Positions 1 through 64,000 of a DNA stretch of 64,000 bases are shown here, piece by piece. The translations under genes were made by a program, and so were the position numbers. The notes beneath the pieces were generated by a model. It saw only the letters and a program-made list of their open reading frames with translations, was not told the DNA's origin and searched no databases. The DNA is taken from sequence record MZ443783.1. The stretch is one strand, 5' to 3'. Numbering within the stretch: position 1 is the first letter of the stretch; every line of letters begins with the position of its first letter.

Positions 1-1506
1 ATGGAAATGTTTTCGCTTGGCCTGGAAGTTCGGGCCATTCGAACTGTCACGAACCCAAAGATTAAGGAAGGTTACCGGACGGCCATGATGGGTCGTCTGG
101 GGCCCTCCCACTTTAGTTCGGAAGTAACTCGCAAAGCATTCCGCCGCGTTACAAAGCTGGTGGAAGTGAAAAGCGAAATAATTGATTGGGAAGACTTGCT
201 GGAAGATCCGAACCTGAGCGAGGAGTTCAGGGACAGTCTGCGTGAAGCGGATGAGAAGCCAGCAAAGACCATGAAAGGTTTTGACAAGATATTCGACAGT
301 CTGGAGAAGTACCGCCAGCGCCGTGATATCATGAACCTCGGTAAGCAGATTGCTAAAGACTTTAGCGATGCAGACCCTGAGGAGTTCGACGAACAAACGT
401 ACATGCAAGAGCTGGCTGATAAGCTGGGTCAAGCGCAGCGCGGCACTCGTAAGACCGAGAAGGTTTGGTCATTCGGCGGCAAGAAGTCGAACGCATTAAA
501 GTTGGCGAAACAGGTAATCACTAACCCGAAAGAGGTGATGTACAAGACTGGCTTTAAAACATACGACGACAAGAACGGCGGTTGGCCGACTACTGGCGTT
601 GTGTTGTTAGCTGGTTCAACGTCTGGTGGTAAGTCTGTTATCTCGATGAACGTTGCGGATGCAATGGCGAAAGTGAACGGCATTCACTGTCTCAAGGTCA
701 CACTCGAAATGACCGCCGAGCAGGAAATGAAGCGTATGCTTTCGATGATCAGCGGCATCGACTTCTGGAAGATCAAGCAAGGCAAGTTGACCAAGCGTGA
801 ACAAGCCAAGCTGATGGATGCAGCCAAGAAGTACGATAAGATGGTACGCAAAGCGAAGGGACGTAACTCGTTTACCTCACCTGAGCGTGGAATGTCGATT
901 GATGATGTTCTGTGTATGTCTATCCCGTATGGCGTTCACGTAACATTCATCGACTACGTTGGTCTGTTAGAGGGTATCGACAACGATAACCAGTGGCGCG
1001 AACTGTCTACGATTGTTCGTAAAGCGAAAGTACACGCGAACGCAACAGGCCAGCTTGTTGTTATCCTGTGTCAGCTTGATGATCAGACAGGTCGTATTCG
1101 TTACTCTGGTGGTATGCGTGAACACGCCGACGTGGTGTGGGCATGGAACTACTCTGACCCAGAGATTCGTGAAGGTAAGCGCATCCCTGTTCAGGTAATG
1201 AAAGCGCGTGATGGTGAGTTGTTCGAAATGGCGTTGGAAGACGCATTCGAAACGATGACTGTACGCGATGCTGGCTCTGACGTTCCTGCCACAAGATCGA
1301 ATGCTATTGCTGCGGACGATATGGAAGGTAAGGGAGATTCCAAGAAGAAATTCGGAAAAGGTAATTTCAAGAAGAAAGATAAAATTGAGATTAAGAAGTC
1401 TCGTCGTGGCGCTGCTGCATTCCTTAACTCGGGAGCTGATAGCGATGATGACGATGGCGACCTACCGAAGAAAAAGAAAAAGCGCAAGTCGTATGACGTA
1501 GCTTAG
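1..1506 (+). CDS. DnaB-like (SF4) replicative DNA helicase; may start upstream of the window
   Basis: Walker A LAGSTSGGKS, LEM motif, Walker B FIDYVGLL, LCQL, RYSGGMREHAD (cf. LRxSGxIEQDAD), MKARDG. Confidence 0.85.
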   Translation: MEMFSLGLEVRAIRTVTNPKIKEGYRTAMMGRLGPSHFSSEVTRKAFRRVTKLVEVKSEIIDWEDLLEDPNLSEEFRDSLREADEKPAKTMKGFDKIFDSLEKYRQRRDIMNLGKQIAKDFSDADPEEFDEQTYMQELADKLGQAQRGTRKTEKVWSFGGKKSNALKLAKQVITNPKEVMYKTGFKTYDDKNGGWPTTGVVLLAGSTSGGKSVISMNVADAMAKVNGIHCLKVTLEMTAEQEMKRMLSMISGIDFWKIKQGKLTKREQAKLMDAAKKYDKMVRKAKGRNSFTSPERGMSIDDVLCMSIPYGVHVTFIDYVGLLEGIDNDNQWRELSTIVRKAKVHANATGQLVVILCQLDDQTGRIRYSGGMREHADVVWAWNYSDPEIREGKRIPVQVMKARDGELFEMALEDAFETMTVRDAGSDVPATRSNAIAADDMEGKGDSKKKFGKGNFKKKDKIEIKKSRRGAAAFLNSGADSDDDDGDLPKKKKKRKSYDVA

Positions 1507-1514
1507 GAGTCTTC

Positions 1515-1757
1515 ATGGACAACATCGACTGGCTTGTGTTTGACGACGCAGCCAACCTAAACATAGACAAGGATTATGTCTATCATGTTCGCACCAAGGA
1601 GGGTGCAGAGTATTCTGGTATGTACCCTAACGGTGCAGGCTTTCATTGCCAGAATCCCGGGGAACCGCGCCGTGTATCAATGTCTGACGTAACGCACTAT
1701 GCAGTGCAGATGACGTTTGATGATCACGCCGATAAATACGTGTTCAAACGTGAGTAA
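1515..1757 (+). CDS. hypothetical protein
   Basis: 80-aa ORF, GGAG RBS, tightly packed. Confidence 0.6.
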   Translation: MDNIDWLVFDDAANLNIDKDYVYHVRTKEGAEYSGMYPNGAGFHCQNPGEPRRVSMSDVTHYAVQMTFDDHADKYVFKRE

Positions 1758-2553
1758 GTTCGAAGGTCCGTACGGACTCACTGAGACAGAACACATGGTC
1801 CCACGCTGGACGTACCCTGTTAAGCATGGACAGGTTCGTCGTGTTGAAGCGTGGGAACTCGATACGATGCCGAATGCCACGCAGCAAGTGCGCATGGTAA
1901 ACGATATTCATGCAATCCACAGCACACCTGTAGAGGACTACGATGACGAACTCGACCTCGATGAAGAAGCCGCAACGATCTCAAAAACTGAGTCCAGACT
2001 TCTTATCAAGCCTCGACTCAATGAAATCCGCTCCCGTCACAACAAAGACCACATTAGTCCAGAGAACGTCTTCACCGTCAGCGACGAAGTAATTGATGGT
2101 GCGCTGGACAGCATTGACAGCTACTCGGAAACATTCCGCGAGTACCTGATGCACCATGTGTTCAGCCCGATACTTGGGTTTGACATTGCGGCAGGTGAAG
2201 TGGAAGCAATCGCCAAAGACTGCCTCAAAACGGATCTTGAGATAGACAGCGAGCTTGTGCCGTATATCGAGCGCGTAGGGCTTGCTAACGTTCTTGGCGC
2301 TATGCTGACGAAGTCACAGTCAGTGCCGGAACAAGTACGCGCAGACGTTCTGAAAGACTGGTTAATCAAAGCGTTTGATGACGTTCGCGCAGAGCACAAA
2401 GCGAAGAACACCACCAATGGTCTTCGTGCGCAAATTCGTCGTCTAATGCACGGCAACACCGACCTTGTTGCTAAAGGCACGGGCACAGGTATCGGTACGA
2501 CAAGAGGATTTTCTGAGTACAGGAAACAGATGAACGAGAATGGCCAAGCCTAA
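1750..2553 (+). CDS. hypothetical protein; position suggests possible terminase small subunit
   Basis: GTG start at 1750 overlapping the previous stop; directly upstream of and overlapping terL; TerS role is from synteny only. Confidence 0.55.
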   Translation: MSKFEGPYGLTETEHMVPRWTYPVKHGQVRRVEAWELDTMPNATQQVRMVNDIHAIHSTPVEDYDDELDLDEEAATISKTESRLLIKPRLNEIRSRHNKDHISPENVFTVSDEVIDGALDSIDSYSETFREYLMHHVFSPILGFDIAAGEVEAIAKDCLKTDLEIDSELVPYIERVGLANVLGAMLTKSQSVPEQVRADVLKDWLIKAFDDVRAEHKAKNTTNGLRAQIRRLMHGNTDLVAKGTGTGIGTTRGFSEYRKQMNENGQA

Positions 2554-5368
2554 GAAGGGTCCAGCTTTCTCCCTACGTCCAAAACGCATTGCGGCCTTTG
2601 ATGCGCTGCTTGGTGATGACGTACAGGTAGAGGCTTCCGCTGACATGGACTTCTTGTCAGATAATAGTTCAAGTGCGATTAACTTCTTGGAGAAGGGTGA
2701 GGTTAATATCGTTGACTTGGTTGAGGGCGCACTGGAACAACGCACCCTCGTACCACGCGATTTGAAGTTCGACGACAGTTCAATGCCTAAGGCGAAACAC
2801 TTCCTTGAGTGGTGCACTAGTCCCGACTTCCTTAAAGCCGAACCGTATCTTGAACAGGCCTTGATTGGTCTTCGCTTATTCGGAGAGATTTGCGTTCGAT
2901 GCTCTCCTAATCTGCAATGGATGTACACTGAAAACCACGAGCCACAAGAAACAACTGCCGCAATCGAGGAACACTTGCACCTGCTTCATAATGGTGTGTG
3001 CCCTCATTGCGGCGCTCGTCGTTCTGAGATGATTCGCAAGAAAGAGATGAACTTCTACAACGAACTGGCTGTGAACGCCGGACAGCGTTGTGTGATTGCT
3101 TCAACTCCTGTTGTGACTTCTCGTGGTATCATGCCTATTGGGCATATGATGGTCGGCCATGACACTCCTGGTTTCCATAAGCCTCGTCGCAACTTCAATG
3201 CGCACAACGGGCGGGAGATCAAGAACGTCAGTCAGGTGTATGTCTCCGATGAAAGCCCAACGAAAGTCGTGACTCTTGCAAATGGCATGTGGATTGAAGC
3301 AACTCATGAGCACCCTGTGCGCACTGAGCAAGGCTTCAAGAAAGTGTCTAAGCTGAAAGTAGGCGACCGTATCGAAATCAAACTCGGTACGAACTCGTGG
3401 GGTAAGATCCAACGTCCTGTGTCTATCTATGATGCTGGACTCTCCGTGCGTGAGGAAGCTCTGCGATATATCGCTGACCGCTCGCTCGCAATCGGAGACA
3501 AGATGCAGTATGTGTCCGATGATGTTGACGCGCTACAGATGGTGTGGTCGATTCTTATCAATGCTGGCCATATGCCTCAAGTGTTGCATGACACGCGAAG
3601 CTGGAGCATTGTTTATGATCTCAATGAGCCGCCTGAGTGCCGCTCTCTCCATGTCGAAGTGCAGTCAGTAGATGAAGGTACACCTCAGGTAACGTATGAT
3701 CTACAGATGGAGGGCTTGCCTCAATTCGTAGCGTCAGGCCTGCTGCATCACAATAGCGGTAAGTCGGTTGTGGTAGCGATGATCTCTACCTATCTGACAC
3801 ACAGACTGCTTATGTCGCAATCGCCTACTGGTATCTTGAGCATCGACAGCACAACCGTATTGCACGGAACGTTCGTCGCGCTGACCCAGAAGCAAGCGGC
3901 AGATACACTCTGGACGCCGTACTTCAACTACATCATGGGTAGTCCTTGGTTCCAAGCCTATCATGATCTGATTCGCAAACACGAGCGCCGTTACGGCATC
4001 GAGGTGATGAAGATTCGTGATACGTTCGTTTTGTACGGACACAGGAACTTTGTTATCTACCCAGCAGGCCCAGATGGTCGTATTCTTCGTGGTCGAACCC
4101 GTGTACTGGCGGTGATCGATGAAGTGGCGTATTTCGACAACGACGCCCAATCCAAAAAGATCAAAGTCAGTGCTGGTGCAGTGTACGGAGCACTCGACCG
4201 TTCACTTGCAACCGTGCGAGCGAAAGAGAAACGACAAGTCGAGGCAGGCTACGACGAGGCATTCACGGGCTACTTCTGCAACATCAGTAGTCCGGTACAC
4301 GCTCGTGATAAAATCAATGAGCTGTTGCGTATGTCAGTAGGCTCGGAGAAGCTGTTAGGCATTCATGCTCCTACGTGGAAGATGAACCCTGATATGCCAC
4401 GTAACTCCGAGTTCCTTGTCGAAGCATTCCGTCGTGACCCTGTTGGTGCAGCGCGAGATTATGGCGCAGAAGCACCGTTGTCCGCTAACCCGTTCATCAC
4501 GCAGCCTACGTTTATCGCAGATGCTATCCGTGAGAAAGGTCGTTCGATGTGTACCTACACGCATCATATCATTCGACACAAAGACGGTGAACGCCAGCGC
4601 TACGGTAGTCTGGTAAAAGCGGCAACGACAACCAAGGCGTCCATCCTTGCGATAGATGCTGGCTTCTCGAATAACAGCTTCGCACTCGTAACAGGTTCGC
4701 GTGGTGACGATGGTATTATCAGTGTTGACTGTCTGGTGGAGATCGTTCCAAAGCCAGGCATACCTCTGAACTACACTCTCATCTTTGACGAACTGCTTAT
4801 ACCTCTGTGTAAAGCGCGTAACGTGCGCGTCATGCTTGCTGACCAGTGGCAGTCTCTCAAACTGCTGCAAGACGCCAAGCTGAAAGTTGATTCGATTGAG
4901 GAGTCCGATCAGTACAGCCTGAAATATCAGGACATGTGGACTGTGAAGACGATGTTTGAATCCACTCCATCGAAAATCAGTTTACCGCGTATGACTCACG
5001 CCAACACGATTATGGACACGCTGAAATACGATGGCGATGAATATCCTCAGTGCTTCGAGAACAAACCAACAGAGCACTTGATCATGCAGCTCCAGACAGT
5101 GCAGGACACTGGGCGTAGCGTAATCAAGAACACAGGTGCAACCGATGACTTGTGGCGAGCGATGGCACTCATGGTCTATGGCTTCGAGTGTGGTAACTAC
5201 GACGAGTATCTGACGAAAGCGCCAGAAGTAGCAATCAACCGTGACCCGAATCGCTTGGGTCGTGTGGCGCATAGGCTTAACTCTGGCTCTGCTTCTATTG
5301 GCCGTCCACAGCTTAGTGGTGGTCGTGTTCTTGGTTCTGCGCGTACTCGGATGATCGGCCGTAAGTAA
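2540..5368 (+). CDS. terL: terminase large subunit, intein-containing
   Basis: After intein removal Walker A reads AVNAGQR/SGKS; Walker B LAVIDEVAYF; RNase H-like nuclease ILAIDAGFSNN and C-terminal DDLWRA; precedes a portal-sized gene. Confidence 0.85.
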   Translation: MAKPKKGPAFSLRPKRIAAFDALLGDDVQVEASADMDFLSDNSSSAINFLEKGEVNIVDLVEGALEQRTLVPRDLKFDDSSMPKAKHFLEWCTSPDFLKAEPYLEQALIGLRLFGEICVRCSPNLQWMYTENHEPQETTAAIEEHLHLLHNGVCPHCGARRSEMIRKKEMNFYNELAVNAGQRCVIASTPVVTSRGIMPIGHMMVGHDTPGFHKPRRNFNAHNGREIKNVSQVYVSDESPTKVVTLANGMWIEATHEHPVRTEQGFKKVSKLKVGDRIEIKLGTNSWGKIQRPVSIYDAGLSVREEALRYIADRSLAIGDKMQYVSDDVDALQMVWSILINAGHMPQVLHDTRSWSIVYDLNEPPECRSLHVEVQSVDEGTPQVTYDLQMEGLPQFVASGLLHHNSGKSVVVAMISTYLTHRLLMSQSPTGILSIDSTTVLHGTFVALTQKQAADTLWTPYFNYIMGSPWFQAYHDLIRKHERRYGIEVMKIRDTFVLYGHRNFVIYPAGPDGRILRGRTRVLAVIDEVAYFDNDAQSKKIKVSAGAVYGALDRSLATVRAKEKRQVEAGYDEAFTGYFCNISSPVHARDKINELLRMSVGSEKLLGIHAPTWKMNPDMPRNSEFLVEAFRRDPVGAARDYGAEAPLSANPFITQPTFIADAIREKGRSMCTYTHHIIRHKDGERQRYGSLVKAATTTKASILAIDAGFSNNSFALVTGSRGDDGIISVDCLVEIVPKPGIPLNYTLIFDELLIPLCKARNVRVMLADQWQSLKLLQDAKLKVDSIEESDQYSLKYQDMWTVKTMFESTPSKISLPRMTHANTIMDTLKYDGDEYPQCFENKPTEHLIMQLQTVQDTGRSVIKNTGATDDLWRAMALMVYGFECGNYDEYLTKAPEVAINRDPNRLGRVAHRLNSGSASIGRPQLSGGRVLGSARTRMIGRK
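3089..3754 (+). mobile_element. intein (222 aa) in the TerL Walker A, endonuclease largely deleted
   Basis: Starts CVIASTPV, block B IEATHEHPV, block F TYDLQM, ends LLHHN with +1 Ser. Confidence 0.9.
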
Positions 5369-5370
5369 GC

Positions 5371-5386
5371 TAATTTAACCGAGTCA
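5371..5386 (+). promoter_or_regulatory. putative phage promoter motif TAATTTAACCGAGTCA
   Basis: TAATTT 30 nt upstream of ATG 5401; near-identical TAATTTAAGCGAGTCA on the - strand at 46377-46362. Confidence 0.5.
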
Positions 5387-5400
5387 GCAACTAGAGGAAT

Positions 5401-5622
5401 ATGATCATGAGTAAGCACTATAACCCATTGCTCAACAATAACTCTGTAAAGTCAGAGTCAAGCGGCAAGCAGGTGGAAAGCACCAGCGCCGCTTTCGTTG
5501 TTGAGAGCGCTAACGTGTGTCCCAAATGCAGCTCTGCGACTGTCCCTACACAACTTCTCTCAGGAGAGGGTGTGATGTTCTGTACAGGCTGCCGCGTGAG
5601 CCTCGCAATCCCATTGAAGTGA
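5401..5622 (+). CDS. small zinc-ribbon protein
   Basis: CPKC...CTGC, AGAGG RBS. Confidence 0.7.
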   Translation: MIMSKHYNPLLNNNSVKSESSGKQVESTSAAFVVESANVCPKCSSATVPTQLLSGEGVMFCTGCRVSLAIPLK

Positions 5623-5629
5623 GGTAATT

Positions 5630-7567
5630 ATGGGCGTCCAGGTTGGTCGTCGTCAATTAGGCGGCACACACCAAGAGCCTGCAAAGAAGAAAGAAAAATC
5701 TCTCGGCGCAGCCTCTTTACCGCGCGAGATAGGCAAAGCAATCCGCAGTGAGAGTTCACGTCGTCATTCAGACTTCGTATCTCAATCTGCGGGTGGCGCA
5801 GGAATGGCTGCCGGTAATATGCAGATTGGTACCGTGCCTCTTGATATCGACTTAGAGCCGATGATGGAAGGTATGGACTATGATGCTGATGACCGACAGC
5901 TATTCAATGTCTACCGCGATATGTACCACTTTGACCCAATCTGCGGCTCCTACGTGGACCTGTTCTCGACGCTGCCATTCTCCGATGTGAGTTTCAGTGG
6001 CGCTAAGGACAGTGTCCTTGAGCCGTACTACGAAGTGAACGAACGTCTGTCACTGACAACCAGTATGCCGAACATCACAACCGATATTCAGGTTACTGGC
6101 GCGTTCTGTGGCTCGATGATCTACAACAAAGACCGTAAAAAGTTTATCGACCTGATGACGCACCGTTACGACAACATCGACGTAACGCCACTGCCGTTTA
6201 TCAGTCAGGACCCGATGTTCGAACTGCGCATTCCTCAATACGTGAAGTCTGCTTTCGCTAAAGAAGGCAAACGCATTGACGCGCTGAAAAAAGAACTGGG
6301 CCCCGCGTTCGTTGATAAGCTCATGAACGACGTGACGATGGAACTCGACCCTATCGGCACAATCTACATCCCACGTAAAACGTTCAGCTTTGGCGAAGGT
6401 ATCTCGGTGTTACGCCGTGTCCTGCCGATTTGGCTGATTGAGAAGAATCTCTATCGTGGTACGCTGATTGAGTCAGGCCGTCGTCAACGTGGTATCTTAC
6501 ATGCCCAGCTGGGTGATGGTGATCAGTGGGAACCGTCGCAAGAAGAAATGGACTTTATGACCGACCTTCTTCTGTCTGCGGATAGTGACCCGATTGGATC
6601 TATCATTACAACCAGACTCGGTGTGAACATCAGTGAGTTCCGTCAAGGCGGTGACTTCTGGAAGATTACGGATATCTGGGACCAGACTGCTCAATTCAAA
6701 ATGCGAGCGATGGGTATCAGTGAAGCGTTCCTCTCTGGCGAAGCGAACTATGACTCGGGTGCTGCTGGCCTGACGATCTTCGTTGAGGCGATGCGAGCGT
6801 TCCGTGATCATCTGACGCGTAAAGTCTACTACGAGAAAGTCTTCCCTCTTATCAGTATGATGAATGGCTTGGCTGTTCAGCGTAACGGTAAGATTATCAA
6901 AAAGAACAACATGATGGAAGGTGGCCTGACCGAAGTAATGTACAAGATGAATGACGGCTCTAAGCTGTTTATTCCTAACGTGCATTGGTCTAAGCAACTG
7001 CGTCCTGATGTTGACCAGGCGATGATGGAAAACTTACGTGCGATGACTGAGCTGGGTGTTCCAGTTCCGTTACGTGCTATCGCTGCGGCTGGCGGGTACA
7101 ACTTCGACCAGATTCTTATGGATCAGGATGAAGACCTCGCAATGCGCCGTAAGCTGATGGCGTACCGCAAACGTCAGGCTGAAATCGATCAGGAGTTCGC
7201 TCCGCCTGAGCCAGGTGCTGGCGGTGGTGACGGTGATAGCTTTAGTTCTGTTAGCTCAATGTCTGCTGACTTGCAGCGCCGTCGCCGTCACGTAGCTGGT
7301 ATCGGTCTGTCTTCTGCTGTACTTGGTGGCGAGCAACGCAAGCTGCTTAACCGTGACTTCGGTGAACGTTCTGAAATCTTTGAACTGTCCAAGACAGGTA
7401 AGAAGAAGCACGTCTTCCGTCAGTCCGTTGCTAACAGCAAAGCAAATGACGCTATCTGGAAAGCGGCTAAGACGTATGAGGCAAACAAAACGATGCCACT
7501 GGATAACGGCAAGGTATCATTCCAGCCGACACCTGGTGAGCTTCGTGCAATGTCGAGACTCCGTTAA
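5630..7567 (+). CDS. probable portal protein
   Basis: 645 aa, follows terL, GAGG RBS; assignment rests mainly on size and synteny. Confidence 0.55.
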   Translation: MGVQVGRRQLGGTHQEPAKKKEKSLGAASLPREIGKAIRSESSRRHSDFVSQSAGGAGMAAGNMQIGTVPLDIDLEPMMEGMDYDADDRQLFNVYRDMYHFDPICGSYVDLFSTLPFSDVSFSGAKDSVLEPYYEVNERLSLTTSMPNITTDIQVTGAFCGSMIYNKDRKKFIDLMTHRYDNIDVTPLPFISQDPMFELRIPQYVKSAFAKEGKRIDALKKELGPAFVDKLMNDVTMELDPIGTIYIPRKTFSFGEGISVLRRVLPIWLIEKNLYRGTLIESGRRQRGILHAQLGDGDQWEPSQEEMDFMTDLLLSADSDPIGSIITTRLGVNISEFRQGGDFWKITDIWDQTAQFKMRAMGISEAFLSGEANYDSGAAGLTIFVEAMRAFRDHLTRKVYYEKVFPLISMMNGLAVQRNGKIIKKNNMMEGGLTEVMYKMNDGSKLFIPNVHWSKQLRPDVDQAMMENLRAMTELGVPVPLRAIAAAGGYNFDQILMDQDEDLAMRRKLMAYRKRQAEIDQEFAPPEPGAGGGDGDSFSSVSSMSADLQRRRRHVAGIGLSSAVLGGEQRKLLNRDFGERSEIFELSKTGKKKHVFRQSVANSKANDAIWKAAKTYEANKTMPLDNGKVSFQPTPGELRAMSRLR

Positions 7568-7902
7568 TGTACAACGTAGCAACGTGTCCAATTGACGGTA
7601 CTGAGAAGGTGGTTGTGTATCGCCACCCTATCTTTACTGACTACGGTTTGGGTTTGAAGATAGACCGCAATCCTGATATGCCTATTGTCGAATGCAATAT
7701 CGTGACAGGCACTATCGACGGCGAATCTAAACTCGAAACCATCAGCGACCATACGGCACCACTCGAAGTTCAGGTGTGGTGTTTTACTGGTATGCTGACT
7801 CTGCGCGAATCTGTAAATATGCAGAGCCTATCACTCGATGCTTTATTCCCTAATAACGGAGGCATCGTATACTACAGACAAAACCAGGAGAGTACATCGT
7901 GA
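7567..7902 (+). CDS. hypothetical protein
   Basis: TAATG coupling to the previous gene. Confidence 0.6.
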   Translation: MYNVATCPIDGTEKVVVYRHPIFTDYGLGLKIDRNPDMPIVECNIVTGTIDGESKLETISDHTAPLEVQVWCFTGMLTLRESVNMQSLSLDALFPNNGGIVYYRQNQESTS

Positions 7903-8282
7903 GTGGATTATTCCCGCATCGCGTTATCGATCAGAAAGCAGGTTTCGTATTCGTTGTGCAGCCTGCCGACGAAAACGATGAAGACGCGGTTGAAGCGGCT
8001 AAGGAAGTTGAAGCCGTTCTGACCGAAGCGTGGCCGACTGCGCCGTCTGAACTGTCTGTCGAAGACGTGCGTGACCCAGAAGAAGCCGAGCTGGTATTTG
8101 CTGATATCATGCAACTGCTGGAAGAAGCAGAGCGTGAAGAAGCAAATCAGATCGTGGTTAGTGGTATTCTGATTGTCGGCGATCTGGTCATCGTCAACTG
8201 TATGTTGACTGGTGAAGACCTGTCTGACGAAGAAGACGAAGACGATGATTCCGTTGAAGCCGACGAAGAAGACTTCGCTTAA
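7899..8282 (+). CDS. highly acidic hypothetical protein
   Basis: GTG start with AGGAG RBS; very D/E-rich. Confidence 0.65.
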   Translation: MSGLFPHRVIDQKAGFVFVVQPADENDEDAVEAAKEVEAVLTEAWPTAPSELSVEDVRDPEEAELVFADIMQLLEEAEREEANQIVVSGILIVGDLVIVNCMLTGEDLSDEEDEDDDSVEADEEDFA

Positions 8283-8310
8283 CGTCTGTCGTGAGGACCT
8301 TCGGGTCCTC

Positions 8311-8445
8311 ATGAATCTAACCGAGACTAATCCGGTATACGCAGCAAAGTTCCTTACGAACAAAAACGACGACGAAGCACGGTCGTTACTTGCTGCCCTT
8401 AAAAACGATGAGGTAACATCACTGTACGATCTAATGGTGACGTGA
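8311..8445 (+). CDS. small hypothetical protein
   Basis: ATG 8311 in the 8212..8445 frame, fills the gap, overlaps the next start. Confidence 0.4.
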   Translation: MNLTETNPVYAAKFLTNKNDDEARSLLAALKNDEVTSLYDLMVT

Positions 8446-8942
8446 TGGAAAATAGTACCGCGGACGAAAGTCCTAATAGCGCAAGGCATCGCATATTCTT
8501 CAAGCAGCCGAAACGAGTACCTCCCTTCGATACAGCTTTCGTTCGTTCATCTAATCGTGAAGGTCTGAAAGTCCTCCTATCGGCTGCCCCTGAACATTGT
8601 CAGATCATTTTGTTTTCGGACGGTCTCGGCATCGCTTATGCCATGAAACGCCTCTTTAAGCGCAACTTCAAACTCTGTTCGCAAGCTCTACAATTCGACC
8701 TTAGGACACTTACGTTCACAGGTCAAGTCGTCTATCAATTCACTCGCGGTGGCGGTGTGTACGACCCTCTGGCCAGATACTTCTGCGCTGGCGATAGTCA
8801 TCTGCATGAACTCGCACAGACGACGAAGATTGCCGAAACCGAAACGGACACCATTGATATGTTCTGTTGCGGCTTGGCGTTCCATCGCGTGTTGCTTGAG
8901 CGTGGTCGAGGGCGTTCTATCGTTTTCGCGGAGGAACAATGA
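8445..8942 (+). CDS. hypothetical protein
   Basis: Coupled ORF with ATGA overlap into the exonuclease. Confidence 0.6.
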   Translation: MENSTADESPNSARHRIFFKQPKRVPPFDTAFVRSSNREGLKVLLSAAPEHCQIILFSDGLGIAYAMKRLFKRNFKLCSQALQFDLRTLTFTGQVVYQFTRGGGVYDPLARYFCAGDSHLHELAQTTKIAETETDTIDMFCCGLAFHRVLLERGRGRSIVFAEEQ

Positions 8943-9967
8943 GTAGATCGTTCGCCTCTATCGGGAAGACTCCCGTTGCAGGTGCTACCCAGAAGATGAA
9001 GATCAAGTACGGCAAACAGCCGATGCTTCACATTGTTGATGCGTCAAACTGGATGTGCCGTGCTTACTTCGCTACAAATAAGAACCCTACCTATGCCAAA
9101 GACGGTACGCCTACTTACGGCTTACGCCAGTTCATGAACATGGTCAAGGACCTGATTGATATTGCTGCGAAAGACCCTAACGGTGCATATCTCGCATTCT
9201 GCTTCGACCCAGGCTCTAACGAGACTTGGCGTTATCGCGCTATCCAGCAATGGACAGCCGAGAACAAGAAGAAGTTTGTGCGTCAGGTCTTCAAAAAGAG
9301 TAGCGATTACAAAGGCAATCGTGATCGCTCTCTGACAAAAGAGCTGGGCGTCCAGATGAAGTTGGCCCGCGACATTCTGGAAATGGCTGGCTACTATGTT
9401 GGCCTGAAACGTCCGTATGAGTGTGATGATTTGGTCGGCACGTTAAGCGACCGCTTCAAGCACAAGTACCTGATCAAGCTCTATTCGCGTGACAAAGACT
9501 ACGTGCAACTTGTTGACCACAAGAACGTGGAGCTTATCATGCAAGCGCAGTCGAATGCAGCCGAGCGTCGCTTCACGCTTAAAACCGCTCAAGGATTCTT
9601 CGGTGTACCTCCAGACCGTGTTATTGATATGCTTGCCCTCTCTGGCGATAGCGTCGATAACGTACCTGGGATTCCTGGCATTGGCGAAAAGACTGCTGCC
9701 GAGTTTATCAACCGCTTTGGTGGTGCTCTCGAACTTCGAGAAGCGTTACTCAGTGGTGAACTCAAATCGAAGGCCGGTTGGGCGAAAGCTCTTATCGGGG
9801 AAATCCCTTCAATGGATATTGAATTGCAGATGGAGCTTGTAACTATCGACCGTAACGTACCGACGCTTCCACGTAAGCTCGATGCGTTCGTGCCTGGCCG
9901 ACCAGACATAAAAGCGTTGAAAGCAACTATGAAACGCCTGGGTCTGCCTCACTTATTACACGTCTAG
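8939..9967 (+). CDS. 5'-3' exonuclease / flap endonuclease (Pol I N-terminal / T4 RNase H-like)
   Basis: HIVDASNWMCRAYF, FCFD, YKGNR, YECDDLVGT, SRDKDYVQL, H3TH LSGDSVDNVPGIPGIGEKTA. Confidence 0.92.
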   Translation: MSRSFASIGKTPVAGATQKMKIKYGKQPMLHIVDASNWMCRAYFATNKNPTYAKDGTPTYGLRQFMNMVKDLIDIAAKDPNGAYLAFCFDPGSNETWRYRAIQQWTAENKKKFVRQVFKKSSDYKGNRDRSLTKELGVQMKLARDILEMAGYYVGLKRPYECDDLVGTLSDRFKHKYLIKLYSRDKDYVQLVDHKNVELIMQAQSNAAERRFTLKTAQGFFGVPPDRVIDMLALSGDSVDNVPGIPGIGEKTAAEFINRFGGALELREALLSGELKSKAGWAKALIGEIPSMDIELQMELVTIDRNVPTLPRKLDAFVPGRPDIKALKATMKRLGLPHLLHV

Positions 9968-9978
9968 TAGAGGATAGC

Positions 9979-10509
9979 ATGACGGAAAAGATTGAACAGT
10001 TGGCGAAGTGGTATGACGCGGCAAAGACCGCGTTTAAGATGGGCACTCTCAATCCTAACGGTAACATTGCGTTGCTGTTGAGTATTCTGGCCCGTCTGAA
10101 TAAGTCAGTAGACGAAGCCGCTCCTGGTCCTGTGCGTGATCAGGCAGAAAAGGAACGTGCTGAGTTTCTTGACGAGCTGGCTGGTGAGGTCGATATGTAC
10201 GAACTCATTCGCAAGCGCTTCAACAACGATCTGTACCCAGGCATTACTGTGAGTGAAGACGTGAAGGTGTATGTTGCCCTCATGTCTGATCGCCCAGGCA
10301 GTGCTGTAATGGCGATGACCTTCCTGCACCTTGCACGTTGCTACACGCTCAAAGACATGATCATTAACTTTCTCCCGAACGGCTTCCCAGCTGAGGACGC
10401 ACTTGGCCTCACTTGGAGCATACAGAAGACAGACACCGGAAACCTGGTGGATGATATTGATTCTGTAAATAGCCTGTACAATAAGATGTATAACTCTGGA
10501 GATAAGTAA
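9979..10509 (+). CDS. hypothetical protein
   Basis: 176-aa ORF, AGAGG RBS. Confidence 0.65.
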   Translation: MTEKIEQLAKWYDAAKTAFKMGTLNPNGNIALLLSILARLNKSVDEAAPGPVRDQAEKERAEFLDELAGEVDMYELIRKRFNNDLYPGITVSEDVKVYVALMSDRPGSAVMAMTFLHLARCYTLKDMIINFLPNGFPAEDALGLTWSIQKTDTGNLVDDIDSVNSLYNKMYNSGDK

Positions 10510-11102
10510 TGGATTTATCTGCATTAGGTTACGCACCGAAGCAGTTCCGAGTAATCCCCGTTGAGAAGGGCAACCTCGTGACTGACTTCATTCAAGGTAA
10601 GTTCCGCGTTATCGGCGTTGAGTGCAACGCTCGTGGTGCTTACGGAAGCCCGATTCAAAAGAGTATTGCCCGTCGTTTCCCTGAAGTCGTGAACCGCGTC
10701 AACGCCGTTGATTACGAACACGAATTAACAATCGGTAAGACGCATTTGGTTCGCGTTCGCACACAAGCCCGTCGTGATTTGTTTGTTGCTAACATGCACA
10801 TTGCGCGTGGCTTTGGTCTGGGTCTGAATGGTTCGTCTGAGGGTCATCATAAGCCCGTTAACCGTTTCAGTGAAAAGTTCCTGACGCGGGCGTTTGAACA
10901 TCTGCTGGAGCAGTGCGATAAAGAAAACATCGCACCAGACCGACAGATTGCTATTCAGCGTTTCTATGGCGGACTCGGCGGAGTTTCTTGGGAAGAGGTT
11001 TGTGTTGTGCTCGATGCTATCTGTGAGAAGCACCAGTTCAACATGTATGCCTACTTGCCAAAGAACTACAATACTAACTACGTGCGGGGTTCCGCGCAAT
11101 AA
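10509..11102 (+). CDS. macrodomain (ADP-ribose binding/hydrolase, Poa1p/DarG-like)
   Basis: KGNLVTD, VECNARGAYGSPIQKSIARRFP, VANMH, IAIQRFYGGLGGVSW (cf. IAxPxIGxGxGGxxW). Confidence 0.7.
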   Translation: MDLSALGYAPKQFRVIPVEKGNLVTDFIQGKFRVIGVECNARGAYGSPIQKSIARRFPEVVNRVNAVDYEHELTIGKTHLVRVRTQARRDLFVANMHIARGFGLGLNGSSEGHHKPVNRFSEKFLTRAFEHLLEQCDKENIAPDRQIAIQRFYGGLGGVSWEEVCVVLDAICEKHQFNMYAYLPKNYNTNYVRGSAQ

Positions 11103-11117
11103 CTCTGGGGTGTATTG

Positions 11118-11450
11118 ATGAACACAATACGCGGATTTGATTGGCTCTTTTACGGAGATGGAACCGATAGTGGCCAACACTCAATTGTAAGTCTTGTTGT
11201 CGATCAGACAGCAAAATCAATACAGGTAGAAGTAGAGCCAGGATGCGCCGTACCTGTAATTCAAGCGATTCAGGAAAATGATGTCCTGTACGCTCAGGCC
11301 GAGGCTGGCCTTTATCGTATTCGTTACAGTTGCTCATTCCGAACGTTGGATGCTAACGTCTTCCCGCCCACCAAGACTAACTTCCAGTTGAAGTTGATCG
11401 CGTGTGACTTCCTTGCGGGTGTTACTACTCACGATAAACTTCTGGACTAA
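11118..11450 (+). CDS. hypothetical protein
   Basis: Packed ORF. Confidence 0.6.
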   Translation: MNTIRGFDWLFYGDGTDSGQHSIVSLVVDQTAKSIQVEVEPGCAVPVIQAIQENDVLYAQAEAGLYRIRYSCSFRTLDANVFPPTKTNFQLKLIACDFLAGVTTHDKLLD

Positions 11451-11455
11451 GCACT

Positions 11456-12214
11456 ATGATTACAGTAAAGAATATTGAACTGCGTTTGAAAAGAATAGAC
11501 TATACTCGGCCATCACCGACCCGTGAACGGCTTGAGGAACTTGTGGCTGATGGACGTTCACGTATCTTGAAGTCGGCGCAGATTGATGGACTGTGTCCTG
11601 AATCTGATCGTTACTTTGAGTTCTGCCTGTCGCAAGTTGGTTCATTCTGCACTGCATCATACAACGCTGTGGAGATCGCTCTCTGCATCGGTCTGCAACC
11701 TATCCACGTTGCTGCCGCTATCAGCGTTCACGGTTTCGAATGGTCGCATCGTCTTCTTGGTTTGAAGCGATTCGCTACCCTCGATCGTGGTGGCTTTACC
11801 GTCTGGAAATCTGCTGACTCTTGGTTCTCGTTATGCGAAGCGCAGCGTCGAGCTACTGCCGTGCGTGGCGATCAGGTTATCTCTACTGGTCAGTCTAAGC
11901 TGCGTCAGGCTGTACGCAACGGCGACATGGCCAAGATACTTGAGATTGCTCAATCGCATCCCCATCGCATGATGAGCATTCTCGATGTACGCAAAGAGCT
12001 TTATAGTGACCCGCGTTTGGAGAAGTCTAAGCGCGAACGCGAAGCCAAGAAAAAAGAACTGGCTGCCGAAGGTAAGAAGTTAGCTGAACGCGGTTCGTAC
12101 AACGATCTTGGTACTGTATTCAACGGGCCAATTACCAAACCAGATCGCACTCGTGGTATTGATGATTCTTCTCAAACACGAAGTACGGTTAGTGGTCGTC
12201 GTTTTCGTGTCTGA
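11456..12214 (+). CDS. hypothetical protein, basic C-terminus
   Basis: 252-aa ORF. Confidence 0.65.
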   Translation: MITVKNIELRLKRIDYTRPSPTRERLEELVADGRSRILKSAQIDGLCPESDRYFEFCLSQVGSFCTASYNAVEIALCIGLQPIHVAAAISVHGFEWSHRLLGLKRFATLDRGGFTVWKSADSWFSLCEAQRRATAVRGDQVISTGQSKLRQAVRNGDMAKILEIAQSHPHRMMSILDVRKELYSDPRLEKSKREREAKKKELAAEGKKLAERGSYNDLGTVFNGPITKPDRTRGIDDSSQTRSTVSGRRFRV

Positions 12215-12266
12215 AAAACAGATAACGGTAATTTCGACAGGTCAAAACAAATAACGGAACACTATC

Positions 12267-13037
12267 ATGAGCAACGTTGATAAAACAATGCCACAAGGTC
12301 GCTGGGAATTTAACGAACCAGTTGCTGCTGTCTTCGATAACATGTTGCAAAACTCCATTCCTTCGTATGACCGTATGCGTGACCTAACCTATCGTCTTGG
12401 TCGCCAGTTCGTAACTCCAGGTACGGCCATTGTTGATTTGGGCGCATCGCTTGGTCGCGCTATCGAACCCTTCTGCGCTGAGTTTGGTGAGTACCATTAT
12501 ATTCATGCTGCTGACCGCCCTGAGCCAGACCGTGAAATCGGCAATCATTATTGCTGTTATGAAGTCGCACCTGCAATGCTTGAGCGTCTTCGTCAAAACG
12601 AAGTGCTGGTCAACGCCAAAGCGAAAATCAGTAGTGAGTCGCTGGTTGAAGTCGATACTTTCCGCTTCGACGAGCAGGTTGAGTGCTCCCTGATTTTGAG
12701 TGTGCTGACTCTCCAGTTCACTCCTATCGAACATCGCCAACACATTCTGGAGAAAGTGTACGACTCTCTGGAGAAAGGCGGTGCTTTCATTCTGGTTGAG
12801 AAAGTGTTGGGTGACGACAACTTCCTTGACCGTTTGCTGGTAGACACCTACTACGGCATGAAGGGCGACAACGGTTATTCGCAGGAATCTATTGCGACTA
12901 AGCGCAAAGCTCTCGAAGGCGTACTGGTGCCTGTGAAAGCTGCATGGAACGAAGAACTGCTGCGTAAAGCAGGCTTCAACCGTGTGGAGTGTTTCTACCG
13001 CGACCTGAACTTTGCTGGATGGATCGCAGTCAAATAA
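12267..13037 (+). CDS. cmoA: CmoA-like carboxy-S-adenosylmethionine synthase
   Basis: WEFNEPVAAVFDNMLQNSIPSY, VDLGASLG, TLQF, GGAFILVEK, KGDNGYS, KRKALEGV (Arg equivalent to E. coli CmoA R199), AGF, LNF; colinear with E. coli CmoA as recalled. Confidence 0.88.
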   Translation: MSNVDKTMPQGRWEFNEPVAAVFDNMLQNSIPSYDRMRDLTYRLGRQFVTPGTAIVDLGASLGRAIEPFCAEFGEYHYIHAADRPEPDREIGNHYCCYEVAPAMLERLRQNEVLVNAKAKISSESLVEVDTFRFDEQVECSLILSVLTLQFTPIEHRQHILEKVYDSLEKGGAFILVEKVLGDDNFLDRLLVDTYYGMKGDNGYSQESIATKRKALEGVLVPVKAAWNEELLRKAGFNRVECFYRDLNFAGWIAVK

Positions 13038-13048
13038 GGTAAAACGAA

Positions 13049-14095
13049 ATGAGCGTAAGTGGTGATATTTATAACATCCCTCAACCGTTCGCCATGTATT
13101 GTGGCAACTGTGAAACTCGTGCTCAGGCAAAAGTTGCCTCAGGCACAATCGAATGGGCGTCAGAGAAAGTCTGCTGCGTTGTTGCCGACGATAACGGCCT
13201 GTTCCCTGATGTGCCTCACGTCAACATCGCAAGCGTCCATGCCACAGATGCACGTACTCTGGTAATTGGCTGTGCACCGTTCGGCGGTAAGATTGACGAG
13301 CACATGGACCGCACTATTCGCAGTGCTATCTATCGTGGTCTGAACGTTGCTGCCGCGATGCACAATCGCCTGGCCGATAATCCTGAATACGTTGCGCTGG
13401 CCGAACAGTATAACGTCAAGCTGTATGACTTCCGTCATCGTCCTGACGCGTACCCTCTCGGTACTGGTGAGAAGCGCAAAGGCATTCGTCTGCTGACTGT
13501 AGGTACCGATAGCTCTTGCGGTAAGAAGTTCACGACGCTGACGCTGCACCGCATCCTGAAAGAGATTCACGAAGACACCGTGTTCTGCTCAACTGGCCAG
13601 ACTGGTTTCCTGATCAGCAACTGTGGTATCAACAACGATACGCTGGTGGCCGATTTCCTTGCTGGCGCTGCTGAGTCTTTATCGCCTGATGGTCCTGATG
13701 ATCGTATCTATCTGATTGAAGGCCAGGGTGCTATTACTCACCCAGCGTATACTGGTGGCAGCATGAGCCTGATTGCTGGCTCGCAGCCTGACTACTTCAT
13801 CATGTGTCATGCGTGGGGCCGTAAGAATCAGCTCGGTGTTAAACGCGCACCTGACCTTGCTTTTGAACTAAAGGCCAATCTGGACGCAGCGGCCATTCAC
13901 GGTCTTACTCCTAAGTATCTAGGCATCAGTATCAACTTCTCCGAGAGTGGCCTGACCCTCGAAGAACAAGACGCTGAGATGTGCGCCCTGGAGGACCTGT
14001 ACGATATTCCAGTGTTCGACCCATCGCGTGATCGTATCGTCATCAAAGAGATGGCACACCATCTCAAGACGACTGTAATATTCAGGGGCAAGTAA
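13049..14095 (+). CDS. DUF1611 family protein (DgcN-like N-acetyltransferase / P-loop)
   Basis: LVIGCAPFGG, GLNVAAAMH, RLLTVGTDSSCGKKFTT, STGQTGFLI, DFLAGAAE, LIEGQGAITHPAY. Confidence 0.85.
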   Translation: MSVSGDIYNIPQPFAMYCGNCETRAQAKVASGTIEWASEKVCCVVADDNGLFPDVPHVNIASVHATDARTLVIGCAPFGGKIDEHMDRTIRSAIYRGLNVAAAMHNRLADNPEYVALAEQYNVKLYDFRHRPDAYPLGTGEKRKGIRLLTVGTDSSCGKKFTTLTLHRILKEIHEDTVFCSTGQTGFLISNCGINNDTLVADFLAGAAESLSPDGPDDRIYLIEGQGAITHPAYTGGSMSLIAGSQPDYFIMCHAWGRKNQLGVKRAPDLAFELKANLDAAAIHGLTPKYLGISINFSESGLTLEEQDAEMCALEDLYDIPVFDPSRDRIVIKEMAHHLKTTVIFRGK

Positions 14096-14096
14096 C

Positions 14097-14966
14097 ATGG
14101 CTAAACATCCTCTTCGCAAGCTGTTTGAACAGCACGTAAAGAAAGAGGTCAAAGCCAAAGAAGTGGCCGTTCTGCTTTCGAGCGGCCTCGATGGTTTGGT
14201 TAGCGCACTCGCGGCGCACGATCTCGGCATGAAGGTACACGCCTTTACTTTTCAGATGGGCGATGACCAGAGCTTCGATAGCAAACACGCTGCAATCGTA
14301 GCCCAGAAAATGGGCTGGGAGTTCACGCTCGTTAAGGTGCCAGACTCTGATAGTGCAATCGCCAAAGGCTGGAAGACGTTGCACAAGAGTTTCCGCTGCA
14401 TCAAAAAACGTGATTACGAGTGTGCGTACCCTATGGTGTACTGCTACAAAGCGATCAAAGATGCAGGCTTGAAATACGTGCTTAGTGGTCTGGTGGCTGA
14501 CGGTTACTTCCTGTATAACCGAAACACGCACATTCAGAAAGTAAGCGGCCCGCACTCTATCGCTGAAAAGTATCACGCGTACCGCACCGAATACTTCCGA
14601 CCGTGGATCAAAAGCGGTAAGAAGTCGCTCGGCGTTGACGGCTATAACCCGAGCGGTATGCTGCAACACGAATTGCTGTGTGACCACTTCGGCCTTGTTC
14701 ACGTTAACCCGTGGATGCAGCCGAAAGTATTTGATTACTTCATCAAGTACACATGGCAAGAGTTAAATATGCCTAAGCAGAAAATGCCAATAACAACGGC
14801 TTGGGCAGATCACATCGCAGTTGTTGGACATCGTCCACATCGCGGCTATCAAACAGAAGCTGGAGTGCCTGCGCACTTCGAACGCTTACTGGATAATCCT
14901 GAGATCAACTTCAACGGCCGCAAGCGCATCATGGACGTGGCCCGCGATTGGTCAACGAGGACTTAA
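14097..14966 (+). CDS. asparagine-synthetase C-terminal-like ATP-dependent amide ligase with no glutaminase domain
   Basis: PP-loop VLLSSGLDG, HAFTF..D..HAAIVAQKMG, KYVLSGLVADGYF (cf. VLSGEGxDE), NPWMQPKV (cf. PFLDxxV). Confidence 0.78.
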   Translation: MAKHPLRKLFEQHVKKEVKAKEVAVLLSSGLDGLVSALAAHDLGMKVHAFTFQMGDDQSFDSKHAAIVAQKMGWEFTLVKVPDSDSAIAKGWKTLHKSFRCIKKRDYECAYPMVYCYKAIKDAGLKYVLSGLVADGYFLYNRNTHIQKVSGPHSIAEKYHAYRTEYFRPWIKSGKKSLGVDGYNPSGMLQHELLCDHFGLVHVNPWMQPKVFDYFIKYTWQELNMPKQKMPITTAWADHIAVVGHRPHRGYQTEAGVPAHFERLLDNPEINFNGRKRIMDVARDWSTRT

Positions 14967-14967
14967 T

Positions 14968-15582
14968 ATGTTTGTACACATCATTGACGGTGGTATTGGT
15001 GGGTCTTATGTTGCTCACCAGTTAATGGAAGCTGGGTTTAAATGTCGCGTTCACTCTCCGAATAACAATCGTGTTCGGGCAGTACACGCGCCCTACCCTT
15101 CGCTCTCTATGGGTCACACTGAACAGGAAATTGAAAAGCATATCGGTAACGTGCTTGGTACGTTTCGCGGTCTGTTCCTGATCAGTAGCTACGTTGGTTC
15201 GTTAATCGCAAATCAGATGATCGATCAATGTGGTCAGAGTGGAAACATCATCACCTGTGACGATCTCAAGTGTGGTTCAATACCTGTTGTTGCTTCATCC
15301 ATTTCTGTAAACGTCTATAAGAAGCAAAGACAACTGGCACGTATCTCGCATCGCCTGAAACACTTCGACATTGACCACGAGTTCATTGTCGCGGATAAGG
15401 CTGTGCGTTTTGCTGCTGGTTCGGAGTATGATGAGCACGATGCTCGAAAGGAGTTTAACAACAACGCCAAATTCCTTTCGAGTCCGTCAATGATTGTTGC
15501 TGCACACAAACTCGGTGTGAAGAACAGTATGTACCACAACTATGCGGGACTGGTGCGCGAGTTTCTTGAGAAGCGCCAGTAG
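14968..15582 (+). CDS. unknown; N-terminus resembles glutamate racemase (DSGxGG) or a Rossmann dinucleotide-binding motif
   Basis: MFVHIIDGGIGGSYVAHQLMEAGF; ATG 2 nt after the previous stop; racemase catalytic Cys motifs not seen. Confidence 0.6.
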   Translation: MFVHIIDGGIGGSYVAHQLMEAGFKCRVHSPNNNRVRAVHAPYPSLSMGHTEQEIEKHIGNVLGTFRGLFLISSYVGSLIANQMIDQCGQSGNIITCDDLKCGSIPVVASSISVNVYKKQRQLARISHRLKHFDIDHEFIVADKAVRFAAGSEYDEHDARKEFNNNAKFLSSPSMIVAAHKLGVKNSMYHNYAGLVREFLEKRQ

Positions 15583-15600
15583 CAGTAACGCGAGGGCACG

Positions 15601-15864
15601 ATGATTAATCGCTTTCAATTGAAGAAAGTTCCGACGCTCGAAGCGTGTCAATGGAACGGGGAGAACGTCGAGGAGATGCAGAAGTTCATCGACGGTCACG
15701 GTTATGTTGTTGGGCGTTATGTCCAGATTGGTGTGCTCGATGAATATCGCAAGCCGTCTATTGCTAACGTGTCTGTAGGCAACTACGCAGTTAAGCACGA
15801 AGACGGTCGGTTCGATGCGATGACAGCAAGCGAACTGATGGACAAATACGTTCTGGCGGATTGA
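15601..15864 (+). CDS. conserved small phage protein (EAxQWxGxN type)
   Basis: LEACQWNGENVEE motif, GAGGG RBS. Confidence 0.65.
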   Translation: MINRFQLKKVPTLEACQWNGENVEEMQKFIDGHGYVVGRYVQIGVLDEYRKPSIANVSVGNYAVKHEDGRFDAMTASELMDKYVLAD

Positions 15865-15871
15865 GGGCATA

Positions 15872-16327
15872 ATGAATCTGTTTTCTATTTTAAAGCAACA
15901 GGTAAAGAAAGCGCTGTCCACCGAAGCGAATCACGAACCAGAGATTCGTGCGTTGTTCGACTGGCGCTACTCTGTTGAGATCAAAGGCCAGATGTACATT
16001 GTCGGTAAGACTGGAGCAAACACTTGCTTCTATGTCGAGCCTGGTACTGACGAGCCGATTGCGTGTTACCCTGATGCGCTGCTGGAGAAGATTGACCAGT
16101 GGGGCGGAAGCAAGTACGTGTCATATTCGATCTTCTTTAAACGCTTCGATAGCCCAGTTGCCGAGAACATCAAAACTCTCGAAAAGGCAATGAGCGGTAA
16201 GCCCAAGTCATACAAGAAAGGCTACTTCATCTGTGGCGTGACGCCGAAAGGTAAGCGTGTGAAACTCTATCGCTTGCAACAAGGTCTGTCTGGTATGCAG
16301 TGGGTAGCTGTGGAGAAACAAGCATGA
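15872..16327 (+). CDS. hypothetical protein
   Basis: GAGGG RBS, packed. Confidence 0.65.
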   Translation: MNLFSILKQQVKKALSTEANHEPEIRALFDWRYSVEIKGQMYIVGKTGANTCFYVEPGTDEPIACYPDALLEKIDQWGGSKYVSYSIFFKRFDSPVAENIKTLEKAMSGKPKSYKKGYFICGVTPKGKRVKLYRLQQGLSGMQWVAVEKQA

Positions 16328-16533
16328 GTAAGCGCATTCAATTTCTTTTGTCCTGTAGCGCGTTTGTCTCAGGCTTGTTCTTGACTCTGGTGATCTTCGC
16401 TCTGATTGTGTTCAATGTGGTTATGGACATATCGAAGGAAGTAACCACGCCGCTGTTGATCGTTCTCGTTGTCTGTTTTATTAACAACATGTCAACGGTG
16501 TTCTTGATGCGGACCAACAACTCTAAATCGTAA
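16324..16533 (+). CDS. small two-TM membrane protein
   Basis: ATGA overlap; two hydrophobic segments. Confidence 0.6.
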   Translation: MSKRIQFLLSCSAFVSGLFLTLVIFALIVFNVVMDISKEVTTPLLIVLVVCFINNMSTVFLMRTNNSKS

Positions 16534-16562
16534 CGCGCGGTCTGTCCGTGTGAGGAGCAAGT

Positions 16563-16856
16563 ATGATTAGTGACATTACAGTCGGCCATATCTACAAGTC
16601 GCCTAGCGACAAGCCATTTATTGTTGACTGCATTGCTGCACACGGACAGGATTGCTCACTGCCTATGGTTGTCTATCGTAATCTCGAACCTACATCAGAC
16701 AGCCCTGCTAATAGCGTGTGGGTAATCCCAGAATCGTTGTTTGTGATGCAGTTCTCTGAGTACGAATCAGGAGAGCACCATGAACACAACGAGCTTGTAT
16801 CGTCATCTGGAATCAAGGGGATTTGCTCCTTCTTCCTATCACTGTTGGCTAAGTGA
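16563..16856 (+). CDS. DUF1653-like small beta-barrel protein
   Basis: GHIYKS..FIVDCIA..MVVYRNL..VWVIPESLF; GAGGAG RBS. Confidence 0.6.
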   Translation: MISDITVGHIYKSPSDKPFIVDCIAAHGQDCSLPMVVYRNLEPTSDSPANSVWVIPESLFVMQFSEYESGEHHEHNELVSSSGIKGICSFFLSLLAK

Positions 16857-17296
16857 AACGCAAATGACCGTGCCGCTGTTTGGCTTTGATAGAGCTATGC
16901 GCGGTCTACAGGTCTACACGCCAGATGCACCAAAGCACGATAAGAATCCAAAAGAGTGTCGCTACTTCACGCGAGCATTCGGTGGCAAGCAGTTGGTGTG
17001 GGGATCGGAAATTAAACCTGAACGGGTCGACCGTATTCTTAACTGAGTCTGTGTTCAAGGCGTGTGCGCTACATCGTCTTGGACTCAATGCTTGGTCCGT
17101 TCTCGGGTCTAATGTGAGTGAGCATCTGTACCATCAGCTTCGACTTCTTGGTCTACGTTTCGTCTGTCTTGGCGATAACGATAAAGCAGGACTGGAGTTT
17201 AGTCAGACGTTCGGACTAGGCGCGGTCAGTGCGGATCTTGATGAGATGACTGATGAGCAGTTGCTTGATTTAACTTTACCCTTCGTAAGGAAATAG
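16780..17296 (+). pseudogene. Toprim primase-like gene split by a +1 frameshift near 17011
   Basis: Frame A ends RYFT..LVWGSE; frame B continues LNLNGSTVFLTESVFKA..CLGDNDKAG (Toprim E and DxD). Confidence 0.65.
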
Positions 17297-17298
17297 AA

Positions 17299-17727
17299 AT
17301 GTCACGCGAAGTTATCGTCCGTATCTTAGGCCCTGTTGGTGCTGGCAAGTCTGCTGTGTATGCAACTCTGGTCAAAGCGCTGACTCAAATCGGTGTTGAC
17401 GTCAAACATGCCGATGAGAAAGCGTGGAAGTCTCTGGAGAACGCAGGCGAAGTTGCGCTGTCTACCGAAACGCTGAACGAACTCACACCTGTTGTGACGT
17501 TTGAAGAAGCTGGTATTCGCACTGATGCGTCCGCAAGCCAGAACTCTATCATGCAGTTCTTTGCTTATGCGCATCTTCCGCCGCACCTGCAAGCTGTGAG
17601 CAAACCGTTCGCGTTGCTGGCACAAGAGATGGATCAGAACCTTCCACAAGGTCCTGAGAAGTCTGCTGGTCTGCGCAAGCTGCTTGAGGCGAAAGACTGC
17701 ATGGTTCGCCAGCTCGTTTCCAAATGA
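17299..17727 (+). CDS. fusion of a short P-loop segment and a helical-hairpin domain
   Basis: GPVGAGKS at the N-terminus; C-terminal QFFAYAHLP..PEKSAGLRKLLEAKDC. Confidence 0.6.
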   Translation: MSREVIVRILGPVGAGKSAVYATLVKALTQIGVDVKHADEKAWKSLENAGEVALSTETLNELTPVVTFEEAGIRTDASASQNSIMQFFAYAHLPPHLQAVSKPFALLAQEMDQNLPQGPEKSAGLRKLLEAKDCMVRQLVSK

Positions 17728-18047
17728 GTCTCGATCTCTTAGTGCCGCCTATCGGTCTGGAGCGCATTGAGTATCGTAACTACAACTACGACAATGTTAG
17801 CCTCAACATTTTGAACATCATTAGCGTAGTGCCGAGCGCATTCAAGTCATATCCTGATAATGAAGGCACTCCGTCTATTGCATTCGAAATACGTGGGCGA
17901 GAGAAGCCTGTCCACTGGATTATCCCTAAAGGGAAGTACGGTGCGAACGCTACGGCGTTGCGGGACAGACTACTCCATCGTTTGCAGACAGGTGGCTATT
18001 CGCATTTGGTGGCTGCTGACGAACTGATCGCTGACTTACAGAAATAA
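17724..18047 (+). CDS. hypothetical protein
   Basis: ATGA overlap, followed by a terminator. Confidence 0.6.
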   Translation: MSLDLLVPPIGLERIEYRNYNYDNVSLNILNIISVVPSAFKSYPDNEGTPSIAFEIRGREKPVHWIIPKGKYGANATALRDRLLHRLQTGGYSHLVAADELIADLQK

Positions 18048-18051
18048 CCCA

Positions 18052-18076
18052 AGGGTGGCCATTAGGCTGCCCTTTT
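18052..18076 (+). terminator. intrinsic terminator
   Basis: AGGGTGGCC-ATTA-GGCTGCCCT followed by TTT. Confidence 0.8.
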
Positions 18077-18201
18077 CTGATCTTAGACAACTAAAACAAG
18101 CCCATAAGGACAGAGTAGAACCGTGCGTAAAGCGTATAAAACCATGTGTAGGCAGCGTAGAAACACCACCTTTTTCTTGAGCAGTGGGAAGCGCTTAAAA
18201 A

Positions 18202-18215
18202 CTGTAAATACTGAT
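18202..18215 (+). promoter_or_regulatory. putative promoter motif CTGTAAATACTGAT
   Basis: Recurs at 34135 and 43175, each upstream of a gene start. Confidence 0.45.
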
Positions 18216-18228
18216 AAAGGAGAGAAAA

Positions 18229-19071
18229 ATGACAGTAATCAGCCCAATCCGATATCAGGGCAATAAGCGAAGCCTTATCCCGATTATTCTTGAGCACACG
18301 CCTTCTGTGCAGGACTGCCCTCGCATGGTGGACGTGTTTGGTGGTAGTGCTACTGTTTGCGCGAACATGCCGCAGAAGTTTCGCGTCTACAATGAACTGA
18401 GTCCGCAGGTGTACGATATCGTTAAGATGTTAGTCGAACAGGACCCGAAGAAAACTCTTGGTCAGGTCAAGCGACTGGTCAAACATTGGTGTTTGACTAA
18501 CAGCAACGAAGCGAACTACGATGCGTTTCGTACCGTCGTTCAGAAGAAGCGTACGGCTATACTGCATTACGTTGCACATCGCCACGCACACTCGAACATG
18601 TTGCGCTTCAATCAACAAGGTGTGTACAACGTAGGCTTTGGTGATCGCGGTCTGATTGGTAAGTTCGATGAACTGGAACACGAACTCACTACATTCCACA
18701 AACATATGCAGGGCGTTCACCTGACGAACATGAAGTACGGTAAGTTGCTTGGACGTTTAGGCCACCAGCTTGACTGTAACACGTTCTGCTACTTCGACCC
18801 ACCTTATTTGGCAAGCGGTGCGATGCAGTATGGTAAGTGGACCGAGCAGAATGAACGCAACCTGCTTACGACTCTGGAGCAGTTGAATCGTCGCGGCGTT
18901 CCCTGGATGTTGAGCAACGTTATCGAGCACCGTGAGTTCTCCAACGACCTGTTAAAGCGCTGGTTAAAGAAACATGCGACAACCGTGCTCTATCCAAACA
19001 AAAGCTATGCGATGAACAATGGCCAGAGCGGCTCGCATGGCACGATTGAAATTCTGGCAATGAACTATTGA
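18229..19071 (+). CDS. dam: Dam-like DNA N6-adenine methyltransferase (D12 class)
   Basis: SPIRYQGNK, VDVFGGSATV, YFDPPY, WMLSN, EIL..NY; GATC specificity not established. Confidence 0.85.
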   Translation: MTVISPIRYQGNKRSLIPIILEHTPSVQDCPRMVDVFGGSATVCANMPQKFRVYNELSPQVYDIVKMLVEQDPKKTLGQVKRLVKHWCLTNSNEANYDAFRTVVQKKRTAILHYVAHRHAHSNMLRFNQQGVYNVGFGDRGLIGKFDELEHELTTFHKHMQGVHLTNMKYGKLLGRLGHQLDCNTFCYFDPPYLASGAMQYGKWTEQNERNLLTTLEQLNRRGVPWMLSNVIEHREFSNDLLKRWLKKHATTVLYPNKSYAMNNGQSGSHGTIEILAMNY

Positions 19072-19078
19072 GGCTGCT

Positions 19079-19384
19079 ATGACTCTGCGTACAAACCAAA
19101 AACTTATCTTCATCTTAAAGGCTCTAACGCGCAAGTTAGAGGAGGTCAACGCTCTCGCCTGGTCAATATCGAAAGATCCCAAAGACACTTGCGGAGCTAT
19201 TGATATGTCGGCCATATCTGACTACTCAGATGAAGGTCTGATCAAAGAAATTGAAATGCGCGCCAATCAAATCGAAGAACGTAAGCGATACATTGCGAGT
19301 CTTCATGGTGGCGCTGATGGCCACTGCCGTGCTGCGAATAATCAGGCTGATGCAATCTATCAACGTTATTGTGGGAAAAGATAA
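19079..19384 (+). CDS. hypothetical protein
   Basis: GAGG RBS. Confidence 0.6.
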   Translation: MTLRTNQKLIFILKALTRKLEEVNALAWSISKDPKDTCGAIDMSAISDYSDEGLIKEIEMRANQIEERKRYIASLHGGADGHCRAANNQADAIYQRYCGKR

Positions 19385-20088
19385 TGGAACAAGAAATGAA
19401 AGACAAGCCGCTGCATATCATCAACGGCTTCCAACTTAACGAGCACACGACGAAACTGTTTGCATACGCACTTGACCTTGTTCGTCTCGGTGCTAACATC
19501 GACGAATCGTTTTGGATAGATCGCATTGTGGCTGATGACTACAAAGCAGAAATAACCGACCTGCTGTCTATTACAGGTCCGCGCATTTCTCGTCGTCACT
19601 TTGACCTGTTCGAAACTCTGGAGACGTGTCGCCGTAACGCTCACATCATTCTTGAAGCACTGATTGATGGTATGAGCACAATCTGCACCGAACTCGAAGA
19701 AGCGTTCATGGCAGAAGATGGCGGTACGCCACTGATTCGTCGTGCCAAACAGAACATGTTCCGTAACGAAACGATTCAGTACCTGTTGCGTCCTGCGGAA
19801 GAAAAGGACATTCATAACTGTCCTACTTATCGTAAGATTGCTGCTGGTCTGTATGATGCAGAACCTGTGCTGTTAGCGATTCGCGGCAATTCGTCAGAAA
19901 CCAAATACGTGTGGAACGGTGAGTGGCGAGCATTGCTTGGCGTGTCCGAAGCCGACCGTCAGGTACACTATCGTCGTTGGTACTACAACCACGCGCTCAC
20001 TATTCATCGTCTGCGGGATATGATCACCTGCCACCTGTACACTGTGTACGCTGACCATTTCAGTCGAGGTAAAAATGCCGGGCATTAA
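19384..20088 (+). CDS. hypothetical protein
   Basis: TAATG coupling at 19384. Confidence 0.65.
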   Translation: MEQEMKDKPLHIINGFQLNEHTTKLFAYALDLVRLGANIDESFWIDRIVADDYKAEITDLLSITGPRISRRHFDLFETLETCRRNAHIILEALIDGMSTICTELEEAFMAEDGGTPLIRRAKQNMFRNETIQYLLRPAEEKDIHNCPTYRKIAAGLYDAEPVLLAIRGNSSETKYVWNGEWRALLGVSEADRQVHYRRWYYNHALTIHRLRDMITCHLYTVYADHFSRGKNAGH

Positions 20089-20551
20089 TGAACTGCGTAG
20101 TCGTCTTGCGGCTGCGCTCGATCTGGAAGTGAAGACAGCACCGACGGCTGATATCGAATACTACGTTGACTCAGACGGTCTGCCTATGGGCTTGGTGCAG
20201 GAGTGGCGTCCTGATGCTCCTGAGAAAATCATTCAGGTCATCGAACAGTATGGTCTGCGCGTTGAGCGTGTTGTCAAGCCTGGTCTACCTAAGCCTGTCG
20301 ATGCAGATAATATTCAGTGGGTGTTCAATGTCTGGTCGCGTCATCCTGTGTATCGTACTCTGTCCTCTGATGAATTTATACATCAGGGTGGTCCTCGCAT
20401 TGAAGGTGAGACTTTGACAATGGCGGTATTGACGTGGGCAGTTCTTCGAGCAGAGCGCATTAAACGGCTGAAAGCTGATCGCACTATGTCTAAGGCATAT
20501 AACTTCAATGTATTGCGGGAGCGTGTGTATGTATCTGCCGTTGGGGGATAA
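20075..20551 (+). CDS. hypothetical protein
   Basis: GAGG RBS. Confidence 0.6.
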   Translation: MPGINELRSRLAAALDLEVKTAPTADIEYYVDSDGLPMGLVQEWRPDAPEKIIQVIEQYGLRVERVVKPGLPKPVDADNIQWVFNVWSRHPVYRTLSSDEFIHQGGPRIEGETLTMAVLTWAVLRAERIKRLKADRTMSKAYNFNVLRERVYVSAVGG

Positions 20552-20939
20552 CGCCAGTGATGCAGAAGCGCGGGCGTATTATCAGAAACAACATGAACGC
20601 GCCGAAGCCACTATGCGAGAAATCTGGGCGCTGCGTGGCTGGACGATTCGCTGGGAGTGGCATAACGGTATCTGTGATGATTGTGAGTTCTTGTTCGATG
20701 AAACAGGCAAGCAGTTGTGTCCGTACCACGATGCCATTCCGCAAGAACGTGACGTATCGTACAATCTTGAGAAGCATCGCCTCAATGTGACGTACACCAA
20801 GAAATCTGTAAAATTGATTAACAAGCAAGATCCAAATCCAGTTGAAGGTAAAGCTGACACGTTACGCCAGGCTTATATCAATTGGCTGTTGGTCCTTGAG
20901 AAACAAAAAGCTGAGGAGAAAACGTGCGCTGCAATTTAA
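20529..20939 (+). CDS. hypothetical protein; start uncertain
   Basis: Packed ORF with CDDC..CPYH. Confidence 0.55.
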   Translation: MYLPLGDNASDAEARAYYQKQHERAEATMREIWALRGWTIRWEWHNGICDDCEFLFDETGKQLCPYHDAIPQERDVSYNLEKHRLNVTYTKKSVKLINKQDPNPVEGKADTLRQAYINWLLVLEKQKAEEKTCAAI

Positions 20940-21445
20940 CCGAACTACCAATGTCTGCGGAGCAGGCCGAACACATCATGGCGAGTGTGTTTACTCTGGC
21001 CGGTGCTTCTAAATCCAAGCGCCGTGCGACTGCTGCAATGCTCATTCATTTTCATGACGGCTTCCCTACTATTATCAGTAGCGGTGTCAACGGTACTATG
21101 CCCGGCGAAAGCAACGTCATGGAAACTCCTGACCTGACTCTCTCGCTCAACACTGTTATCCATGCAGAGGTGAACTGCCTCAATCGCATGGAAGAATACA
21201 GTCTGTGGGCAAACGAACAGGACATTCTGTTCTGCACTGATTCGCCGTGTCCTAACTGCTTGGCGGATCTCGAAGCCGAAGGTGTGAAGACCGTTGTGTA
21301 TGCGCGTGAGTATCGCCTGACTGATCATCTGGACGCATCTTCGATTAAGATGTTCTGTCTGGATATGAAGTCCGTTGAGCACCGTATGCTTCGCGGTATC
21401 GAGCGCATGAACGAAGTTATCGCAACAACACCAGCGTCTGAATAA
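20924..21445 (+). CDS. dCMP deaminase
   Basis: SSGVNG, VIHAEVN, TDSPCPNC, VVYAREY. Confidence 0.85.
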   Translation: MRCNLTELPMSAEQAEHIMASVFTLAGASKSKRRATAAMLIHFHDGFPTIISSGVNGTMPGESNVMETPDLTLSLNTVIHAEVNCLNRMEEYSLWANEQDILFCTDSPCPNCLADLEAEGVKTVVYAREYRLTDHLDASSIKMFCLDMKSVEHRMLRGIERMNEVIATTPASE

Positions 21446-21466
21446 GACCAATAAGAGGTACTAACC

Positions 21467-22162
21467 GTGCAAGAGAAAATCTATTATCATGGCCTGAACA
21501 ATACTCCTCTGACCAAAGCGCAGCAGGATGAAATGTTCCGTGAACTGAACAACATGCAGAATCAACGTATGCGTGAGTTTGCGCGTCTGCTGGAAAATGA
21601 TCCACGATTAGTAGCTCAAGCAACTGGCTTTCATTACGACGGCAGTATGTTCGATCTGAGTGCTCTGGAAGAACGTGTGCATCTACCACTGCATACGCTG
21701 TTCACCGAAAGAGGTCGTGACCCTATAGAGCAACTCTCGCCTACGTTCCGTCATGGTGGTACTGTTCGTGGTGTTGTGCATCGCTATCCACGAGCGTCAG
21801 ACAATCTGCCAAAGGGCGATATTCGTATTGATGCCTCGCAGATGAAACGCTGCCGCGAGAACGTGCGCCTCGATCTCAACAGCGATGACTTGTATCGTGC
21901 AATGGTGATGGGTCTGACTGGTGACCCTGTAGGTGGTAACCTTGTTACGATTGATAGCGTGGTATCTGATGATATCATCGCTGAGTTCAAAACAACGGGT
22001 GACCCGAGAGGTCCACAGGCTACTGGTCGAGCGCTGCGTGTTAAGCGTGACTCTGATTGGTCTGCTGAACGCCGTGATCGTGCTGCGACTTCTGCGCCTG
22101 TGCGTAAGAAGCTCCGTTCTAAAACACGCGCCCAGAAGAAAGCACGCCGTAAACAACGTTAA
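21467..22162 (+). CDS. hypothetical protein with a very basic C-terminus
   Basis: GTG start, AGAGG RBS. Confidence 0.6.
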   Translation: MQEKIYYHGLNNTPLTKAQQDEMFRELNNMQNQRMREFARLLENDPRLVAQATGFHYDGSMFDLSALEERVHLPLHTLFTERGRDPIEQLSPTFRHGGTVRGVVHRYPRASDNLPKGDIRIDASQMKRCRENVRLDLNSDDLYRAMVMGLTGDPVGGNLVTIDSVVSDDIIAEFKTTGDPRGPQATGRALRVKRDSDWSAERRDRAATSAPVRKKLRSKTRAQKKARRKQR

Positions 22163-22171
22163 GGAACTACT

Positions 22172-22654
22172 GTGGAACCTTTCCTGAAAGATATCAAAGA
22201 CCGTTTCGCTTCTGCATTGGGAATCGACCCTAAAGTTCTCGATGCGCCTGTGGACGAAGAATCCGCTGAACGTTTTGGTGCGTTCCTGCGTGAAGACCAG
22301 CGCAAAATCAAAGTAGGTCTTGCGCTCTGTCATCTCCAAATCCCAGATGATGTTCGTTATGACCTGCTGCATAATCATCTGGACACTACTGACCGTGTAC
22401 TGCGTGAAACGTTCGACGGTCTCGCTGCCCGACTTGTTGCTGTTAACAGCGCAGGTGGTGGCGATGAAAAACAAGCGGCGTCTGGTGCGTTTCGTCTGGC
22501 TATGCTGATGAACATTCTGGGCTTCGATGACCAAACACTGAAAGGTGTGTTAACCGACCCAAGCCTCTCTCGTCAGGCTGGTCTTATTGCAATGACTGGC
22601 CTGAACGATATGGGTCAGAAAATCCAATCGCTTTACGACGAGAAAACAAAATGA
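22172..22654 (+). CDS. hypothetical protein
   Basis: GTG start, AAGGA RBS. Confidence 0.6.
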   Translation: MEPFLKDIKDRFASALGIDPKVLDAPVDEESAERFGAFLREDQRKIKVGLALCHLQIPDDVRYDLLHNHLDTTDRVLRETFDGLAARLVAVNSAGGGDEKQAASGAFRLAMLMNILGFDDQTLKGVLTDPSLSRQAGLIAMTGLNDMGQKIQSLYDEKTK

Positions 22655-22815
22655 GCAACCCGACTAATCCATTAGCAGATTACTTCAACGCTGACGCAGT
22701 TATCCCAGGTGTAGACGATGCAGAAGATCGTGTCGAAGCTATGCGTGACGGTGGTGGCGAAGTTGTTGACGATAAAGATGCTGATGGCTGTGAAAGCGGC
22801 GCCTGCAAAATCTAA
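22651..22815 (+). CDS. 54-aa acidic peptide ending in a class Ia NrdA-type redox tail (not in the ORF track)
   Basis: Manual translation MSNPTNPLADYFNADAVIPGVDDAEDRVEAMRDGGGEVVDDKDADGCESGACKI*; ATGA overlap with the upstream stop. Confidence 0.8.
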   Translation: MSNPTNPLADYFNADAVIPGVDDAEDRVEAMRDGGGEVVDDKDADGCESGACKI

Positions 22816-22856
22816 CTCATGGGGCCTAGTGCCCCATTTCTGTTTTGGGGAATTTT

Positions 22857-23396
22857 ATGCAAACAGCATACCGTTGTAGGCATTGCAAGTATGTCCACAA
22901 TGACAAGGTAAGTAGCTGCGACTGTCAGGGCAGTAAAAAGTTTGAATACACGTTGGTGCAAATCATCGACGTGCCTGAGAACGAAGACGGTGTACCTCCG
23001 TTCAAAGATCTCAAACACTCTCGCGCTCAACGTTACGTCAACGTAAAGAACGGCACGTACGGTAACGGCATCTATGAGTTGCGTGAAGTGCGCACCAATG
23101 TAGACGGCGATGATCGCTACTGGTGGACCAACATCGGTAATATGCAGAGTGGTCTGGATCGTTCCGACCTCGGTATGAAGATGGTGGAAGCAAACATGCG
23201 AGCTAACTGTGTGCTGGCTGCTGCTGGTCCTGTTATGCTTGAGGCGCTCTACATGGCCTACCAGTATTTCCATCGTAAGCGCCTGGTGCAAGGCGATACG
23301 CCACAGACTGCTATGCGTATCTCAGTAATAGCCGATGCAATTCGTCAGGGCACAGACCTGTCTGTGTTCGACACACCTCAAGTACCTAAGGAGTGA
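22857..23396 (+). CDS. hypothetical protein with an N-terminal Zn ribbon
   Basis: CRHC..CDC; GGGA RBS. Confidence 0.6.
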   Translation: MQTAYRCRHCKYVHNDKVSSCDCQGSKKFEYTLVQIIDVPENEDGVPPFKDLKHSRAQRYVNVKNGTYGNGIYELREVRTNVDGDDRYWWTNIGNMQSGLDRSDLGMKMVEANMRANCVLAAAGPVMLEALYMAYQYFHRKRLVQGDTPQTAMRISVIADAIRQGTDLSVFDTPQVPKE

Positions 23397-23399
23397 TCG

Positions 23400-23999
23400 A
23401 TGTACCAACAACTAAAAGAGAAACTCGTTTCATACGGTCTGGCTATTCACAATCGCCGCCAGGAAAATCGTCGTCGCCTCGCCGCCATTCGTGCAATCAA
23501 AGAAGATGAAATTCGCGGCGGTCAGGTGTGGACGAGCATCGCAAATGGTGCTGACTATCAGGTCCTGTTTCTGACTAACCTGTACACTGACGGACACATT
23601 CAGGTCGTGTACTCACGCCACTGGGCATACATCTCGTCAATGCCTCTCGAAGACTTCTTCGAGCAGTTCACACATAATCGCAGCGTCGATAATACTCTGG
23701 CTAGTGCTCATGATGATCTCATGGCTATGGCACACAACATGCGAAACGACGGACGCATCCGTAAACCTGAAGAAGGTGAATACTGGACTCGTATCGATCG
23801 CATACCAGATGGCTTCGATGAAGAACGCCATCCTAAATTCCGTAGCAGCCCTGTCACTGTTGAAGTGCATGGCATAGTAGAACAAAGCCCGTCACAACCA
23901 TTCGTGTTGTTCAAGGAAGGCGGCGAGCGCAAAGTCCTGAACATGTATATGTTCTTAAACTTCTATAGCCCAGAAGGTGAAGCAAATGATGCTGTTTGA
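23400..23999 (+). CDS. DUF1653-like repeat protein
   Basis: GQVWTS..YQVLFLTN..VVYS..PLEDFFEQF plus a second similar unit. Confidence 0.6.
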   Translation: MYQQLKEKLVSYGLAIHNRRQENRRRLAAIRAIKEDEIRGGQVWTSIANGADYQVLFLTNLYTDGHIQVVYSRHWAYISSMPLEDFFEQFTHNRSVDNTLASAHDDLMAMAHNMRNDGRIRKPEEGEYWTRIDRIPDGFDEERHPKFRSSPVTVEVHGIVEQSPSQPFVLFKEGGERKVLNMYMFLNFYSPEGEANDAV

Positions 24000-24636
24000 T
24001 ATCCTGAAAGCAATACCTGCGGTAATCCTATGCTACATCATCTGGCGTTATGCCATGAACAGGGTCGAACGCGACCGTCATCTCCTTAAAGCGCAGGAGC
24101 ATTACAATCATGGGCGTCTTGATAGCGGTAACGTCTGGATTCATTTGAAGACAGGCCGTCCGTATACGGTGTTGTGTCTGACTAACACAGGCGTGAATAA
24201 ATCCAACTGGCGCAATGATTGGGAGATCAACGTTGTATATACCAACGACTTCGAACAAGTCTGGAACAGGCCTTTCAGTGAGTTCTGTCATAAGTTCACG
24301 CACGTCAGCCGTGGCCCGAATGAGGAGCACTTCACAACTACTCTGATGGGTATGCAGATGGAAGCCAACACTCGCATTCTTATTCCGCATGAAGGCGAGA
24401 TGTGGTTTGAAGGAACTATTCATGCAACACCGCCAGAGTTGGTTGCCCAAGGCCATGCGCCTCAAGTTGTGTCCCAGCGCCGCGCTCATATAGACATGGT
24501 GCTCGGTGTAGGACAAGCGCATCCTGTAGTTGTATATACTGTAAACGATAAGCAGACAGCAATGCTGCTTTCGCAGTTCATCTTCATCTACCGCAAAGAG
24601 GTTTCCTTTGATGGGACAGTCAGCTCTAGTGTTTAA
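23986..24636 (+). CDS. membrane-anchored DUF1653-like repeat protein
   Basis: N-terminal TM; WIHLKTGRPYTVLCLTN..VVY..VWNRPFSEF. Confidence 0.65.
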   Translation: MMLFDILKAIPAVILCYIIWRYAMNRVERDRHLLKAQEHYNHGRLDSGNVWIHLKTGRPYTVLCLTNTGVNKSNWRNDWEINVVYTNDFEQVWNRPFSEFCHKFTHVSRGPNEEHFTTTLMGMQMEANTRILIPHEGEMWFEGTIHATPPELVAQGHAPQVVSQRRAHIDMVLGVGQAHPVVVYTVNDKQTAMLLSQFIFIYRKEVSFDGTVSSSV

Positions 24637-24955
24637 GTACGTGATGTTCGTTCGCACTCGCACCAAAGAGCGCGACGACGGTGTTCACATGCCAGTCATC
24701 TTCCCGACTCATATCATGCACTCCGATATGGGTGAAGCTATGATCGGCTACGCTATTCAGAACGGCATGATCGAAAACAAATACTATCAGCGCATGACTG
24801 CGGTTAGTGCTGGCTTCATCGATCTGAATGACCTGCGTTGTTTCGGTGAGTCTGAATCTCTGGAACTCAAGTCTCGTGAGCAGGACAGCGAGATCATCCG
24901 TGAGTACATGAAGACTCAAGGCAAAGGCGCTCCTGTTCCTGAGGTGGAAGAATGA
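24629..24955 (+). CDS. hypothetical protein; start uncertain
   Basis: Packed ORF; IFP..IMHSDM..VSAGF. Confidence 0.6.
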   Translation: MFKYVMFVRTRTKERDDGVHMPVIFPTHIMHSDMGEAMIGYAIQNGMIENKYYQRMTAVSAGFIDLNDLRCFGESESLELKSREQDSEIIREYMKTQGKGAPVPEVEE

Positions 24956-25440
24956 GCATAGCAGGAAAAGTCGATAGCGTTAAAAACCAACGCGAGTCTG
25001 AACGTAAGGCTAAAGAAGAAACTTTCCGCGCTGCCTGTCAGGCTCTCATTCCTAAAGTCGCGTCTGATATGGACGGCTTGCTTCTGCACTTCGTTAGCGC
25101 GAACGTTAATAGTGACCGCATTGTACTCGGTACGCCAAAGTACACTATCTGCGACTACAGATTCAAGCTGACCATCACCGTTGACTTCCACGAAAACCGC
25201 GACACGCAGTTCACTGTCGAGCTGGCGCCTGATGGTCCGTTCACGCTGATCAAAGATCGTGTGCGTCAACGCCCGTGGTTCCTGCGCGACATTACGCTCA
25301 TGCCATACGAAGACGCTCTCTCCGAAATGATGTACCATGCTGTGGAGAAATCATTTGCAGGTAATGAGTGGCGCGACCGTTACGGTCCGAATCTCGGCTC
25401 AAGTGATGTAATATTCTCGCACCTGTATCTGAGGTCCTGA
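24952..25440 (+). CDS. hypothetical protein
   Basis: ATGA overlap. Confidence 0.6.
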   Translation: MSIAGKVDSVKNQRESERKAKEETFRAACQALIPKVASDMDGLLLHFVSANVNSDRIVLGTPKYTICDYRFKLTITVDFHENRDTQFTVELAPDGPFTLIKDRVRQRPWFLRDITLMPYEDALSEMMYHAVEKSFAGNEWRDRYGPNLGSSDVIFSHLYLRS

Positions 25441-25820
25441 TGAAAGAAGTCCTGTTAGCAATCTGGAACAGCCCGTTCTGGGACAAACCTGTCAGCGCAT
25501 TCGTTGTGCCTGCGTTTGTCATCACCTGGTTTATATGGACAGAGTATCGTGAGCGCCGTGAATTGCGTTTGTCTCGTGCGGTGTTTGCAACAGGCTGGGC
25601 ACCTGTGAAAGGGACAATGTACCGTCACCGCTATCTGCCTTGGCGTACCTGTCGTTTGTGCTATACTGTAAATAGTCCTAACGACAAGTTCATCCCTTCT
25701 GTCTTCATTGAAATCATAGGCGGCTCATACAAAGAATTGACCGCTCATAGTTTCTGTACATCTTACAAAGAGATTGAAAATGCCAACTCCAGTGATTCTT
25801 CTCAAGCAGCAAACTCGTGA
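25440..25820 (+). CDS. membrane-anchored hypothetical protein
   Basis: TGATG overlap; TM around residues 18-33. Confidence 0.6.
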   Translation: MKEVLLAIWNSPFWDKPVSAFVVPAFVITWFIWTEYRERRELRLSRAVFATGWAPVKGTMYRHRYLPWRTCRLCYTVNSPNDKFIPSVFIEIIGGSYKELTAHSFCTSYKEIENANSSDSSQAANS

Positions 25821-26124
25821 CCTGCTGGTAAAGATGTTCGGCCAGAACAAGCCATTCATCGTCGTGCGCCGTGACGCTATCGTGGAGAACGAAAAGCGTT
25901 TTGGTGATCGCGTTTACTTCTCTAATGGCGTTAACACCGTCACTGTGCCAAACATTCAAGGGCTTGACCTGGGTGATAAGCTCTACATTGCAGAAGACGG
26001 CGATGTGTATGAGTGGCATCCGCACTTCGAGCGCCCTTACGAAGCAGTATCGAACAACCAGACAGAAGCTCTGGCGTTTGGTCTGCATCCCATTGTCTTC
26101 CACACCGACACACGGAACAGCTAA
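25780..26124 (+). CDS. hypothetical protein
   Basis: Packed, coupled to thyA. Confidence 0.55.
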   Translation: MPTPVILLKQQTRDLLVKMFGQNKPFIVVRRDAIVENEKRFGDRVYFSNGVNTVTVPNIQGLDLGDKLYIAEDGDVYEWHPHFERPYEAVSNNQTEALAFGLHPIVFHTDTRNS

Positions 26125-27221
26125 TGTCACAACCACTTGATTTACGAAACCCGAACCACTACGAACTGTACTCTCTCCATAGCGTGGACGAGCAGTATAT
26201 CAACCTGTGCGATGCAATCATTGCTACTGGTACGCAAGAGTCCGATGCTGGTCGCACCGACGATACGTGGACGACTCTGATTGGCGTTGGCTTCCAGTTG
26301 CAGAACACGCACATTGCTTTCCCTGCGTTGCTATCCGCACGTAAGAACTGGAGCGCAGCCGTCGATGAGATGTGCTGGATGGCTCGCGGTGAAACGAACA
26401 TCAACACTCTCGGCTCTAAGATCTGGGACGAGTGGGCAGATGAAAGCGGTGAGTGCGGTCCAATCTATGGCGAGATGTGGCGCCGTTGGCCTGACATTAA
26501 AGCGTTCTTCGACTACACGCAGCCTATGGCGTCTTGCCCTACTGCCGATGTTATTCGTGTGCGTGACGAAATCCTGCGTATGCGTCAGGACGGCTATATC
26601 GAAACGCAACTGACTGACGGTCGCATCCTGTTTGAAGGTGAGATTGACCAGTTCGCTAACGCTCTGTATCACATTGAAAACCGTTCGCGTTCTCGCCGCA
26701 TTCGTGTGCAGGGTTTCAACCCAAGCTATGTGAACATGCAGGGTCTTCCTCCGTGTCACACTGAGTTTGAGTTCAACGTAACGAAGTCCACCAAGTACGA
26801 ACAGGCGCAGGCCGATGCCCGCGGTCAGACGGTAGCGCAGGACAGTCTGCATATCACTGTCACCATGCGCAGCAACGACTGCCTGCTTGGGCGTCCTTTC
26901 AACATCATCGGTTACAGTGCGATGCACCAACTGATTGCGAAGTGGGCTGGCCTGAACGTTGGCGGCTTTACGCTGAATACGACGAACACGCACCTGTACG
27001 ATCATCACCGTGAAGCATACGCCAAACAGCGTGAGCAGTGGATGACGTTGCGCGAGCGTATGCAAACAACTGGCGAGCCTGTGAAATATCCTGTGCTCGA
27101 AATCTCCGATGATGTTATCGGTCTGACAGCTAAAGAACTGCTGGACAACGTTAACATCGACTGGTTCGAGCTGGTGGACTACAGCCCGCTGCCAGCAGTA
27201 AAAGGACGTGTGACCAAATGA
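26124..27221 (+). CDS. thyA: thymidylate synthase
   Basis: EMCW, IWDEWAD, GPIYG, SRR, LPPCH, RSNDCLLGRPFNI, HLYDHH. Confidence 0.9.
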   Translation: MSQPLDLRNPNHYELYSLHSVDEQYINLCDAIIATGTQESDAGRTDDTWTTLIGVGFQLQNTHIAFPALLSARKNWSAAVDEMCWMARGETNINTLGSKIWDEWADESGECGPIYGEMWRRWPDIKAFFDYTQPMASCPTADVIRVRDEILRMRQDGYIETQLTDGRILFEGEIDQFANALYHIENRSRSRRIRVQGFNPSYVNMQGLPPCHTEFEFNVTKSTKYEQAQADARGQTVAQDSLHITVTMRSNDCLLGRPFNIIGYSAMHQLIAKWAGLNVGGFTLNTTNTHLYDHHREAYAKQREQWMTLRERMQTTGEPVKYPVLEISDDVIGLTAKELLDNVNIDWFELVDYSPLPAVKGRVTK

Positions 27222-27865
27222 AAAATTTCATGCTGATCCAACGTATCAGTTCCTACCTGTACTTAGGCTTCGCAGAGAACATCCCTGACATTCCTCGTCG
27301 CGGTGTTGAGCAGTTTGAAGTCATCATCCCAGACGGGCGTGATGGTGACAATGAGCCGATTCTTCGAATGAAGGCGCGTTGTATCTATCACCTGCCACAC
27401 AACTGTTTCCTTATCAGTGCTGTTCCAGGCACCGAGTGCGAAGAATATCCTGCCTTGATGAAGTCGCACTGTGCGCACAACATGGAATTGTTCCAGCGTT
27501 CGGAGCATGGCCGTGAGCAGATTGCAGTCAAGCAAATTCTGAATGAACTGCATGACGCCGAAGTGCAGCACCCTGACTGGCCAGAAGAATGTATTCACGC
27601 TGCATCAATCGTTACAGAAGAAGCTGGTGAGTTGCTGCGCGACTGTGCAACCTTCGAAGAAAACGGTGACGACCGCCTGATTCTTAACATGCTGGGTGAG
27701 GCCACTCAGGTCGGTGCAATGGCCGTTCGCTTCATGAAGAACCTGCCGTTCAGCCAAAAGCGTACTATCCCAAACAAAGCGTTGCGCTCAATCCTTGACT
27801 CTGACATGACACCAGAGCAACAACTGATTGAAGTGCGTCGTCTAATGAATGACGGAGTTCGTTAA
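27218..27865 (+). CDS. MazG-like NTP pyrophosphohydrolase domain protein
   Basis: C-terminal half ASIVTEEAGELL..GEATQVGAMAVRF. Confidence 0.6.
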   Translation: MKNFMLIQRISSYLYLGFAENIPDIPRRGVEQFEVIIPDGRDGDNEPILRMKARCIYHLPHNCFLISAVPGTECEEYPALMKSHCAHNMELFQRSEHGREQIAVKQILNELHDAEVQHPDWPEECIHAASIVTEEAGELLRDCATFEENGDDRLILNMLGEATQVGAMAVRFMKNLPFSQKRTIPNKALRSILDSDMTPEQQLIEVRRLMNDGVR

Positions 27866-28755
27866 TGCGTTTACTTAGTTATGGTGCCTGTGGCGGTGAA
27901 CCCTTTCGCCGTCTGATTGTAGAAGACAACGGCCTGCTTGAAATCGGTGTGCATCCAGAAATCAAAGCATTCGGTTGCGTCTTCACAAACGTTAACGTTG
28001 GTCGTCGCATTGATGGCACTGCTGAACTCGATCTGCCTGATGCGAAAGACTGGTCTATCGAAATGGCTGACTACTTCCTGTCGCCAGAGTACAAGCAGTG
28101 GGTAGGCGGTCATACACCACGTATCGAAACGATGCTGGATGCGCACGTCATCAAAGGCAAGCTGCCGACACTGGTGCAGGACTTCGATGCGTTCTATGCT
28201 GACCTGCAACAAAAGATCAACGCACTCAATCTGCCTGACATTGTGTTTGAACATAACAGGATTAAGCAGACGAACCTGAACCAACAGTTCGATGTGTGGA
28301 TGCTGTACAAGTACAACCTGATGCTTGACGGCAAGATCTCTGTTACTCGTTCGAATCTCGGCGAGCTGGTCTTCCAAGAAGACTTCATCTCGGCGAAAGG
28401 TACAACGTGGTGGCTGCGTGAGCACAACAAACAACTAATGGCACTGGCGGCAAAGCACGACATGCTGGCGGCATTCATTACGTTCGGTACGTCCCATCGC
28501 AATGAGCGTGAGTTCTTCTACTCGTTTATCACGCACGAAGGTGATACGTCACATCGACCTGTTGATCCGGCGGAGTTCATGCACCTGTCTGTTCATGGTC
28601 AGTTCCCAGAGCTGGTCATCACCGACGAAGGTGAAGGGTATCGTTTGTCTGTGAACTACGGGCAATACTTCCCCAAAGCGTATCTCGATCTCCAGGCGGC
28701 GACCAACATCACTATCGGCAGCAACTACGCGCTTAACCTCTTGCGCTTTATCTGA
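27865..28755 (+). CDS. hypothetical protein
   Basis: 296-aa ORF, TAATG coupling. Confidence 0.65.
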   Translation: MRLLSYGACGGEPFRRLIVEDNGLLEIGVHPEIKAFGCVFTNVNVGRRIDGTAELDLPDAKDWSIEMADYFLSPEYKQWVGGHTPRIETMLDAHVIKGKLPTLVQDFDAFYADLQQKINALNLPDIVFEHNRIKQTNLNQQFDVWMLYKYNLMLDGKISVTRSNLGELVFQEDFISAKGTTWWLREHNKQLMALAAKHDMLAAFITFGTSHRNEREFFYSFITHEGDTSHRPVDPAEFMHLSVHGQFPELVITDEGEGYRLSVNYGQYFPKAYLDLQAATNITIGSNYALNLLRFI

Positions 28756-28761
28756 CGGTGC

Positions 28762-28804
28762 CGAGTCTCCCTCAGTAATTTAACCTTCTACAAAGGGAGA
28801 CTCG
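28762..28804 (+). promoter_or_regulatory. RBS-sequestering hairpin with a TAATTT motif in the loop
   Basis: Perfect 11-bp inverted repeat CGAGTCTCCCT / AGGGAGACTCG, 21-nt loop; 3' arm contains the AGGGAG SD of the 28807 gene. Confidence 0.7.
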
Positions 28805-28806
28805 CC

Positions 28807-29142
28807 ATGCAATACGATAAGACGAAAGACTATCAGCCGTTCAAATACCTGGGTGCGCCTAAGCTGCCTAACGTGGGCTTCATCGCCAGCACTGTAACAC
28901 TCGTCGAAAATGACGTGAACATCGGTGAAGACGAATGCGAGTTTGTATTTACGGTAGAGCAGATGAACTCGCTAGACCGAGGAACGATGACCTTCCGCGC
29001 GAAAGATGCAGGTGGAGGCATCAGTATTAAGAAATGCTCAGTCTCTGGATTGAAAATGGTAATTAAGCTGGAACGACGCGTAGTGCAGTTCGGCAAAGTT
29101 CAAGTCGAGTGGGCTACGACCAGCCGTAAATATCTTTATTAA
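28807..29142 (+). CDS. hypothetical beta-rich protein, possibly late
   Basis: 111-aa ORF behind the hairpin. Confidence 0.65.
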   Translation: MQYDKTKDYQPFKYLGAPKLPNVGFIASTVTLVENDVNIGEDECEFVFTVEQMNSLDRGTMTFRAKDAGGGISIKKCSVSGLKMVIKLERRVVQFGKVQVEWATTSRKYLY

Positions 29143-29183
29143 TCTGTAAAGACAGAGAAAGAGCAACCACAAGAGAAACGATA

Positions 29184-29882
29184 ATGGCAAAAATTGCTAA
29201 AACAAAGGAAGGGAAAAAGAAAAGCGCGATGAAGTTTGACTTGAAAACGCTCAAGACTTCACAACTGAAAGGCGCTGACTACAACCCTCGTTTCATTACA
29301 GACAGCCGCCTGAAAGCACTCGAAAGTTCTTTGGGTAGCTTCGGCGATCTGTCTGGCATCGTCTTCAACAACAGTGTCAAAAGCGGCGTATTGATCTCTG
29401 GTCACCAGCGTCTGAAATCCATCGACGGATGGAAGACTCGCATTGAGATTCAGAAAGCCGCCGACCAACACGGTACTGTAGCTCTGGGTTATATCCACGC
29501 TACGCACCCGAAGAAAGCCGAGAAGGTCATCAGCATCCCGTTGCGTATCGTTAACTGGACTGATAAGAAAGCTGAGTACGCTGCGAACATCGCGGCGAAC
29601 GCCCACGGTGGTGAGTTCGATAACAAGAAACTCGCCAAGCTGGTGGAGAAGCTGGACTTGACCACCATCAAGCCTCAGTTGCTGGGTCTTGACCCACTTG
29701 AGATTCGCGGCCTTCAACAAAAGCTGAAAGGTCAGGCTGCGGTTGTAGCTCAAGAGCGTGTCGGTAAAACTACAGGCCAGATGAACGGTAGTAGCGGTGC
29801 GTTCAAAGAGTATGGTACGGACGAAGTAGGTGAGAGTCTGAACTGCACCTGCCCGCGCTGTGGATTTAAGTTCGAGGGATAA
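29184..29882 (+). CDS. ParB/Srx-N domain protein with a C-terminal Zn ribbon
   Basis: LKGADYNPR, GIVFN, LISGHQRL, ANIAAN..GEFD, CTCPRCGFKF. Confidence 0.8.
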   Translation: MAKIAKTKEGKKKSAMKFDLKTLKTSQLKGADYNPRFITDSRLKALESSLGSFGDLSGIVFNNSVKSGVLISGHQRLKSIDGWKTRIEIQKAADQHGTVALGYIHATHPKKAEKVISIPLRIVNWTDKKAEYAANIAANAHGGEFDNKKLAKLVEKLDLTTIKPQLLGLDPLEIRGLQQKLKGQAAVVAQERVGKTTGQMNGSSGAFKEYGTDEVGESLNCTCPRCGFKFEG

Positions 29883-29883
29883 T

Positions 29884-32013
29884 ATGATCATCAAGCCGCC
29901 TACTATGAAGGAAATCAACAAGCTGGATAAACCCTGGCGTGGTATGAGTTTCTTCGCAGGTTGCGGTGGATCTTCTACCGGTCACAAGATGGCCGGTATC
30001 AACATCCTGTTGAGTAACGAGTTCGTGGATAGTGCCCGCGAGTCTTACGAAGCAAACCATCCGACTACTAAAGTGCTGCCGCATGATATTCGTCGTCTGG
30101 ACCCAAGCAAGCTCATGCGTTATTGCGGCTTGGCGAAAGGCGAACTGGATTTACTTGACGGCAGTCCTCCGTGCTTCACCGAAGACACCATCATTCATAC
30201 AGCAGACGGCATGAAGTTCATCTCGGACATGAATGTCGGCGATCAAGCAATGACCTCTGTTGGTCGTTACTTCCCTGTGTACGATACTATGGTTCGTCCG
30301 TACGTCGGCACGATGCACAAAATCGAAACTCTGCTGGGCGCAAACAACGCTACACCAGAGCATCCGTTCTTTGTCAGACGCAGCATTCCTACTGGCGGTT
30401 ACACTGACCCGTTCTGGTGTGATGCGAAAGACGTTCAGGAAGGTGATCTGTTAGGTAGCCCACGCACTACGCCTGACATGGGACTCGACGTGTATCAGTC
30501 GCAACTCGATCAGCTGCCGAAGCAGATTGCAGAGTGGAGCACATTCCCTGAGTTCTGGTGGATGGTTGGACACTGGTGTGATCGCGGTTCGATTGAAACC
30601 GTGAGTGGTGTTGAAGTCGTTAGCTTTGAATCTCACTCAAGCCTCGAAAATGCAATGATTGAGCAGGCGTTTGACGCGCTGAAAATCAGCAGCCTGAACC
30701 GTATCGACACGATGACAGCACAACGCAAAACGTTCCGTATCGTTATGGACGCAGAGCTGGTGCAGTTCTTACGTCGATTCGTATCTCAGGGTAACAACAA
30801 GTTCTCTCGTCGTCTGCCTGCGATTGTCTTCCACCTGACAGTCGAGTTGAAGCAACAATTCATTCTCGGTTGTGCTGGTCATGACTATGTGACTGGTATG
30901 GGTACCGGCTTGGCGATCACCTCAGATAGCCGTCGCTTCCTGATTGAGTTGAACTACCTGTGCTGTTCTGCATTCAACAGACCGCTGTTCGATGGTCTGA
31001 CTTGGGGCGACGTTTACTTCGGCAGCCCGATGACTCCGCGTGATCGTAACAGTGCTAAGCCTCTCATTGGCTTCCTGTTCCTGCAGGACGAGCACAACTT
31101 CTTCCACGAGTTCGATGACGCTGACCCGCATTTGTGGGTAGAAGTGATTGAGAACCTCGCGTATCAGGCAACCTGTGACGTGTATAACTTCTCCGTTGAG
31201 ACGGACGAGACATACGTTGCAAACAGCATGGTCGTTCACAACTGCAAAGGCTTCTCTACTGCTGGTGTGAAGGAAGAAGGCTGGGGCAAGGAAGTTAAAT
31301 ACAGCGACAACAAGTATCAGCAGGTAGATGACCTGTTCGATCAGTATTGTCGTATGCTGGAAGGCATGAAGCCGAAGGTGTTCACTGCGGAAAACGTGAG
31401 CGGCCTTGTGAAAGGTGCATCGAAAGGTTACTTCCTTGAAATCATGAAGGAGTTCGATCGAATCGGTTATTACGTCCGTGCGCCTATGCTCAATGCTGCG
31501 TGGCTCGGTGTGCCGCAATCGCGTGAGCGTATAATCTTCATGGGTGTACGCAAAGATGTTGCACACGCACTTGGTTACAAGACCGCTGCGACCGCTGTGC
31601 CGAATGTTATTCCGTGTGACAGCATGGCGTTCCTTGCCGATGCTCTGCCGCACATCCTGCGCTACAAGTCCACGAAGAAAGATATCATCACCTATCTTCC
31701 TGCGATGAACGGACCGATGCCTACGATTACTGCTGCCGATGCGATTGCATATGAGACTGCACGTTTCTCGTCTGCGGGATTCGTCGAAGACAACAAAGGC
31801 CATCGCCGTAAGCTGACTATCGACGAACTCAAAGTGATATCGGGTTTGCCCTCAGACTACAAACTGAAAGGCAAATTCGAAGAACAGTGGGAACGTCTTG
31901 GTCGTATCTGTGTGCCAGCAATGACACACGCCGCCGCTAAAGCGCTCATCGAACACGTCCTGATTCCTTACGCGAAGAAACGTAAGAAGAAGCCAGGCGA
32001 TATCTTTAAGTAA
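29884..32013 (+). CDS. C5-cytosine DNA methyltransferase homologue, intein-containing; candidate carboxymethyltransferase
   Basis: Motif I FFAGCGG, motif IV GSPP/CKGFS after splicing, VI AENVSGL, VIII PQSRERIIF, IX LTIDELKVISGLP, X ERLGRICVP. Confidence 0.88.
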   Translation: MIIKPPTMKEINKLDKPWRGMSFFAGCGGSSTGHKMAGINILLSNEFVDSARESYEANHPTTKVLPHDIRRLDPSKLMRYCGLAKGELDLLDGSPPCFTEDTIIHTADGMKFISDMNVGDQAMTSVGRYFPVYDTMVRPYVGTMHKIETLLGANNATPEHPFFVRRSIPTGGYTDPFWCDAKDVQEGDLLGSPRTTPDMGLDVYQSQLDQLPKQIAEWSTFPEFWWMVGHWCDRGSIETVSGVEVVSFESHSSLENAMIEQAFDALKISSLNRIDTMTAQRKTFRIVMDAELVQFLRRFVSQGNNKFSRRLPAIVFHLTVELKQQFILGCAGHDYVTGMGTGLAITSDSRRFLIELNYLCCSAFNRPLFDGLTWGDVYFGSPMTPRDRNSAKPLIGFLFLQDEHNFFHEFDDADPHLWVEVIENLAYQATCDVYNFSVETDETYVANSMVVHNCKGFSTAGVKEEGWGKEVKYSDNKYQQVDDLFDQYCRMLEGMKPKVFTAENVSGLVKGASKGYFLEIMKEFDRIGYYVRAPMLNAAWLGVPQSRERIIFMGVRKDVAHALGYKTAATAVPNVIPCDSMAFLADALPHILRYKSTKKDIITYLPAMNGPMPTITAADAIAYETARFSSAGFVEDNKGHRRKLTIDELKVISGLPSDYKLKGKFEEQWERLGRICVPAMTHAAAKALIEHVLIPYAKKRKKKPGDIFK
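30172..31242 (+). mobile_element. intein (357 aa) with degenerate LAGLIDADG blocks
   Basis: Starts CFTEDT, ATPEHPFFV, VYNFSVE..TYVAN, ends VVHN, +1 Cys; HEN remnants WMVGHWCDRGS and FILGCAGHD. Confidence 0.92.
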
Positions 32014-32021
32014 GGGCATAT

Positions 32022-32120
32022 ATGTTCTGGCTTGGACTTGGCCTTGGTGTCGTATTGGGTCTGATTATCGCAGCCCTGATTCTGATTTACTACTTCAAAG
32101 ACTTCGCTGTCTTTCGTTAA
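32022..32120 (+). CDS. 32-aa single-TM peptide (not in the ORF track)
   Basis: MFWLGLGLGVVLGLIIAALILIYYFKDFAVFR*, AAGGG RBS. Confidence 0.55.
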   Translation: MFWLGLGLGVVLGLIIAALILIYYFKDFAVFR

Positions 32121-32152
32121 TCAATAGGACAAGGAAGTCCAGGAGGATTGAA

Positions 32153-32719
32153 ATGTCATACACTATCAAGCGTGACCTGATGATCGCGTTCGTACAAAAC
32201 GATCAACTGCAATGCGCTTCAATTAAAGTGAAAGCAAGCGGCAACGAAGACGTGTTTATCTATAACGCGTTAGGTGGATTGCAGGCATTGCTCAACACGA
32301 AGATCTTCACGCAGAAGCCTACGGACATTGACCTGCTGCCGACACTTGAGTATCGTCAAGCTGCGCACTGCCTGTACTCTGACACGGGCATTCTGAAACG
32401 TCTGGAGAACATCTTCTCCAAAGACGGCGTGACAATCAAACTGGTCGATAAGCAAAAAGACAGTGTGCTGTCCGTTGCCTCCCTGTTCTGGATTGATCGC
32501 AAAGACATGGTTGCCTGTCAGGTGCTTGAGACAGACCTGGAAAAGCATGACAAGAAAACGTTAATCGTCACCGAAGACCTCGATGTTGGTTACGTTAACT
32601 CGCCTGTTGTGATTCCGTACGATGCGGACGCCCAGTGTGTTCACGATACCTATCTGTGTGAGCGCGTGTATACTCTGCACGGCTGGAACGAAACCGTCAC
32701 CTGCGCTGTAGGTAAATAA
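32153..32719 (+). CDS. hypothetical protein
   Basis: GGAGG RBS. Confidence 0.7.
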   Translation: MSYTIKRDLMIAFVQNDQLQCASIKVKASGNEDVFIYNALGGLQALLNTKIFTQKPTDIDLLPTLEYRQAAHCLYSDTGILKRLENIFSKDGVTIKLVDKQKDSVLSVASLFWIDRKDMVACQVLETDLEKHDKKTLIVTEDLDVGYVNSPVVIPYDADAQCVHDTYLCERVYTLHGWNETVTCAVGK

Positions 32720-32720
32720 C

Positions 32721-32888
32721 ATGGCACGCTACCCGATAATCTTCTTCGCTACATGGATTCTGGTAGCGTACTCGTTATCGACAGTGGACGTTTCTGTGGA
32801 GTGGTGTGAAAAGATAGGCATGGTATGTGCTGCGTTCTTCACCCACTTTGAAATGAAATGGCAGCGCTTTATCAAGGAGCAACAATGA
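32721..32888 (+). CDS. 55-aa hydrophobic peptide (not in the ORF track)
   Basis: MARYPIIFFATWILVAYSL..; fills the gap and overlaps the next ATG. Confidence 0.45.
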   Translation: MARYPIIFFATWILVAYSLSTVDVSVEWCEKIGMVCAAFFTHFEMKWQRFIKEQQ

Positions 32889-33295
32889 GTAAGCGCCAAG
32901 AAGCAATTGCTATACTGAAAGAGTTCTTCTTTGACTTCCAACGAGGTTTCGTTCGCTTCGACTACAAAGAAGGTCTGTCTTCGTTTCAATTTCACGTTGA
33001 TGAAATCCGTGAAGTCCAGATTCACACAGGCGAAGGTATCAATAAAGCCAATGGCGATATCATCCTGGTGTCTCGCGTAAACATTGATCTCATTGGTGGT
33101 GGCTCTGCGCATTCGTGCCCATTGCACCCTGAGAGAGGCCTGGAAAATTTAAAGCGTCTTGCATCGGCCTTGCTTCTGCTGCGAGACTCTGCCTGTGGTC
33201 TCCCATACGCTAACTATGCGGTGAAGGCTGTAGAGACAAAGTTCTATCTCAATCCGCCTACAGTAAACTGGCCGGTTGAATCTCCCGCCGAGTAA
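32885..33295 (+). CDS. hypothetical protein
   Basis: AAGGAG RBS before ATG 32885. Confidence 0.6.
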   Translation: MSKRQEAIAILKEFFFDFQRGFVRFDYKEGLSSFQFHVDEIREVQIHTGEGINKANGDIILVSRVNIDLIGGGSAHSCPLHPERGLENLKRLASALLLLRDSACGLPYANYAVKAVETKFYLNPPTVNWPVESPAE

Positions 33296-33353
33296 TCGGC
33301 ATTCGGTGTGCAGCACAAACGTGATTGCACCCTCTACCTAAAAGGTATGTACT

Positions 33354-34091
33354 ATGACTAAGCAACACACTTCCTATAGCTCCGCATTTGCAATCGGTGA
33401 AATGGCTCTGCTGTCTCTCGATAACTTTGGCCGAAACAAAGTACCTTACGGTGTAGTCGAAGGCTGCATGGCTTACGGTGAACAGCGTCTGTATCGCGTA
33501 TCGTTGTTTGTGAACGATGGTCCCGAGTCGAACCCGTCTGCATTCCTTCATCAAGGTCGTCCTGTCGATGGCTTCATTGCATCGGATCTGAAAGCGGTCA
33601 AAGAGCAGTACGTTGATCATATTGGTCACGTTGGTCGCTTCGAACAGCCTCACCACAAACTCGGTGATTCGCTGTTTACGTCAGGCCAGCTAGTGGAAGT
33701 TGATATCGACCTCGAACTGCCTGGCGAGTACGACAAGTTCAACATTCCTGTGCAGATCACTGGCGTCACCTATGTTGAAGGTAAAGTGCTGTATGAGGTG
33801 AGCATTCAACGTGCCTACTACAATGACGGTCGTGTTAACGGTGGTCGTCTGGTGCGTGATACGTTGAGCAACATCGACAGCATCTACATCAAGCCCATTG
33901 CTGGGTGGCCTAAGACCTGCCTCGAACAAGAAGGTGATGCAACGTTAATCATCAAAGGTGACGGCACGGTGACTATTGATGGCGCGGCCGATGTGGTAAT
34001 CACTGCGAACAGCATCTCACTCGAACCTGTAGTATCAGGCAGAACGTCTGGTCTTGTAGAGAACCAGAGCAACGTCCCGCGTTCTAAGTAA
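33354..34091 (+). CDS. hypothetical protein with repeated small beta domains and a spike-like beta-repeat tail
   Basis: C-terminal TLIIKGDGTVTIDGAADVVITANSISL. Confidence 0.65.
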   Translation: MTKQHTSYSSAFAIGEMALLSLDNFGRNKVPYGVVEGCMAYGEQRLYRVSLFVNDGPESNPSAFLHQGRPVDGFIASDLKAVKEQYVDHIGHVGRFEQPHHKLGDSLFTSGQLVEVDIDLELPGEYDKFNIPVQITGVTYVEGKVLYEVSIQRAYYNDGRVNGGRLVRDTLSNIDSIYIKPIAGWPKTCLEQEGDATLIIKGDGTVTIDGAADVVITANSISLEPVVSGRTSGLVENQSNVPRSK

Positions 34092-34097
34092 GACCTT

Positions 34098-34123
34098 ATG
34101 GGTGGCTTCGGTCACCCATTTTT
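34098..34123 (+). terminator. intrinsic terminator
   Basis: ATGGGTGGC-TTCG-GTCACCCAT followed by TTTT. Confidence 0.85.
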
Positions 34124-34134
34124 GTATCTGGAAT

Positions 34135-34149
34135 CTGTAAATATCTGAT
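34135..34149 (+). promoter_or_regulatory. putative promoter motif CTGTAAATATCTGAT
   Basis: Lies between a terminator and a GGAGGTG RBS. Confidence 0.5.
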
Positions 34150-34160
34150 AGGAGGTGAAT

Positions 34161-34496
34161 ATGAACCAGCAAGTGGAAGAACTCAAGCAGTACATGATAA
34201 AGCGTGTCAATGAGAACGCGAGTCCAGACCTGAACGTAAGCGAAAACTCTATTCGGAGTCATGCCCGTGATGTGGTCGAAGGCATAATGAGGTCACTGGC
34301 CAAGCACGATTCTGGTATACGTGTTGTGTGCGACGAGTCAAACAACCCGCAGTACAACATCGACAACAACATACTGACTGTGGATATGGTTATCAGCAAA
34401 CCTAGTCTGATCAAAATAATCTTTGAAGGAAATGACAATGCTAAAACGTCTGTTGGCTTTATTCAGCAAGAAGCAATCGTCCCAAAAGACGTTTGA
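34161..34496 (+). CDS. stand-alone tail-sheath C-terminal-like domain
   Basis: IRVVCDESNNPQYNIDNNILTVDMVI vs T4 gp18-type FRVVCDxxNNTPxVIDRNEF. Confidence 0.55.
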   Translation: MNQQVEELKQYMIKRVNENASPDLNVSENSIRSHARDVVEGIMRSLAKHDSGIRVVCDESNNPQYNIDNNILTVDMVISKPSLIKIIFEGNDNAKTSVGFIQQEAIVPKDV

Positions 34497-34899
34497 AGAA
34501 AAGCTGGAAAAACTTAGTGAGCCAGTTCGTCCACGTGACCCAGGCTTCGCTAAAGATGAACCTCTGCGTATGCACCGTGCCCTCCATCCTGGTCACCAGC
34601 CGCGTGAGTTTCGCGGTAAAGTATTACCTCCGGCGAAGCGTCATTCTCGTCAACAGTTTGAAGGTCGTGGTATGTCGCGTTCTACCGCAGTAGAAAATCG
34701 TATGCGTAACGAGGATGCGTTTATGCAAAGTCTTATGGCGCAGTCTATGATTAACAACTCAACGCCATCTCGTCTGCATGATGTTGATACGTGCCACACT
34801 CCGCATCATACTCCATATCATACGCCGAGCGGTGGGTACGACACAACTCCGTCTGATGGCGGCGGCTCCTACGACGGTGGCGGAGGTTCCTGTGATTAA
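34432..34899 (+). CDS. hypothetical protein with a Gly/Ser/His-rich C-terminus
   Basis: HTPHHTPYHTPSGGYDTTPSDGGGSYDGGGG. Confidence 0.6.
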   Translation: MTMLKRLLALFSKKQSSQKTFEEKLEKLSEPVRPRDPGFAKDEPLRMHRALHPGHQPREFRGKVLPPAKRHSRQQFEGRGMSRSTAVENRMRNEDAFMQSLMAQSMINNSTPSRLHDVDTCHTPHHTPYHTPSGGYDTTPSDGGGSYDGGGGSCD

Positions 34900-34924
34900 A
34901 CGTTTAATGAACTGGATAGGCCTG

Positions 34925-35230
34925 ATGCTTATCTCAGACAAGAACAAGCGCAAGCTCCGCCAGCATGAAGCGATGTTGCGCGCCTGTACCGACGTGTATG
35001 ATTGGTGTGGTGCAGACTTCCCGCAAGCAGCCGAAGCTGTCGAGTATGTGCGTACTCGCGCACTTGGCTATGAAGGCCGCTTGAACTACAACAACAATAT
35101 CATGAGTCCCTACGATTGCCATTCAGGGATTAGTGATTGGCGAGAAGCGATGCGCCGTAAGTACAAGAACCTGCCTGAGCTTGACTTCGACGGCAAGGAC
35201 TTCAAAGTTAAGAGCGTCATTGTTGATTAA
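34925..35230 (+). CDS. hypothetical protein
   Basis: ATAGG RBS. Confidence 0.55.
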   Translation: MLISDKNKRKLRQHEAMLRACTDVYDWCGADFPQAAEAVEYVRTRALGYEGRLNYNNNIMSPYDCHSGISDWREAMRRKYKNLPELDFDGKDFKVKSVIVD

Positions 35231-35239
35231 GGAAACAGT

Positions 35240-35425
35240 ATGAGCAAAGAGGGTGATCGCGAGAAACTCCAGGAGTTCCGCGACGAGTTAGAACAGGATT
35301 GCGATCAGCAAGAGGAAGAAGACTTCGACTTCTCTGATAACGATCCCCTGCTGGACGCTTGCTGCACGGCACCGCATTGGGATGAAGACGGAGTGTGTAC
35401 GCACTGCGGTTCCGACCCACGTTAA
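35240..35425 (+). CDS. small acidic Cys-containing protein
   Basis: ACC..CTHC; AAGGA RBS. Confidence 0.55.
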   Translation: MSKEGDREKLQEFRDELEQDCDQQEEEDFDFSDNDPLLDACCTAPHWDEDGVCTHCGSDPR

Positions 35426-35452
35426 TCCACAAACCATATACCGAGAATAAGC

Positions 35453-35920
35453 ATGGAAAAGAATACCGACGAGAAGATTGTTGTGCTAGACAAGGATGTG
35501 TTTGGCCGTCTGTTAAGTTACGCAGAGGCTGGGGAACGTGATTGCGGTGAGAACTTCTTCGGCCAGTCTATCAAGGATATTAAAAAGCATGTAGCTCGCT
35601 TCAATATCCACCAGCGCACGGCTATGGCATCTGACCTGCGTGACGCGAAGCTCTACAAAGCAGAGCGTCGTCGATTCGTGAAGAAGGCCGCGCGTTTAAG
35701 TTCGCAGCGTGATACTGTGCGCTACATGGTTGACCATCAGCACAAGGTCATCTTCCCCGTGAAGATCATCGGCAAGTCAGCCATAGGACCACATCGTTTG
35801 AAGTACGAAAGCCTGTGTGATGGTTGGACGAGCGATGCAGTGGTAGACTACATCTTCGAGACACGCGAAGAACTGCCTGCGGATTACCGTGTTGTTGAAG
35901 TAGGAGAACGCATCGAATGA
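35453..35920 (+). CDS. hypothetical protein
   Basis: 155-aa ORF. Confidence 0.6.
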   Translation: MEKNTDEKIVVLDKDVFGRLLSYAEAGERDCGENFFGQSIKDIKKHVARFNIHQRTAMASDLRDAKLYKAERRRFVKKAARLSSQRDTVRYMVDHQHKVIFPVKIIGKSAIGPHRLKYESLCDGWTSDAVVDYIFETREELPADYRVVEVGERIE

Positions 35921-36114
35921 AACCGCACGAGATTATATTCGTCACCAGCACATTCGCCTGCATTCTGACGTGGTGTTTGTACCAGAACGATCTGTGGTGT
36001 GAGCGCAACATCATGTCCCACCAGCGTTCTAACAAAATACGTTGGTCATTCATTATCAGCGCCTCTGTCTTCTTTGTCAGTCTTTGCTATAACGCCTATC
36101 TGGAGTGGTATTGA
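35917..36114 (+). CDS. small two-TM membrane protein
   Basis: ATGA overlap; hydrophobic segments. Confidence 0.55.
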   Translation: MKPHEIIFVTSTFACILTWCLYQNDLWCERNIMSHQRSNKIRWSFIISASVFFVSLCYNAYLEWY

Positions 36115-36518
36115 TGAAAGCACTCTCTATCCGCCAACCGTGGGCGTGGCTGATTGTTCAAGGCCACAAGAAGATTGAGAACCGCACGTGGGACACGAAG
36201 AAGCGCGGACGTTTTCTCGTTCACGCCTCATCTAAGCGTCCGTCTGATCACGACATGCAGGTTGCCAAAGAAATCTGCGACGGTCTGAATATCACGCTGC
36301 CTGAAAAGCATGAGTTCGTTCTCGGCTCCATCGTTGGCTATGCGACTGTCTACGGTACGGTCACTCAGTCTGACGATCCATTCTTCTTCGGTCCTGTAGG
36401 CATTCAGTTGAAAGACTGCCGAGCCGTAGAGCCAATTCGCTTCAAAGGTGCTCTCAGTTTCTTCAACACACCGTTCTGTGTCGTAGGCGGTAAGGTAGTT
36501 CAGTCACCACGATGCTAA
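36114..36518 (+). CDS. ASCH domain protein
   Basis: MKALSIRQPWAWLIVQGHKKIENRTW, LVHAS, GSIVGYA, KGALSFF. Confidence 0.88.
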   Translation: MKALSIRQPWAWLIVQGHKKIENRTWDTKKRGRFLVHASSKRPSDHDMQVAKEICDGLNITLPEKHEFVLGSIVGYATVYGTVTQSDDPFFFGPVGIQLKDCRAVEPIRFKGALSFFNTPFCVVGGKVVQSPRC

Positions 36519-36727
36519 GACCCATACTCGTACCTCAGCAAGGCAAGCTCGTTCTAGCGCATCTCATCAATGAAGATCGCAACGAAGTTTATTTCGTGCG
36601 TCACCTTAAGGTGAGAGGTGTGACTGTGTGCCAAGTCGGCATTGTGCCTGTGGCAGTCGTAACATTCCTTTATGGCTTCTCGCCTACTGTGGATGATTAC
36701 GATGTGATTAAGCAGATGTGCAGATAA
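36512..36727 (+). CDS. hypothetical protein
   Basis: Packed ORF before a terminator. Confidence 0.45.
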   Translation: MLRPILVPQQGKLVLAHLINEDRNEVYFVRHLKVRGVTVCQVGIVPVAVVTFLYGFSPTVDDYDVIKQMCR

Positions 36728-36730
36728 AAT

Positions 36731-36755
36731 AGGGTGGCCTTAGGGCTGCCCTTTT
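36731..36755 (+). terminator. intrinsic terminator
   Basis: AGGGTGGCC-TTAG-GGCTGCCCT followed by TTT. Confidence 0.8.
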
Positions 36756-36791
36756 GCGTAATTTCTCCACATTAGCAAGAGGAGAAATACC

Positions 36792-37772
36792 ATGTTATTT
36801 GCAATAGGGTCCGCTCGGAAACGATTCGATGACCACCAGAACAGCGCCCTTTGTTTTGGTGCCGTGTTCGACAGCAATGTAACGAAAGACCAAGCGCTTT
36901 CAGATTGGCCCGGTAACGTTGCTCGTGCTGTAGCTGTATGCAACACCAAAGCAGGAAACAATCTGACGACAGGACAAGTGCAGGGCCTAAAAGGCAATCG
37001 CCTGTACGCCGCCACACTGTTTAGTCCAAACGTCAAACGTAGCTATGGTGATGCTAACTATGCTTTGTTTCTGACTGACTTGCGTTTGGTATTAGCAGGA
37101 CCTGTCGCGATCAATACGACAGCGCCTGTTGCTATGGGTGAGAATGGTTTCATACTAGCCGAACGTAGTGTCATGTATATGTTCAGGTCAGGAGGAACAC
37201 CTCAACTGTACAGCACATACAACACTGCGCAAAGCTATAGCGCTCGCGCAGGCAGCGATGTAATCTACACCGTCACTACGGTCAACTCCCTGCACTACAC
37301 ACGTACAGCACGTATGCCTACGACACTGACCGGAGGTGTGACAACATCTGGCTCCGACATAACAGTGACGTCAGCGATAGGCTACGCTACTGTAGGAACA
37401 GCGCAGGCATCCGGCCAGTTCTTCGGAACGATTGATGGTGGATATCGCTATCAACTAAGCGGGCGTAATGCGCAAGGTCAGTTCTACACCAACGACCCTG
37501 TTTTCTATAACGGTAATGGGCTATACGGTAACGTTGTACAAAATACAGATCGTAACTTGCGTATCTCCATCGCTGTTAGTGGCGCTAACGAAACGCCTGT
37601 GCCTAAATGGATGGGTAACGTGATTCAGATTGGCCGAGACTACTTCATGATGCGGTATGATATCGGAAGTGGTCTTGATCTGGAGAGCACCGCAACGCTT
37701 GTGCCTGGTGATAATGCTACGTTTACGCTTAACGCAACCAACTTAACATATCCTGACAGAGTATTAATGTAA
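36792..37772 (+). CDS. orphan paralogue of the - strand virion fibre-like family
   Basis: MLFAIG..GAVFDS..QGLKGNRLY N-terminus matches 58783 and 57719; T/S/G/N-rich; TAATTT at 36759, GAGGAG RBS. Confidence 0.6.
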   Translation: MLFAIGSARKRFDDHQNSALCFGAVFDSNVTKDQALSDWPGNVARAVAVCNTKAGNNLTTGQVQGLKGNRLYAATLFSPNVKRSYGDANYALFLTDLRLVLAGPVAINTTAPVAMGENGFILAERSVMYMFRSGGTPQLYSTYNTAQSYSARAGSDVIYTVTTVNSLHYTRTARMPTTLTGGVTTSGSDITVTSAIGYATVGTAQASGQFFGTIDGGYRYQLSGRNAQGQFYTNDPVFYNGNGLYGNVVQNTDRNLRISIAVSGANETPVPKWMGNVIQIGRDYFMMRYDIGSGLDLESTATLVPGDNATFTLNATNLTYPDRVLM

Positions 37773-37780
37773 GGACGACT

Positions 37781-38200
37781 ATGCTTCCTCTAGCACCAGC
37801 AACCAGAGTAGTCAGTATGCGCAACGGCAATAAGGACTATGATGTTCGTATTGACCGTGAAACCAAATGGGGCAACAAGTTCTATATGACCCACGAGACT
37901 GTCGCAGAACGCAATAGAGTGTGTGACGAACACGAAGTTGATTTGTGGGAGAAGATAGAGAACGGTGAGATATTGTTGCGTCACCTTCTCGAACTCTACG
38001 GAAAGAGGCTGGGTTGTTGGTGCAGTCCAAAGCGTTGTCACGGCGATGCGTTGGCGAGAGCCGCAGAATGGGCATATCAGCTAAACTGTAAATACGAGCG
38101 TATAAAACGTACTTACAGGAAAAGGCGAAATGCGAAGCGTAAACAAGCAGCGCAAAGTAAAAGCGCAAACACTCGTAACAAGAAGAAAATTCCTCGGTAG
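37781..38200 (+). CDS. DUF4326 family protein
   Basis: VRIDRETKWGNKF..LYGKRLGCWCSPKRCHGDAL. Confidence 0.8.
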   Translation: MLPLAPATRVVSMRNGNKDYDVRIDRETKWGNKFYMTHETVAERNRVCDEHEVDLWEKIENGEILLRHLLELYGKRLGCWCSPKRCHGDALARAAEWAYQLNCKYERIKRTYRKRRNAKRKQAAQSKSANTRNKKKIPR

Positions 38201-38210
38201 TAGTCCTTCA

Positions 38211-38708
38211 ATGAAAGCCCTGAGCTGGGAAGTGTTCCAGAGCACATTCAAAGATGTTGCTTACGGACAGTTTCGCCTAGCTTGGGGCGCCTCTCTGGTA
38301 ACAATCCATACGCTCGATCAGACACGCCATAATTGTGATTACGAGTACCTTGAAAAACTCGATAAGCTGATTGACGCCCTCAAGACGTTTACACCAATCG
38401 TAGGCACGACTAACCAAGCAGCATTCCGTGAGTGGCTTAATCCTCTGGACACGTCTGCTACAGGAAGCGTTGCATATCACTACGATGTTGAGTCAACCGA
38501 ATCCATCATCTACTTTGAACTGGCCAGTTGCGACGATAAGATTCGAATCTACCCTCATCACTTCCCTGCACCTCAGTTGAAAAACATGGTCCGTTGTTTG
38601 GATAACATCCGTGTGGAACTCGTCAACCATAGGGCGACTTACGTGCGTTTGATGAAGCAAATAGAATCTGTAAAGATCAGCTATACAGAACAAAAACAGG
38701 TGGCTTAA
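38211..38708 (+). CDS. hypothetical protein
   Basis: First ATG after the previous stop. Confidence 0.55.
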   Translation: MKALSWEVFQSTFKDVAYGQFRLAWGASLVTIHTLDQTRHNCDYEYLEKLDKLIDALKTFTPIVGTTNQAAFREWLNPLDTSATGSVAYHYDVESTESIIYFELASCDDKIRIYPHHFPAPQLKNMVRCLDNIRVELVNHRATYVRLMKQIESVKISYTEQKQVA

Positions 38709-38711
38709 AAC

Positions 38712-39047
38712 ATGGCTCTAAATCATTTGCAGTATGCCCTTGGTCTGTTGGCCAAGGCAAGCGCACAGGTATCTCAGGCAGCACTTAACTGCCAGCAGCA
38801 TGGCTTCGACCACGTAGACCCTAAGAGTCTCGTGGCACTGACAGCGCGTGAGCATTTGATCAGCGGTCTGGACGATGTTGCTGCGGCTGTGCTGCTCGTC
38901 GAGCGTGAAGCTGGACCACATTTCGAGTTCGTGCCTGATACTCGTCGTGCGCTTAACAAGATGGACCAACTGCGTTCCCAGCTAGGCTTCGCTATTGAAT
39001 CAGGCCACGCAGAAGGTTATGAAGACGAAGAGGACGAAGATGAATAA
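38712..39047 (+). CDS. hypothetical protein
   Basis: Packed ORF. Confidence 0.6.
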   Translation: MALNHLQYALGLLAKASAQVSQAALNCQQHGFDHVDPKSLVALTAREHLISGLDDVAAAVLLVEREAGPHFEFVPDTRRALNKMDQLRSQLGFAIESGHAEGYEDEEDEDE

Positions 39048-39159
39048 TGAAATCGCAGGTCCTTGGTGGCACGTTGCTCTCGGCTTCGTAGCGGGTGTGA
39101 CTGTCACTGTCGCGTGTTTCGCTTCTCTGAAATACTTCGGTTTCATCTTAATCGTTTGA
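39040..39159 (+). CDS. 39-aa TM peptide (not in the ORF track)
   Basis: MNNEIAGPWWHVALGFVAGVTVTVACFASLKYFGFILIV*; GAGGA RBS. Confidence 0.5.
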   Translation: MNNEIAGPWWHVALGFVAGVTVTVACFASLKYFGFILIV

Positions 39160-39166
39160 GGTCAGC

Positions 39167-39682
39167 ATGAGCTATTCTTTTGTTGTTGAGTGGAATATCC
39201 GCTTAAAGCCTGATACACCCAAAGAAGTTATCAGCATGTTGAAGCAGTGGCACAACAATCCACACGGGTTTGATGACTTCCTGCATCTCGGTATTGATGT
39301 TGGTGCTGCGTTGGGTTGCCGTGATAGTGAAGGCTTTGCTAGTGTTGTGCCTGAACGTAACTTCATCCATGGCTCGGGCGTCGTGTCGTATATCCGCACC
39401 AGTGCCAACTTCTCTCGTCGCGCTCAAGGCACAGACCGTCTCGTAGGATTTATCAACTGGCTCGAACCATACATCGATCATCGGGATGAAGTAATTGGTG
39501 TTATGCGAGGCGAAGACGACCTGTACAATATTCACGATGATCGTGTGAACATTTGGGCAGACGAGCCAGCCACTCCTACGCACACGTACTTCGAAATTCG
39601 CGTCGTTAACAACCACGCCCAAATCAAATACACGCGTGGTGATCTCTATAACCTTTATCCGTGGGTACAACATGCTTACTAA
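39167..39682 (+). CDS. hypothetical protein
   Basis: GAGG RBS. Confidence 0.65.
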   Translation: MSYSFVVEWNIRLKPDTPKEVISMLKQWHNNPHGFDDFLHLGIDVGAALGCRDSEGFASVVPERNFIHGSGVVSYIRTSANFSRRAQGTDRLVGFINWLEPYIDHRDEVIGVMRGEDDLYNIHDDRVNIWADEPATPTHTYFEIRVVNNHAQIKYTRGDLYNLYPWVQHAY

Positions 39683-40346
39683 CATTGCTCGACTTGTCGC
39701 TACACAAGCACACGCTGGTCAGGTACGCAAGTACACTAACGAGCCTTATGTCAATCACCCTGAACGTGTATCTGCCTGGCTTTCCCAGTTTCACGTAGGC
39801 GAAGTGATTGAGGCTGCTGCCCTCTGCCATGATGTGCTGGAAGACTGCGACGTTAGTTACTCTGCGCTCGAAATGACTGTCGGTACTCAGGTTGCTGACT
39901 TGGTGCGGGAAGTCACTAACGGCGTTTATCCTGAAGGTACGCCGCGCATCGAGAAGTATTGGGGAAACATCCTCAAGTTACTGCAAGCCAGTCATCAGGC
40001 GCAAACTCTCAAGTGCGGTGATATCTACGACAACTGCAAAGACGTGTACGATCTGGACCCGTCTTATGCTGCGCGTTACATCGCAGAGAAGTTCTTCCTC
40101 GTGCGTTCGTTCACTCGCGCTCAGGGTGACGTGCGGGATGCAACGTTGAACCTGCTGTCGTCTATCTATAACGGTATGTCGGACGGCCATAAGATTTACT
40201 GTCTGGAGTACATTCAGCAGATTGGCCGCGAGTGCCCAGACGACATGGTTGTTCGTTTCCACAACATTATGGTTGAAGCCAATACCTACAATGGCTGCAC
40301 CCTTCGTATCGGGGATAACTATGGAACTGCGCCTGCCTCCGTTTAA
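39672..40346 (+). CDS. RelA/SpoT-type HD hydrolase (small alarmone hydrolase-like)
   Basis: AHAGQVRK..EPYVNHP..V, AALCHDVLED, LVREVT, LKCGDIYDN. Confidence 0.82.
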   Translation: MLTNIARLVATQAHAGQVRKYTNEPYVNHPERVSAWLSQFHVGEVIEAAALCHDVLEDCDVSYSALEMTVGTQVADLVREVTNGVYPEGTPRIEKYWGNILKLLQASHQAQTLKCGDIYDNCKDVYDLDPSYAARYIAEKFFLVRSFTRAQGDVRDATLNLLSSIYNGMSDGHKIYCLEYIQQIGRECPDDMVVRFHNIMVEANTYNGCTLRIGDNYGTAPASV

Positions 40347-40695
40347 AACTCGGTCTGTGCTGGTTGAGCACATGGACGTTAAGCAAAAGCAAGCTGTAGC
40401 TATTCTGACAGTCAATGAGACTAGCTGGTGGGGATATAAGAAACGCCATCTGCGTGTAGCTATGCAATGCCGTAAGACCACACGCAAAGAACCAGAGTGG
40501 TCTGCATTAGTTCGCTGGGATGACGGCTACATGGTCACGCCAATCTGCAAGGACAGTGACGTCCTGACAGTAGCAACCAATACACTACGCGATATGCGCA
40601 ACATGAACATGACACATTATGATCAGTTGCTTGCGCACCGCCTATCCATTCATATGAGAAAGCATCATGGCAAAACTCTCGCTGCATCTGTTTGA
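40321..40695 (+). CDS. hypothetical protein
   Basis: GGGGA RBS. Confidence 0.55.
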   Translation: MELRLPPFKTRSVLVEHMDVKQKQAVAILTVNETSWWGYKKRHLRVAMQCRKTTRKEPEWSALVRWDDGYMVTPICKDSDVLTVATNTLRDMRNMNMTHYDQLLAHRLSIHMRKHHGKTLAASV

Positions 40696-41050
40696 AAACG
40701 TGGTGAACGAACAGGAGTTCGCTGAACGTCGCTTCCACAAAAGCATTATGTTCATGCACGGCGTATCGTCCAATAGTCCTTATGCCAAAGACAGTCTGCC
40801 TGTAACGTTCGCTGTATACGAAGTCGGTGATACCCGCACGTATGCCGCAACTGTTGGACAGAAGTTGTCTGAACAGCTACAGGAAGCGATGAATCTCGAA
40901 CCTGTGCGTGTTTGGCAGTTGGTTCGTCGTGGTAATAACGTGTACTTCGTTGGCGATTGCTCAGAAGCGATTATCGCTGATAACGTAGTACCTATGGAAA
41001 TTCGTGTTGAAGGAGGGCAAGATGCAGAACGATGCTGGGCTACATCTTGA
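40667..41050 (+). CDS. hypothetical protein
   Basis: Packed ORF. Confidence 0.55.
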   Translation: MAKLSLHLFENVVNEQEFAERRFHKSIMFMHGVSSNSPYAKDSLPVTFAVYEVGDTRTYAATVGQKLSEQLQEAMNLEPVRVWQLVRRGNNVYFVGDCSEAIIADNVVPMEIRVEGGQDAERCWATS

Positions 41051-41660
41051 GTTGACGACGAAGGATGTTGAGGCATACTGGAAAGGACGCGTCTTTATCG
41101 AAGCGGCACGTATTGCCCATGATGCACACGATGATAAGTCGGCGCACACCATGACTTATCAGGCGATTGCTCCGTACATGGAACAAGGTCGTGCTATCAT
41201 TGACCCTATCCGCGAACAGCACGAAGGTGATTTACCTGACGCCGTGTTTGAAGAAGGGCAGACGCTTGAAGCGCGTTTCGTTGTGATGTTGGCGCTGATG
41301 ATCGAAAGCGACAATCAGCAAGTAGGCGGGAAGACGATCAAAACGTTAGCTGACCTGTCAGGCTATGCGCGGGATAAGAAGATTGTGCTGGTGCTTAATC
41401 GACATGACACGGCTCTCTCGCGGCATCTCGCTCTGGAGTCTGGCTATGAAGTGCGGGACTCCGGACTCATCGAAGTGGCGAAAGCAATGCAGGAGAAGCT
41501 GACAGGCTTCGTCGAGCTGGACGCGCCACGTATCGTTAAAGATCCTGACCACAACCTCCGCGCCGTTCGTCAGAAGCACAATCGTGTTGGGCGCCACTCA
41601 GGCCACCATCGTTTCAACGCGAAGCCTCCGCGTCAGAACTTCAAAGGCCGTGGCCGATGA
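41022..41660 (+). CDS. hypothetical protein with a basic C-terminus
   Basis: GGAGGG RBS. Confidence 0.65.
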   Translation: MQNDAGLHLELTTKDVEAYWKGRVFIEAARIAHDAHDDKSAHTMTYQAIAPYMEQGRAIIDPIREQHEGDLPDAVFEEGQTLEARFVVMLALMIESDNQQVGGKTIKTLADLSGYARDKKIVLVLNRHDTALSRHLALESGYEVRDSGLIEVAKAMQEKLTGFVELDAPRIVKDPDHNLRAVRQKHNRVGRHSGHHRFNAKPPRQNFKGRGR

Positions 41661-42025
41661 TTCACGAAATGTATGCGATTGAATACGCGAACAATATTCC
41701 CACGCGTATTCACGTATTTCGTCCAGAAGCAGACCCGCAGCAATCCGATTACCGTGCGCTAGTCAGCATGGGAGCTTTCGATAAGCGTATGGGTTTGATC
41801 TGTGCGCGTAATATTACAGCTAAACGCTTCTGGCTGAAACGCAAGTTCGAATGGGATCAACTGGTGGAGAGTGACAGACGTATGATGCGCCTGCGCCATT
41901 CTCCTATTTGGATTAATCTTCCAAAGCAGATACACGATGACCTGTGGTCGTTCTATCGTGCAGTCGGCTGGGACTACAAGAGCAAGCGATTCGTTGACCA
42001 AAAATCCACTATCTCTGCCGTGTGA
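41657..42025 (+). CDS. hypothetical protein
   Basis: ATGA overlap. Confidence 0.6.
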   Translation: MIHEMYAIEYANNIPTRIHVFRPEADPQQSDYRALVSMGAFDKRMGLICARNITAKRFWLKRKFEWDQLVESDRRMMRLRHSPIWINLPKQIHDDLWSFYRAVGWDYKSKRFVDQKSTISAV

Positions 42026-42156
42026 AGTAACTAGCTTACTCGCGGTATCAACGCGCAGCGGGAAATTTCTCGAAGTGCTGAATAGCAACATCATTATACC
42101 AGCTGGGCAAAGTATCAGTCATGTTGTCGATGCCGCCCTTGTTGAGGGGAACATTC

Positions 42157-42504
42157 ATGAGCCTGAAAGACTGGTTGATAACGACGGAAACAATTATCCA
42201 CAAGATGGTTGTTGACGCACAAGAAGGTACGGCAGCAGGTCTGGTCGAGACTGTCTACTACGGTCCTAAGCGTACTGGTGGCCAGCGTCTACATAGTACA
42301 ACTCTGTCCTGCGTCTGCCATGATATCTATCGTCGCCATTTGACGTGGACTGATACTAATGGCATGGCTGATTTGCTGCCCAAGTATAACACCGCGAAGT
42401 CATTGAGCCGTAGACTGCGCACCGAAATAAACAAACTCGTAGCTGAGGGTAAAATCAATGGCGAGTCCATTATCAGAGATGCAGATCGGCAGCCCACTGC
42501 CTGA
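42157..42504 (+). CDS. hypothetical protein
   Basis: GAGGGG RBS before ATG 42157. Confidence 0.55.
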   Translation: MSLKDWLITTETIIHKMVVDAQEGTAAGLVETVYYGPKRTGGQRLHSTTLSCVCHDIYRRHLTWTDTNGMADLLPKYNTAKSLSRRLRTEINKLVAEGKINGESIIRDADRQPTA

Positions 42505-43180
42505 TTCAAAAGAACTTATCGCCAAGCAGTTGCGCGATGGTACGATTGAGTTTTTGTCAGGCGTGGAGGAGCTGGACGCGTTAAGCACAGTCACGTTACG
42601 CTCTGCTTCTGAAATAGGTCTGGATGTGTTGAATGGTACTTGGTGCTTCTCACCTAAGTATATGTATGAAACACGGCATCCTGTTTCGTACACGTTCGGT
42701 CATACTCAAGCGAAAGAGATCGGTGGGTACTCTGACCTGCTGCACACGATGGTGCAGAAAGCCGCGCAAGAGTTCTACTACGGACCTCTTGGACTTATTC
42801 GCAAGTTCCTGATTCAGCATGAAGCGAAAACAGGTAAGACTGACCTCCTGCTGCCAGAACAGTGGTCTGTAGTAATTGACGACAATCTGAAAATGCAGGA
42901 CTTCATGGGCGTCATCGAAGGTTACGTTCTGGGCAACGCACGACAAGCTGTTGCTGCGGCCGTGTACGAACAGTTCTATTCCACCGCGCAGAGACCATTT
43001 ATGCCGGTTCGCCTGGTGTACAAGCCATTCAACGTCACTATCTACCCTGTGGAAGATACAAAGATTCGTGGTCGTGAGCGGTTTGATATGACGCCTATTA
43101 TTCGCTTCATCTCTAATCCGAGAGGCCACGGTCTCAATCAGGAGATTTTCAAAGCGTACCGTGCGCTCGTAAATCTGTAA
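42458..43180 (+). CDS. hypothetical protein; start 42458 or 42479
   Basis: 240-aa ORF. Confidence 0.6.
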   Translation: MASPLSEMQIGSPLPDSKELIAKQLRDGTIEFLSGVEELDALSTVTLRSASEIGLDVLNGTWCFSPKYMYETRHPVSYTFGHTQAKEIGGYSDLLHTMVQKAAQEFYYGPLGLIRKFLIQHEAKTGKTDLLLPEQWSVVIDDNLKMQDFMGVIEGYVLGNARQAVAAAVYEQFYSTAQRPFMPVRLVYKPFNVTIYPVEDTKIRGRERFDMTPIIRFISNPRGHGLNQEIFKAYRALVNL

Positions 43181-43240
43181 ATACTGATTGCTAAAGTTAT
43201 CTGTTTAATCTGACTATCAAATCTCTATAAGGAAAGAATC

Positions 43241-43942
43241 ATGCCTTCTGTTAATGAAGCTCGCTCTCGTTCTGGTGTAGTTGACAACAGCGCCAAGTCT
43301 GTCAAGGGTGCAAACAAAGCAGGCCCTATTAAAGGTGGCGAACGTCCTATGGCTGCTGCCGGTGCTGCTCCTGCGTATCATCAGGTCCAACCGAACGTTC
43401 AGCCGGGTAGTGTTGCCGCTTCTCTGTCAGGCCGCGCTTCAAATATCAGCGTTGCCACTGCTGATCTTGCTGCTGTACTGGCCCGTCTGGGAATGTATGA
43501 TGCAGAGCCTCGTCTGGACCAAACCTCCTGCTCTACCGAAAACGTACTGGCCGTTCTGGACAATCACGTTGACCTCGAAGTGCGTTCTCTCGAAACCTTC
43601 TTGACTGCTGCTATCTACGGCGCCACCGACAAAGAAGTGTGCGACGAGTGCGATCAGGAAGAAGTTAAAGGCGGCGTTGCCGAAACTAACTACGGCAGCA
43701 AGTTCTTCTATCACGCCGATGTTATTCACAGCCGTCTGCGCGACATTGATCGTAAGCTGGAGCGTATTCGTGTTTCTCTGCTGGGCGAGCGTCCTGCTGT
43801 GGCCGAAGCGAAAACTGCAAACAACGATAGCACCGCCAGCCTGCACCAGTGCGTGTCAGTTCTGATCTCCCGTATTGATAATACGGTTGAGCGTGTGACC
43901 GAGCTGACCTCCGATATCCGTAACGGCCTGCTGGGCGAGTAA
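43241..43942 (+). CDS. hypothetical protein, coiled-coil-like C-terminus
   Basis: Long AT-rich leader with CTGTAAATA (43175) and TAATCT (43206); biased codon usage. Confidence 0.7.
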   Translation: MPSVNEARSRSGVVDNSAKSVKGANKAGPIKGGERPMAAAGAAPAYHQVQPNVQPGSVAASLSGRASNISVATADLAAVLARLGMYDAEPRLDQTSCSTENVLAVLDNHVDLEVRSLETFLTAAIYGATDKEVCDECDQEEVKGGVAETNYGSKFFYHADVIHSRLRDIDRKLERIRVSLLGERPAVAEAKTANNDSTASLHQCVSVLISRIDNTVERVTELTSDIRNGLLGE

Positions 43943-43947
43943 TCGTC

Positions 43948-44916
43948 GTGCCTCGTCTTACACCTTCTTTTGGAGAAATAATCGTGATCGATTTTGACAA
44001 TACTGTTATTCGTTTCGACGAAGAACGTCGCCCGTACTACACCGCTCGCGGCGCTAAAGGTAAGTTCGAACGTGTCTACCTGAGCGATGCAGAACAGCAA
44101 TCCTACAAAGAGCACGAAGTAGAAAAACGTGATCGTCTGAACAGTCAGGCTGTAGCGCCTGCTCGTGGTTTCTCTACTGACTGCCCTGCAGGCGATCACG
44201 GCGAGCGTGGTCCTGGGCCATGTCCTACCGGCGAAATCGCAGAACAAGAGCCAGATGAAGTTGATATGCCTATGCCGTTAGAGCTGACCGAAGTTCCTCA
44301 GTCTCCTGCACGTACTCTGGCCTGTCGCTCTGTTACGCTGATCAACTCCATGGCTGACTTGTCTGGGGCACTGTACGCATTCGGTGTTATCGACACCAAT
44401 CACGTCGGCAATCTGACGCACTTCATCCACCAGCAGATGAATAACGAAGAATGCGGTGAAGACTCTGACGGCGGCCTGGTCTCGGCGTATGCTTTCACCA
44501 ATCGCATCGCAGCAAACCTGTACCACACGTATAACGACGAGCGCTCCTACAGTCCTATGTTCGTTGTAGCGGAGCACGTAACGCCTGTTGTTACGCTGCT
44601 GCAATATTTGATGGGCATCGCGTTCCCTAACGGTGACATGGCAGTTCGCGCACAGCAACAGGGTCTGATGTATCGTAAGAACGATGACCTGCGTAGCTTG
44701 ATCGAAGATCTGCAAACCGTGTACAACAACATTCAGGCTGATCTCGGCTATGCCGGCGAAACGTTTGTCGGTGAAGTCCCTGCTGAAATCGGCGGTGACC
44801 TGGTTCTGACCGAAGGCCTGTCTAAAATCGGTCTGGTCCGTGCTGCCGACGAAATGGTGCAGTACCTGATCAACCGTGTAGACACTCTGGTAAGTATGCT
44901 GAACGCAGAAATGTAA
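43948..44916 (+). CDS. hypothetical protein
   Basis: 322-aa ORF, GTG start. Confidence 0.7.
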   Translation: MPRLTPSFGEIIVIDFDNTVIRFDEERRPYYTARGAKGKFERVYLSDAEQQSYKEHEVEKRDRLNSQAVAPARGFSTDCPAGDHGERGPGPCPTGEIAEQEPDEVDMPMPLELTEVPQSPARTLACRSVTLINSMADLSGALYAFGVIDTNHVGNLTHFIHQQMNNEECGEDSDGGLVSAYAFTNRIAANLYHTYNDERSYSPMFVVAEHVTPVVTLLQYLMGIAFPNGDMAVRAQQQGLMYRKNDDLRSLIEDLQTVYNNIQADLGYAGETFVGEVPAEIGGDLVLTEGLSKIGLVRAADEMVQYLINRVDTLVSMLNAEM

Positions 44917-44936
44917 TTCGGCGCTGTGAAAATAGA

Positions 44937-44971
44937 AAAGGGCGGCCCTCGTGATGAGAGTCGCCCTTTTT
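44937..44971. terminator. bidirectional terminator between the convergent gene blocks
   Basis: AAAAGGGCGGC..GTCGCCCTTTTT with A-tract and T-tract on either side. Confidence 0.8.
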
Positions 44972-44973
44972 CG

Positions 44974-45438
44974 TTATAATGCCAAACCAATACCAATGGC
45001 TGCTGCGATACGTGTCATCCACAGCTGGAAGTTCGCTGCCTTTTGGTCTTCAATGCGAGCCTTACGCTCCGCCACCAAATCCTCAGACAAACCGTTAGCC
45101 CTCACTTCTTCTGCTTGGGCTAAACGCAGTAACTTGTTGCGCTCATCAATCGTAAGGTTGAGAACGTCAATCAACTTGTTGCGCTCTTCGGTACGATCTT
45201 GTCCCGCCTTGTACAGGTTGATCAAATCAACCATGCCCTTATTATCCAGAACTGCTACCTTCCGCTCATCAATCACTTTGATTTTAACAGCAGGCTTGGC
45301 AGGAACCTTCTCTGGTGTCCACTCAACATGATTAATCTGCTGAATGTCCTGCATGGTCGTTTTCTTTTGCTCGCTAATCCCAGACAGTGAACTGCATCCA
45401 GAAACGAGCAACAACAGGAGTAACGTGATTATTCTCAT
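44974..45438 (-). CDS. spanin lipoprotein (o-spanin or u-spanin-like)
   Basis: Signal MRIITLLLLLLVSG-C lipobox, coiled region, hydrophobic C-terminus LWMTRIAAAIGIGLAL. Confidence 0.7.
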   Translation of the reverse strand: MRIITLLLLLLVSGCSSLSGISEQKKTTMQDIQQINHVEWTPEKVPAKPAVKIKVIDERKVAVLDNKGMVDLINLYKAGQDRTEERNKLIDVLNLTIDERNKLLRLAQAEEVRANGLSEDLVAERKARIEDQKAANFQLWMTRIAAAIGIGLAL

Positions 45439-45740
45439 AGCTTATTGTACCTGTCTACCAGCTCATCCATGCTGTCATCTTCTGACGGAGGCTTAACATC
45501 AGTCTCAGGCTTCCGCTCGTTCAGATCCTTCACCGCATCGTTGACAGTCTGGCTGTCTTGGACTTGGTTCTTGATTGCCTGCTCGCGCGTATTCTCATCG
45601 GCTTTCTGCTCACCTGTCGTAGTTGAAGCGCTTGTCGCAGGACGGCGAAGTAACAACGCCGACACGATAAGCACCGCAACAGATGCGAAAACCTTCCAGT
45701 ATTTTCTCAACAACTCAATAGCCTTAGACATAATCAGCAC
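45435..45740 (-). CDS. i-spanin-like protein
   Basis: Basic N-terminus, single TM VFASVAVLIVSALLL, hydrophilic tail; ATGA overlap with the lipoprotein. Confidence 0.6.
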   Translation of the reverse strand: MLIMSKAIELLRKYWKVFASVAVLIVSALLLRRPATSASTTTGEQKADENTREQAIKNQVQDSQTVNDAVKDLNERKPETDVKPPSEDDSMDELVDRYNKL

Positions 45741-45747
45741 TCCTGCA

Positions 45748-46056
45748 TTATTCTGCGTCTTCTTTCTTTGCTGCCTTAGAAGTCTGCGTGTTAATCAGGT
45801 TCTCAACGGTGAATGCCAAGCTAAAGTAAGTCAGATGGTCAGTCTGTCCTGCTGTCAGCATACCGATGAACATGCCCGTAGACACAAACACTGCGGCGAT
45901 AGACGAGATTGGATTTGAAGTCCAATACTCTTTCCAGTTGAGGCCTTCCCGCTTGGTCTTGACCACATAGTTCATCAAGACTCCGCCGACGTATGAAAGC
46001 AAGAAGGCTACGATTTGAATCGGCGCGAGATTCGTTACTACATCACCCATTTTCAA
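45748..46056 (-). CDS. putative holin
   Basis: 102 aa, 2-3 TM segments, charged C-terminus, upstream of the spanins. Confidence 0.5.
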   Translation of the reverse strand: MKMGDVVTNLAPIQIVAFLLSYVGGVLMNYVVKTKREGLNWKEYWTSNPISSIAAVFVSTGMFIGMLTAGQTDHLTYFSLAFTVENLINTQTSKAAKKEDAE

Positions 46057-46073
46057 TACTCCGTATCGACAAA

Positions 46074-46110
46074 AGAAAGGGAGAGCCGAAGCCCTCCCTA
46101 TGGTTAAAGC
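46074..46110 (-). terminator. intrinsic terminator (- strand)
   Basis: Reverse complement AGGGAGGGC-TTCG-GCTCTCCCT followed by TTCTTTT. Confidence 0.8.
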
Positions 46111-46343
46111 TGATCAGCGGTAATCTGACCGGCCTTATACAGTTCGCGCTTACGCTCTTTCCATGTGGACGTAAGTTCGGAGAAGAACTCTTTCATGCGG
46201 TCATCATCCAGCTCGAAAGGTTGATTCACTTCGTACTTACTGCACAGGTCGTTGAACGTAGTCGCATATTCCTGCTGTAGGAATGATTTTTCTGCGCTAA
46301 CACTGATATATTGCTGCGCCGAGAGTGCTACAGATACTTGCAT
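46104..46343 (-). CDS. small hypothetical protein, possibly a fibre chaperone
   Basis: AGAGG RBS; TAATTTAAGCGAGTCA upstream. Confidence 0.6.
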   Translation of the reverse strand: MQVSVALSAQQYISVSAEKSFLQQEYATTFNDLCSKYEVNQPFELDDDRMKEFFSELTSTWKERKRELYKAGQITADQL

Positions 46344-46377
46344 GATACCATCCTCTTTGTTTGACTCGCTTAAATTA

Positions 46378-46977
46378 TCAAGCGAATTTCAAAACAAGGT
46401 CATTGACGATAACAGCTTTCGACTGGTCTGTAGGCGTTGTGTTGTTGGCGTACACTTTGCCTCCAACCAATCTCAAGTCTGCGTTGGAGTTTTCGTTACC
46501 TACAGAGCACACAGCAACGAACGACGCAGGTACCGAGGTAACACCAGTCTGTACGTTGATCGTCGCACTCGCACCACCGATGACGATACACCAAGTAGGC
46601 GTAGCATCTTTCGTGAAGTAAGAGGCGCGATAGTCAGAGTAGCTGGCACTGATACGCATGTTAAACGCCGAGGCCAACAGCACTGGAACGTTGTTAGCGT
46701 TCGTGGTCATTGCTGCTTTATTGCCAACCACACCGCCGACATAATCAGCAAGTCGTGAAGCGGTCAACAGGCCAGGGTTCATGTACGCTGCGTTCGTACC
46801 GGTAAGCTGAGTACCGTCACCAATCAAGCTGTTAAGTTCTGCTTTGGTTGGCATGGCCCCTGTATAAAACAGAATGGCGTTCGCAACGGCAGTGAAGTTC
46901 GAAGGCGCAGCAGAGTTCACCAGAGAACTGTACGCGTTACGCTGCATTGCGTTTGCAGTTGCAGGAAGCATTTTCAT
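46378..46977 (-). CDS. virion fibre-like paralogue, short form
   Basis: ILFYTGAMP..TPTW..SVGNENSNADLRLVGG..DLVLKF. Confidence 0.65.
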   Translation of the reverse strand: MKMLPATANAMQRNAYSSLVNSAAPSNFTAVANAILFYTGAMPTKAELNSLIGDGTQLTGTNAAYMNPGLLTASRLADYVGGVVGNKAAMTTNANNVPVLLASAFNMRISASYSDYRASYFTKDATPTWCIVIGGASATINVQTGVTSVPASFVAVCSVGNENSNADLRLVGGKVYANNTTPTDQSKAVIVNDLVLKFA

Positions 46978-47888
46978 TACACGCCCTCCAGGAAGTTATC
47001 TGCAATACGAATCGTCAGATCTGGGATAGCCATCTGACCGTACTGACCGATAGAAGGCGTGCCTACCGTAACGTCAGTGCCAATATCCAGCACAAGACCG
47101 TAATAGTCATCCTGTACTTGAGCGAGATAAGCCTGAGTTGTGGACGGGTTCGGTAGAGTCAGCGGCACCAGTACAACATGCGTCAAGGCAGCAACAACGA
47201 AGTCACTGCCTTTCTCTGCATACGGAGTGAAGTACATATCGTTGGTGGTTGCTGTTCCATTCAGGGTGATACGCAGTTTACGCGCAACAATGTCCAGACC
47301 ATCATTGATGCCAGCAACAACGGTGATGCGAGTCCACACAAGCGTCGTAGGATCTTGATACTCCAGACGAACGTTGCCTGCGTTAATGCCAGATACAGAC
47401 GGCACGAAGAACGAACGGAAACGGAGAGTACGCCCGTAGTCATACTCAACAGCATCGTTCGCACTCCAGCCGCTGCCAATATCGCTTGTGATATCAAAAG
47501 CTGCACCCACCATAGACATAATCTGCTGTGGTGTTTTGTTTATGCCAGAAGTAAGCGTGAAGCGGCTGTACTCTGGATAAACTGCGTAGGTCTGAATGCT
47601 CTGGCCCGATGCAGGGTCGAAGACTTTGCGCCCCTGACCATAGCCACCGATTGGTTGCAAACTACGGCCGCGAGAGTACACACGACATAAAGTGTTGTTT
47701 GCATCAGTGGTTTGTTGCTGATAGCGATACTCTACCGCACAGCGACTCGTCGCAACGAGATCGAGAAATGCTTTAGGCACGCTATTGCTGTTACCGTTGC
47801 GGAAGAAGGCCATGAAGCCATTCGTGTTCGCGCCAGTACCCGCAGTCTGAGTGAGCTGATATAGCGCCACTTTTTCAGAGACTAACAT
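46977..47888 (-). CDS. virion fibre-like paralogue with a discoidin-like insert
   Basis: VEYDYGRTL..RLEY..WTRI..RKLRIT; C-terminal IPDLTIRI. Confidence 0.6.
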   Translation of the reverse strand: MLVSEKVALYQLTQTAGTGANTNGFMAFFRNGNSNSVPKAFLDLVATSRCAVEYRYQQQTTDANNTLCRVYSRGRSLQPIGGYGQGRKVFDPASGQSIQTYAVYPEYSRFTLTSGINKTPQQIMSMVGAAFDITSDIGSGWSANDAVEYDYGRTLRFRSFFVPSVSGINAGNVRLEYQDPTTLVWTRITVVAGINDGLDIVARKLRITLNGTATTNDMYFTPYAEKGSDFVVAALTHVVLVPLTLPNPSTTQAYLAQVQDDYYGLVLDIGTDVTVGTPSIGQYGQMAIPDLTIRIADNFLEGV

Positions 47889-47897
47889 AATGCCTCC

Positions 47898-48431
47898 TTA
47901 GTATTTGATACGCAAGTCAGCGATGCGCAGAGGCTGGTTCATGGCAACAGTACCACCAACAATTTTCAGGTCAGCGTTAGAGTTCTCGTCGCCCACAGTA
48001 CCAGTGATGATGACGTAGGCGTTCGAACCAGTAGTGAAGCCTGCAAACGTATCAGCCGCAGAGGCAGTCTGAGCAAGACGCATCATGAACCACGTAGGAG
48101 TACCAGCAGCCGCAATCGTTGCCAAGTTAGCCTGAGCACTGAGCGGAATTTGCATGATATTGTTGTCCATGTCCATAACGATAGGCACAACGCCACACAT
48201 CACATCGCCAAGGAAATTCGCAGCAGTGGCAAACGCACTGATTGCCGATGCAGACCATGGCGCCGTAGTGGAAGCGGTGGTGATCATCGCACTCAACTGA
48301 GCGTCGGTCGGAGGTGTACCAGAAAACAGACCAACGTGAATCGTGTTGACGGCAGTGTTGCTGTTTGGAGGCATACGTTGGTTTAATGCAGCCATAGCCA
48401 TGAATGAGTTGTATGCTTTAGATATGCGCAT
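47898..48431 (-). CDS. virion fibre-like paralogue, short form
   Basis: Start MRISKAY at 48431; GLFSGTPP..GTPTWF..GTVGDENSNADLKIVGG..IADLRIKY. Confidence 0.65.
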   Translation of the reverse strand: MRISKAYNSFMAMAALNQRMPPNSNTAVNTIHVGLFSGTPPTDAQLSAMITTASTTAPWSASAISAFATAANFLGDVMCGVVPIVMDMDNNIMQIPLSAQANLATIAAAGTPTWFMMRLAQTASAADTFAGFTTGSNAYVIITGTVGDENSNADLKIVGGTVAMNQPLRIADLRIKY

Positions 48432-48432
48432 A

Positions 48433-49491
48433 TTAGTATGTCTCCAGTGAAATAGGCGTATAGGACACAGTGAACGAACCGACAGTTTGTTCCTGCCCTG
48501 GGTACGCTGTAGCATCCGCGATCAACAGGTCATAGCTTGAAGCCTGTTTCACATCATCCGTAATTGTCAGACCATAGTGAGGGAACCAACGACCATAGCT
48601 GTTCACGTTCATCGCCTGTGACATGGCTGGTATGCCATATGCAGTACCGAAACCGTGTGGGAACATGACAACGTGCTGCACTTTGCCTAAGGTGCGAGGC
48701 GCGGAGCCTGCTGCATAGTCACCGTAGAAGTGCAGAGCAAACGTACCAACACCGATGAAGAATGGGTTTGTTGCAGCCTTAGACACAATGCGGAAGCGAC
48801 GACCCTGAACGGTTGCAGGAAGCTGATAATACTTCTCAAAGTTACCAGAAGTCTGGAACAGGTTGGTGACTAGATTGGTCACATCCACCCATGAACTACC
48901 TTGCTGCACCTGCAAGAATAGCAAGTTAGCTGATGTATTGGCGAACAGGTTATTGTTCGCTGTAGTCTGTGTGATACTGGTCAGAGCGTTAATGACCACA
49001 TCGGCACCGAAGTCGTACTCGGCTAAAGTCCATGAACCTTCAGCGTTCTTGTTCTTAACGGTAGGAACGGAGGCACCTGAATTCGGGGCTGTACATGGCA
49101 TCTGAATTGCGGAGGTTGTTGATGCACAACGATGCCACAAAATAGTAGCGAACAGCATGTCCAGTTGATACTGCGCACTTGCGATCCCGGTATCAACAAG
49201 GTCTTGATACACAGTGCTGTAGCTGGCGAACGTTACTTTAGGCAAAACACGTTTTCCGCGATAGCCCTGAACCGTTGTCCAAGCAGGAGCGGGAGAAGAT
49301 TGCAGGCTAGTGGTGTTAGGAACCAGCGAGTGCTGCCCACCGCCAATCTGAGTCTGAATAAACGCACGACCACTGAGCATGTTGTTCAGAACGGTCTGCA
49401 TGTCGTAGTTCAAAGGGTTAGGAAGATTCCCTTCCATGAAAGCACCGTACATTACGGTAGGTGTATTTTGATAAATCGGTAGAATTTTCAT
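48433..49491 (-). CDS. virion fibre-like paralogue with a discoidin (F5/8-C)-like insert
   Basis: AEYDFGADV..LQVQQGSSWVDV..YQLPATVQGRRFRIV. Confidence 0.65.
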   Translation of the reverse strand: MKILPIYQNTPTVMYGAFMEGNLPNPLNYDMQTVLNNMLSGRAFIQTQIGGGQHSLVPNTTSLQSSPAPAWTTVQGYRGKRVLPKVTFASYSTVYQDLVDTGIASAQYQLDMLFATILWHRCASTTSAIQMPCTAPNSGASVPTVKNKNAEGSWTLAEYDFGADVVINALTSITQTTANNNLFANTSANLLFLQVQQGSSWVDVTNLVTNLFQTSGNFEKYYQLPATVQGRRFRIVSKAATNPFFIGVGTFALHFYGDYAAGSAPRTLGKVQHVVMFPHGFGTAYGIPAMSQAMNVNSYGRWFPHYGLTITDDVKQASSYDLLIADATAYPGQEQTVGSFTVSYTPISLETY

Positions 49492-49560
49492 ATCATGCCC
49501 TTGGTTTAAAGACAGTTCAAATTAATGAAGTGACGCCCACACTAGGACGTCACCCAAGAA

Positions 49561-50076
49561 CTACAGTTGGAGCGTCAGGTCGAGGAAGCGGTATGCTTGC
49601 CCGCTCTTAATCTGTCCACCAATAAACTGGAGTTCTGCATCAGAGCCTTGAGCACCAACAGTGCCTAGCCACACAGGTCCTGTAATACCAGAGCTGTAGT
49701 TGAAGCCTGCCCACGTGGCTGTAGCATTTGCTGGACAGATACGTGCGATGTAGTATGTAGGCGTACCGTCAGCAGCACCAGTAAGTGTACTTGCCATACC
49801 ACCTAGAGGCAGTGTGAGAGTGCGAGCCAATGCGTTAGGTTGAGGCGTCATTGCAGAACAAGCAACAGAACCTAAGAAGTCCGCCTGAACGGCACCCAGC
49901 GTAGTCAGAATGGTCTGGAAGTTCAGACTCGCTGTGCCTGCAATAAGGTCAAGCGCTTTACTCAACTGAGGGCGAGTGCCTTTGAACAGACCGATATGCA
50001 GCGTGTTCACTGCAATAGCCGATGCAGGAAATGCAGCACCTAATGCAACAAGTGATGCAGCTTTATTGTTAATCAT
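49561..50076 (-). CDS. virion fibre-like paralogue, short form
   Basis: GLFKGTRP..DGTPTYY..GTVGAQGSDAELQFIGG..FLDLTLQL. Confidence 0.65.
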   Translation of the reverse strand: MINNKAASLVALGAAFPASAIAVNTLHIGLFKGTRPQLSKALDLIAGTASLNFQTILTTLGAVQADFLGSVACSAMTPQPNALARTLTLPLGGMASTLTGAADGTPTYYIARICPANATATWAGFNYSSGITGPVWLGTVGAQGSDAELQFIGGQIKSGQAYRFLDLTLQL

Positions 50077-51152
50077 ACGCCTCTCCCTACTGCTGGCGAT
50101 AGCTTGGTGCGGAATGACGGTACATTGATAACGCCGAATGCCGTGTTGTAGCTCGCATCCTGCATGACGATATCATAGTTCGCAGCCTGCTTAATATCAT
50201 CAGTCACAGTAACGTGCAACATAGAACAGTAACGACTTTGGACAAGCGTAGGAACAACTGGTGCATTGAATGCCCAGGTTGTGCTCTGCGAGTAAGCAGC
50301 ACCTGCCTGCAATTGCAGCACCGTCATGTGTTTGAACTTGCCGAGTGTGCGTGGCTTCTGCCCTGTATACGTGGCGTAGAACTGCAAGCCAAACGGATAG
50401 TGCCCGAGAGTAGACCACGGCCATGACGTTGCTTTGTTCACGATACGGAACTTCTGCGCTTTAACCTTAGTAGGAAGTTCATACGTCACTACTTGGTTGT
50501 TCGTCACAGTACGCAGGTTGTCGTAGGTATGAATCACGTCAACCCATGCGCCGTTCACTTCTGCCTGCAAGTAAGTCTGGTTGGTACCCAGCAGCATCAG
50601 ACTTGAAACAGTAGAACCCATAGAATAACCTGCGAGAGCACCGAGTTCGATTTCGGCACCGAAGTCATACTCCGCACACAGATACCAGTTCTCTGCCGTC
50701 AGGCTATAGGCAGGACTCAGGTTGTTCGCAATACCAGACAGGAAGATATCTGACGTATTGTAGATGCGGTGTGCAAGCAAACAGGCAGCAACCGCTTCGA
50801 GATACGTGTTAACCGTGCTGGCGAAGCGCGGGTCAACTGACGGCAACTTGATCTTAGGAACGATGCGCGTCTTTGTGGAGAACGCAGGGCCGTAACCGTA
50901 AGTAGCGCCCGTGTATTCAATCCATGCAGGAAGAAAGTGCGAAGTATCGAGAGTCGAGATCGCATATGGCGTATACTGCCAACGACCAGGCGCTGTACCT
51001 TGCAGTGTGCGCACAAACAAACGCATAGCAATAGCGTCGTTGATAGCAGAGTGCAAAGTCTTCTCACCGTTTGCAGGAGCGTCCGTGTCATGCAGGAGCC
51101 CCAAACAGATTGCGGAAGACTGGCTCAACACTTGATAAGGAAAGAGTTCCAT
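50073..51152 (-). CDS. virion fibre-like paralogue with a discoidin-like insert
   Basis: Start MELFPYQ; AEYDFGAEI..LQAEVNGAWVDV..YELPTKVKAQKFRIV. Confidence 0.65.
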   Translation of the reverse strand: MELFPYQVLSQSSAICLGLLHDTDAPANGEKTLHSAINDAIAMRLFVRTLQGTAPGRWQYTPYAISTLDTSHFLPAWIEYTGATYGYGPAFSTKTRIVPKIKLPSVDPRFASTVNTYLEAVAACLLAHRIYNTSDIFLSGIANNLSPAYSLTAENWYLCAEYDFGAEIELGALAGYSMGSTVSSLMLLGTNQTYLQAEVNGAWVDVIHTYDNLRTVTNNQVVTYELPTKVKAQKFRIVNKATSWPWSTLGHYPFGLQFYATYTGQKPRTLGKFKHMTVLQLQAGAAYSQSTTWAFNAPVVPTLVQSRYCSMLHVTVTDDIKQAANYDIVMQDASYNTAFGVINVPSFRTKLSPAVGRGV

Positions 51153-51153
51153 G

Positions 51154-51732
51154 TTAGCTCCATGTGATATTGTTGAGACTGATAGTGCCGTTAAGGTTAA
51201 ACGTGCCATCACCGTTATCAGTCAAAGGAGCGCCCATAGCAATCAGGTCCTGAGGCGTTAGCTCAATCACCGACGCAATGGAAACAGTACCAGCAGCAAT
51301 GGCTGTCGCTGTAGTGCCGAGCAGAATATACATGCGGTTGAATGCTTTTGCATAGCTGAAACGACCGAGCAGATTCAACGTATCAAACATACGCTTGCCG
51401 TTACCCAGATTGACGATACGGATATTACCTGTAGAGATTGGAGCAGTGTCCATCACACAACCAGGCAGGTTCGCAGTCAAATATGTGCGTAGCGTGTTCA
51501 GGCTGAAAACAGCCAATAGCTGGTTGTTCCAGATCGTGTCCGTGATGATATCGCCGGTGGAGAACACGATAGCAGCCGGGCGTTCGGTACTGATAGTTGT
51601 GCCAGCCCCTTGAAGATTGCCAGCATTAGCGGAAGCCATTGTGCTGGCCATCCACGGTAGCTCAACGCCTGGGTTAGTCGTAGAGCCGAGCGATTCACCA
51701 CGCATGTTGAGCATAGCTTTTGAGATATACAT
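51154..51732 (-). CDS. virion fibre-like paralogue, short and divergent
   Basis: MYISKAM start like 47898; AIVFSTG; coupled. Confidence 0.55.
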   Translation of the reverse strand: MYISKAMLNMRGESLGSTTNPGVELPWMASTMASANAGNLQGAGTTISTERPAAIVFSTGDIITDTIWNNQLLAVFSLNTLRTYLTANLPGCVMDTAPISTGNIRIVNLGNGKRMFDTLNLLGRFSYAKAFNRMYILLGTTATAIAAGTVSIASVIELTPQDLIAMGAPLTDNGDGTFNLNGTISLNNITWS

Positions 51733-52637
51733 CAGTTGCTCCTCTGAGTGAAACGCAACTTAGGACAGTACATGATCGTCTTCTGTAGCGGGATGATATC
51801 GCCTACGATCTTGAATGGTCCCTGAGAACCCACAGCGTCCGCACAGTACATGATCTCATCCGAGTAATCAGTATCACCGTGAGTCAGCGTGTTGCAGTGA
51901 GCAAGCGCGGCCCATGTAGGAACAGTTGTTGGGCTGGACGAAGGCACATCGACAGAGGACAGCAAGATACGCATCATGCTACCGACAGTCGTGCTGGTGG
52001 ACTTGAAACGATACTTCTTGGACGCTCTCGGCGAGGACAGAGCCAACACAGTTGCATCACCAGTAATAGCGGTTGCAGTGCCTAACGTAGTTTCAGTCAG
52101 ACCGTCATCGGATAACGCGACTAACTGGAATCCATCAGACACGGTGCCATTGAACTTCAAGTGCGTCACAGTCATAGGGCTGTCGAACTCAACGTCAACG
52201 CTCTGGCCGCCAAATCGCGCAGCAGGAACCAGCGTACTACCAGAACCTACAACTAACCCGATGCTACGATCAGTGAAGCCTGAACGAGTAATACGATGAG
52301 GCAGAAGCTGATAAACCACAGTATTAGCGCTGCCAACGGTCCCATAGTATGATGCCCCTTTAGGAATATACTGAGACTGTAAGGCAAGAGTGAGAACGTT
52401 CCCAGACTCCACACCGCTAATCGGATTACGAATCATACCAATAGAGGTATTATACATGTCAGCGAGTGACTTGTTATTGAAGGCGGCATCAAAGCCTTCT
52501 TTCGACGTAGGCAGTTTGCCACTGAATGCGAAGATGTTCCACCCAGCACCGATATTCGGGTCGTTTACCAGTGCTGCGGTATTCGCGTTAGTGCCCATCA
52601 TTGCCTGCGCCATGATGCGGTTATTAATAATCTTCAT
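51732..52637 (-). CDS. virion fibre-like paralogue with a discoidin-like insert
   Basis: IFAFSGKLP; VDVEFDSPMTVTHL..SKKYRFK; VPTWAAL; AVGSQG. Confidence 0.6.
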   Translation of the reverse strand: MKIINNRIMAQAMMGTNANTAALVNDPNIGAGWNIFAFSGKLPTSKEGFDAAFNNKSLADMYNTSIGMIRNPISGVESGNVLTLALQSQYIPKGASYYGTVGSANTVVYQLLPHRITRSGFTDRSIGLVVGSGSTLVPAARFGGQSVDVEFDSPMTVTHLKFNGTVSDGFQLVALSDDGLTETTLGTATAITGDATVLALSSPRASKKYRFKSTSTTVGSMMRILLSSVDVPSSSPTTVPTWAALAHCNTLTHGDTDYSDEIMYCADAVGSQGPFKIVGDIIPLQKTIMYCPKLRFTQRSN

Positions 52638-53092
52638 TAGCTCACCACCGGCACAGCAGATTTGTTGTTCGCTTTAGTGTCAGACAGGTCAAGCGCACCA
52701 ACAGTTACACGGAAGACGATGTTATCAAACAGCGGATCAATCGACTGCGTTGTAGCGAACTGGCCGCTAACGAGAGGCACGTCGATACGAGGTGCAGCCA
52801 GGTTAGACGTGAAGCTACGCGCCATAAACTTACTGACTACCTGACCAACAACGAGGCCCACCAGCGCGATTTGATCGATGCTTGAAATTTGAGTGCGTTG
52901 AATCCAGGACAAGCGACCTTGCGTATATGCAACTTGTGCAACGTCCGCAATCTGCTTGGCGTTGATAGCCGAGACAGATTCGTTTGTCACACGCTTCTGG
53001 GGCTGCGAGTCAGAACTAACTTCAATCTGAGACATAACGAACACGAAGTCCGCAAACATGTCCGGGTCATACGTTACGACTGGTACGAACAT
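52637..53092 (-). CDS. probable virion protein, short form
   Basis: C-terminal VTVGALD; coupled within the array. Confidence 0.5.
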   Translation of the reverse strand: MFVPVVTYDPDMFADFVFVMSQIEVSSDSQPQKRVTNESVSAINAKQIADVAQVAYTQGRLSWIQRTQISSIDQIALVGLVVGQVVSKFMARSFTSNLAAPRIDVPLVSGQFATTQSIDPLFDNIVFRVTVGALDLSDTKANNKSAVPVVS

Positions 53093-53094
53093 GA

Positions 53095-54186
53095 TTAGGC
53101 TCCTTGTCTCACGCGGTAGTTGTTGATGATTGGCGTGTACGCCACATTGGCCTGTGCTCCGTAACCGCCCTGAATGGAAATGCTTGTGGCAACAGGCTTA
53201 ACGATAGTGTAGGTGAATTGATCCACCTGCTGATCGTCAATGTACACTGTATGTGTTGACGTTGCTGCATCGTACACATACTTGATATGCACAACACTAC
53301 CACTCCATAAGGCTGCGAACGGTGAAATAGGTCGCGTGACTTTTGGAGGAGTACCGCCTCCAGCGGAGTTGTTCCAGATAAGCAGGCCTTTCTCATTCGA
53401 ACGGTCAAAGGCGATTGTCAAACGGTTGGCAGTCGATGCCCAGAGACTGAACAGAGACCATTCAGCATAGTCAGAATTGCCTGACTGATGGTAATCACAT
53501 TCGATTGTGAATGACTTGCTGCAATCGAATCCCGTGGCGGTGGCGGTGGTGACAACCCCGGTCGTTCCAAGATCGAGGCCTGAACCGTCTGCTGCAAGTT
53601 TCGTGTTACCCGTCACGGTAAACGCGTTGCCTACGAGGTCAGTGAATGCGCCTGTGTTAGCAGTGCTTGACGTGATCGCAATAGACTCTGAACCTGTCAG
53701 CCAAGTAATGCCTTCGCTCTCTGTCCACATCCGAGTCAGACCGATAGTGAATGCGTTGATCGTTACCTGAGTCTTATAACCATTCGGGTCATAGCGGACA
53801 ACAAGGTCAGGGTAGAGCAGAGTAACGTCTGGCCCAACCTGTAAGCACACTGGCAAGATGCCACCGAGAATAAGGTGAGTAGGAACGCCTTCGGCAGTAG
53901 CGGTCAACTGGCAATCAGAAATAGACAGCTTAGTGCGATCGATAGTACGAACGCAGTTAGTGCCTTTCGCCAGCACGGTGCAGATGCCGCTAGACGCAGC
54001 AAGCGCAGCATCGAACATGTAACCCGCACCAGTCTGAGGCTGATAATTAAGGCATTTGTTCAGGTCAGCCTCAACGAATCCGCTATTCAGTTTCACCAGA
54101 TAGCAGGACTTATCGTCTGCCGTTGCCTGAGCGAATAGACGCGTCAACTGAGGCACGACAGAGTTTGCAAATAACTTGTAGTTCAT
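53095..54186 (-). CDS. fibre-like protein with a C-terminal LamG/concanavalin-A-like domain
   Basis: Start MNYKLF; ATAEGVPTH scaffold; FTIECDY..VHIKYVYD..TVYIDDQQV..INNYRV. Confidence 0.65.
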   Translation of the reverse strand: MNYKLFANSVVPQLTRLFAQATADDKSCYLVKLNSGFVEADLNKCLNYQPQTGAGYMFDAALAASSGICTVLAKGTNCVRTIDRTKLSISDCQLTATAEGVPTHLILGGILPVCLQVGPDVTLLYPDLVVRYDPNGYKTQVTINAFTIGLTRMWTESEGITWLTGSESIAITSSTANTGAFTDLVGNAFTVTGNTKLAADGSGLDLGTTGVVTTATATGFDCSKSFTIECDYHQSGNSDYAEWSLFSLWASTANRLTIAFDRSNEKGLLIWNNSAGGGTPPKVTRPISPFAALWSGSVVHIKYVYDAATSTHTVYIDDQQVDQFTYTIVKPVATSISIQGGYGAQANVAYTPIINNYRVRQGA

Positions 54187-54187
54187 G

Positions 54188-55144
54188 TTATACCTCGGTG
54201 GACAGACGAAGCTGGGCGACAGAAGCGAACTCACCAGGACCGAGAGCCGTAGCTAACAGTTCGATTGGCTTGCCGCTACCGATAGCCCCTACTTCACAGG
54301 CGAAGTAAGTTGGCACATAGTTACCATTTGCCAGAGCACCGTAGTTGGTGTCCTGAATGACAACGATTGCACTGCGCATTGTTTTGTATGCTGCGTTTCT
54401 GCCTACGTCGGATGCAGTTACAGGAAGCACTCGGCGCGTACCAGAAGTTTGAATGAAACGGAAGCGCTTAGACGACTCGGTAGGAGTGGCCAGCACGTTA
54501 CCTTCTTGGTTAGCAGCAAGAGTCCATGCGCGAGCAGTACCGACGACACCAGCACCATCAATAGGGGCAACAGTACCTGCCGCAGCAGAAGTCATATCAC
54601 CAACGTCAGACAGCACAGCGTCGATAGTGACTTCATTATCGAAGGTCAGGTCAGTAGTTGACAGATGAATACCTGGCATGAGTGCATCATGAGGAATCCC
54701 TGCATAGTCCCACGGTCTGTACCCAGCAGCACCGATACCCCACAGCGCTTTGTTGCCTGCGTCATTACTGGTGTTATACGCTGTCTGAATCTGAACCGAA
54801 GCCGCACCGTTATAACCGACAGGAGTTGCTTTAGATGGATAGTGAACAGTCGCTCCGTTCTTAATCTCATATACATGACCAGAACGTGCTTTCCACCCTT
54901 CTTGACGATCCATAAGAGGCAGCAGACCTTCGGTGGTTGGCCACAGAGTCAAACGAGTAACCGCAACAGCATTGTCGAACAGTTTTCGCATGTCCAGCAG
55001 ATGCTGAGAGAAATCGCCTTGATCAGCAATCGCTGTGTCAAAGAAGAACACGTTAACAGTCTGACCGTTTGCTACGTTCGATGCCCAACCAGAGCCTTGG
55101 CTGAGTACACTGAACGGCAGTAAGTTGTGTCCTAAGATACGCAT
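54188..55144 (-). CDS. virion fibre-like paralogue with a discoidin-like insert
   Basis: VFFFD; LTFDNEVTID..SKRFRF; EVGAIGSG. Confidence 0.6.
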   Translation of the reverse strand: MRILGHNLLPFSVLSQGSGWASNVANGQTVNVFFFDTAIADQGDFSQHLLDMRKLFDNAVAVTRLTLWPTTEGLLPLMDRQEGWKARSGHVYEIKNGATVHYPSKATPVGYNGAASVQIQTAYNTSNDAGNKALWGIGAAGYRPWDYAGIPHDALMPGIHLSTTDLTFDNEVTIDAVLSDVGDMTSAAAGTVAPIDGAGVVGTARAWTLAANQEGNVLATPTESSKRFRFIQTSGTRRVLPVTASDVGRNAAYKTMRSAIVVIQDTNYGALANGNYVPTYFACEVGAIGSGKPIELLATALGPGEFASVAQLRLSTEV

Positions 55145-55641
55145 TAGAACTCCTTAGAATCTTTGACAACGGTAGCGAGGAACTTACCGTTACGCAGGTT
55201 AGCTGAGGTCAGAATCAAGTCTGCACCAGAGCCAGCAGCGCCGATAGTTAGAATCAGGAAGCCGCCGTACGGAGTGCTTGCGATATCTTTGTTGAAGACA
55301 ATCACGTTGTACGTGCTCAACAGAGTTGTTATATCACCCGCAAAAGTACCTTGCAGCGTAGCAGCCAGGCGGAACTTGTACTTGTTATCTTGACCATGAA
55401 TCCAACGCACAGGGTTTGTGCTAACTGAGGTCAAGTCGAGGACAGCAGTTGCACCAATAGCAGTCTGAACCGTGGTACCGTCAGCAACGACGATGTTTGC
55501 GGGGTCAGGTACTTTGGCTAAACAGATTGTCTTCTGCATGTTAGACAGGCCGTACTTCAATGGCGGATCAGAAGCAGGACGTTTTCCCGCATCTGGAATC
55601 GTAATGCCATTGGCAACCAACGGGAAAGAAACTATTTCCAT
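55144..55641 (-). CDS. virion fibre-like paralogue, short form
   Basis: LTIGAAGSGADLILTSANL; TAATTT 34 nt upstream. Confidence 0.6.
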   Translation of the reverse strand: MEIVSFPLVANGITIPDAGKRPASDPPLKYGLSNMQKTICLAKVPDPANIVVADGTTVQTAIGATAVLDLTSVSTNPVRWIHGQDNKYKFRLAATLQGTFAGDITTLLSTYNVIVFNKDIASTPYGGFLILTIGAAGSGADLILTSANLRNGKFLATVVKDSKEF

Positions 55642-55700
55642 TATGATATCTCCAGGTTGTTTCGAGAATAAATTACTGACAACAAAGGTTCACGTAGGAC

Positions 55701-56750
55701 TCAACAGCGAACGGTGCGACCTATTGTCAGAGGTGTGTAGTCTCGCAGCGTAGCTACAGGCTTCTCATTGGGTAAAATGGCTGAGGCCACATCGAAGTCG
55801 ATACCAGCTCTTGCAGTCAGCACATAGATAGGTGCACCGTAAGCAAACGCTATTGGCATTGCGCCCCACGTGATCGAGTACGCAGGCGTATCGGCATGAG
55901 AGCCTTGACCGTAGTAGAAAAGACTTGAAGCAGCGACACTAGCCTGCGCACCCGCATAGTATGAAGTGCTATAAGTCCAGCCACCACCAGAGAAGTAGGT
56001 CGTGCCGTTGACGACAGACCTGAACGGCTGGAACAATCGTGGACCACGAGCGAAGCTATAGGCAGTGTGATCATACGGCTGATTGGCTGTTATGTACGGC
56101 ATACTTTGCGCAGACGAAACTAAAAGCGCAGTGTCTGCCTCTCTGTTCACGTTATTGAAACCGATGTGCTGCAAATACGAAGTGGTGCTACGCGACCAGT
56201 AGCCTATGCCGCTACCGCCTCCTCCGTATATGGTGCCAGACTCGGATAGCGATGGGTTTGCACTTGATGCAGGCGTTGAGTAGAGTGAAACACTGTATGA
56301 GGTACTGTCGAACGACGGCAGCACCATGTCAGAGTAAGCTGGGACGGTTGGCGTGCCATTACCGTAAGTGTCGAGCAAGCTACCAGAACCATTAAGTGCG
56401 CCACCGCCTGTGTCATCTTTGCCTATAGCGTAGTATCGACAAAAGGCGTTGAATGCAGTCATGTTGCGCTGCTGGTTGTTGTAGTTGAAATCAGACTCCT
56501 TACGAACACCAGGCACATAGTTATAGAACAACTTGTTGCCAGACCAACCAGCGCCACGCACACACTGCATGTTGTTGTCTACATCGACGGCCGCACAAAA
56601 AGAAAGTGACGTGTTTATCTTATCCCACATATCAATGAAGGATGATTTGTCAGTGGGTCGAGGAGTATCGTCAGAAAATAAAAACATACGCTTACGTGCA
56701 AATTCTATCTTCTTCTCCAGCAGTTGTGCTCCGTTCGAAACGAATAGCAT
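55701..56750 (-). CDS. virion fibre-like paralogue, MLF.. subfamily
   Basis: MLFVS..MFLFSD..GNKLFY; S/G/Y-rich. Confidence 0.6.
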   Translation of the reverse strand: MLFVSNGAQLLEKKIEFARKRMFLFSDDTPRPTDKSSFIDMWDKINTSLSFCAAVDVDNNMQCVRGAGWSGNKLFYNYVPGVRKESDFNYNNQQRNMTAFNAFCRYYAIGKDDTGGGALNGSGSLLDTYGNGTPTVPAYSDMVLPSFDSTSYSVSLYSTPASSANPSLSESGTIYGGGGSGIGYWSRSTTSYLQHIGFNNVNREADTALLVSSAQSMPYITANQPYDHTAYSFARGPRLFQPFRSVVNGTTYFSGGGWTYSTSYYAGAQASVAASSLFYYGQGSHADTPAYSITWGAMPIAFAYGAPIYVLTARAGIDFDVASAILPNEKPVATLRDYTPLTIGRTVRC

Positions 56751-56758
56751 AATCGCCT

Positions 56759-57709
56759 CTATAGCTTGATACTGTCTGTCTTATACAGAACGGGTAATTC
56801 AGGTAACGTAACAGAGAACGTATTCCCTACGTTTGTGTTACGCGAGGTGAAGTCTTCTGGACCGTACTTAACAACGCGGACGCGAGTTCCTTCGTTGATG
56901 AATACGGCGAATTTGTCTAACGTGATTGTACCTTCTGCAAGCGTACTCGAACCATATGCCTGGGAACAAGGGGTGTATCGTCCGCTGTCATAGACATTAC
57001 GACGAGCAGGAACCGTAGCACGCCAGTAACCGCCATCAGACACTTGAGCAGTGTATGTTCCCATAGAGAAAGCCATGGCGCCAGTCACGCTGGAATTCCA
57101 GTTGGAGTAGTTAGTGCCCGTGAATGTATACGTCCAACTATGCGGATATATGCGAATCTCTTGCATACCCGCGGCAGTGTATACTCGACGACGATGACTG
57201 TATGAGTCACCTGTCTGCCTGCCTGCTGTCGATACAGTTACTTGCGTGTCAGGGAACGATACCTGATTGGCGGTTGGACCTGCCTGCTGTCCTATCTTAG
57301 TAGGAATCAAACAGAAAGGCGTAGCCCACCACGTATCAGTATTTCCCGGAAAAGGCGTATTGCTTGAGAAGTTATCGTTCATTGCCATTTGACTGCTCTT
57401 GCGGCCAGACCCATCTTTCAGTCCGGTCACAAGTAACGTTCGGAAGATGCCGTCATCGGATGTAAAGTCCGGCGCCTCCGATATCATGGTCAATTTGGAG
57501 TAATAGACTCTTGCCTGAGTGCCATAAGCAGCGATGCCCATAACAGGATGGGCGCCAAAGCTGTTACCGTTCTGAGAAGCAATTGAGCATCGACTATTTC
57601 GTATCAGATCTCGTAGCTCACTCACTGAACTGAAATCTAGGGTCTGTCCGGAGTCGAAAAAGAATCCGTACTTGCGCACATCATCCTGTTTAGGAAGTAC
57701 GAGTTGCAT
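56759..57709 (-). CDS. virion fibre-like paralogue
   Basis: GFFFDS N-terminus; C-terminal VTLPEL. Confidence 0.55.
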   Translation of the reverse strand: MQLVLPKQDDVRKYGFFFDSGQTLDFSSVSELRDLIRNSRCSIASQNGNSFGAHPVMGIAAYGTQARVYYSKLTMISEAPDFTSDDGIFRTLLVTGLKDGSGRKSSQMAMNDNFSSNTPFPGNTDTWWATPFCLIPTKIGQQAGPTANQVSFPDTQVTVSTAGRQTGDSYSHRRRVYTAAGMQEIRIYPHSWTYTFTGTNYSNWNSSVTGAMAFSMGTYTAQVSDGGYWRATVPARRNVYDSGRYTPCSQAYGSSTLAEGTITLDKFAVFINEGTRVRVVKYGPEDFTSRNTNVGNTFSVTLPELPVLYKTDSIKL

Positions 57710-57718
57710 AACCTTTCC

Positions 57719-58771
57719 TTACATCTGGGTGAGAGATTTGTCGGGGAAGAATTGCGTGCTAGCCAAAGACAAAGTGGCTGTTGCAGCTACAGGTATTGCA
57801 GCACTTTGCGACATATCTTTGTCTTGACCGATAGCACAACGCACTAGGTATTTCAGGCCGTTGACTTGAAACGCCATCATACAGGCAGTCAGGATAGCAT
57901 CTGCCGTGTTCGCTTTGCCTGAGATAGGAACTCTCGGAGGGAACGCATCAGGACTTGTGCGAGTATAGCCTGATACACCGTTACCATTCTGCGGTGTACT
58001 GGTGCTACTGAACTGATTTAAGCCGTTGGCAGAATATGTCATGCCCACAGTACGCACAAATGCAATGTGGTCTATTGCTGCATACGAGTTATGTAGCGGC
58101 GCAGTCTGCATAGGCGTGGTTGTCTGGCTTATGTATGAATATCCGTAAGGACCTGATTCATTCCACGAGACAAGACTTAACGTGGCGGTGTTGAAGCCTG
58201 CATCGTACCCGCTATACGTTCCCCAGAAAGGGTCAGTGTTACGCGCATACTGGTTACCTACTTTAGAGCTGTAAGTTTGCAGATGCGTGTTAACGTTACG
58301 CATACCCTCAGGGAAGATGAGCATACAGTTAGACGGCCAGTAATATGATTCAGAACTATCAGCAGACCTACCAAAACGCCCATCGAACACAGGCATGCCC
58401 GCAGACCATTGATATCCAGGAGTGTCTGCATCGTACACAGTAAAGTAACGAGCAAGAATAGCATCGGGAGTTTGTGCAGCACTGTAGGCAGCATACCCTC
58501 CAGACACAGCACTATTGTTTACTAGGCGAGCACTTCGCGCAGGATAGAAGAAGTTATCTTTGATCCCACTCATAGGGCTTAACGTGACTTCGCTTCCTAC
58601 GCCAGACGCCGAGTTGCCCCAAGCGCGAGCGCCTTTAATCTTCGACAGATAACTGGACACGCTGACATGGGCATCAGAGATATCTGTCTGACTATCAAAG
58701 TAAAGCGCACGGTGTGCAGCCAACAGCGCAACCTTGTTGGCCTTTATTGGATGAGATGTTGCAAATAACAT
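57719..58771 (-). CDS. virion fibre-like paralogue, MLF.. subfamily
   Basis: MLFAT..LYFDS..SGIKDNFFY. Confidence 0.6.
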   Translation of the reverse strand: MLFATSHPIKANKVALLAAHRALYFDSQTDISDAHVSVSSYLSKIKGARAWGNSASGVGSEVTLSPMSGIKDNFFYPARSARLVNNSAVSGGYAAYSAAQTPDAILARYFTVYDADTPGYQWSAGMPVFDGRFGRSADSSESYYWPSNCMLIFPEGMRNVNTHLQTYSSKVGNQYARNTDPFWGTYSGYDAGFNTATLSLVSWNESGPYGYSYISQTTTPMQTAPLHNSYAAIDHIAFVRTVGMTYSANGLNQFSSTSTPQNGNGVSGYTRTSPDAFPPRVPISGKANTADAILTACMMAFQVNGLKYLVRCAIGQDKDMSQSAAIPVAATATLSLASTQFFPDKSLTQM

Positions 58772-58782
58772 AGGGCCTCTCC

Positions 58783-59877
58783 CTATAATAAATATGTGGC
58801 CGCAGCATTTGCGTAGGCAACAACGTCAGCAGAGAAATTCAAGGAGGCCATCTCTGCTATGTTGGTTCCTGTCTGTCTTGCATCCTCTGCTTCACCGTCC
58901 CCGATAGAAAGAACAATCAGCCCTTTGTCTAAAGGGTACTCATACGCAATCGCAGCAAACGACAATACGCACGGAGGACTGTCCTCAGAGGCGACCTTCA
59001 TAGGTACATACAGAGGTTCAGCTATACCACAGTTGGGAAAATCAGACAACGTAGGAGAGTACGAGAAGCGAACGGTACCTCCGCCTATAGGCCACATCTG
59101 AGTTTCTTCCTGAACAGCAATGAACATGATGCAAGGCGCATTGGTCATATACATAGACGGACTCACTACAGGCAGCGTGTTACCTTGACCGTATTGCTTG
59201 GTCGTGTCCGTAGTAGTCAGGTCAGTTTGCGTCTGCAACGTGTTAGTTTGCGTAAGATAAGCCGCGCTCGACCAATACAGGGTGTACTGATAGTTCCATC
59301 CTAGCCATGAGTTTGACTCATACTTGGAGATGTTTATCGTCTGCCCATTGAACGTCAAGTTGGCACGAATACCACCAGTGGCCGCAACGCGCATAGAAGC
59401 AAGGATAGACTCAGGAACAAAGTACATCCTGTTGGTTACTATGCCTGACGTAGGAGAATATGTCTTACCTGCACCAGCACCCAAGAAGTTAGTCTTCAGG
59501 TCACTCATGCTGCCTTTGGCCGTAGTGGGGGTCACAGTTACATAGCGATAGGCCTGTGTGTCAACAGTCTGACCATCATTCGTTGATGGATAGTAGTACC
59601 AATCCTTGCTATTACTATTCTGATTGAACCCAAGCATGTCTGATGTATGTGCAACGTAGTGCTTGTTGTTCTTAATACCCGACAGTGCGGTTGTCTTCCC
59701 ATTAGAGCCTGAGAATCCCCATGAGGTGCCGCGACAGTATGGAACACTCTTTAGCAGGCCAGTTCTGGATTGCTTTACGGTCGCTTTGTCCACTGACGAA
59801 TCAAAGAGAAACAGTGCAGACAGCGCGTCCTTGCGTATCTTATTAACCTTAACAGCTCCGACAGAATGAAACTGCAT
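58783..59877 (-). CDS. virion fibre-like paralogue, MLF.. subfamily
   Basis: LFLFDS..SGIKNNKHY; C-terminal LSIGDGE. Confidence 0.6.
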   Translation of the reverse strand: MQFHSVGAVKVNKIRKDALSALFLFDSSVDKATVKQSRTGLLKSVPYCRGTSWGFSGSNGKTTALSGIKNNKHYVAHTSDMLGFNQNSNSKDWYYYPSTNDGQTVDTQAYRYVTVTPTTAKGSMSDLKTNFLGAGAGKTYSPTSGIVTNRMYFVPESILASMRVAATGGIRANLTFNGQTINISKYESNSWLGWNYQYTLYWSSAAYLTQTNTLQTQTDLTTTDTTKQYGQGNTLPVVSPSMYMTNAPCIMFIAVQEETQMWPIGGGTVRFSYSPTLSDFPNCGIAEPLYVPMKVASEDSPPCVLSFAAIAYEYPLDKGLIVLSIGDGEAEDARQTGTNIAEMASLNFSADVVAYANAAATYLL

Positions 59878-59912
59878 ACACGCACCTTTATGTCAAAATT
59901 TTCTGTATAAGG

Positions 59913-59945
59913 TAAAAAGGGCCCGTACCATTACGATACAGGCCA
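59913..59945 (-). terminator. intrinsic terminator (- strand)
   Basis: Reverse complement GGCCTGTATC-GTAAT-GGTACGGGCC followed by CTTTTT. Confidence 0.65.
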
Positions 59946-59951
59946 TTTCTG

Positions 59952-60533
59952 TTACACCAGCAGACGACCTGCGATGGTAATAGCAACGCCGTTGAGCGTA
60001 GTGTCCGCAGTGTCTGGTGCAATGACACGCAACTGGTCACCAGATACAAGAATGATCTCTTGATCTTGGTACGCAACCAGAGGAGCAAACACGCCTGTCT
60101 TCGAACCCGCAGCGAACGACACGGTACCAAGCTGAATAACAGTCTGGGTAGCCGAATCATACGCACTGATTTTGAAAACAGATGCAGCAGTGGCAGCAAT
60201 GTCCGCAGCAGCCATAGAACCAGCAAAGTTTTTAACGATTGCAGTTGTGCGAACAGACAGGTAACGCGCAATCTCCTGACCACCAGCATAACGCTTTAGG
60301 ACAGACAGACCTACGTCATATGGATTTACAGACTGGAGCTGATTAACCCACTTATTACGAACCTGACTGAACACGTAAAGTCCAGGCTGGTTTGCACCAA
60401 CAACTGCGGTCAGGTTCCATACACGCCCGTTAGTAGGGCTAGAAGGAAAGGTAGGGCCGGAGGAGTTTGGATCGCCTGGTGCACGAACGATTTGAGCCTG
60501 CTCACCCGCGAGCTGTAGACCATAAGTTAACAT
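59952..60533 (-). CDS. probable virion protein
   Basis: GGAGAG RBS; beta-rich; inside the structural block. Confidence 0.6.
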   Translation of the reverse strand: MLTYGLQLAGEQAQIVRAPGDPNSSGPTFPSSPTNGRVWNLTAVVGANQPGLYVFSQVRNKWVNQLQSVNPYDVGLSVLKRYAGGQEIARYLSVRTTAIVKNFAGSMAAADIAATAASVFKISAYDSATQTVIQLGTVSFAAGSKTGVFAPLVAYQDQEIILVSGDQLRVIAPDTADTTLNGVAITIAGRLLV

Positions 60534-60544
60534 TGTTTCTCTCC

Positions 60545-60763
60545 TTAGGCGATTCGCACTTCACCCGTAACTGGGTACGGGAAAGTCACTTTGACTGTAT
60601 TGTTATCCACAATGATAACGTCGAGCGGCAGTACCTGATGGAGTTTACCGTCAGGTTGCATCGTACACGTAGTCACTGCGACCATACGACCGAAGTTGTG
60701 CGTAATCGTCCATTCAGCAGCAGGCGTTTCTTGTTTGAAAGAGCGCCCCATCGAATAGTTCAT
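60545..60763 (-). CDS. single-module WxxxHNLG-type protein
   Basis: GAGGA RBS before ATG 60763; WTITHNFG..DNNTVKVTFPYPVTG. Confidence 0.6.
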   Translation of the reverse strand: MNYSMGRSFKQETPAAEWTITHNFGRMVAVTTCTMQPDGKLHQVLPLDVIIVDNNTVKVTFPYPVTGEVRIA

Positions 60764-60770
60764 AAGTTCC

Positions 60771-61673
60771 TCACAATTCATATGTGTATTGTGGTGTAGG
60801 CACGTTGATTTGTACCGTACCGTTTCCATTCATCACAGGAACAGCTTGCACAATTTCTGACTCGGCAAGCAGGGCAATATGCAGCGTCTTCTTCTCGTCA
60901 ACGATTGCAGCCATTCCCCATGTAGGAACAGAGACACCCGGTGTTCCACCTGTTATAGCGTGATAAAGATTTGGCACACCCCAGTACAAGGAAAAGTAGT
61001 TCCCTCCAGAGTTGTTGTAATTCACAACCCTTGCGACCGCAGAATAAGACATTGCGGCAGCAGAGATCGCGTTACCGACAACAACTTGATATCCGTTACT
61101 GTTCCATGAAAAGCCATTACCGGCAATCGTAGGAACTGCATCCAGAGTAGGAGGGTACGTGTACAGCATCATACTTGTGCCGTACATCGTATTACCCTGT
61201 TGTGCGTTCAGCAGATCAGTTGACATGATAGGCAAGGTCTTATTTATACCATGCGCGGCCAAAGCCATAGGCCCGGACGACGGACTACCACTCAACATCA
61301 TACCCAAATCATCAATCAGATTGAGAGCGAACTGACGCTCCATATATCGGTAGCTTGGGGTGGTGGGTGCATTCACAGGTGCAAGTGATCCTGTGACAAC
61401 ACCTCGGTTGCTCGTCCATGTATGATAGATATACCGCGTGTGCAGCCACTGTTTCGTACCATCGGCGCTAATACCAGCCGCAGGGTTTAGAGATATCGTA
61501 CCGTTAACGGCGAAATCCTTTGCGCTCGTAACGGACTTCTCGGCACACAATTTCACGAAGTCTGTCCAAGTAAGAATGCTCAGGTCCGGTTTTGGCGTAG
61601 ACGCATCAAACAGGAACAGACCGCGCTCTATCATATGCTTTTTAACACTACGGTAGTTTTGTGCGAAAAGCAT
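60771..61673 (-). CDS. virion fibre-like paralogue, MLF.. subfamily
   Basis: MLFAQ..LFLFDAS..VPTWG. Confidence 0.6.
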   Translation of the reverse strand: MLFAQNYRSVKKHMIERGLFLFDASTPKPDLSILTWTDFVKLCAEKSVTSAKDFAVNGTISLNPAAGISADGTKQWLHTRYIYHTWTSNRGVVTGSLAPVNAPTTPSYRYMERQFALNLIDDLGMMLSGSPSSGPMALAAHGINKTLPIMSTDLLNAQQGNTMYGTSMMLYTYPPTLDAVPTIAGNGFSWNSNGYQVVVGNAISAAAMSYSAVARVVNYNNSGGNYFSLYWGVPNLYHAITGGTPGVSVPTWGMAAIVDEKKTLHIALLAESEIVQAVPVMNGNGTVQINVPTPQYTYEL

Positions 61674-61684
61674 ATGATTACCCC

Positions 61685-62281
61685 TTAGTACAGAACGACT
61701 GTACCAGTTTCAGGGTTTTCGAAAGTGATCGTAAGCTGACTGGTGCTGTCATGCACGATAGACTTCGGCTGGACTTCTTTAGCGCCCTGATAGATACGCA
61801 CCGCTGGGTTGTAGCCCAGGTTGTGAGTAACTACCCACACGGTCTCGTTGGTGAACGATGCAGTGAACGCTACGGTAGGAGCAGGCAGACCGCTCTCAAT
61901 ACCAGACAGCAGCACAGCCGTACCAGCGACAGGTTCAGGGAACATAACGATAGTCGTGTTTGCATCCTGAGTGTGAATGGAGGAAGGCATAACAACGTCA
62001 CCGTTTGAATCGTAGCACTGAACAATAGGCGTACCCGTGTTCATGTTGTGCGCGATCTCCCAGCGGCTTGAAGCAGACGCCTGAGAGTAACGGTACATCG
62101 TCATCTGTTGAGTTAACGGTACCCAGATAGGCAGGTCAGCGATCTCAACACAGAACATCAGTCGCTTGTCCATGAAGATTGCCATGCCAGGCTGAGGGTT
62201 GTCTGGCCAGTCTTGCACTTCTTCGAATTTGAAGTTCTTGATCGAGCCAAACTCTAAGTCTAAAGTCCCAACGACTTTCAT
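61685..62281 (-). CDS. virion protein with two WxxxHNLG modules
   Basis: WEIAHNMN..DANTTIVMFPEPVAG and WVVTHNLG..QLTITFENPETG. Confidence 0.65.
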   Translation of the reverse strand: MKVVGTLDLEFGSIKNFKFEEVQDWPDNPQPGMAIFMDKRLMFCVEIADLPIWVPLTQQMTMYRYSQASASSRWEIAHNMNTGTPIVQCYDSNGDVVMPSSIHTQDANTTIVMFPEPVAGTAVLLSGIESGLPAPTVAFTASFTNETVWVVTHNLGYNPAVRIYQGAKEVQPKSIVHDSTSQLTITFENPETGTVVLY

Positions 62282-62298
62282 AAATCATCTCCTGAAAG

Positions 62299-62326
62299 GT
62301 AAAAAGGGCAGGCAGATGCCCACCCC
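62299..62326 (-). terminator. intrinsic terminator (- strand)
   Basis: Reverse complement GGGTGGGC-ATCT-GCCTGCCC followed by TTTT. Confidence 0.65.
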
Positions 62327-62354
62327 TTTATTATGTTACGGCTGTCGTTGTCGC

Positions 62355-63980
62355 TTAGGCTTCTGGTTCAACGTAGGTGTTGGTGCCAGTTACGAATGCG
62401 ATTGCAACTTTCTTCGCGGTGGTCAGCTCTACACGCAGGCTGTTCGCGTCGATGAACACAACTTCGTCAGGGATGATCTGGTAGCCAGTATCATCAACAA
62501 CGGTGACGGTACCGAACTTGTGGCCAGCGTTGTGGGTGAAGGTGTGTGCAGTAGCAGCAACGTCACCGCTCGCAGTTTTGTCGTACTGGTAAACTTTAGC
62601 AGCAGAACCGCTAGAGCCAGCAGCGATTGCATCGGTAACGAACTTCTTGCTCACCGCAGAGTTGTCGGTGTAGTCAGCGCTGTCGCCAGTCAGAGTAATC
62701 TGAGCAACGTCACCACCAGTAGCGTCGATGAAGCCACCAGCAGTTTTAACAGCAGCAACATCAACGATGATTTTGCTGTTATCAACGTCCTGTTTCAGGC
62801 CGGTACCCAGTGCAGCAGCAGCGATCTGGCCATAGCCCACACCGCCGTCAGCGATTGCGATACCGTCAACAGAGCGAGACAGAGTAGCGCCGTCCAGCTT
62901 AACGCGAGTGCTGCCTGCGTTATCCTCCAGACCGCCGTTAGCGTCCAGTTTAGCAGTCACGGCATTGCTGGTGATCTGAATACCAGCGCCGACTTTAACG
63001 TTAACAACGTTACCAGCTTTTTCCAGACCGTCGCCAGCGTTGAACTCAGAAGCACCGCCGAAGGTAGTCCACTCAGTACCATCGAAACGACGATACTCTT
63101 TGATATCTTTAACCCAGGTAACCGCACCACCAGCTTCGCTGTCAGTTGGGTCGAACACGATAACGAACGCAGTGCCGTTATAGCGAACGATCATGTTGTC
63201 AACCAGACCAGTGATAGAACCGAAGTTCGGGTTGATGGTATCAGCAGACAGGATGATGTACTGCTTACCATTTTCCAGAACAGGGTCCAGAGTGCCGTCT
63301 GCCTGAATACCATCAGAGTCTTTCAGCCAGTCGATGCCCGCGATAGCGTTGTCAATATCGATCTTACGAGCAGCGTCGTTCGGGTTAGCAGGAGCGGCCA
63401 GGTTAGCAACGGTATTACCGTTAGCGTCGAGGTCGCCAGTCAGTTGACCGTTAGCCGCATTCAGCTTACCACCCAGCGCAGTTTCGTTTGCGTTAGCTTT
63501 ATTGCTGACCGCAGTGATCTGAGACTGGAGGTTAGAGCTTGCGCCAGACAGATAGCCCAGCTCAGAAGCAGTGATGGTAGAGCTTTGCAGTTCAGAGTCA
63601 GCACCAGCGATAACAACCGCGTTCTCTGTCAGGCCGCTGATTTTGTCTTGCTTGGTAGCAACAACGGTTTCAACGTGTTTCTTGGAAACAGCCGCGTTGT
63701 CAGCAGAAGCAGACTGGTCAGGACCAGACAGTTCTAGGTCAGCAGTCATTGCAACAGAACCGTCAGCCAGGATAGCGCCTTCTACAGAACCGCCACCAGC
63801 GCCCAGTTCCTGAATTGCAGTACCGTCGAAGTATTTGTACTTCTTATCGGTGCTGTTGTACCACATGCGGGCTTCTTGTGCCGCGACCAGATCACCAACT
63901 ACAGGGTCGGCTGCAAGAACTTCTGGGCGGAAGTTCTTAATAGAGGCGCCGAGCATTAAATCAAGATTACCAGTACGCAT
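62355..63980 (-). CDS. long tail/whisker fibre-like structural protein
   Basis: 541 aa, A/G/D-rich, fibre-type motifs (LAAPANPNDAARK, AGDGLEKAGN), C-terminal HNAG module; GGAGA RBS. Confidence 0.7.
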   Translation of the reverse strand: MRTGNLDLMLGASIKNFRPEVLAADPVVGDLVAAQEARMWYNSTDKKYKYFDGTAIQELGAGGGSVEGAILADGSVAMTADLELSGPDQSASADNAAVSKKHVETVVATKQDKISGLTENAVVIAGADSELQSSTITASELGYLSGASSNLQSQITAVSNKANANETALGGKLNAANGQLTGDLDANGNTVANLAAPANPNDAARKIDIDNAIAGIDWLKDSDGIQADGTLDPVLENGKQYIILSADTINPNFGSITGLVDNMIVRYNGTAFVIVFDPTDSEAGGAVTWVKDIKEYRRFDGTEWTTFGGASEFNAGDGLEKAGNVVNVKVGAGIQITSNAVTAKLDANGGLEDNAGSTRVKLDGATLSRSVDGIAIADGGVGYGQIAAAALGTGLKQDVDNSKIIVDVAAVKTAGGFIDATGGDVAQITLTGDSADYTDNSAVSKKFVTDAIAAGSSGSAAKVYQYDKTASGDVAATAHTFTHNAGHKFGTVTVVDDTGYQIIPDEVVFIDANSLRVELTTAKKVAIAFVTGTNTYVEPEA

Positions 63981-64000
63981 TGTAAATCTCCTGTTGCGTG

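Follow-up and report, generated by a model that had tools for sequence, protein, structure and literature searches.

The window, i.e. the whole stretch of 64,000 nucleotides analysed here (sequence record MZ443783.1), is from an Erwinia jumbo phage (Alexandravirus). The gene at 29884 to 32013 very likely encodes, as judged from its sequence, a DNA cytosine carboxymethyltransferase of the CmoX family that is split by an intein at the catalytic Cys. It is preceded by the gene of a ParB-like protein, the stop codon of which lies 1 nt before the start of the transferase gene. The features of this locus are as follows.

29184 to 29882, plus strand: ParB-like protein (ParB N-terminal domain; PHROG 620, E 1e-32)
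29884 to 32013, plus strand: predicted CmoX-family DNA cytosine C5-carboxymethyltransferase precursor, interrupted by an intein; 709 aa from the ATG at 29884; match to Pfam PF00145 and weak matches to intein/Hint profiles
29884 to 30171, plus strand: N-extein, with motif I FFAGCGGSS, a Glu and an Asp aligned to E47 and D69 of SpCmoX, and the end ...LLDGSPP
30172 to 31242, plus strand: intein of 357 aa, with Cys1 (CFTEDTIIH...), block B TPEH and the C-terminus ...YVANSMVVHN
31243 to 32010, plus strand: C-extein, with the catalytic Cys, the extended loop GWGKEVKYSD, ENV, QSRER, the target-recognition region and motif X ERLGRICVP
31243 to 31248, plus strand: catalytic Cys, which is also the splice +1 residue, and the Lys equivalent to Q82 of M.HhaI and S99 of SpCmoX
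31294 to 31296, plus strand: Val114 of the spliced protein (equivalent to K123 of SpCmoX), in the catalytic-loop extension
31903 to 31905, plus strand: motif X Arg (equivalent to R350 of SpCmoX and N304 of M.HhaI), predicted ligand of the Cx-SAM carboxylate

The longest open reading frame over the precursor gene opens at a GTG at 29860, ahead of the ATG at 29884; the orthologue of pEa_SNUABM_16 (99% identical) is annotated from the equivalent ATG. The ParB-like ORF has no match in Pfam. At the splice junction the codons are AAC (31240; Asn, the end of the intein), TGC (31243; Cys+1) and AAA (31246; Lys), followed by GGC TTC TCT (G-F-S), and in motif X they are GGT (31900; Gly) and CGT (31903; Arg), followed by ATC TGT GTG CCA (I-C-V-P). 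The sequence after splicing is GSPPCKGFS in motif IV and ERLGRICVP in motif X. The first-pass annotation had described the spliced PPCKGFS with its Lys codon at 31246-31248 and the Arg codon of motif X at 31903-31905, and the codons are as it gave them.

The intein is inserted between Pro96 and the catalytic Cys, the upstream extein (...DGSPP) ending at 30171, and its class 1 signature is complete: Cys1 (CFTED...), TPEH, ...VVHN and Cys +1. Two intein-free homologues (P0001 and P0002, 71% identity) read GSPPCKGFS and GSPPCKGYS without interruption and are colinear across the junction, which confirms it. The site is empty in phage PaBG, where cmoX is an uninterrupted gene of 1008 bp. The profile scores of the intein are weak: Intein_splicing in Pfam gives E 3.9e-7 and 30.5 bits (cut-off 35.8), Hint_2 gives E 3.4e-4 and 21.5 bits (cut-off 28.4), and the best PDB match for the intein alone has E 0.21; no endonuclease domain was recognised in it by Pfam. 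These results would fit a transferase gene that is inactive, either through a non-splicing intein or as a decaying remnant. Such a state is extremely improbable, however: the frame of 709 codons is intact, Cys1, TPEH, the terminal HN and Cys+1 are all there, the gene is 99% identical in a sister species, the relatives from Erwinia and Dickeya phages have both exteins, apart from each other, and different inteins occupy the same site (between SPP and C) in other members of the family. The precursor is predicted to splice, and Cys+1 would be the nucleophile of both splicing and catalysis. A divergent intein allele had been suspected in pEa_SNUABM_16, the DNA match to which falls in two pieces, and was rejected; the protein is identical at 708 of 709 residues, and the divergent DNA lies downstream of the transferase gene. 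No published account of an intein at the catalytic-Cys site of CmoX was found in the literature searched.

The precursor matches Pfam PF00145 with E 1.7e-38. The best match of the spliced protein in a sequence search of the PDB is 8YF3, which is SpCmoX of Synechococcus phage S-B43 (E 1e-59), followed by M.HaeIII (E 1.7e-20), and a profile search against 8YF3 gives E 1e-93. The AF2 model, predicted from an input alignment without SpCmoX, has a pLDDT of 93.6 and a pTM of 0.92, and its top Foldseek match is again 8YF3 (E 1e-27). The alignment of the N-extein spans residues 22-97 of 8YF3. SpCmoX has been proven to carboxymethylate DNA cytosine at C5 (Yang et al., Nat Commun 2025, PMC12783734); the wild type takes Cx-SAM as its sole cofactor and makes no use of SAM, the target motif is GC, and E47 and D69 bind the cofactor (PMC12783734). 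CmoX candidates in that paper number 5,615, and its supplements refer neither to Erwinia or PaBG nor to an intein or the Lys. A natural carboxymethyltransferase of the CmoX type has been known since December 2025 (PMC12783734), and the phage gene is a probable further member of this family. Overall identity to SpCmoX is 38% and the target-recognition region was not aligned in the pairwise comparison, so that the target sequence, and even the cofactor preference, could differ from those of SpCmoX.

In SpCmoX, R350 touches the carboxyl group of Cx-SAM and replaces N304 of M.HhaI, and the R350N mutant is inactive (PMC12783734). The motif X Arg of the phage protein falls on R350 in the pairwise HMMER alignment to 8YF3, and when the profile built from 101 homologues was aligned to M.HhaI, N304 fell in the Arg column and Q82 in the column after the Cys (matches counted from the printed profile alignment). 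Because the two alignments agree, the earlier placement of these residues by eye is correct. Conservation was the measure used for this residue-level feature, to which a chance test is not applicable. Arg is present at the motif X column in 97 of the 101 close homologues; in a broader set of 136 representatives, Q is accompanied by N in 42 of 49 cases and non-Q by R in 85 of 87, and a single natural GK-type relative (P0382) is found. By analogy with R350, the Arg would bind the carboxylate of Cx-SAM in the Erwinia phage enzyme. An ordinary SAM-dependent 5-methylcytosine methyltransferase, with Arg and Lys incidental, is compatible with the presence of all core C5-MTase motifs and with the GenBank labels of the relatives (DNA-cytosine methyltransferases). 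It is very unlikely nonetheless, as the exchange of Asn for Arg is the family signature of a proven carboxymethyltransferase without SAM use, throughout the family the canonical Gln disappears along with the Asn, and the phage encodes its own CmoA and CmoY-type ligase (see below).

The first-pass annotation had proposed a natural carboxymethyltransferase in which an anion-binding site for the Cx-SAM carboxylate is formed jointly by the motif X Arg and the Lys that follows the catalytic Cys. The carboxymethyltransferase is strongly supported by homology (8YF3, R350) and by context (CmoA, CmoY); the Lys as half of a required pair is not supported, and a site at which Cx-SAM use needs both residues is considered unlikely. 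The precedents that it drew on hold: Gln82 and Asn304 of M.HhaI, with Tyr254, adjoin the transferable group (PMC3526304), from where a Lys could reach the carboxylate, and M.MpeI N374K accepts Cx-SAM, as cited in PMC12783734. SpCmoX, however, has Ser after the Cys and yet takes only Cx-SAM. The S, P, P and C of the SPPC motif are invariant in the 101 homologues, and the next column holds K in 38, A in 28, S in 28 and Q in 4 (K 38, A 28 and S 27 among the Arg-type close homologues). It has changed independently at least 4-5 times on the tree, with flips between K and S in near-identical proteins. The common trait of these residues is the loss or avoidance of Gln, not the gain of a base. In M.HhaI, Q82A lowers methyl transfer about 16-fold (PMC3526304). 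A determination of cofactor choice by the Lys is not supported; K, A and S appear as interchangeable replacements of Gln.

The Lys anticorrelates with Lys or Arg in the family-specific catalytic-loop extension. Among the Arg-type close homologues, position 114 is Lys or Arg in 59 of 59 that have no Lys after the Cys and basic in 7 of 38 that have it, and none of the 97 is without either base; this complementarity is a hint that the Lys matters and to that extent favours the joint site. Two Q+N 'revertants' have neither. Taken as a rule, the presence of one or the other base in every Arg-type enzyme failed in the broader sample, where 16 of 74 non-K Arg-type enzymes are also without a basic 114; because of these exceptions the relation is an association only. 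A basic 114 is also frequent in Q/N-type relatives, so that the charge is not specific to Cx-SAM, and the Arg is the only carboxylate ligand described for CmoX (PMC12783734). The Lys of this clade may be the relocated catalytic-loop Lys (SpCmoX K123), a second charge closing the loop over the carboxymethyl group or binding it; if so, CmoX would have a two-site charge requirement that is absent from the 2025 paper.

The partners of CmoX are CmoA, the AMP-forming amide ligase CmoY and a ParBc protein, CmoY and ParBc being frequent but not obligatory (PMC12783734). Besides the ParB-like gene, the window holds the following candidates, with cmoA and cmoY 17 kb from cmoX; in S-B43 they form one operon.

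12267 to 13037, plus strand: CmoA homologue (carboxy-SAM synthase), predicted source of Cx-SAM; matches to TIGR00740, 4GEK and SpCmoA
13049 to 14095, plus strand: DUF1611/DgcN-like P-loop protein, between the CmoA and ligase genes
14097 to 14966, plus strand: CmoY-like ATP-dependent PP-loop amide ligase (asparagine-synthase type), predicted to amidate 5cxmC
14968 to 15582, plus strand: ORF of 204 aa after the ligase, uncertain member of the system

The CmoA homologue matches TIGR00740 with E 9e-43 and 146.7 bits (equivalog cut-off 193.3), E. coli CmoA (4GEK) with E 1.4e-30 over residues 11-256, and the assayed SpCmoA with E 3e-29 at 30% identity. The Arg equivalent to R199 of E. coli CmoA is kept (...ATKRKALEG against ...SQKRSMLEN in 4GEK); the role of R199 was reportedly described by Kim and co-workers in 2013. 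The ligase matches Pfam Asn_synthase (PF00733) with E 2.8e-13 and is 33% identical to SpCmoY over 276 residues (E 4e-50), with the variant PP-loop SSGLDG against SGGVDS in SpCmoY; it also matches the 'putative asparagine synthase' of S-B43, which is placed between cmoA and cmoX. The DgcN-like protein matches DUF1611 (E 6e-46) and DUF1611_N (E 2e-18) in Pfam, PDB 7XRJ (E 7e-52) and, below cut-off, NCBIfam DgcN (E 1.8e-83). Its gene is absent from the sister species pEa_SNUABM_2, and a literature search on DgcN/DUF1611 gave unrelated papers. The 204-aa ORF has no family match in Pfam, NCBIfam or PHROGs; it is 75% identical to the ORF behind the swapped ligase in pEa_SNUABM_2 and does not resemble the gene that PaBG has at this place. 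The CmoA, DgcN-like and CmoY-like proteins of Alexandravirus may form a pathway to a 5cxmC derivative other than glycine amide, varying with the ligase cassette that is swapped between sister species. A joint estimate was made for the relocated Lys charge and for a ligase product other than glycine amide, and it leaves both as tentative readings, somewhat more doubtful than probable.

The matches to CmoA and CmoX in GenBank fall largely in the same phage groups (Erwinia, 48 records each; Dickeya, 2; PaBG; Yersinia fHe-Yen9-02; Synechococcus, 6; Streptomyces TurkishDelight); CmoA is also found in groups outside the CmoX matches, e.g. Staphylococcus. In PaBG and contig L008 the genes of ParB, CmoX, CmoA and the ligase form one cluster, the order of ParB then CmoX recurs in PaBG and in metagenomic contigs L006-L008, and the K-type homologue P0241 is a fusion of CmoX and Asn synthase. 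In the PaBG paper the asparagine synthase figures only among the metabolic genes. A literature search for modified DNA, or for resistance to restriction, in Alexandravirus, AD1 or Y3 gave nothing relevant.

The explanation preferred for the whole, and regarded as highly probable on sequence comparisons, is an intein-bearing CmoX that takes Cx-SAM by way of the motif X Arg and makes 5cxmC, which is then probably amidated. The spliced enzyme would follow the ordinary chemistry of C5-methyltransferases, in which C6 of the flipped-out cytosine is attacked by the Cys, and the cofactor in turn by C5. Here the cofactor would be carboxy-SAM, its carboxylate held by the Arg that replaces the canonical Asn, and the product would therefore be 5-carboxymethylcytosine. 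Cx-SAM would be supplied by the CmoA homologue of the phage and possibly also by host CmoA. Loss of the Gln after the Cys would disfavour methyl transfer and leave space for the larger group, and the Lys in its place may supply a second positive charge that other members of the family place in the loop, without determining the cofactor. The CmoY-like ligase would then probably amidate the carboxyl group, the DgcN-like protein may contribute a further step, and the end product would be a hypermodified cytosine that shields the phage DNA from host nucleases. The 17-kb separation, the CmoA and intein scores below cut-off, the variant PP-loop and the identity of 38% were counted against this explanation.

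The analysis places a proven type of hypermodification, that of 5-carboxymethylcytosine and its amides, as a prediction in a large and well-sampled group of jumbo phages (Erwinia, Dickeya, Yersinia) and in Pseudomonas phage PaBG. Some such phages are under development against fire blight, and DNA modification has consequences for escape from restriction, for sequencing and for cloning. For enzyme engineering, the group offers natural variants: K, A or S at the position of Gln82, inteins at the catalytic Cys, and swapped ligases. The probable switch of cofactor had been correctly foreseen from two pocket residues read by eye.

The Erwinia phage protein and SpCmoX have in common the C5-MTase fold, SPPC, the Arg at the position of HhaI N304 (ERxGR), the loop GWGK..YSD, the absence of Gln after the Cys, and homologues of CmoA and CmoY in the same genome. 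The phage protein differs in having Lys for Ser after the Cys, Val for Lys at loop position 114 (SpCmoX K123) and an intein, and its locus differs from that of S-B43 in the distance of cmoX from cmoA/cmoY, in the ParB-like gene immediately ahead of cmoX and in the DgcN-like gene between cmoA and cmoY. M.HhaI and M.HaeIII share the fold and the catalytic motifs, but have PCQ and GN where PCK and GR are found here, a shorter catalytic loop, and SAM as cofactor. M.MpeI N374K likewise owes its use of Cx-SAM to a basic residue in place of the motif X Asn; it is engineered, however, with Lys rather than Arg, has a CpG target and is of mycoplasma origin. The inteins in the active sites of phage replication and packaging proteins also bear the class 1 signature (Cys1, TxxH, HN, Cys+1) and sit at the most conserved catalytic residue, whereas the protein interrupted here is a transferase that modifies DNA, and its catalytic nucleophile serves as the +1 residue.

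The 4 kb at 29000-33000 of the window are a 100% match, with identical coordinates, to Erwinia phage pEa_SNUABM_28 (MZ443783, 267 kb), the sister species of which belong to the genus Alexandravirus. This region is shared with roughly 45 related jumbo phages that infect Erwinia amylovora or Dickeya solani. The transferase gene of this region has the following features.

29860 (GTG) to 32013: transferase ORF, longest frame
30172..31242: intein, 357 aa, with start CFTEDTIIH..., TPEH (block B) and end ...YVANSMVVHN
31243..31245: catalytic Cys, first residue after the insert
31246..31248: Lys after the catalytic Cys (C+1), followed by G-F-S
31903..31905: motif X Arg, within E-R-L-G-R-I-C-V-P

Annotated orthologues begin at an ATG equivalent to 29884, and the preceding ParB-like gene stops 1 nt before this position. 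In Pfam the C5-cytosine methylase domain was matched in two pieces (E 1.7e-38), with the intein and Hint matches between them. The protein is 708/709 identical in a sister species, and the reading frame is intact. The first-pass annotation had given the spliced motif as PPCKGFS and motif X as ERLGRICVP, and both are read at these positions. The spliced motif is correct because intein-free homologues (71% identity) read GSPPCKGFS or GSPPCKGYS without a break.

A profile of 101 homologues, set against PDB 10MH and others, matches the C+1 column with M.HhaI Q82 and the column of the Arg with N304, as counted off the printed profile alignment; the Lys and Arg thus occupy cofactor-pocket positions, as had been proposed. 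M.HaeIII has G-N facing the G-R of the window. In M.HhaI, Gln82, Tyr254 and Asn304 are near the transferable group, in agreement with the annotation, and Q82A lowers methyl transfer about 16-fold (Lukinavicius et al., PMC3526304). The top solved-structure match of the spliced protein was 8YF3 (E 1e-59), followed by M.HaeIII (1.7e-20). Entry 8YF3 is the structure of SpCmoX, an enzyme from Synechococcus phage S-B43 whose DNA cytosine C5-carboxymethyltransferase activity was reported in December 2025 (PMC12783734). SpCmoX forms 5-carboxymethylcytosine (5cxmC) from carboxy-SAM (Cx-SAM) in vitro and in E. coli, where cmoA is required; SAM is not accepted as its cofactor. In the crystal the carboxymethyl group is touched by Arg350, which stands where HhaI has Asn304, and the R350N mutant is inactive (PMC12783734). 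The Arg of the window is aligned to R350, the numbering being verified against F25, E47, F48, D69 and C98 of that paper. When the spliced protein was modelled with AlphaFold2 (pLDDT 93.6, pTM 0.92), the top Foldseek match of the model was 8YF3 (E 1e-27), above M.HaeIII and M.HhaI. The target-recognition region was not alignable to SpCmoX in pairwise comparison. Judged by these matches, the protein is a further member of the CmoX family.

SpCmoX has Ser at C+1 (SPPCSAFS). Of the 101 aligned homologues, 97 have R in the Arg column and the other 4 have N; at C+1, K is present in 38, A in 28, S in 28 and Q in 4. On the maximum-likelihood tree K at C+1 involves at least 4-5 changes, and K and S differ even between near-identical proteins such as the homologues P0017 and P0040. 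Among 136 broader representatives (50% clusters), 42 of the 49 proteins with Q at C+1 have N in the Arg column, and 85 of the 87 without Q have R there (Fisher 3e-25, uncorrected for phylogeny). By these counts the two pocket positions change together, and the rule at C+1 is "not Gln" rather than "basic", with Lys as one clade-level option. The Lys/Arg pair of the first-pass annotation holds as a joint change of both positions; a requirement for the Lys is not supported, as SpCmoX has Ser and K, A and S alternate.

The column covarying most with Lys at C+1 (K98 of the spliced protein, intein removed) is position 114, which is Val in GWGKEVKYSD of the window (31294..31296) and K123 in SpCmoX. 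The catalytic loop carries an added segment specific to this family, which M.HhaI and M.HaeIII do not have, and position 114 lies in that segment. In 97 close homologues of the Arg type (Arg at the N304 position), K or R occurs at 114 in 59/59 proteins without K98 versus 7/38 with it; none of the 97 is without both charges, where independence would predict about 19 (uncorrected Fisher 6e-19). Sister pairs switch the two positions jointly, and the phylogenetically independent pairs all have the same direction, their number being too small for a sign test. Ser is combined with the loop Lys in 106/106 scorable SpCmoX relatives. The association is also found in the broader sample (Fisher 2e-5), but in weaker and no longer absolute form: 16 of 74 non-K Arg-type enzymes there are likewise without a base at 114. 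From this anticorrelation, Lys at C+1 may stand in for the loop Lys. A basic 114 is common too among relatives with canonical PCQ and GN, and on this distribution the charge is not confined to Cx-SAM use; it may serve in loop closure, DNA phosphate contact or carboxylate binding.

Other pocket types occur in the same branch. A third type reads SPPCE(P)FS ... ERLGD, with one acidic residue at the Q82 position and another at the N304 position (homologues P0298, P0305, P0320, P0325, P0339 and P0368; loci L009-L012). These loci have phage-like contexts, with ParB_N just upstream in L010-L012, and no CmoA or ligase was found within 8 kb of the acidic-type genes of L009-L012. The cofactor of these enzymes could be a different SAM derivative. 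SPPCD with G-L/M/Q was seen in P0259, P0366 and P0370, and SPPCA with G-K in one protein, P0382. P0103 and P0116 lie inside the Arg-type clade of the maximum-likelihood tree and are back to PCQ and GN; the loop Tyr-Ser is lost too (HAD/HGD for YSD), as if the two had returned to methyl transfer.

The upstream extein terminates in ...LLDGSPP, and the intein is inserted exactly at the catalytic Cys of the transferase, a residue that would also act as the +1 nucleophile in splicing. The Intein_splicing and Hint profile scores are under the Pfam cut-offs. Differing inteins are found at the same site, between SPP and Cys, in other family members (P0005, about 254 aa; P0020, about 166 aa), and about 10 of 150 representatives are split there. 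Inteins of varied sizes occur at this site across the CmoX branch, in P0005 and P0020 as well as P0242, P0243, P0245, P0258, P0263, P0269, P0279, P0331, P0379 and P0383. In this branch the catalytic Cys thus looks like a hotspot for intein insertion. In the 942-aa terminase large subunit (2540..5368), residues 226-405 match Intein_splicing weakly (E 5e-5, under the Pfam cut-off), and a second intein may lie here; the match fits the report, in the PaBG paper, of inteins in terminases of this phage group.

The window also encodes candidate partners of the transferase.

12267..13037: CmoA (Cx-SAM synthase) homologue, TIGR00740 E 9e-43, score under the equivalog cut-off
13049..14095: DUF1611 / DgcN-like gene, between the CmoA homologue and the ligase
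14097..14966: CmoY-like ligase, asparagine-synthase-type PP-loop protein, 33% identity to SpCmoY, E 4e-50
directly upstream of the transferase: ParB-like ORF, PHROG 620, E 1e-32

The CmoA homologue matches E. coli CmoA (4GEK) with E 1.4e-30, retains the Arg equivalent to R199 and shares 30% identity with SpCmoA, which has been assayed. SpCmoY is a ligase joining glycine to 5cxmC, and ParBc proteins frequently accompany CmoX (PMC12783734). The PP-loop is SSGLDG in the ligase of the window, SGGVDS in SpCmoY and SSGVDS in PaBG. In GenBank, CmoA and CmoX matches are mostly in the same phage groups, a co-occurrence that the first-pass annotation had raised: Erwinia (48 records each), Dickeya, Yersinia fHe-Yen9-02, Pseudomonas PaBG, Synechococcus and Streptomyces TurkishDelight. 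CmoA is also present in further groups, e.g. Staphylococcus phages. PaBG and the metagenomic contig L008 carry ParB, CmoX, CmoA and ligase in a single cluster, and CmoX-CmoA co-occurrence was previously documented at scale (PMC12783734). P0241 (678 aa), of the K and Arg type, is a CmoX fused to an asparagine-synthase domain, a natural transferase-ligase link. The ligase cassette is swapped between sister species (window 13049..14966 versus L004 2064..2927 of pEa_SNUABM_2). The gene order is CmoA, DgcN-like protein, CmoY-like ligase and orf204 in the window, and CmoA (98% identical), PaBG-type ligase and orf204 (75% identical) in pEa_SNUABM_2, where the DgcN-like gene is absent. The pEa_SNUABM_2 ligase is 43% identical to that of PaBG and 23% to that of the window, and both types are spread over the Erwinia phage group. 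The swap suggests that different amines would be added to 5cxmC in close relatives. The window further contains a D12-class N6-adenine DNA methyltransferase (18229..19071, Pfam E 4.9e-25) and an ORF (20924..21445) with an orthologue annotated as dCMP deaminase; the phage may have more than one DNA modification.

In the phage, the precursor would be spliced at the catalytic Cys, the transferase would use Cx-SAM to form 5cxmC as its homologue SpCmoX does, the 5cxmC would be amidated, and the hypermodified DNA would be shielded from host nucleases. As far as searchable, the text of PMC12783734 does not mention an intein placed at the catalytic Cys, the switching among K, A and S and its inverse relation to the loop Lys, the clustered DgcN-like gene or the exchange of ligase cassettes among sister species. 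The proposal of a natural carboxymethyltransferase in the first-pass annotation is well supported by homology to SpCmoX and by the Arg on R350, but it is not new, as such an enzyme is already published in SpCmoX (PMC12783734).

Follow-up and report, generated by a model that had tools for sequence, protein, structure and literature searches.

Locus and gene organization

The window analysed here, a stretch of 64,000 nucleotides, contains a long array of genes annotated only as 'hypothetical', which raises the question of whether these genes derive from one another and what structure, if any, their products build. The window shows 100% identity to MZ443783.1, the sequence of Erwinia phage pEa_SNUABM_28, a jumbo fire-blight phage (Alexandravirus) with a 267-kb genome. 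Positions 46378-61673 harbor, on the minus strand, 19 tightly packed CDS (tags 00081-00099, hereafter g81-g99), each with an ATG start codon preceded by a Shine-Dalgarno-like GGAG/AGGA. They form four blocks, with intergenic gaps of -4 to 11 nt within blocks and 59-74 nt between them. The alternation of short (S) and long (L) genes in the original prediction was confirmed, the order from g81 to g92 being S L S L S L S L S L L S, and the members of the short-long pairs overlap or lie 1-2 nt apart. Among relatives, more than 30 genomes and contigs keep the genes in synteny; the pairing recurs throughout the clade and, in part, in phage NCTB. After g92 follow four long genes, g93-g96, and then g97 (193 aa), g98 (72 aa) and g99 (300 aa). 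The four were indeed long, as had been claimed, but their supposed richness in S, G and Y is modest, with an S+G+Y+T content of 34-36% against 31% in g99 and 22-33% in the remaining array genes.

Relatedness of the array genes

With BLASTP, HMMER and PHROGs alone, the array splits into separate small families. Iterative jackhmmer searches against a database containing reversed decoys in equal number united nine genes (g81-g86, g88, g91 and g92) in one superfamily, joining the short g81, g83, g85 and g92 with the long g82, g84, g86, g88 and g91. This union required bridging sequences from the divergent arrays of phage NCTB and metagenomic contigs, and no decoy entered the uniting runs. The recurring motifs noticed earlier do exist: when 22 short-family sequences are aligned, G38, P41, T111, P112, T113, V146, G147, S151, A153, G159, G160 and D172 (g83 numbering) are invariant, and a deep profile of this family (family A) gives split N-terminal and C-terminal matches on long forms. 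For g87 and g90, the only tie to the superfamily is structural: in Foldseek, the g83 model matches BFVD models of orthologous proteins. Genes g93-g96 and g99 constitute a family of their own in jackhmmer searches (family D), g98 belongs to a different domain family together with g100 and the g101 C-terminus, and no link to the scaffold superfamily was found for g97 or, by HMMER, hhalign and Foldseek, for g89. The original estimate of about 17 paralogues with a common scaffold thus holds for nine genes by sequence and for g87 and g90 by fold matches; family D stands separately, and g89, g97 and g98 are not members. Fairly probably, at least 11 array genes, and perhaps 16, derive from one arm-segment-type module.

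Fold of the short proteins

The short genes of the alternating series are as follows.

46378..46977, minus strand: g81, 199 aa, short scaffold of family A, linked to g83 and g85 by BLASTP and hhalign (phrog_17152)
47898..48431, minus strand: g83, 177 aa, short scaffold of family A, the modelled reference (alignment A1)
49561..50076, minus strand: g85, 171 aa, short scaffold of family A, hhalign to g83 99.9%
51154..51732, minus strand: g87, 192 aa, short, scaffold fold assigned from structure comparison only
52637..53092, minus strand: g89, 151 aa, short, with conserved synteny
55144..55641, minus strand: g92, 165 aa, short scaffold, the most conserved member of the array

AF2 models were used for one short protein, g83 (pLDDT 88.2, pTM 0.82), and one long protein, g84. 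By sequence, array proteins gave nothing significant against PDB chains (best value 0.098, for a 147-aa 'Structural protein'). The g83 model had its top Foldseek match in the tail-fibre/garland complex of phage 7-7-1, namely the 139-residue chain 9rkv_A (E 3.8e-4, TMt 0.57, probability 1.0); that this chain is the garland protein gp014 is deduced from chain length and the text of the paper. 9rkv_A is the sole solved chain with a significant match; weaker matches below it were baseplate/arm chains of phage 812 and A511 gp105, and the classic family members 6hhk, 9fko and 9euf were matched with E 0.5-1.7 and TM 0.25-0.28. Among BFVD models, g83 matched a 171-aa Alexandra model of g85-orthologue size (E 1e-13, TM 0.85), a 207-aa Yoloswag model of the same size as the g81 orthologue gp70, and two models of g87-orthologue size (Yoloswag, 186 aa, E 7.8e-4; JA13, 197 aa, E 2.7e-3; probability 1.0). 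The sequence link of g87 to the scaffold is weak (segment hhalign 12.6%), while for g92 all 21 orthologues were pulled by jackhmmer from g83 residues 101-177 (3.6e-12, 0 decoys), with hhalign to deep family A at 89.6% and a mean identity between orthologues of 74-79%. Taken at model level, these matches support the short scaffold sharing the fold of small dimeric baseplate-arm/garland proteins (T4 gp8-like).

Long forms and their predicted lectin-type domains

The long superfamily members, and the domains that they carry, are listed below.

46977..47888, minus strand: g82, 303 aa, family B, scaffold ends and a middle domain homologous to that of g84 and g86
48433..49491, minus strand: g84, 352 aa, family B, joined by jackhmmer to families C and A through bridging sequences
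48712..49044, minus strand: discoidin/CBM32-like domain inserted in g84, about residues 150-260 (Foldseek, Pfam)
50073..51152, minus strand: g86, 359 aa, family B, paralogue of g84 (BLASTP 1.8e-31, hhalign 100%)
51732..52637, minus strand: g88, 301 aa, family C, an insert of about 190 aa flanked by scaffold halves (alignment A4)
53095..54186, minus strand: g90, 363 aa, scaffold-like N-terminal domain (about 1-155) and an appended C-terminal domain
53098..53721, minus strand: ConA-like/LamG-type C-terminal domain of g90, about residues 156-363 (Pfam in orthologues)
54188..55144, minus strand: g91, 318 aa, family C, hhalign to g88 94.4% over 239 columns

Foldseek with the g84 model (pLDDT 87.5, pTM 0.88) returned matches to the insert only, so for the scaffold of the long forms the evidence comes from sequence. 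On the best-scoring g88 orthologue (298 aa), the deep family-A HMM matched residues 29-55 and 174-269 (E 1.3e-4 vs 5.3e-2 for the best decoy); two colinear hhalign matches lie at the ends of g88 (N-terminus segment 91.8%), and g91 likewise shows split HMM matches at both ends (C-terminal part 1.2e-3; C-terminus segment hhalign 69.9%). In family B, g82 aligned with g84 at 95.5% (hhalign), its middle segment pulled g84 and g86 in jackhmmer, and seed L037_4891_5883 included it near full length.

The g84 insert matched the CASPR2 discoidin domain (3.9e-5), neuropilin b1, factor VIII C2 and several CBM32-galactose complexes in the PDB, with probability of about 1.0, E from 3.9e-5 to 2.5e-3 and TM 0.4-0.5 on the target. 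Of 26 family members, seven gave a sub-threshold match to Pfam F5_F8_type_C, the best scoring 24.3 bits against a cut-off of 28.2 (residues 152-245). At fold level, the model thus supports a predicted discoidin/CBM32-like, lectin-type domain in g84, with a homologous middle domain in g82, g86, g88 and g91. In g90 the lectin-type assignment is weaker: Laminin_G_3 (ConA-like) was found in two of eight orthologues (best E 7.7e-5), g90 itself having no match. Its orthologue in a Yersinia phage is 150 aa long and consists of the scaffold only, the g83 model matched BFVD models of g90-orthologue size (JA13, 339 aa; Yoloswag, 351 aa) with probability 0.97-0.98, and the C-terminal domain recurs in JA-like phages fused to family-C proteins. 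The earlier description of an insert between scaffold halves accordingly fits g88 and g91, by split HMM matches, and g84, by its model and discoidin fold, but not g90, where the domain is appended. That the inserts are swappable found little support, since they are about as conserved among orthologues as the scaffolds and few domain rearrangements were seen; in g90 the C-terminal domain is more variable, with 41% identity among orthologues vs 64% for the N-domain.

Family D and adjoining genes

Beyond g92 lie family D and its neighbours.

55701..56750, minus strand: g93, 349 aa, family D (hhalign to g96 99.4%, g95 95%, g94 94%)
56759..57709, minus strand: g94, 316 aa, family D, the jackhmmer seed uniting g93, g95, g96 and the g99 N-terminus
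57719..58771, minus strand: g95, 350 aa, family D
58783..59877, minus strand: g96, 364 aa, family D, missing in several relatives
59952..60533, minus strand: g97, 193 aa, conserved non-member neighbour with its own family phrog_22757, orthologue of PaBG gp260
60545..60763, minus strand: g98, 72 aa, non-member, one copy of a domain of about 60 aa also present in g100 and the g101 C-terminus
60771..61673, minus strand: g99, 300 aa, distant family D member through its N-terminal approximately 90 residues
61685..62281, minus strand: g100, 198 aa, family E, outside the array, orthologue of PaBG gp258

Residues 11-99 of g99 were reached by jackhmmer from g94 (7e-19), with hhalign values of 32.8 for g93-g99 and 30.2 for g96-g99. 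Family D is probably part of the same apparatus as g81-g92. There is nevertheless a real prospect, somewhat short of an even chance, that it comprises unrelated, fast-evolving receptor-binding/fibre-tip proteins sharing a short N-terminal attachment module, so that only families A, B and C and g92 (with g87 and g90) would be arm-segment derivatives. Family D was absent from every jackhmmer run seeded from other array families, its segment-by-segment profile scores against the scaffold were no better than those of decoys, and it is the least conserved part of the array, with a copy number of 0 to 5 among relatives. A metagenomic protein also contains its N-terminal unit of about 55 residues by itself, repeated seven times in tandem, and the unit thus behaves as a separable module. 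Against this, N-terminal profile matches to the long-form superfamily lie just above all decoys (27-30 vs at most 23; for g93, whose link is confined to the N-terminus, 27-29 vs a decoy maximum of 18), and further colinear matches, not significant, cover the C-terminal motif.

Genomic context and association with the virion

The array forms the 3' end of a co-oriented late structural gene block of about 60 kb, which begins with the gene for the major head protein, continues with tail tube, baseplate, PAAR and tail fibre genes and reaches g101.

62355..63980, minus strand: g101, 541 aa, virion structural protein heading this part of the block (phrog_16122)

The g101 orthologue is PaBG gp257 (HMM 9e-85), which has been detected by mass spectrometry in purified virions (PMC7412058 Table 1). 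Less favourably, the PaBG virion proteins gp261 and gp263 occupy a syntenic position, with no detectable homology to array proteins. Together with the short-form fold, the place of the array in the structural block indirectly supports array proteins as putative components of virion appendages, the role originally proposed as heteromeric appendages. It is very unlikely that they are instead late lectin-like proteins acting in or on the infected cell, in assembly or on the envelope or polysaccharide. The membrane/lysis-like neighbours g77-g80 adjoin the array, and the literature searched for the clade contained no virion proteomics or structures placing its proteins, both of which suit such a role; however, signal peptide and membrane segment annotations are absent from the array proteins, bar one orthologue label, the fold matches are to virion proteins, and the array sits inside the structural block.

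Comparison with known baseplate modules

In solved myoviruses, one protein of the T4 gp8/A511 gp105/phage 812 gp118 type forms bead-like dimers along an extended baseplate wedge/arm-scaffold chain, and the resulting peripheral arms, spokes or garland hold the receptor-binding proteins. These proteins are named 'arm segment', baseplate wedge 3-tail fibre network (BW3TFN) connector or 'garland' proteins; garland proteins have the gp8/gp105 fold, with dimers strung as beads (PMC10811340; PMC12796354), and phage 812 has six arm-segment dimers per arm, their C-terminal strands joined by scaffold linkers (PMC13433997). Like phage 812 gp118, A511 gp105 and T4 gp8, the short array protein is small, starts with a helix that leads into beta strands, is encoded in a baseplate/fibre module, and has these chains among its top Foldseek matches, although TM is only 0.25-0.28 and sequence similarity is lacking. 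In their own phages these proteins are scaffold-lined dimers carrying receptor-binding proteins, an arrangement that the array proteins may share. Each is one gene used in several copies per arm, whereas here 11-16 diverged paralogues occur, half with extra domains.

The best structural match is to the garland gp014 of phage 7-7-1 (9rkv_A; 139 aa, E 3.8e-4, garland identity judged from size). The Milano paralogues gp125 and gp127, of about 30% identity, may homo- or heterodimerise and wrap distal fibre ends (PMC10811340), paralleling the paired paralogues of the array; unlike the array, the 7-7-1 and Milano garlands are encoded by one or two bare genes without lectin-type domains. Gp119 of Bacillus phage Vp4, a gp105-like baseplate wedge 3 protein with two CBMs that decorates host cells experimentally (PMC11406892), similarly combines this module with CBM folds, but is a single 831-aa protein with the CBMs appended, whereas in the array the domain lies inside the scaffold and across many paralogues. 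In the Chimalliviridae jumbo phage Goslar, gp8-like homodimers of gp32 join end to end into spokes as an inner-peripheral baseplate link (PMC13742148); unlike the array, this is one gene, forming homodimers, in an unrelated lineage. Residues of about 150-260 in g84 are predicted to resemble discoidin, F5/8 type C and CBM32 galactose-binding-like domains in fold, with a Pfam score under the family cut-off.

A proposed host-adhesion apparatus

We consider it fairly probable that the array encodes an expanded, diversified set of T4 gp8/A511 gp105/phage 812 gp118-type proteins. The term 'fibre-like' used at first is then misleading, as these are bead-like modules and not trimeric fibre proteins. 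The set would comprise bare short forms (g81, g83, g85, g87 and g92), long forms with a discoidin/CBM32-like domain between N- and C-terminal scaffold parts (g82, g84, g86, g88 and g91) and one form with an appended ConA-like domain (g90). Translationally coupled short-long neighbours may assemble into heterodimers of one bare and one lectin-bearing protomer, an idea drawn solely from gene pairing and translational coupling. Different pairs could follow one another along a heteromeric arm, garland or filament on the baseplate or tail, where beta-sheet augmentation through the conserved C-terminal strand would connect each dimer to the next, as it does in phage 812, and the many carbohydrate-binding-type domains would provide multivalent, low-affinity binding of host surface polysaccharide.

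Such bead-like dimers might alternatively build hair-like appendages along the tail sheath, as long, flexible, lectin-studded filaments, which we regard as unlikely. The same array is present in the relatives Y3, AD1 and JA11, of 'hairy Myoviridae' morphology (PMC6143709; PMC13282480), the literature assigns no gene to the hairs of Y3 or CBB, filaments of gp8-like dimers are known (PMC10811340; PMC13742148), and the array is big enough to supply an abundant extra structure. On the other hand, the solved homologous modules are all at the baseplate periphery and none on the sheath, the hairy CBB is of a different lineage, whereas array homologues were found only within the array's own, nothing ties the presence of hairs to array content, and the morphology of pEa_SNUABM_28 was not found in the literature.

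The array is thus probably a lectin-decorated, strongly expanded variant of a known baseplate-arm module. About 15 kb of the pEa_SNUABM_28 genome would be given to one small tail-baseplate building block, present in at least a dozen diverged copies, and the array probably builds the host-adhesion apparatus of this phage.

Organization and conservation of the array

The 267-kb genome of the Alexandravirus pEa_SNUABM_28, a phage of Erwinia amylovora, harbors on its minus strand 19 CDS (g81-g99, locus tags 00081-00099; 46378-61673), hereafter referred to as the array, all of which are annotated as 'hypothetical protein'. The window corresponds to bases 1-64000 of this genome (MZ443783.1; identity 100%). 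Each of the 19 CDS starts with an ATG codon preceded by a GGAG/AGGA motif. They are organized in four blocks (g100-g97, g96-g93, g92-g85 and g84-g81), within which neighbouring genes either overlap or are spaced by no more than 11 nt, with 59-74 nt between blocks. The gene order is conserved in Alexandravirus, Sasquatchvirus (Y3), Yoloswagvirus, Salmondvirus (JA11) and Yersinia phage fHe-Yen9-02. Given these start signals, the tight spacing within blocks and the conserved order, g81-g99 are real genes, and no broken gene was seen in the array of the window. GC-rich hairpins with T-runs directly behind them occur in the larger intergenic gaps:

59920-59944, minus strand, GC-rich hairpin with T-run
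49528-49555, minus strand, GC-rich hairpin with T-run
62306-62321, minus strand, GC-rich hairpin with T-run
46078-46099, minus strand, GC-rich hairpin with T-run

Three of the four gaps that divide the array into blocks contain such a terminator-like hairpin, the fourth hairpin being located between g80 and g79; these elements may act as terminators or processing sites within a late operon.

The original prediction described an alternation of short and long genes followed by four long ones, and this arrangement is present (g81-g92 and g93-g96, respectively). The recurring motifs it reported were likewise recovered: the 22-sequence alignment of the short family (g83 numbering) contains, besides the start Met, 12 invariant columns, all falling exactly within those motifs (G38 and P41; T111, P112 and T113; V146, G147, S151, A153, G159 and G160; D172).

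Comparable arrays were found at larger phylogenetic distances. Phage NCTB, which belongs to the same wider group and comes from marine or surface water, possesses an array of 16 genes for scaffold proteins, short as well as long, beside a tail-assembly gene (locus L031, 785-14456; BN7874_183-198). The metagenome scan yielded eight loci, and two metagenomic jumbo-phage contigs contain shorter arrays. Since NCTB has an array of its own, this type of gene array is old and not confined to phages of enterobacterial hosts.

Genomic context

The array is co-oriented with, and lies directly downstream of, genes for tail fibres and other virion structural proteins. Upstream on the same strand are g101, tail-fibre proteins, virion structural proteins, a 1511-aa tail protein and a PAAR protein, then, farther upstream, genes for the baseplate, the sheath and the tube and that for the major head protein, at which the block starts. 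Because these upstream structural genes are co-oriented with the array and small membrane and lipoprotein genes follow downstream, the array represents the final part of the late structural block. It is located in the baseplate/tail-fibre module, as are the genes of arm-segment proteins.

The downstream genes are as follows:

44974-46343, minus strand, membrane/lipoprotein genes g77-g80 (tags 00077-00080)

The g77 product combines a lipoprotein signal with a membrane segment at the C-terminus, resembling a unimolecular spanin, and is called just 'lipoprotein' in PHROGs; g78 has an N-terminal membrane segment, and g79 resembles a multi-pass holin-type protein. The corresponding end of the array had been described as lysis-proximal. 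This label agrees with the lipoprotein family match of g77 and was not confirmed beyond it; as no endolysin gene adjoins g77-g80, it is plausible at most.

Among the neighbours, only g101 has an orthologue proven to be in virions, namely gp257 of phage PaBG, found by mass spectrometry (PMC7412058). The literature search retrieved no virion proteome or structural map for this clade. At the position of the array, PaBG encodes two proteins, gp261 and gp263 (34.8 and 18.9 kDa; L032 19078-20070 and 23111-23638, respectively), which were also detected in virions by mass spectrometry (PMC7412058). They have no detectable homology to the array, and the locus may be a non-orthologous replacement.

Extent of paralogy within the array

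Pairwise and family-level searches revealed few relationships. BLASTP links were limited to g81/g83/g85, g84/g86, g95/g96 and g98/g100; no Pfam match (E ≤ 0.1) was obtained for the 20 proteins scanned (g81-g101 except g98); PHROGs places nearly every array gene in a separate family of unknown function. Inside the clade, jackhmmer converged on small families, and shallow profile-profile comparison gave weak cross-links between them. The families referred to below are A (short scaffold proteins g81, g83 and g85), B (long proteins g82, g84 and g86), C (long proteins g88 and g91) and D (g93-g96 and g99); g92 is a further short scaffold protein.

Deeper comparisons were based on per-gene profiles from about 30 syntenic loci, compared all against all with reversed alignments as decoys. 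Scores of at least 25 were reached by 25 of the 210 real pairs, joining 15 genes in one graph, with a top decoy of 23.1 in 420 comparisons. On the long proteins of the NCTB and metagenomic arrays, the family-A profile matched in two pieces, at the N-terminal and C-terminal ends, while the middles were matched by the profiles of families B and C. Such bridging proteins were used as jackhmmer seeds; the database comprised every ORF of 35 loci and as many reversed decoys. In these searches, families B (g82, g84, g86) and C (g88, g91) became joined along almost the entire length of the proteins; four bridging seeds also united the short forms g81, g83 and g85 (all four seeds) and g92 (three of four), in both cases with zero decoys included. 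A deep family-A profile, built from 171 sequences of 139 clusters among 1.84 billion representatives, recovered g92 (6.7e-7), g88 (1.3e-4, as split matches) and g91 (1.2e-3), the best decoy being at 5.3e-2. Segment-wise hhalign gave 91.8% for the N-terminus of g88 and 69.9% for the C-terminus of g91, and further profile comparison was in agreement with these superfamily links. Taken together, the bridging searches, the deep family-A profile and the segment comparisons assign nine genes, at the level of sequence profiles, to one superfamily, in the long members of which an insert interrupts the scaffold.

Sequence-based attempts (jackhmmer, profile and segment comparison) to bring g87, g89, g90 and family D into the superfamily failed or remained at decoy level; the jackhmmer run seeded with g99 included decoys and was not counted. 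Models of viral proteins in the BFVD database, sized like the Yoloswag and JA13 orthologues of g87 and g90, were matched by the g83 model with probabilities of 0.97-1.0, and it is through predicted structure only that g87 and g90 would join. For g89 and g97, the all-against-all profile comparison gave no link to the superfamily. The expectation of about 17 paralogues on one scaffold therefore held for nine genes, under decoy control, extends to g87 and g90 by structure and weakly to g93-g96 and g99, and failed for g89, g97 and g98.

Family D and the g98-type domain

In jackhmmer searches, g93-g96 and g99 formed a family of their own. Across the clade, the number of family-D genes ranges from zero to five and that of A-B pairs is two or three. 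The family-D N-terminus reached profile scores of 27-30 against the long-form superfamily, above decoys; segment tests were no better than decoys, and family D is for this reason to be regarded as a possible member. A metagenomic representative (P0233) contains at residues 542-1005 seven tandem copies of just the N-terminal ~55 scaffold residues, at a spacing of ~65-70. The N-terminal helix-strand-helix unit of the short scaffold thus seems to be a separable module, which may account for family D sharing no more than that part.

The g98 gene encodes one copy of a ~60-residue domain, which is also present in g100 and at the C-termini of g101 and of the tag 00106 product. The carriers are:

60545-60763, g98
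61685-62281, g100
62355-63980, g101
L001 26506-27333, tag 00106

The tag 00106 product is labelled 'HNH endonuclease' by PHROG/RefSeq; as its N-terminus matches tail-protein families, this label looks like a mis-annotation.

Predicted fold of the scaffold

The AlphaFold2 model of g83 (pLDDT 88.2, pTM 0.82) begins with a helix at the N-terminus, after which come strands; the motifs of the original prediction sit on or beside these strands. With an E of 3.8e-4, a probability of 1.0 and a TM of 0.57 on the target, chain A (139 residues) of 9RKV, an entry titled 'Agrobacterium phage 7-7-1 tail fibers', was the sole significant PDB match of this model. The components of the 7-7-1 map are long fibres, short fibres and the small homodimeric garland proteins gp014 (PMC12796354); judging by its size, 9RKV chain A should be gp014. 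The garland proteins gp125 and gp127 of phage Milano are dimeric, have the fold of T4 gp8 and A511 gp105, and appear to form a beads-on-a-string filament (PMC10811340); that study is the source for equating garland proteins with gp8/gp105. In the jumbo phage Goslar, gp8-like dimers of gp32 build the 'spokes' (PMC13742148). Direct matches of the g83 model to 6hhk (A511 gp105) and to 9fko/9euf (phage 812 baseplate, arm segment) were weak (E 0.5-1.7, TM 0.25-0.28). The C-terminal strand is conserved (173-176 in the g83 model; D172 invariant and K176 nearly so in the 22-sequence alignment), which would fit a role in stringing arm segments or garlands together.

No significant match to a PDB sequence was obtained with g97, with g101 or with the profiles of g90 and of families A, B and D. 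The best match of a 60-sequence short-family profile was 44nx chain B (147 aa, 'Structural protein'), with a non-significant E of 0.098. The aligned stretches nevertheless fall, in colinear order, on each of the three conserved motif regions, and this chain is a possible solved relative.

Lectin-type domains of the long forms

The AlphaFold2 model of g84 (pLDDT 87.5, pTM 0.88) gave 18 PDB matches with E ≤ 0.001 (best 3.9e-5), the top ones all being discoidin, F5/8 type C (factor VIII C2), neuropilin b1, CBM32 or other galactose-binding-like domains. In agreement with this fold, sub-cut-off matches to Pfam F5_F8_type_C (PF00754) were found at residues ~152-245 in seven of 26 family members; the gathering threshold of 28.2 bits was not reached, the best orthologue scoring 24.3 and g84 itself having no match. 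Homologues of the discoidin-like domain of g84 form the middle of g82, g86, g88 and g91. The proposed lectin-like nature of the inserts is accordingly supported at the level of predicted fold, and these domains may bind sugars.

The architecture of g90 is different, with a scaffold-like N-domain and an appended C-domain. Two of eight orthologues, and not g90 itself, matched Laminin_G_3 (PF13385, ConA-like) in the C-domain (best E 7.7e-5), and there was no PDB sequence match. The g90 orthologue of Yersinia phage fHe-Yen9-02 (L009 12603-13055; 150 aa) is devoid of the ConA-like domain, and this phage has no family-D genes. In the JA-like phages, a family-C long form is fused to a g90-type ConA-like domain, in proteins of 523-737 aa:

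L008 10387-11961, JA11_080
L027-L030 and L035, further fusion loci

That the inserts are swappable, as also foreseen, was borne out weakly: among orthologues, inserts are, with the exception of the g90 C-domain, about as conserved as scaffolds, and hypervariable or swappable inserts were rejected as a general statement.

Proposed structural role and significance

The best-supported interpretation is that one baseplate-arm (garland/arm-segment) module has given rise to 11 or more paralogues, perhaps 16, and that half of these gained carbohydrate-binding-type domains. A direct precedent for this combination is a Bacillus phage protein which consists of a gp105 module and CBMs and binds host cells (PMC11406892). 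Compared with the known gp8/gp105/gp118 modules, the array stands out by its copy number, by the insertion of domains within the scaffold and by its paired arrangement. Translational coupling links short to long neighbours, and their pairing is conserved from the Erwinia phages to NCTB, which suggests that short-long heterodimers would follow one another along a heteromeric arm, garland or filament in the virion.

Hair-like appendages along the tail have been described in the relatives Y3, AD1 and JA11 (PMC6143709, PMC13282480); for CBB, the make-up of the hairs was declared unknown in 2017, and a 2026 review still treats them only morphologically. On a more far-reaching reading, the array would encode these hairs of 'hairy' jumbo myoviruses, as heterodimeric gp8-like bead filaments in which each pair bears a different lectin-type domain; we consider this identification speculative and rather unlikely. 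If true, the hairs would be a new type of phage appendage that captures surface polysaccharide of the host multivalently and that was derived from a baseplate-arm module which was repurposed and multiplied.

In none of the deposited genomes of the clade, which includes many jumbo phages under development against fire blight and soft rot, does any of the 19 genes carry an annotation other than 'hypothetical'. The proposed arm-module assignment provides names and testable structural roles for about 6% of the 267-kb genome and suggests the genomic site at which these phages encode their host-adhesion apparatus. With the array, there are now specific candidates for the genes of the hair-like tail appendages, and it illustrates how a single structural module can diversify by duplication, domain insertion and pairing.
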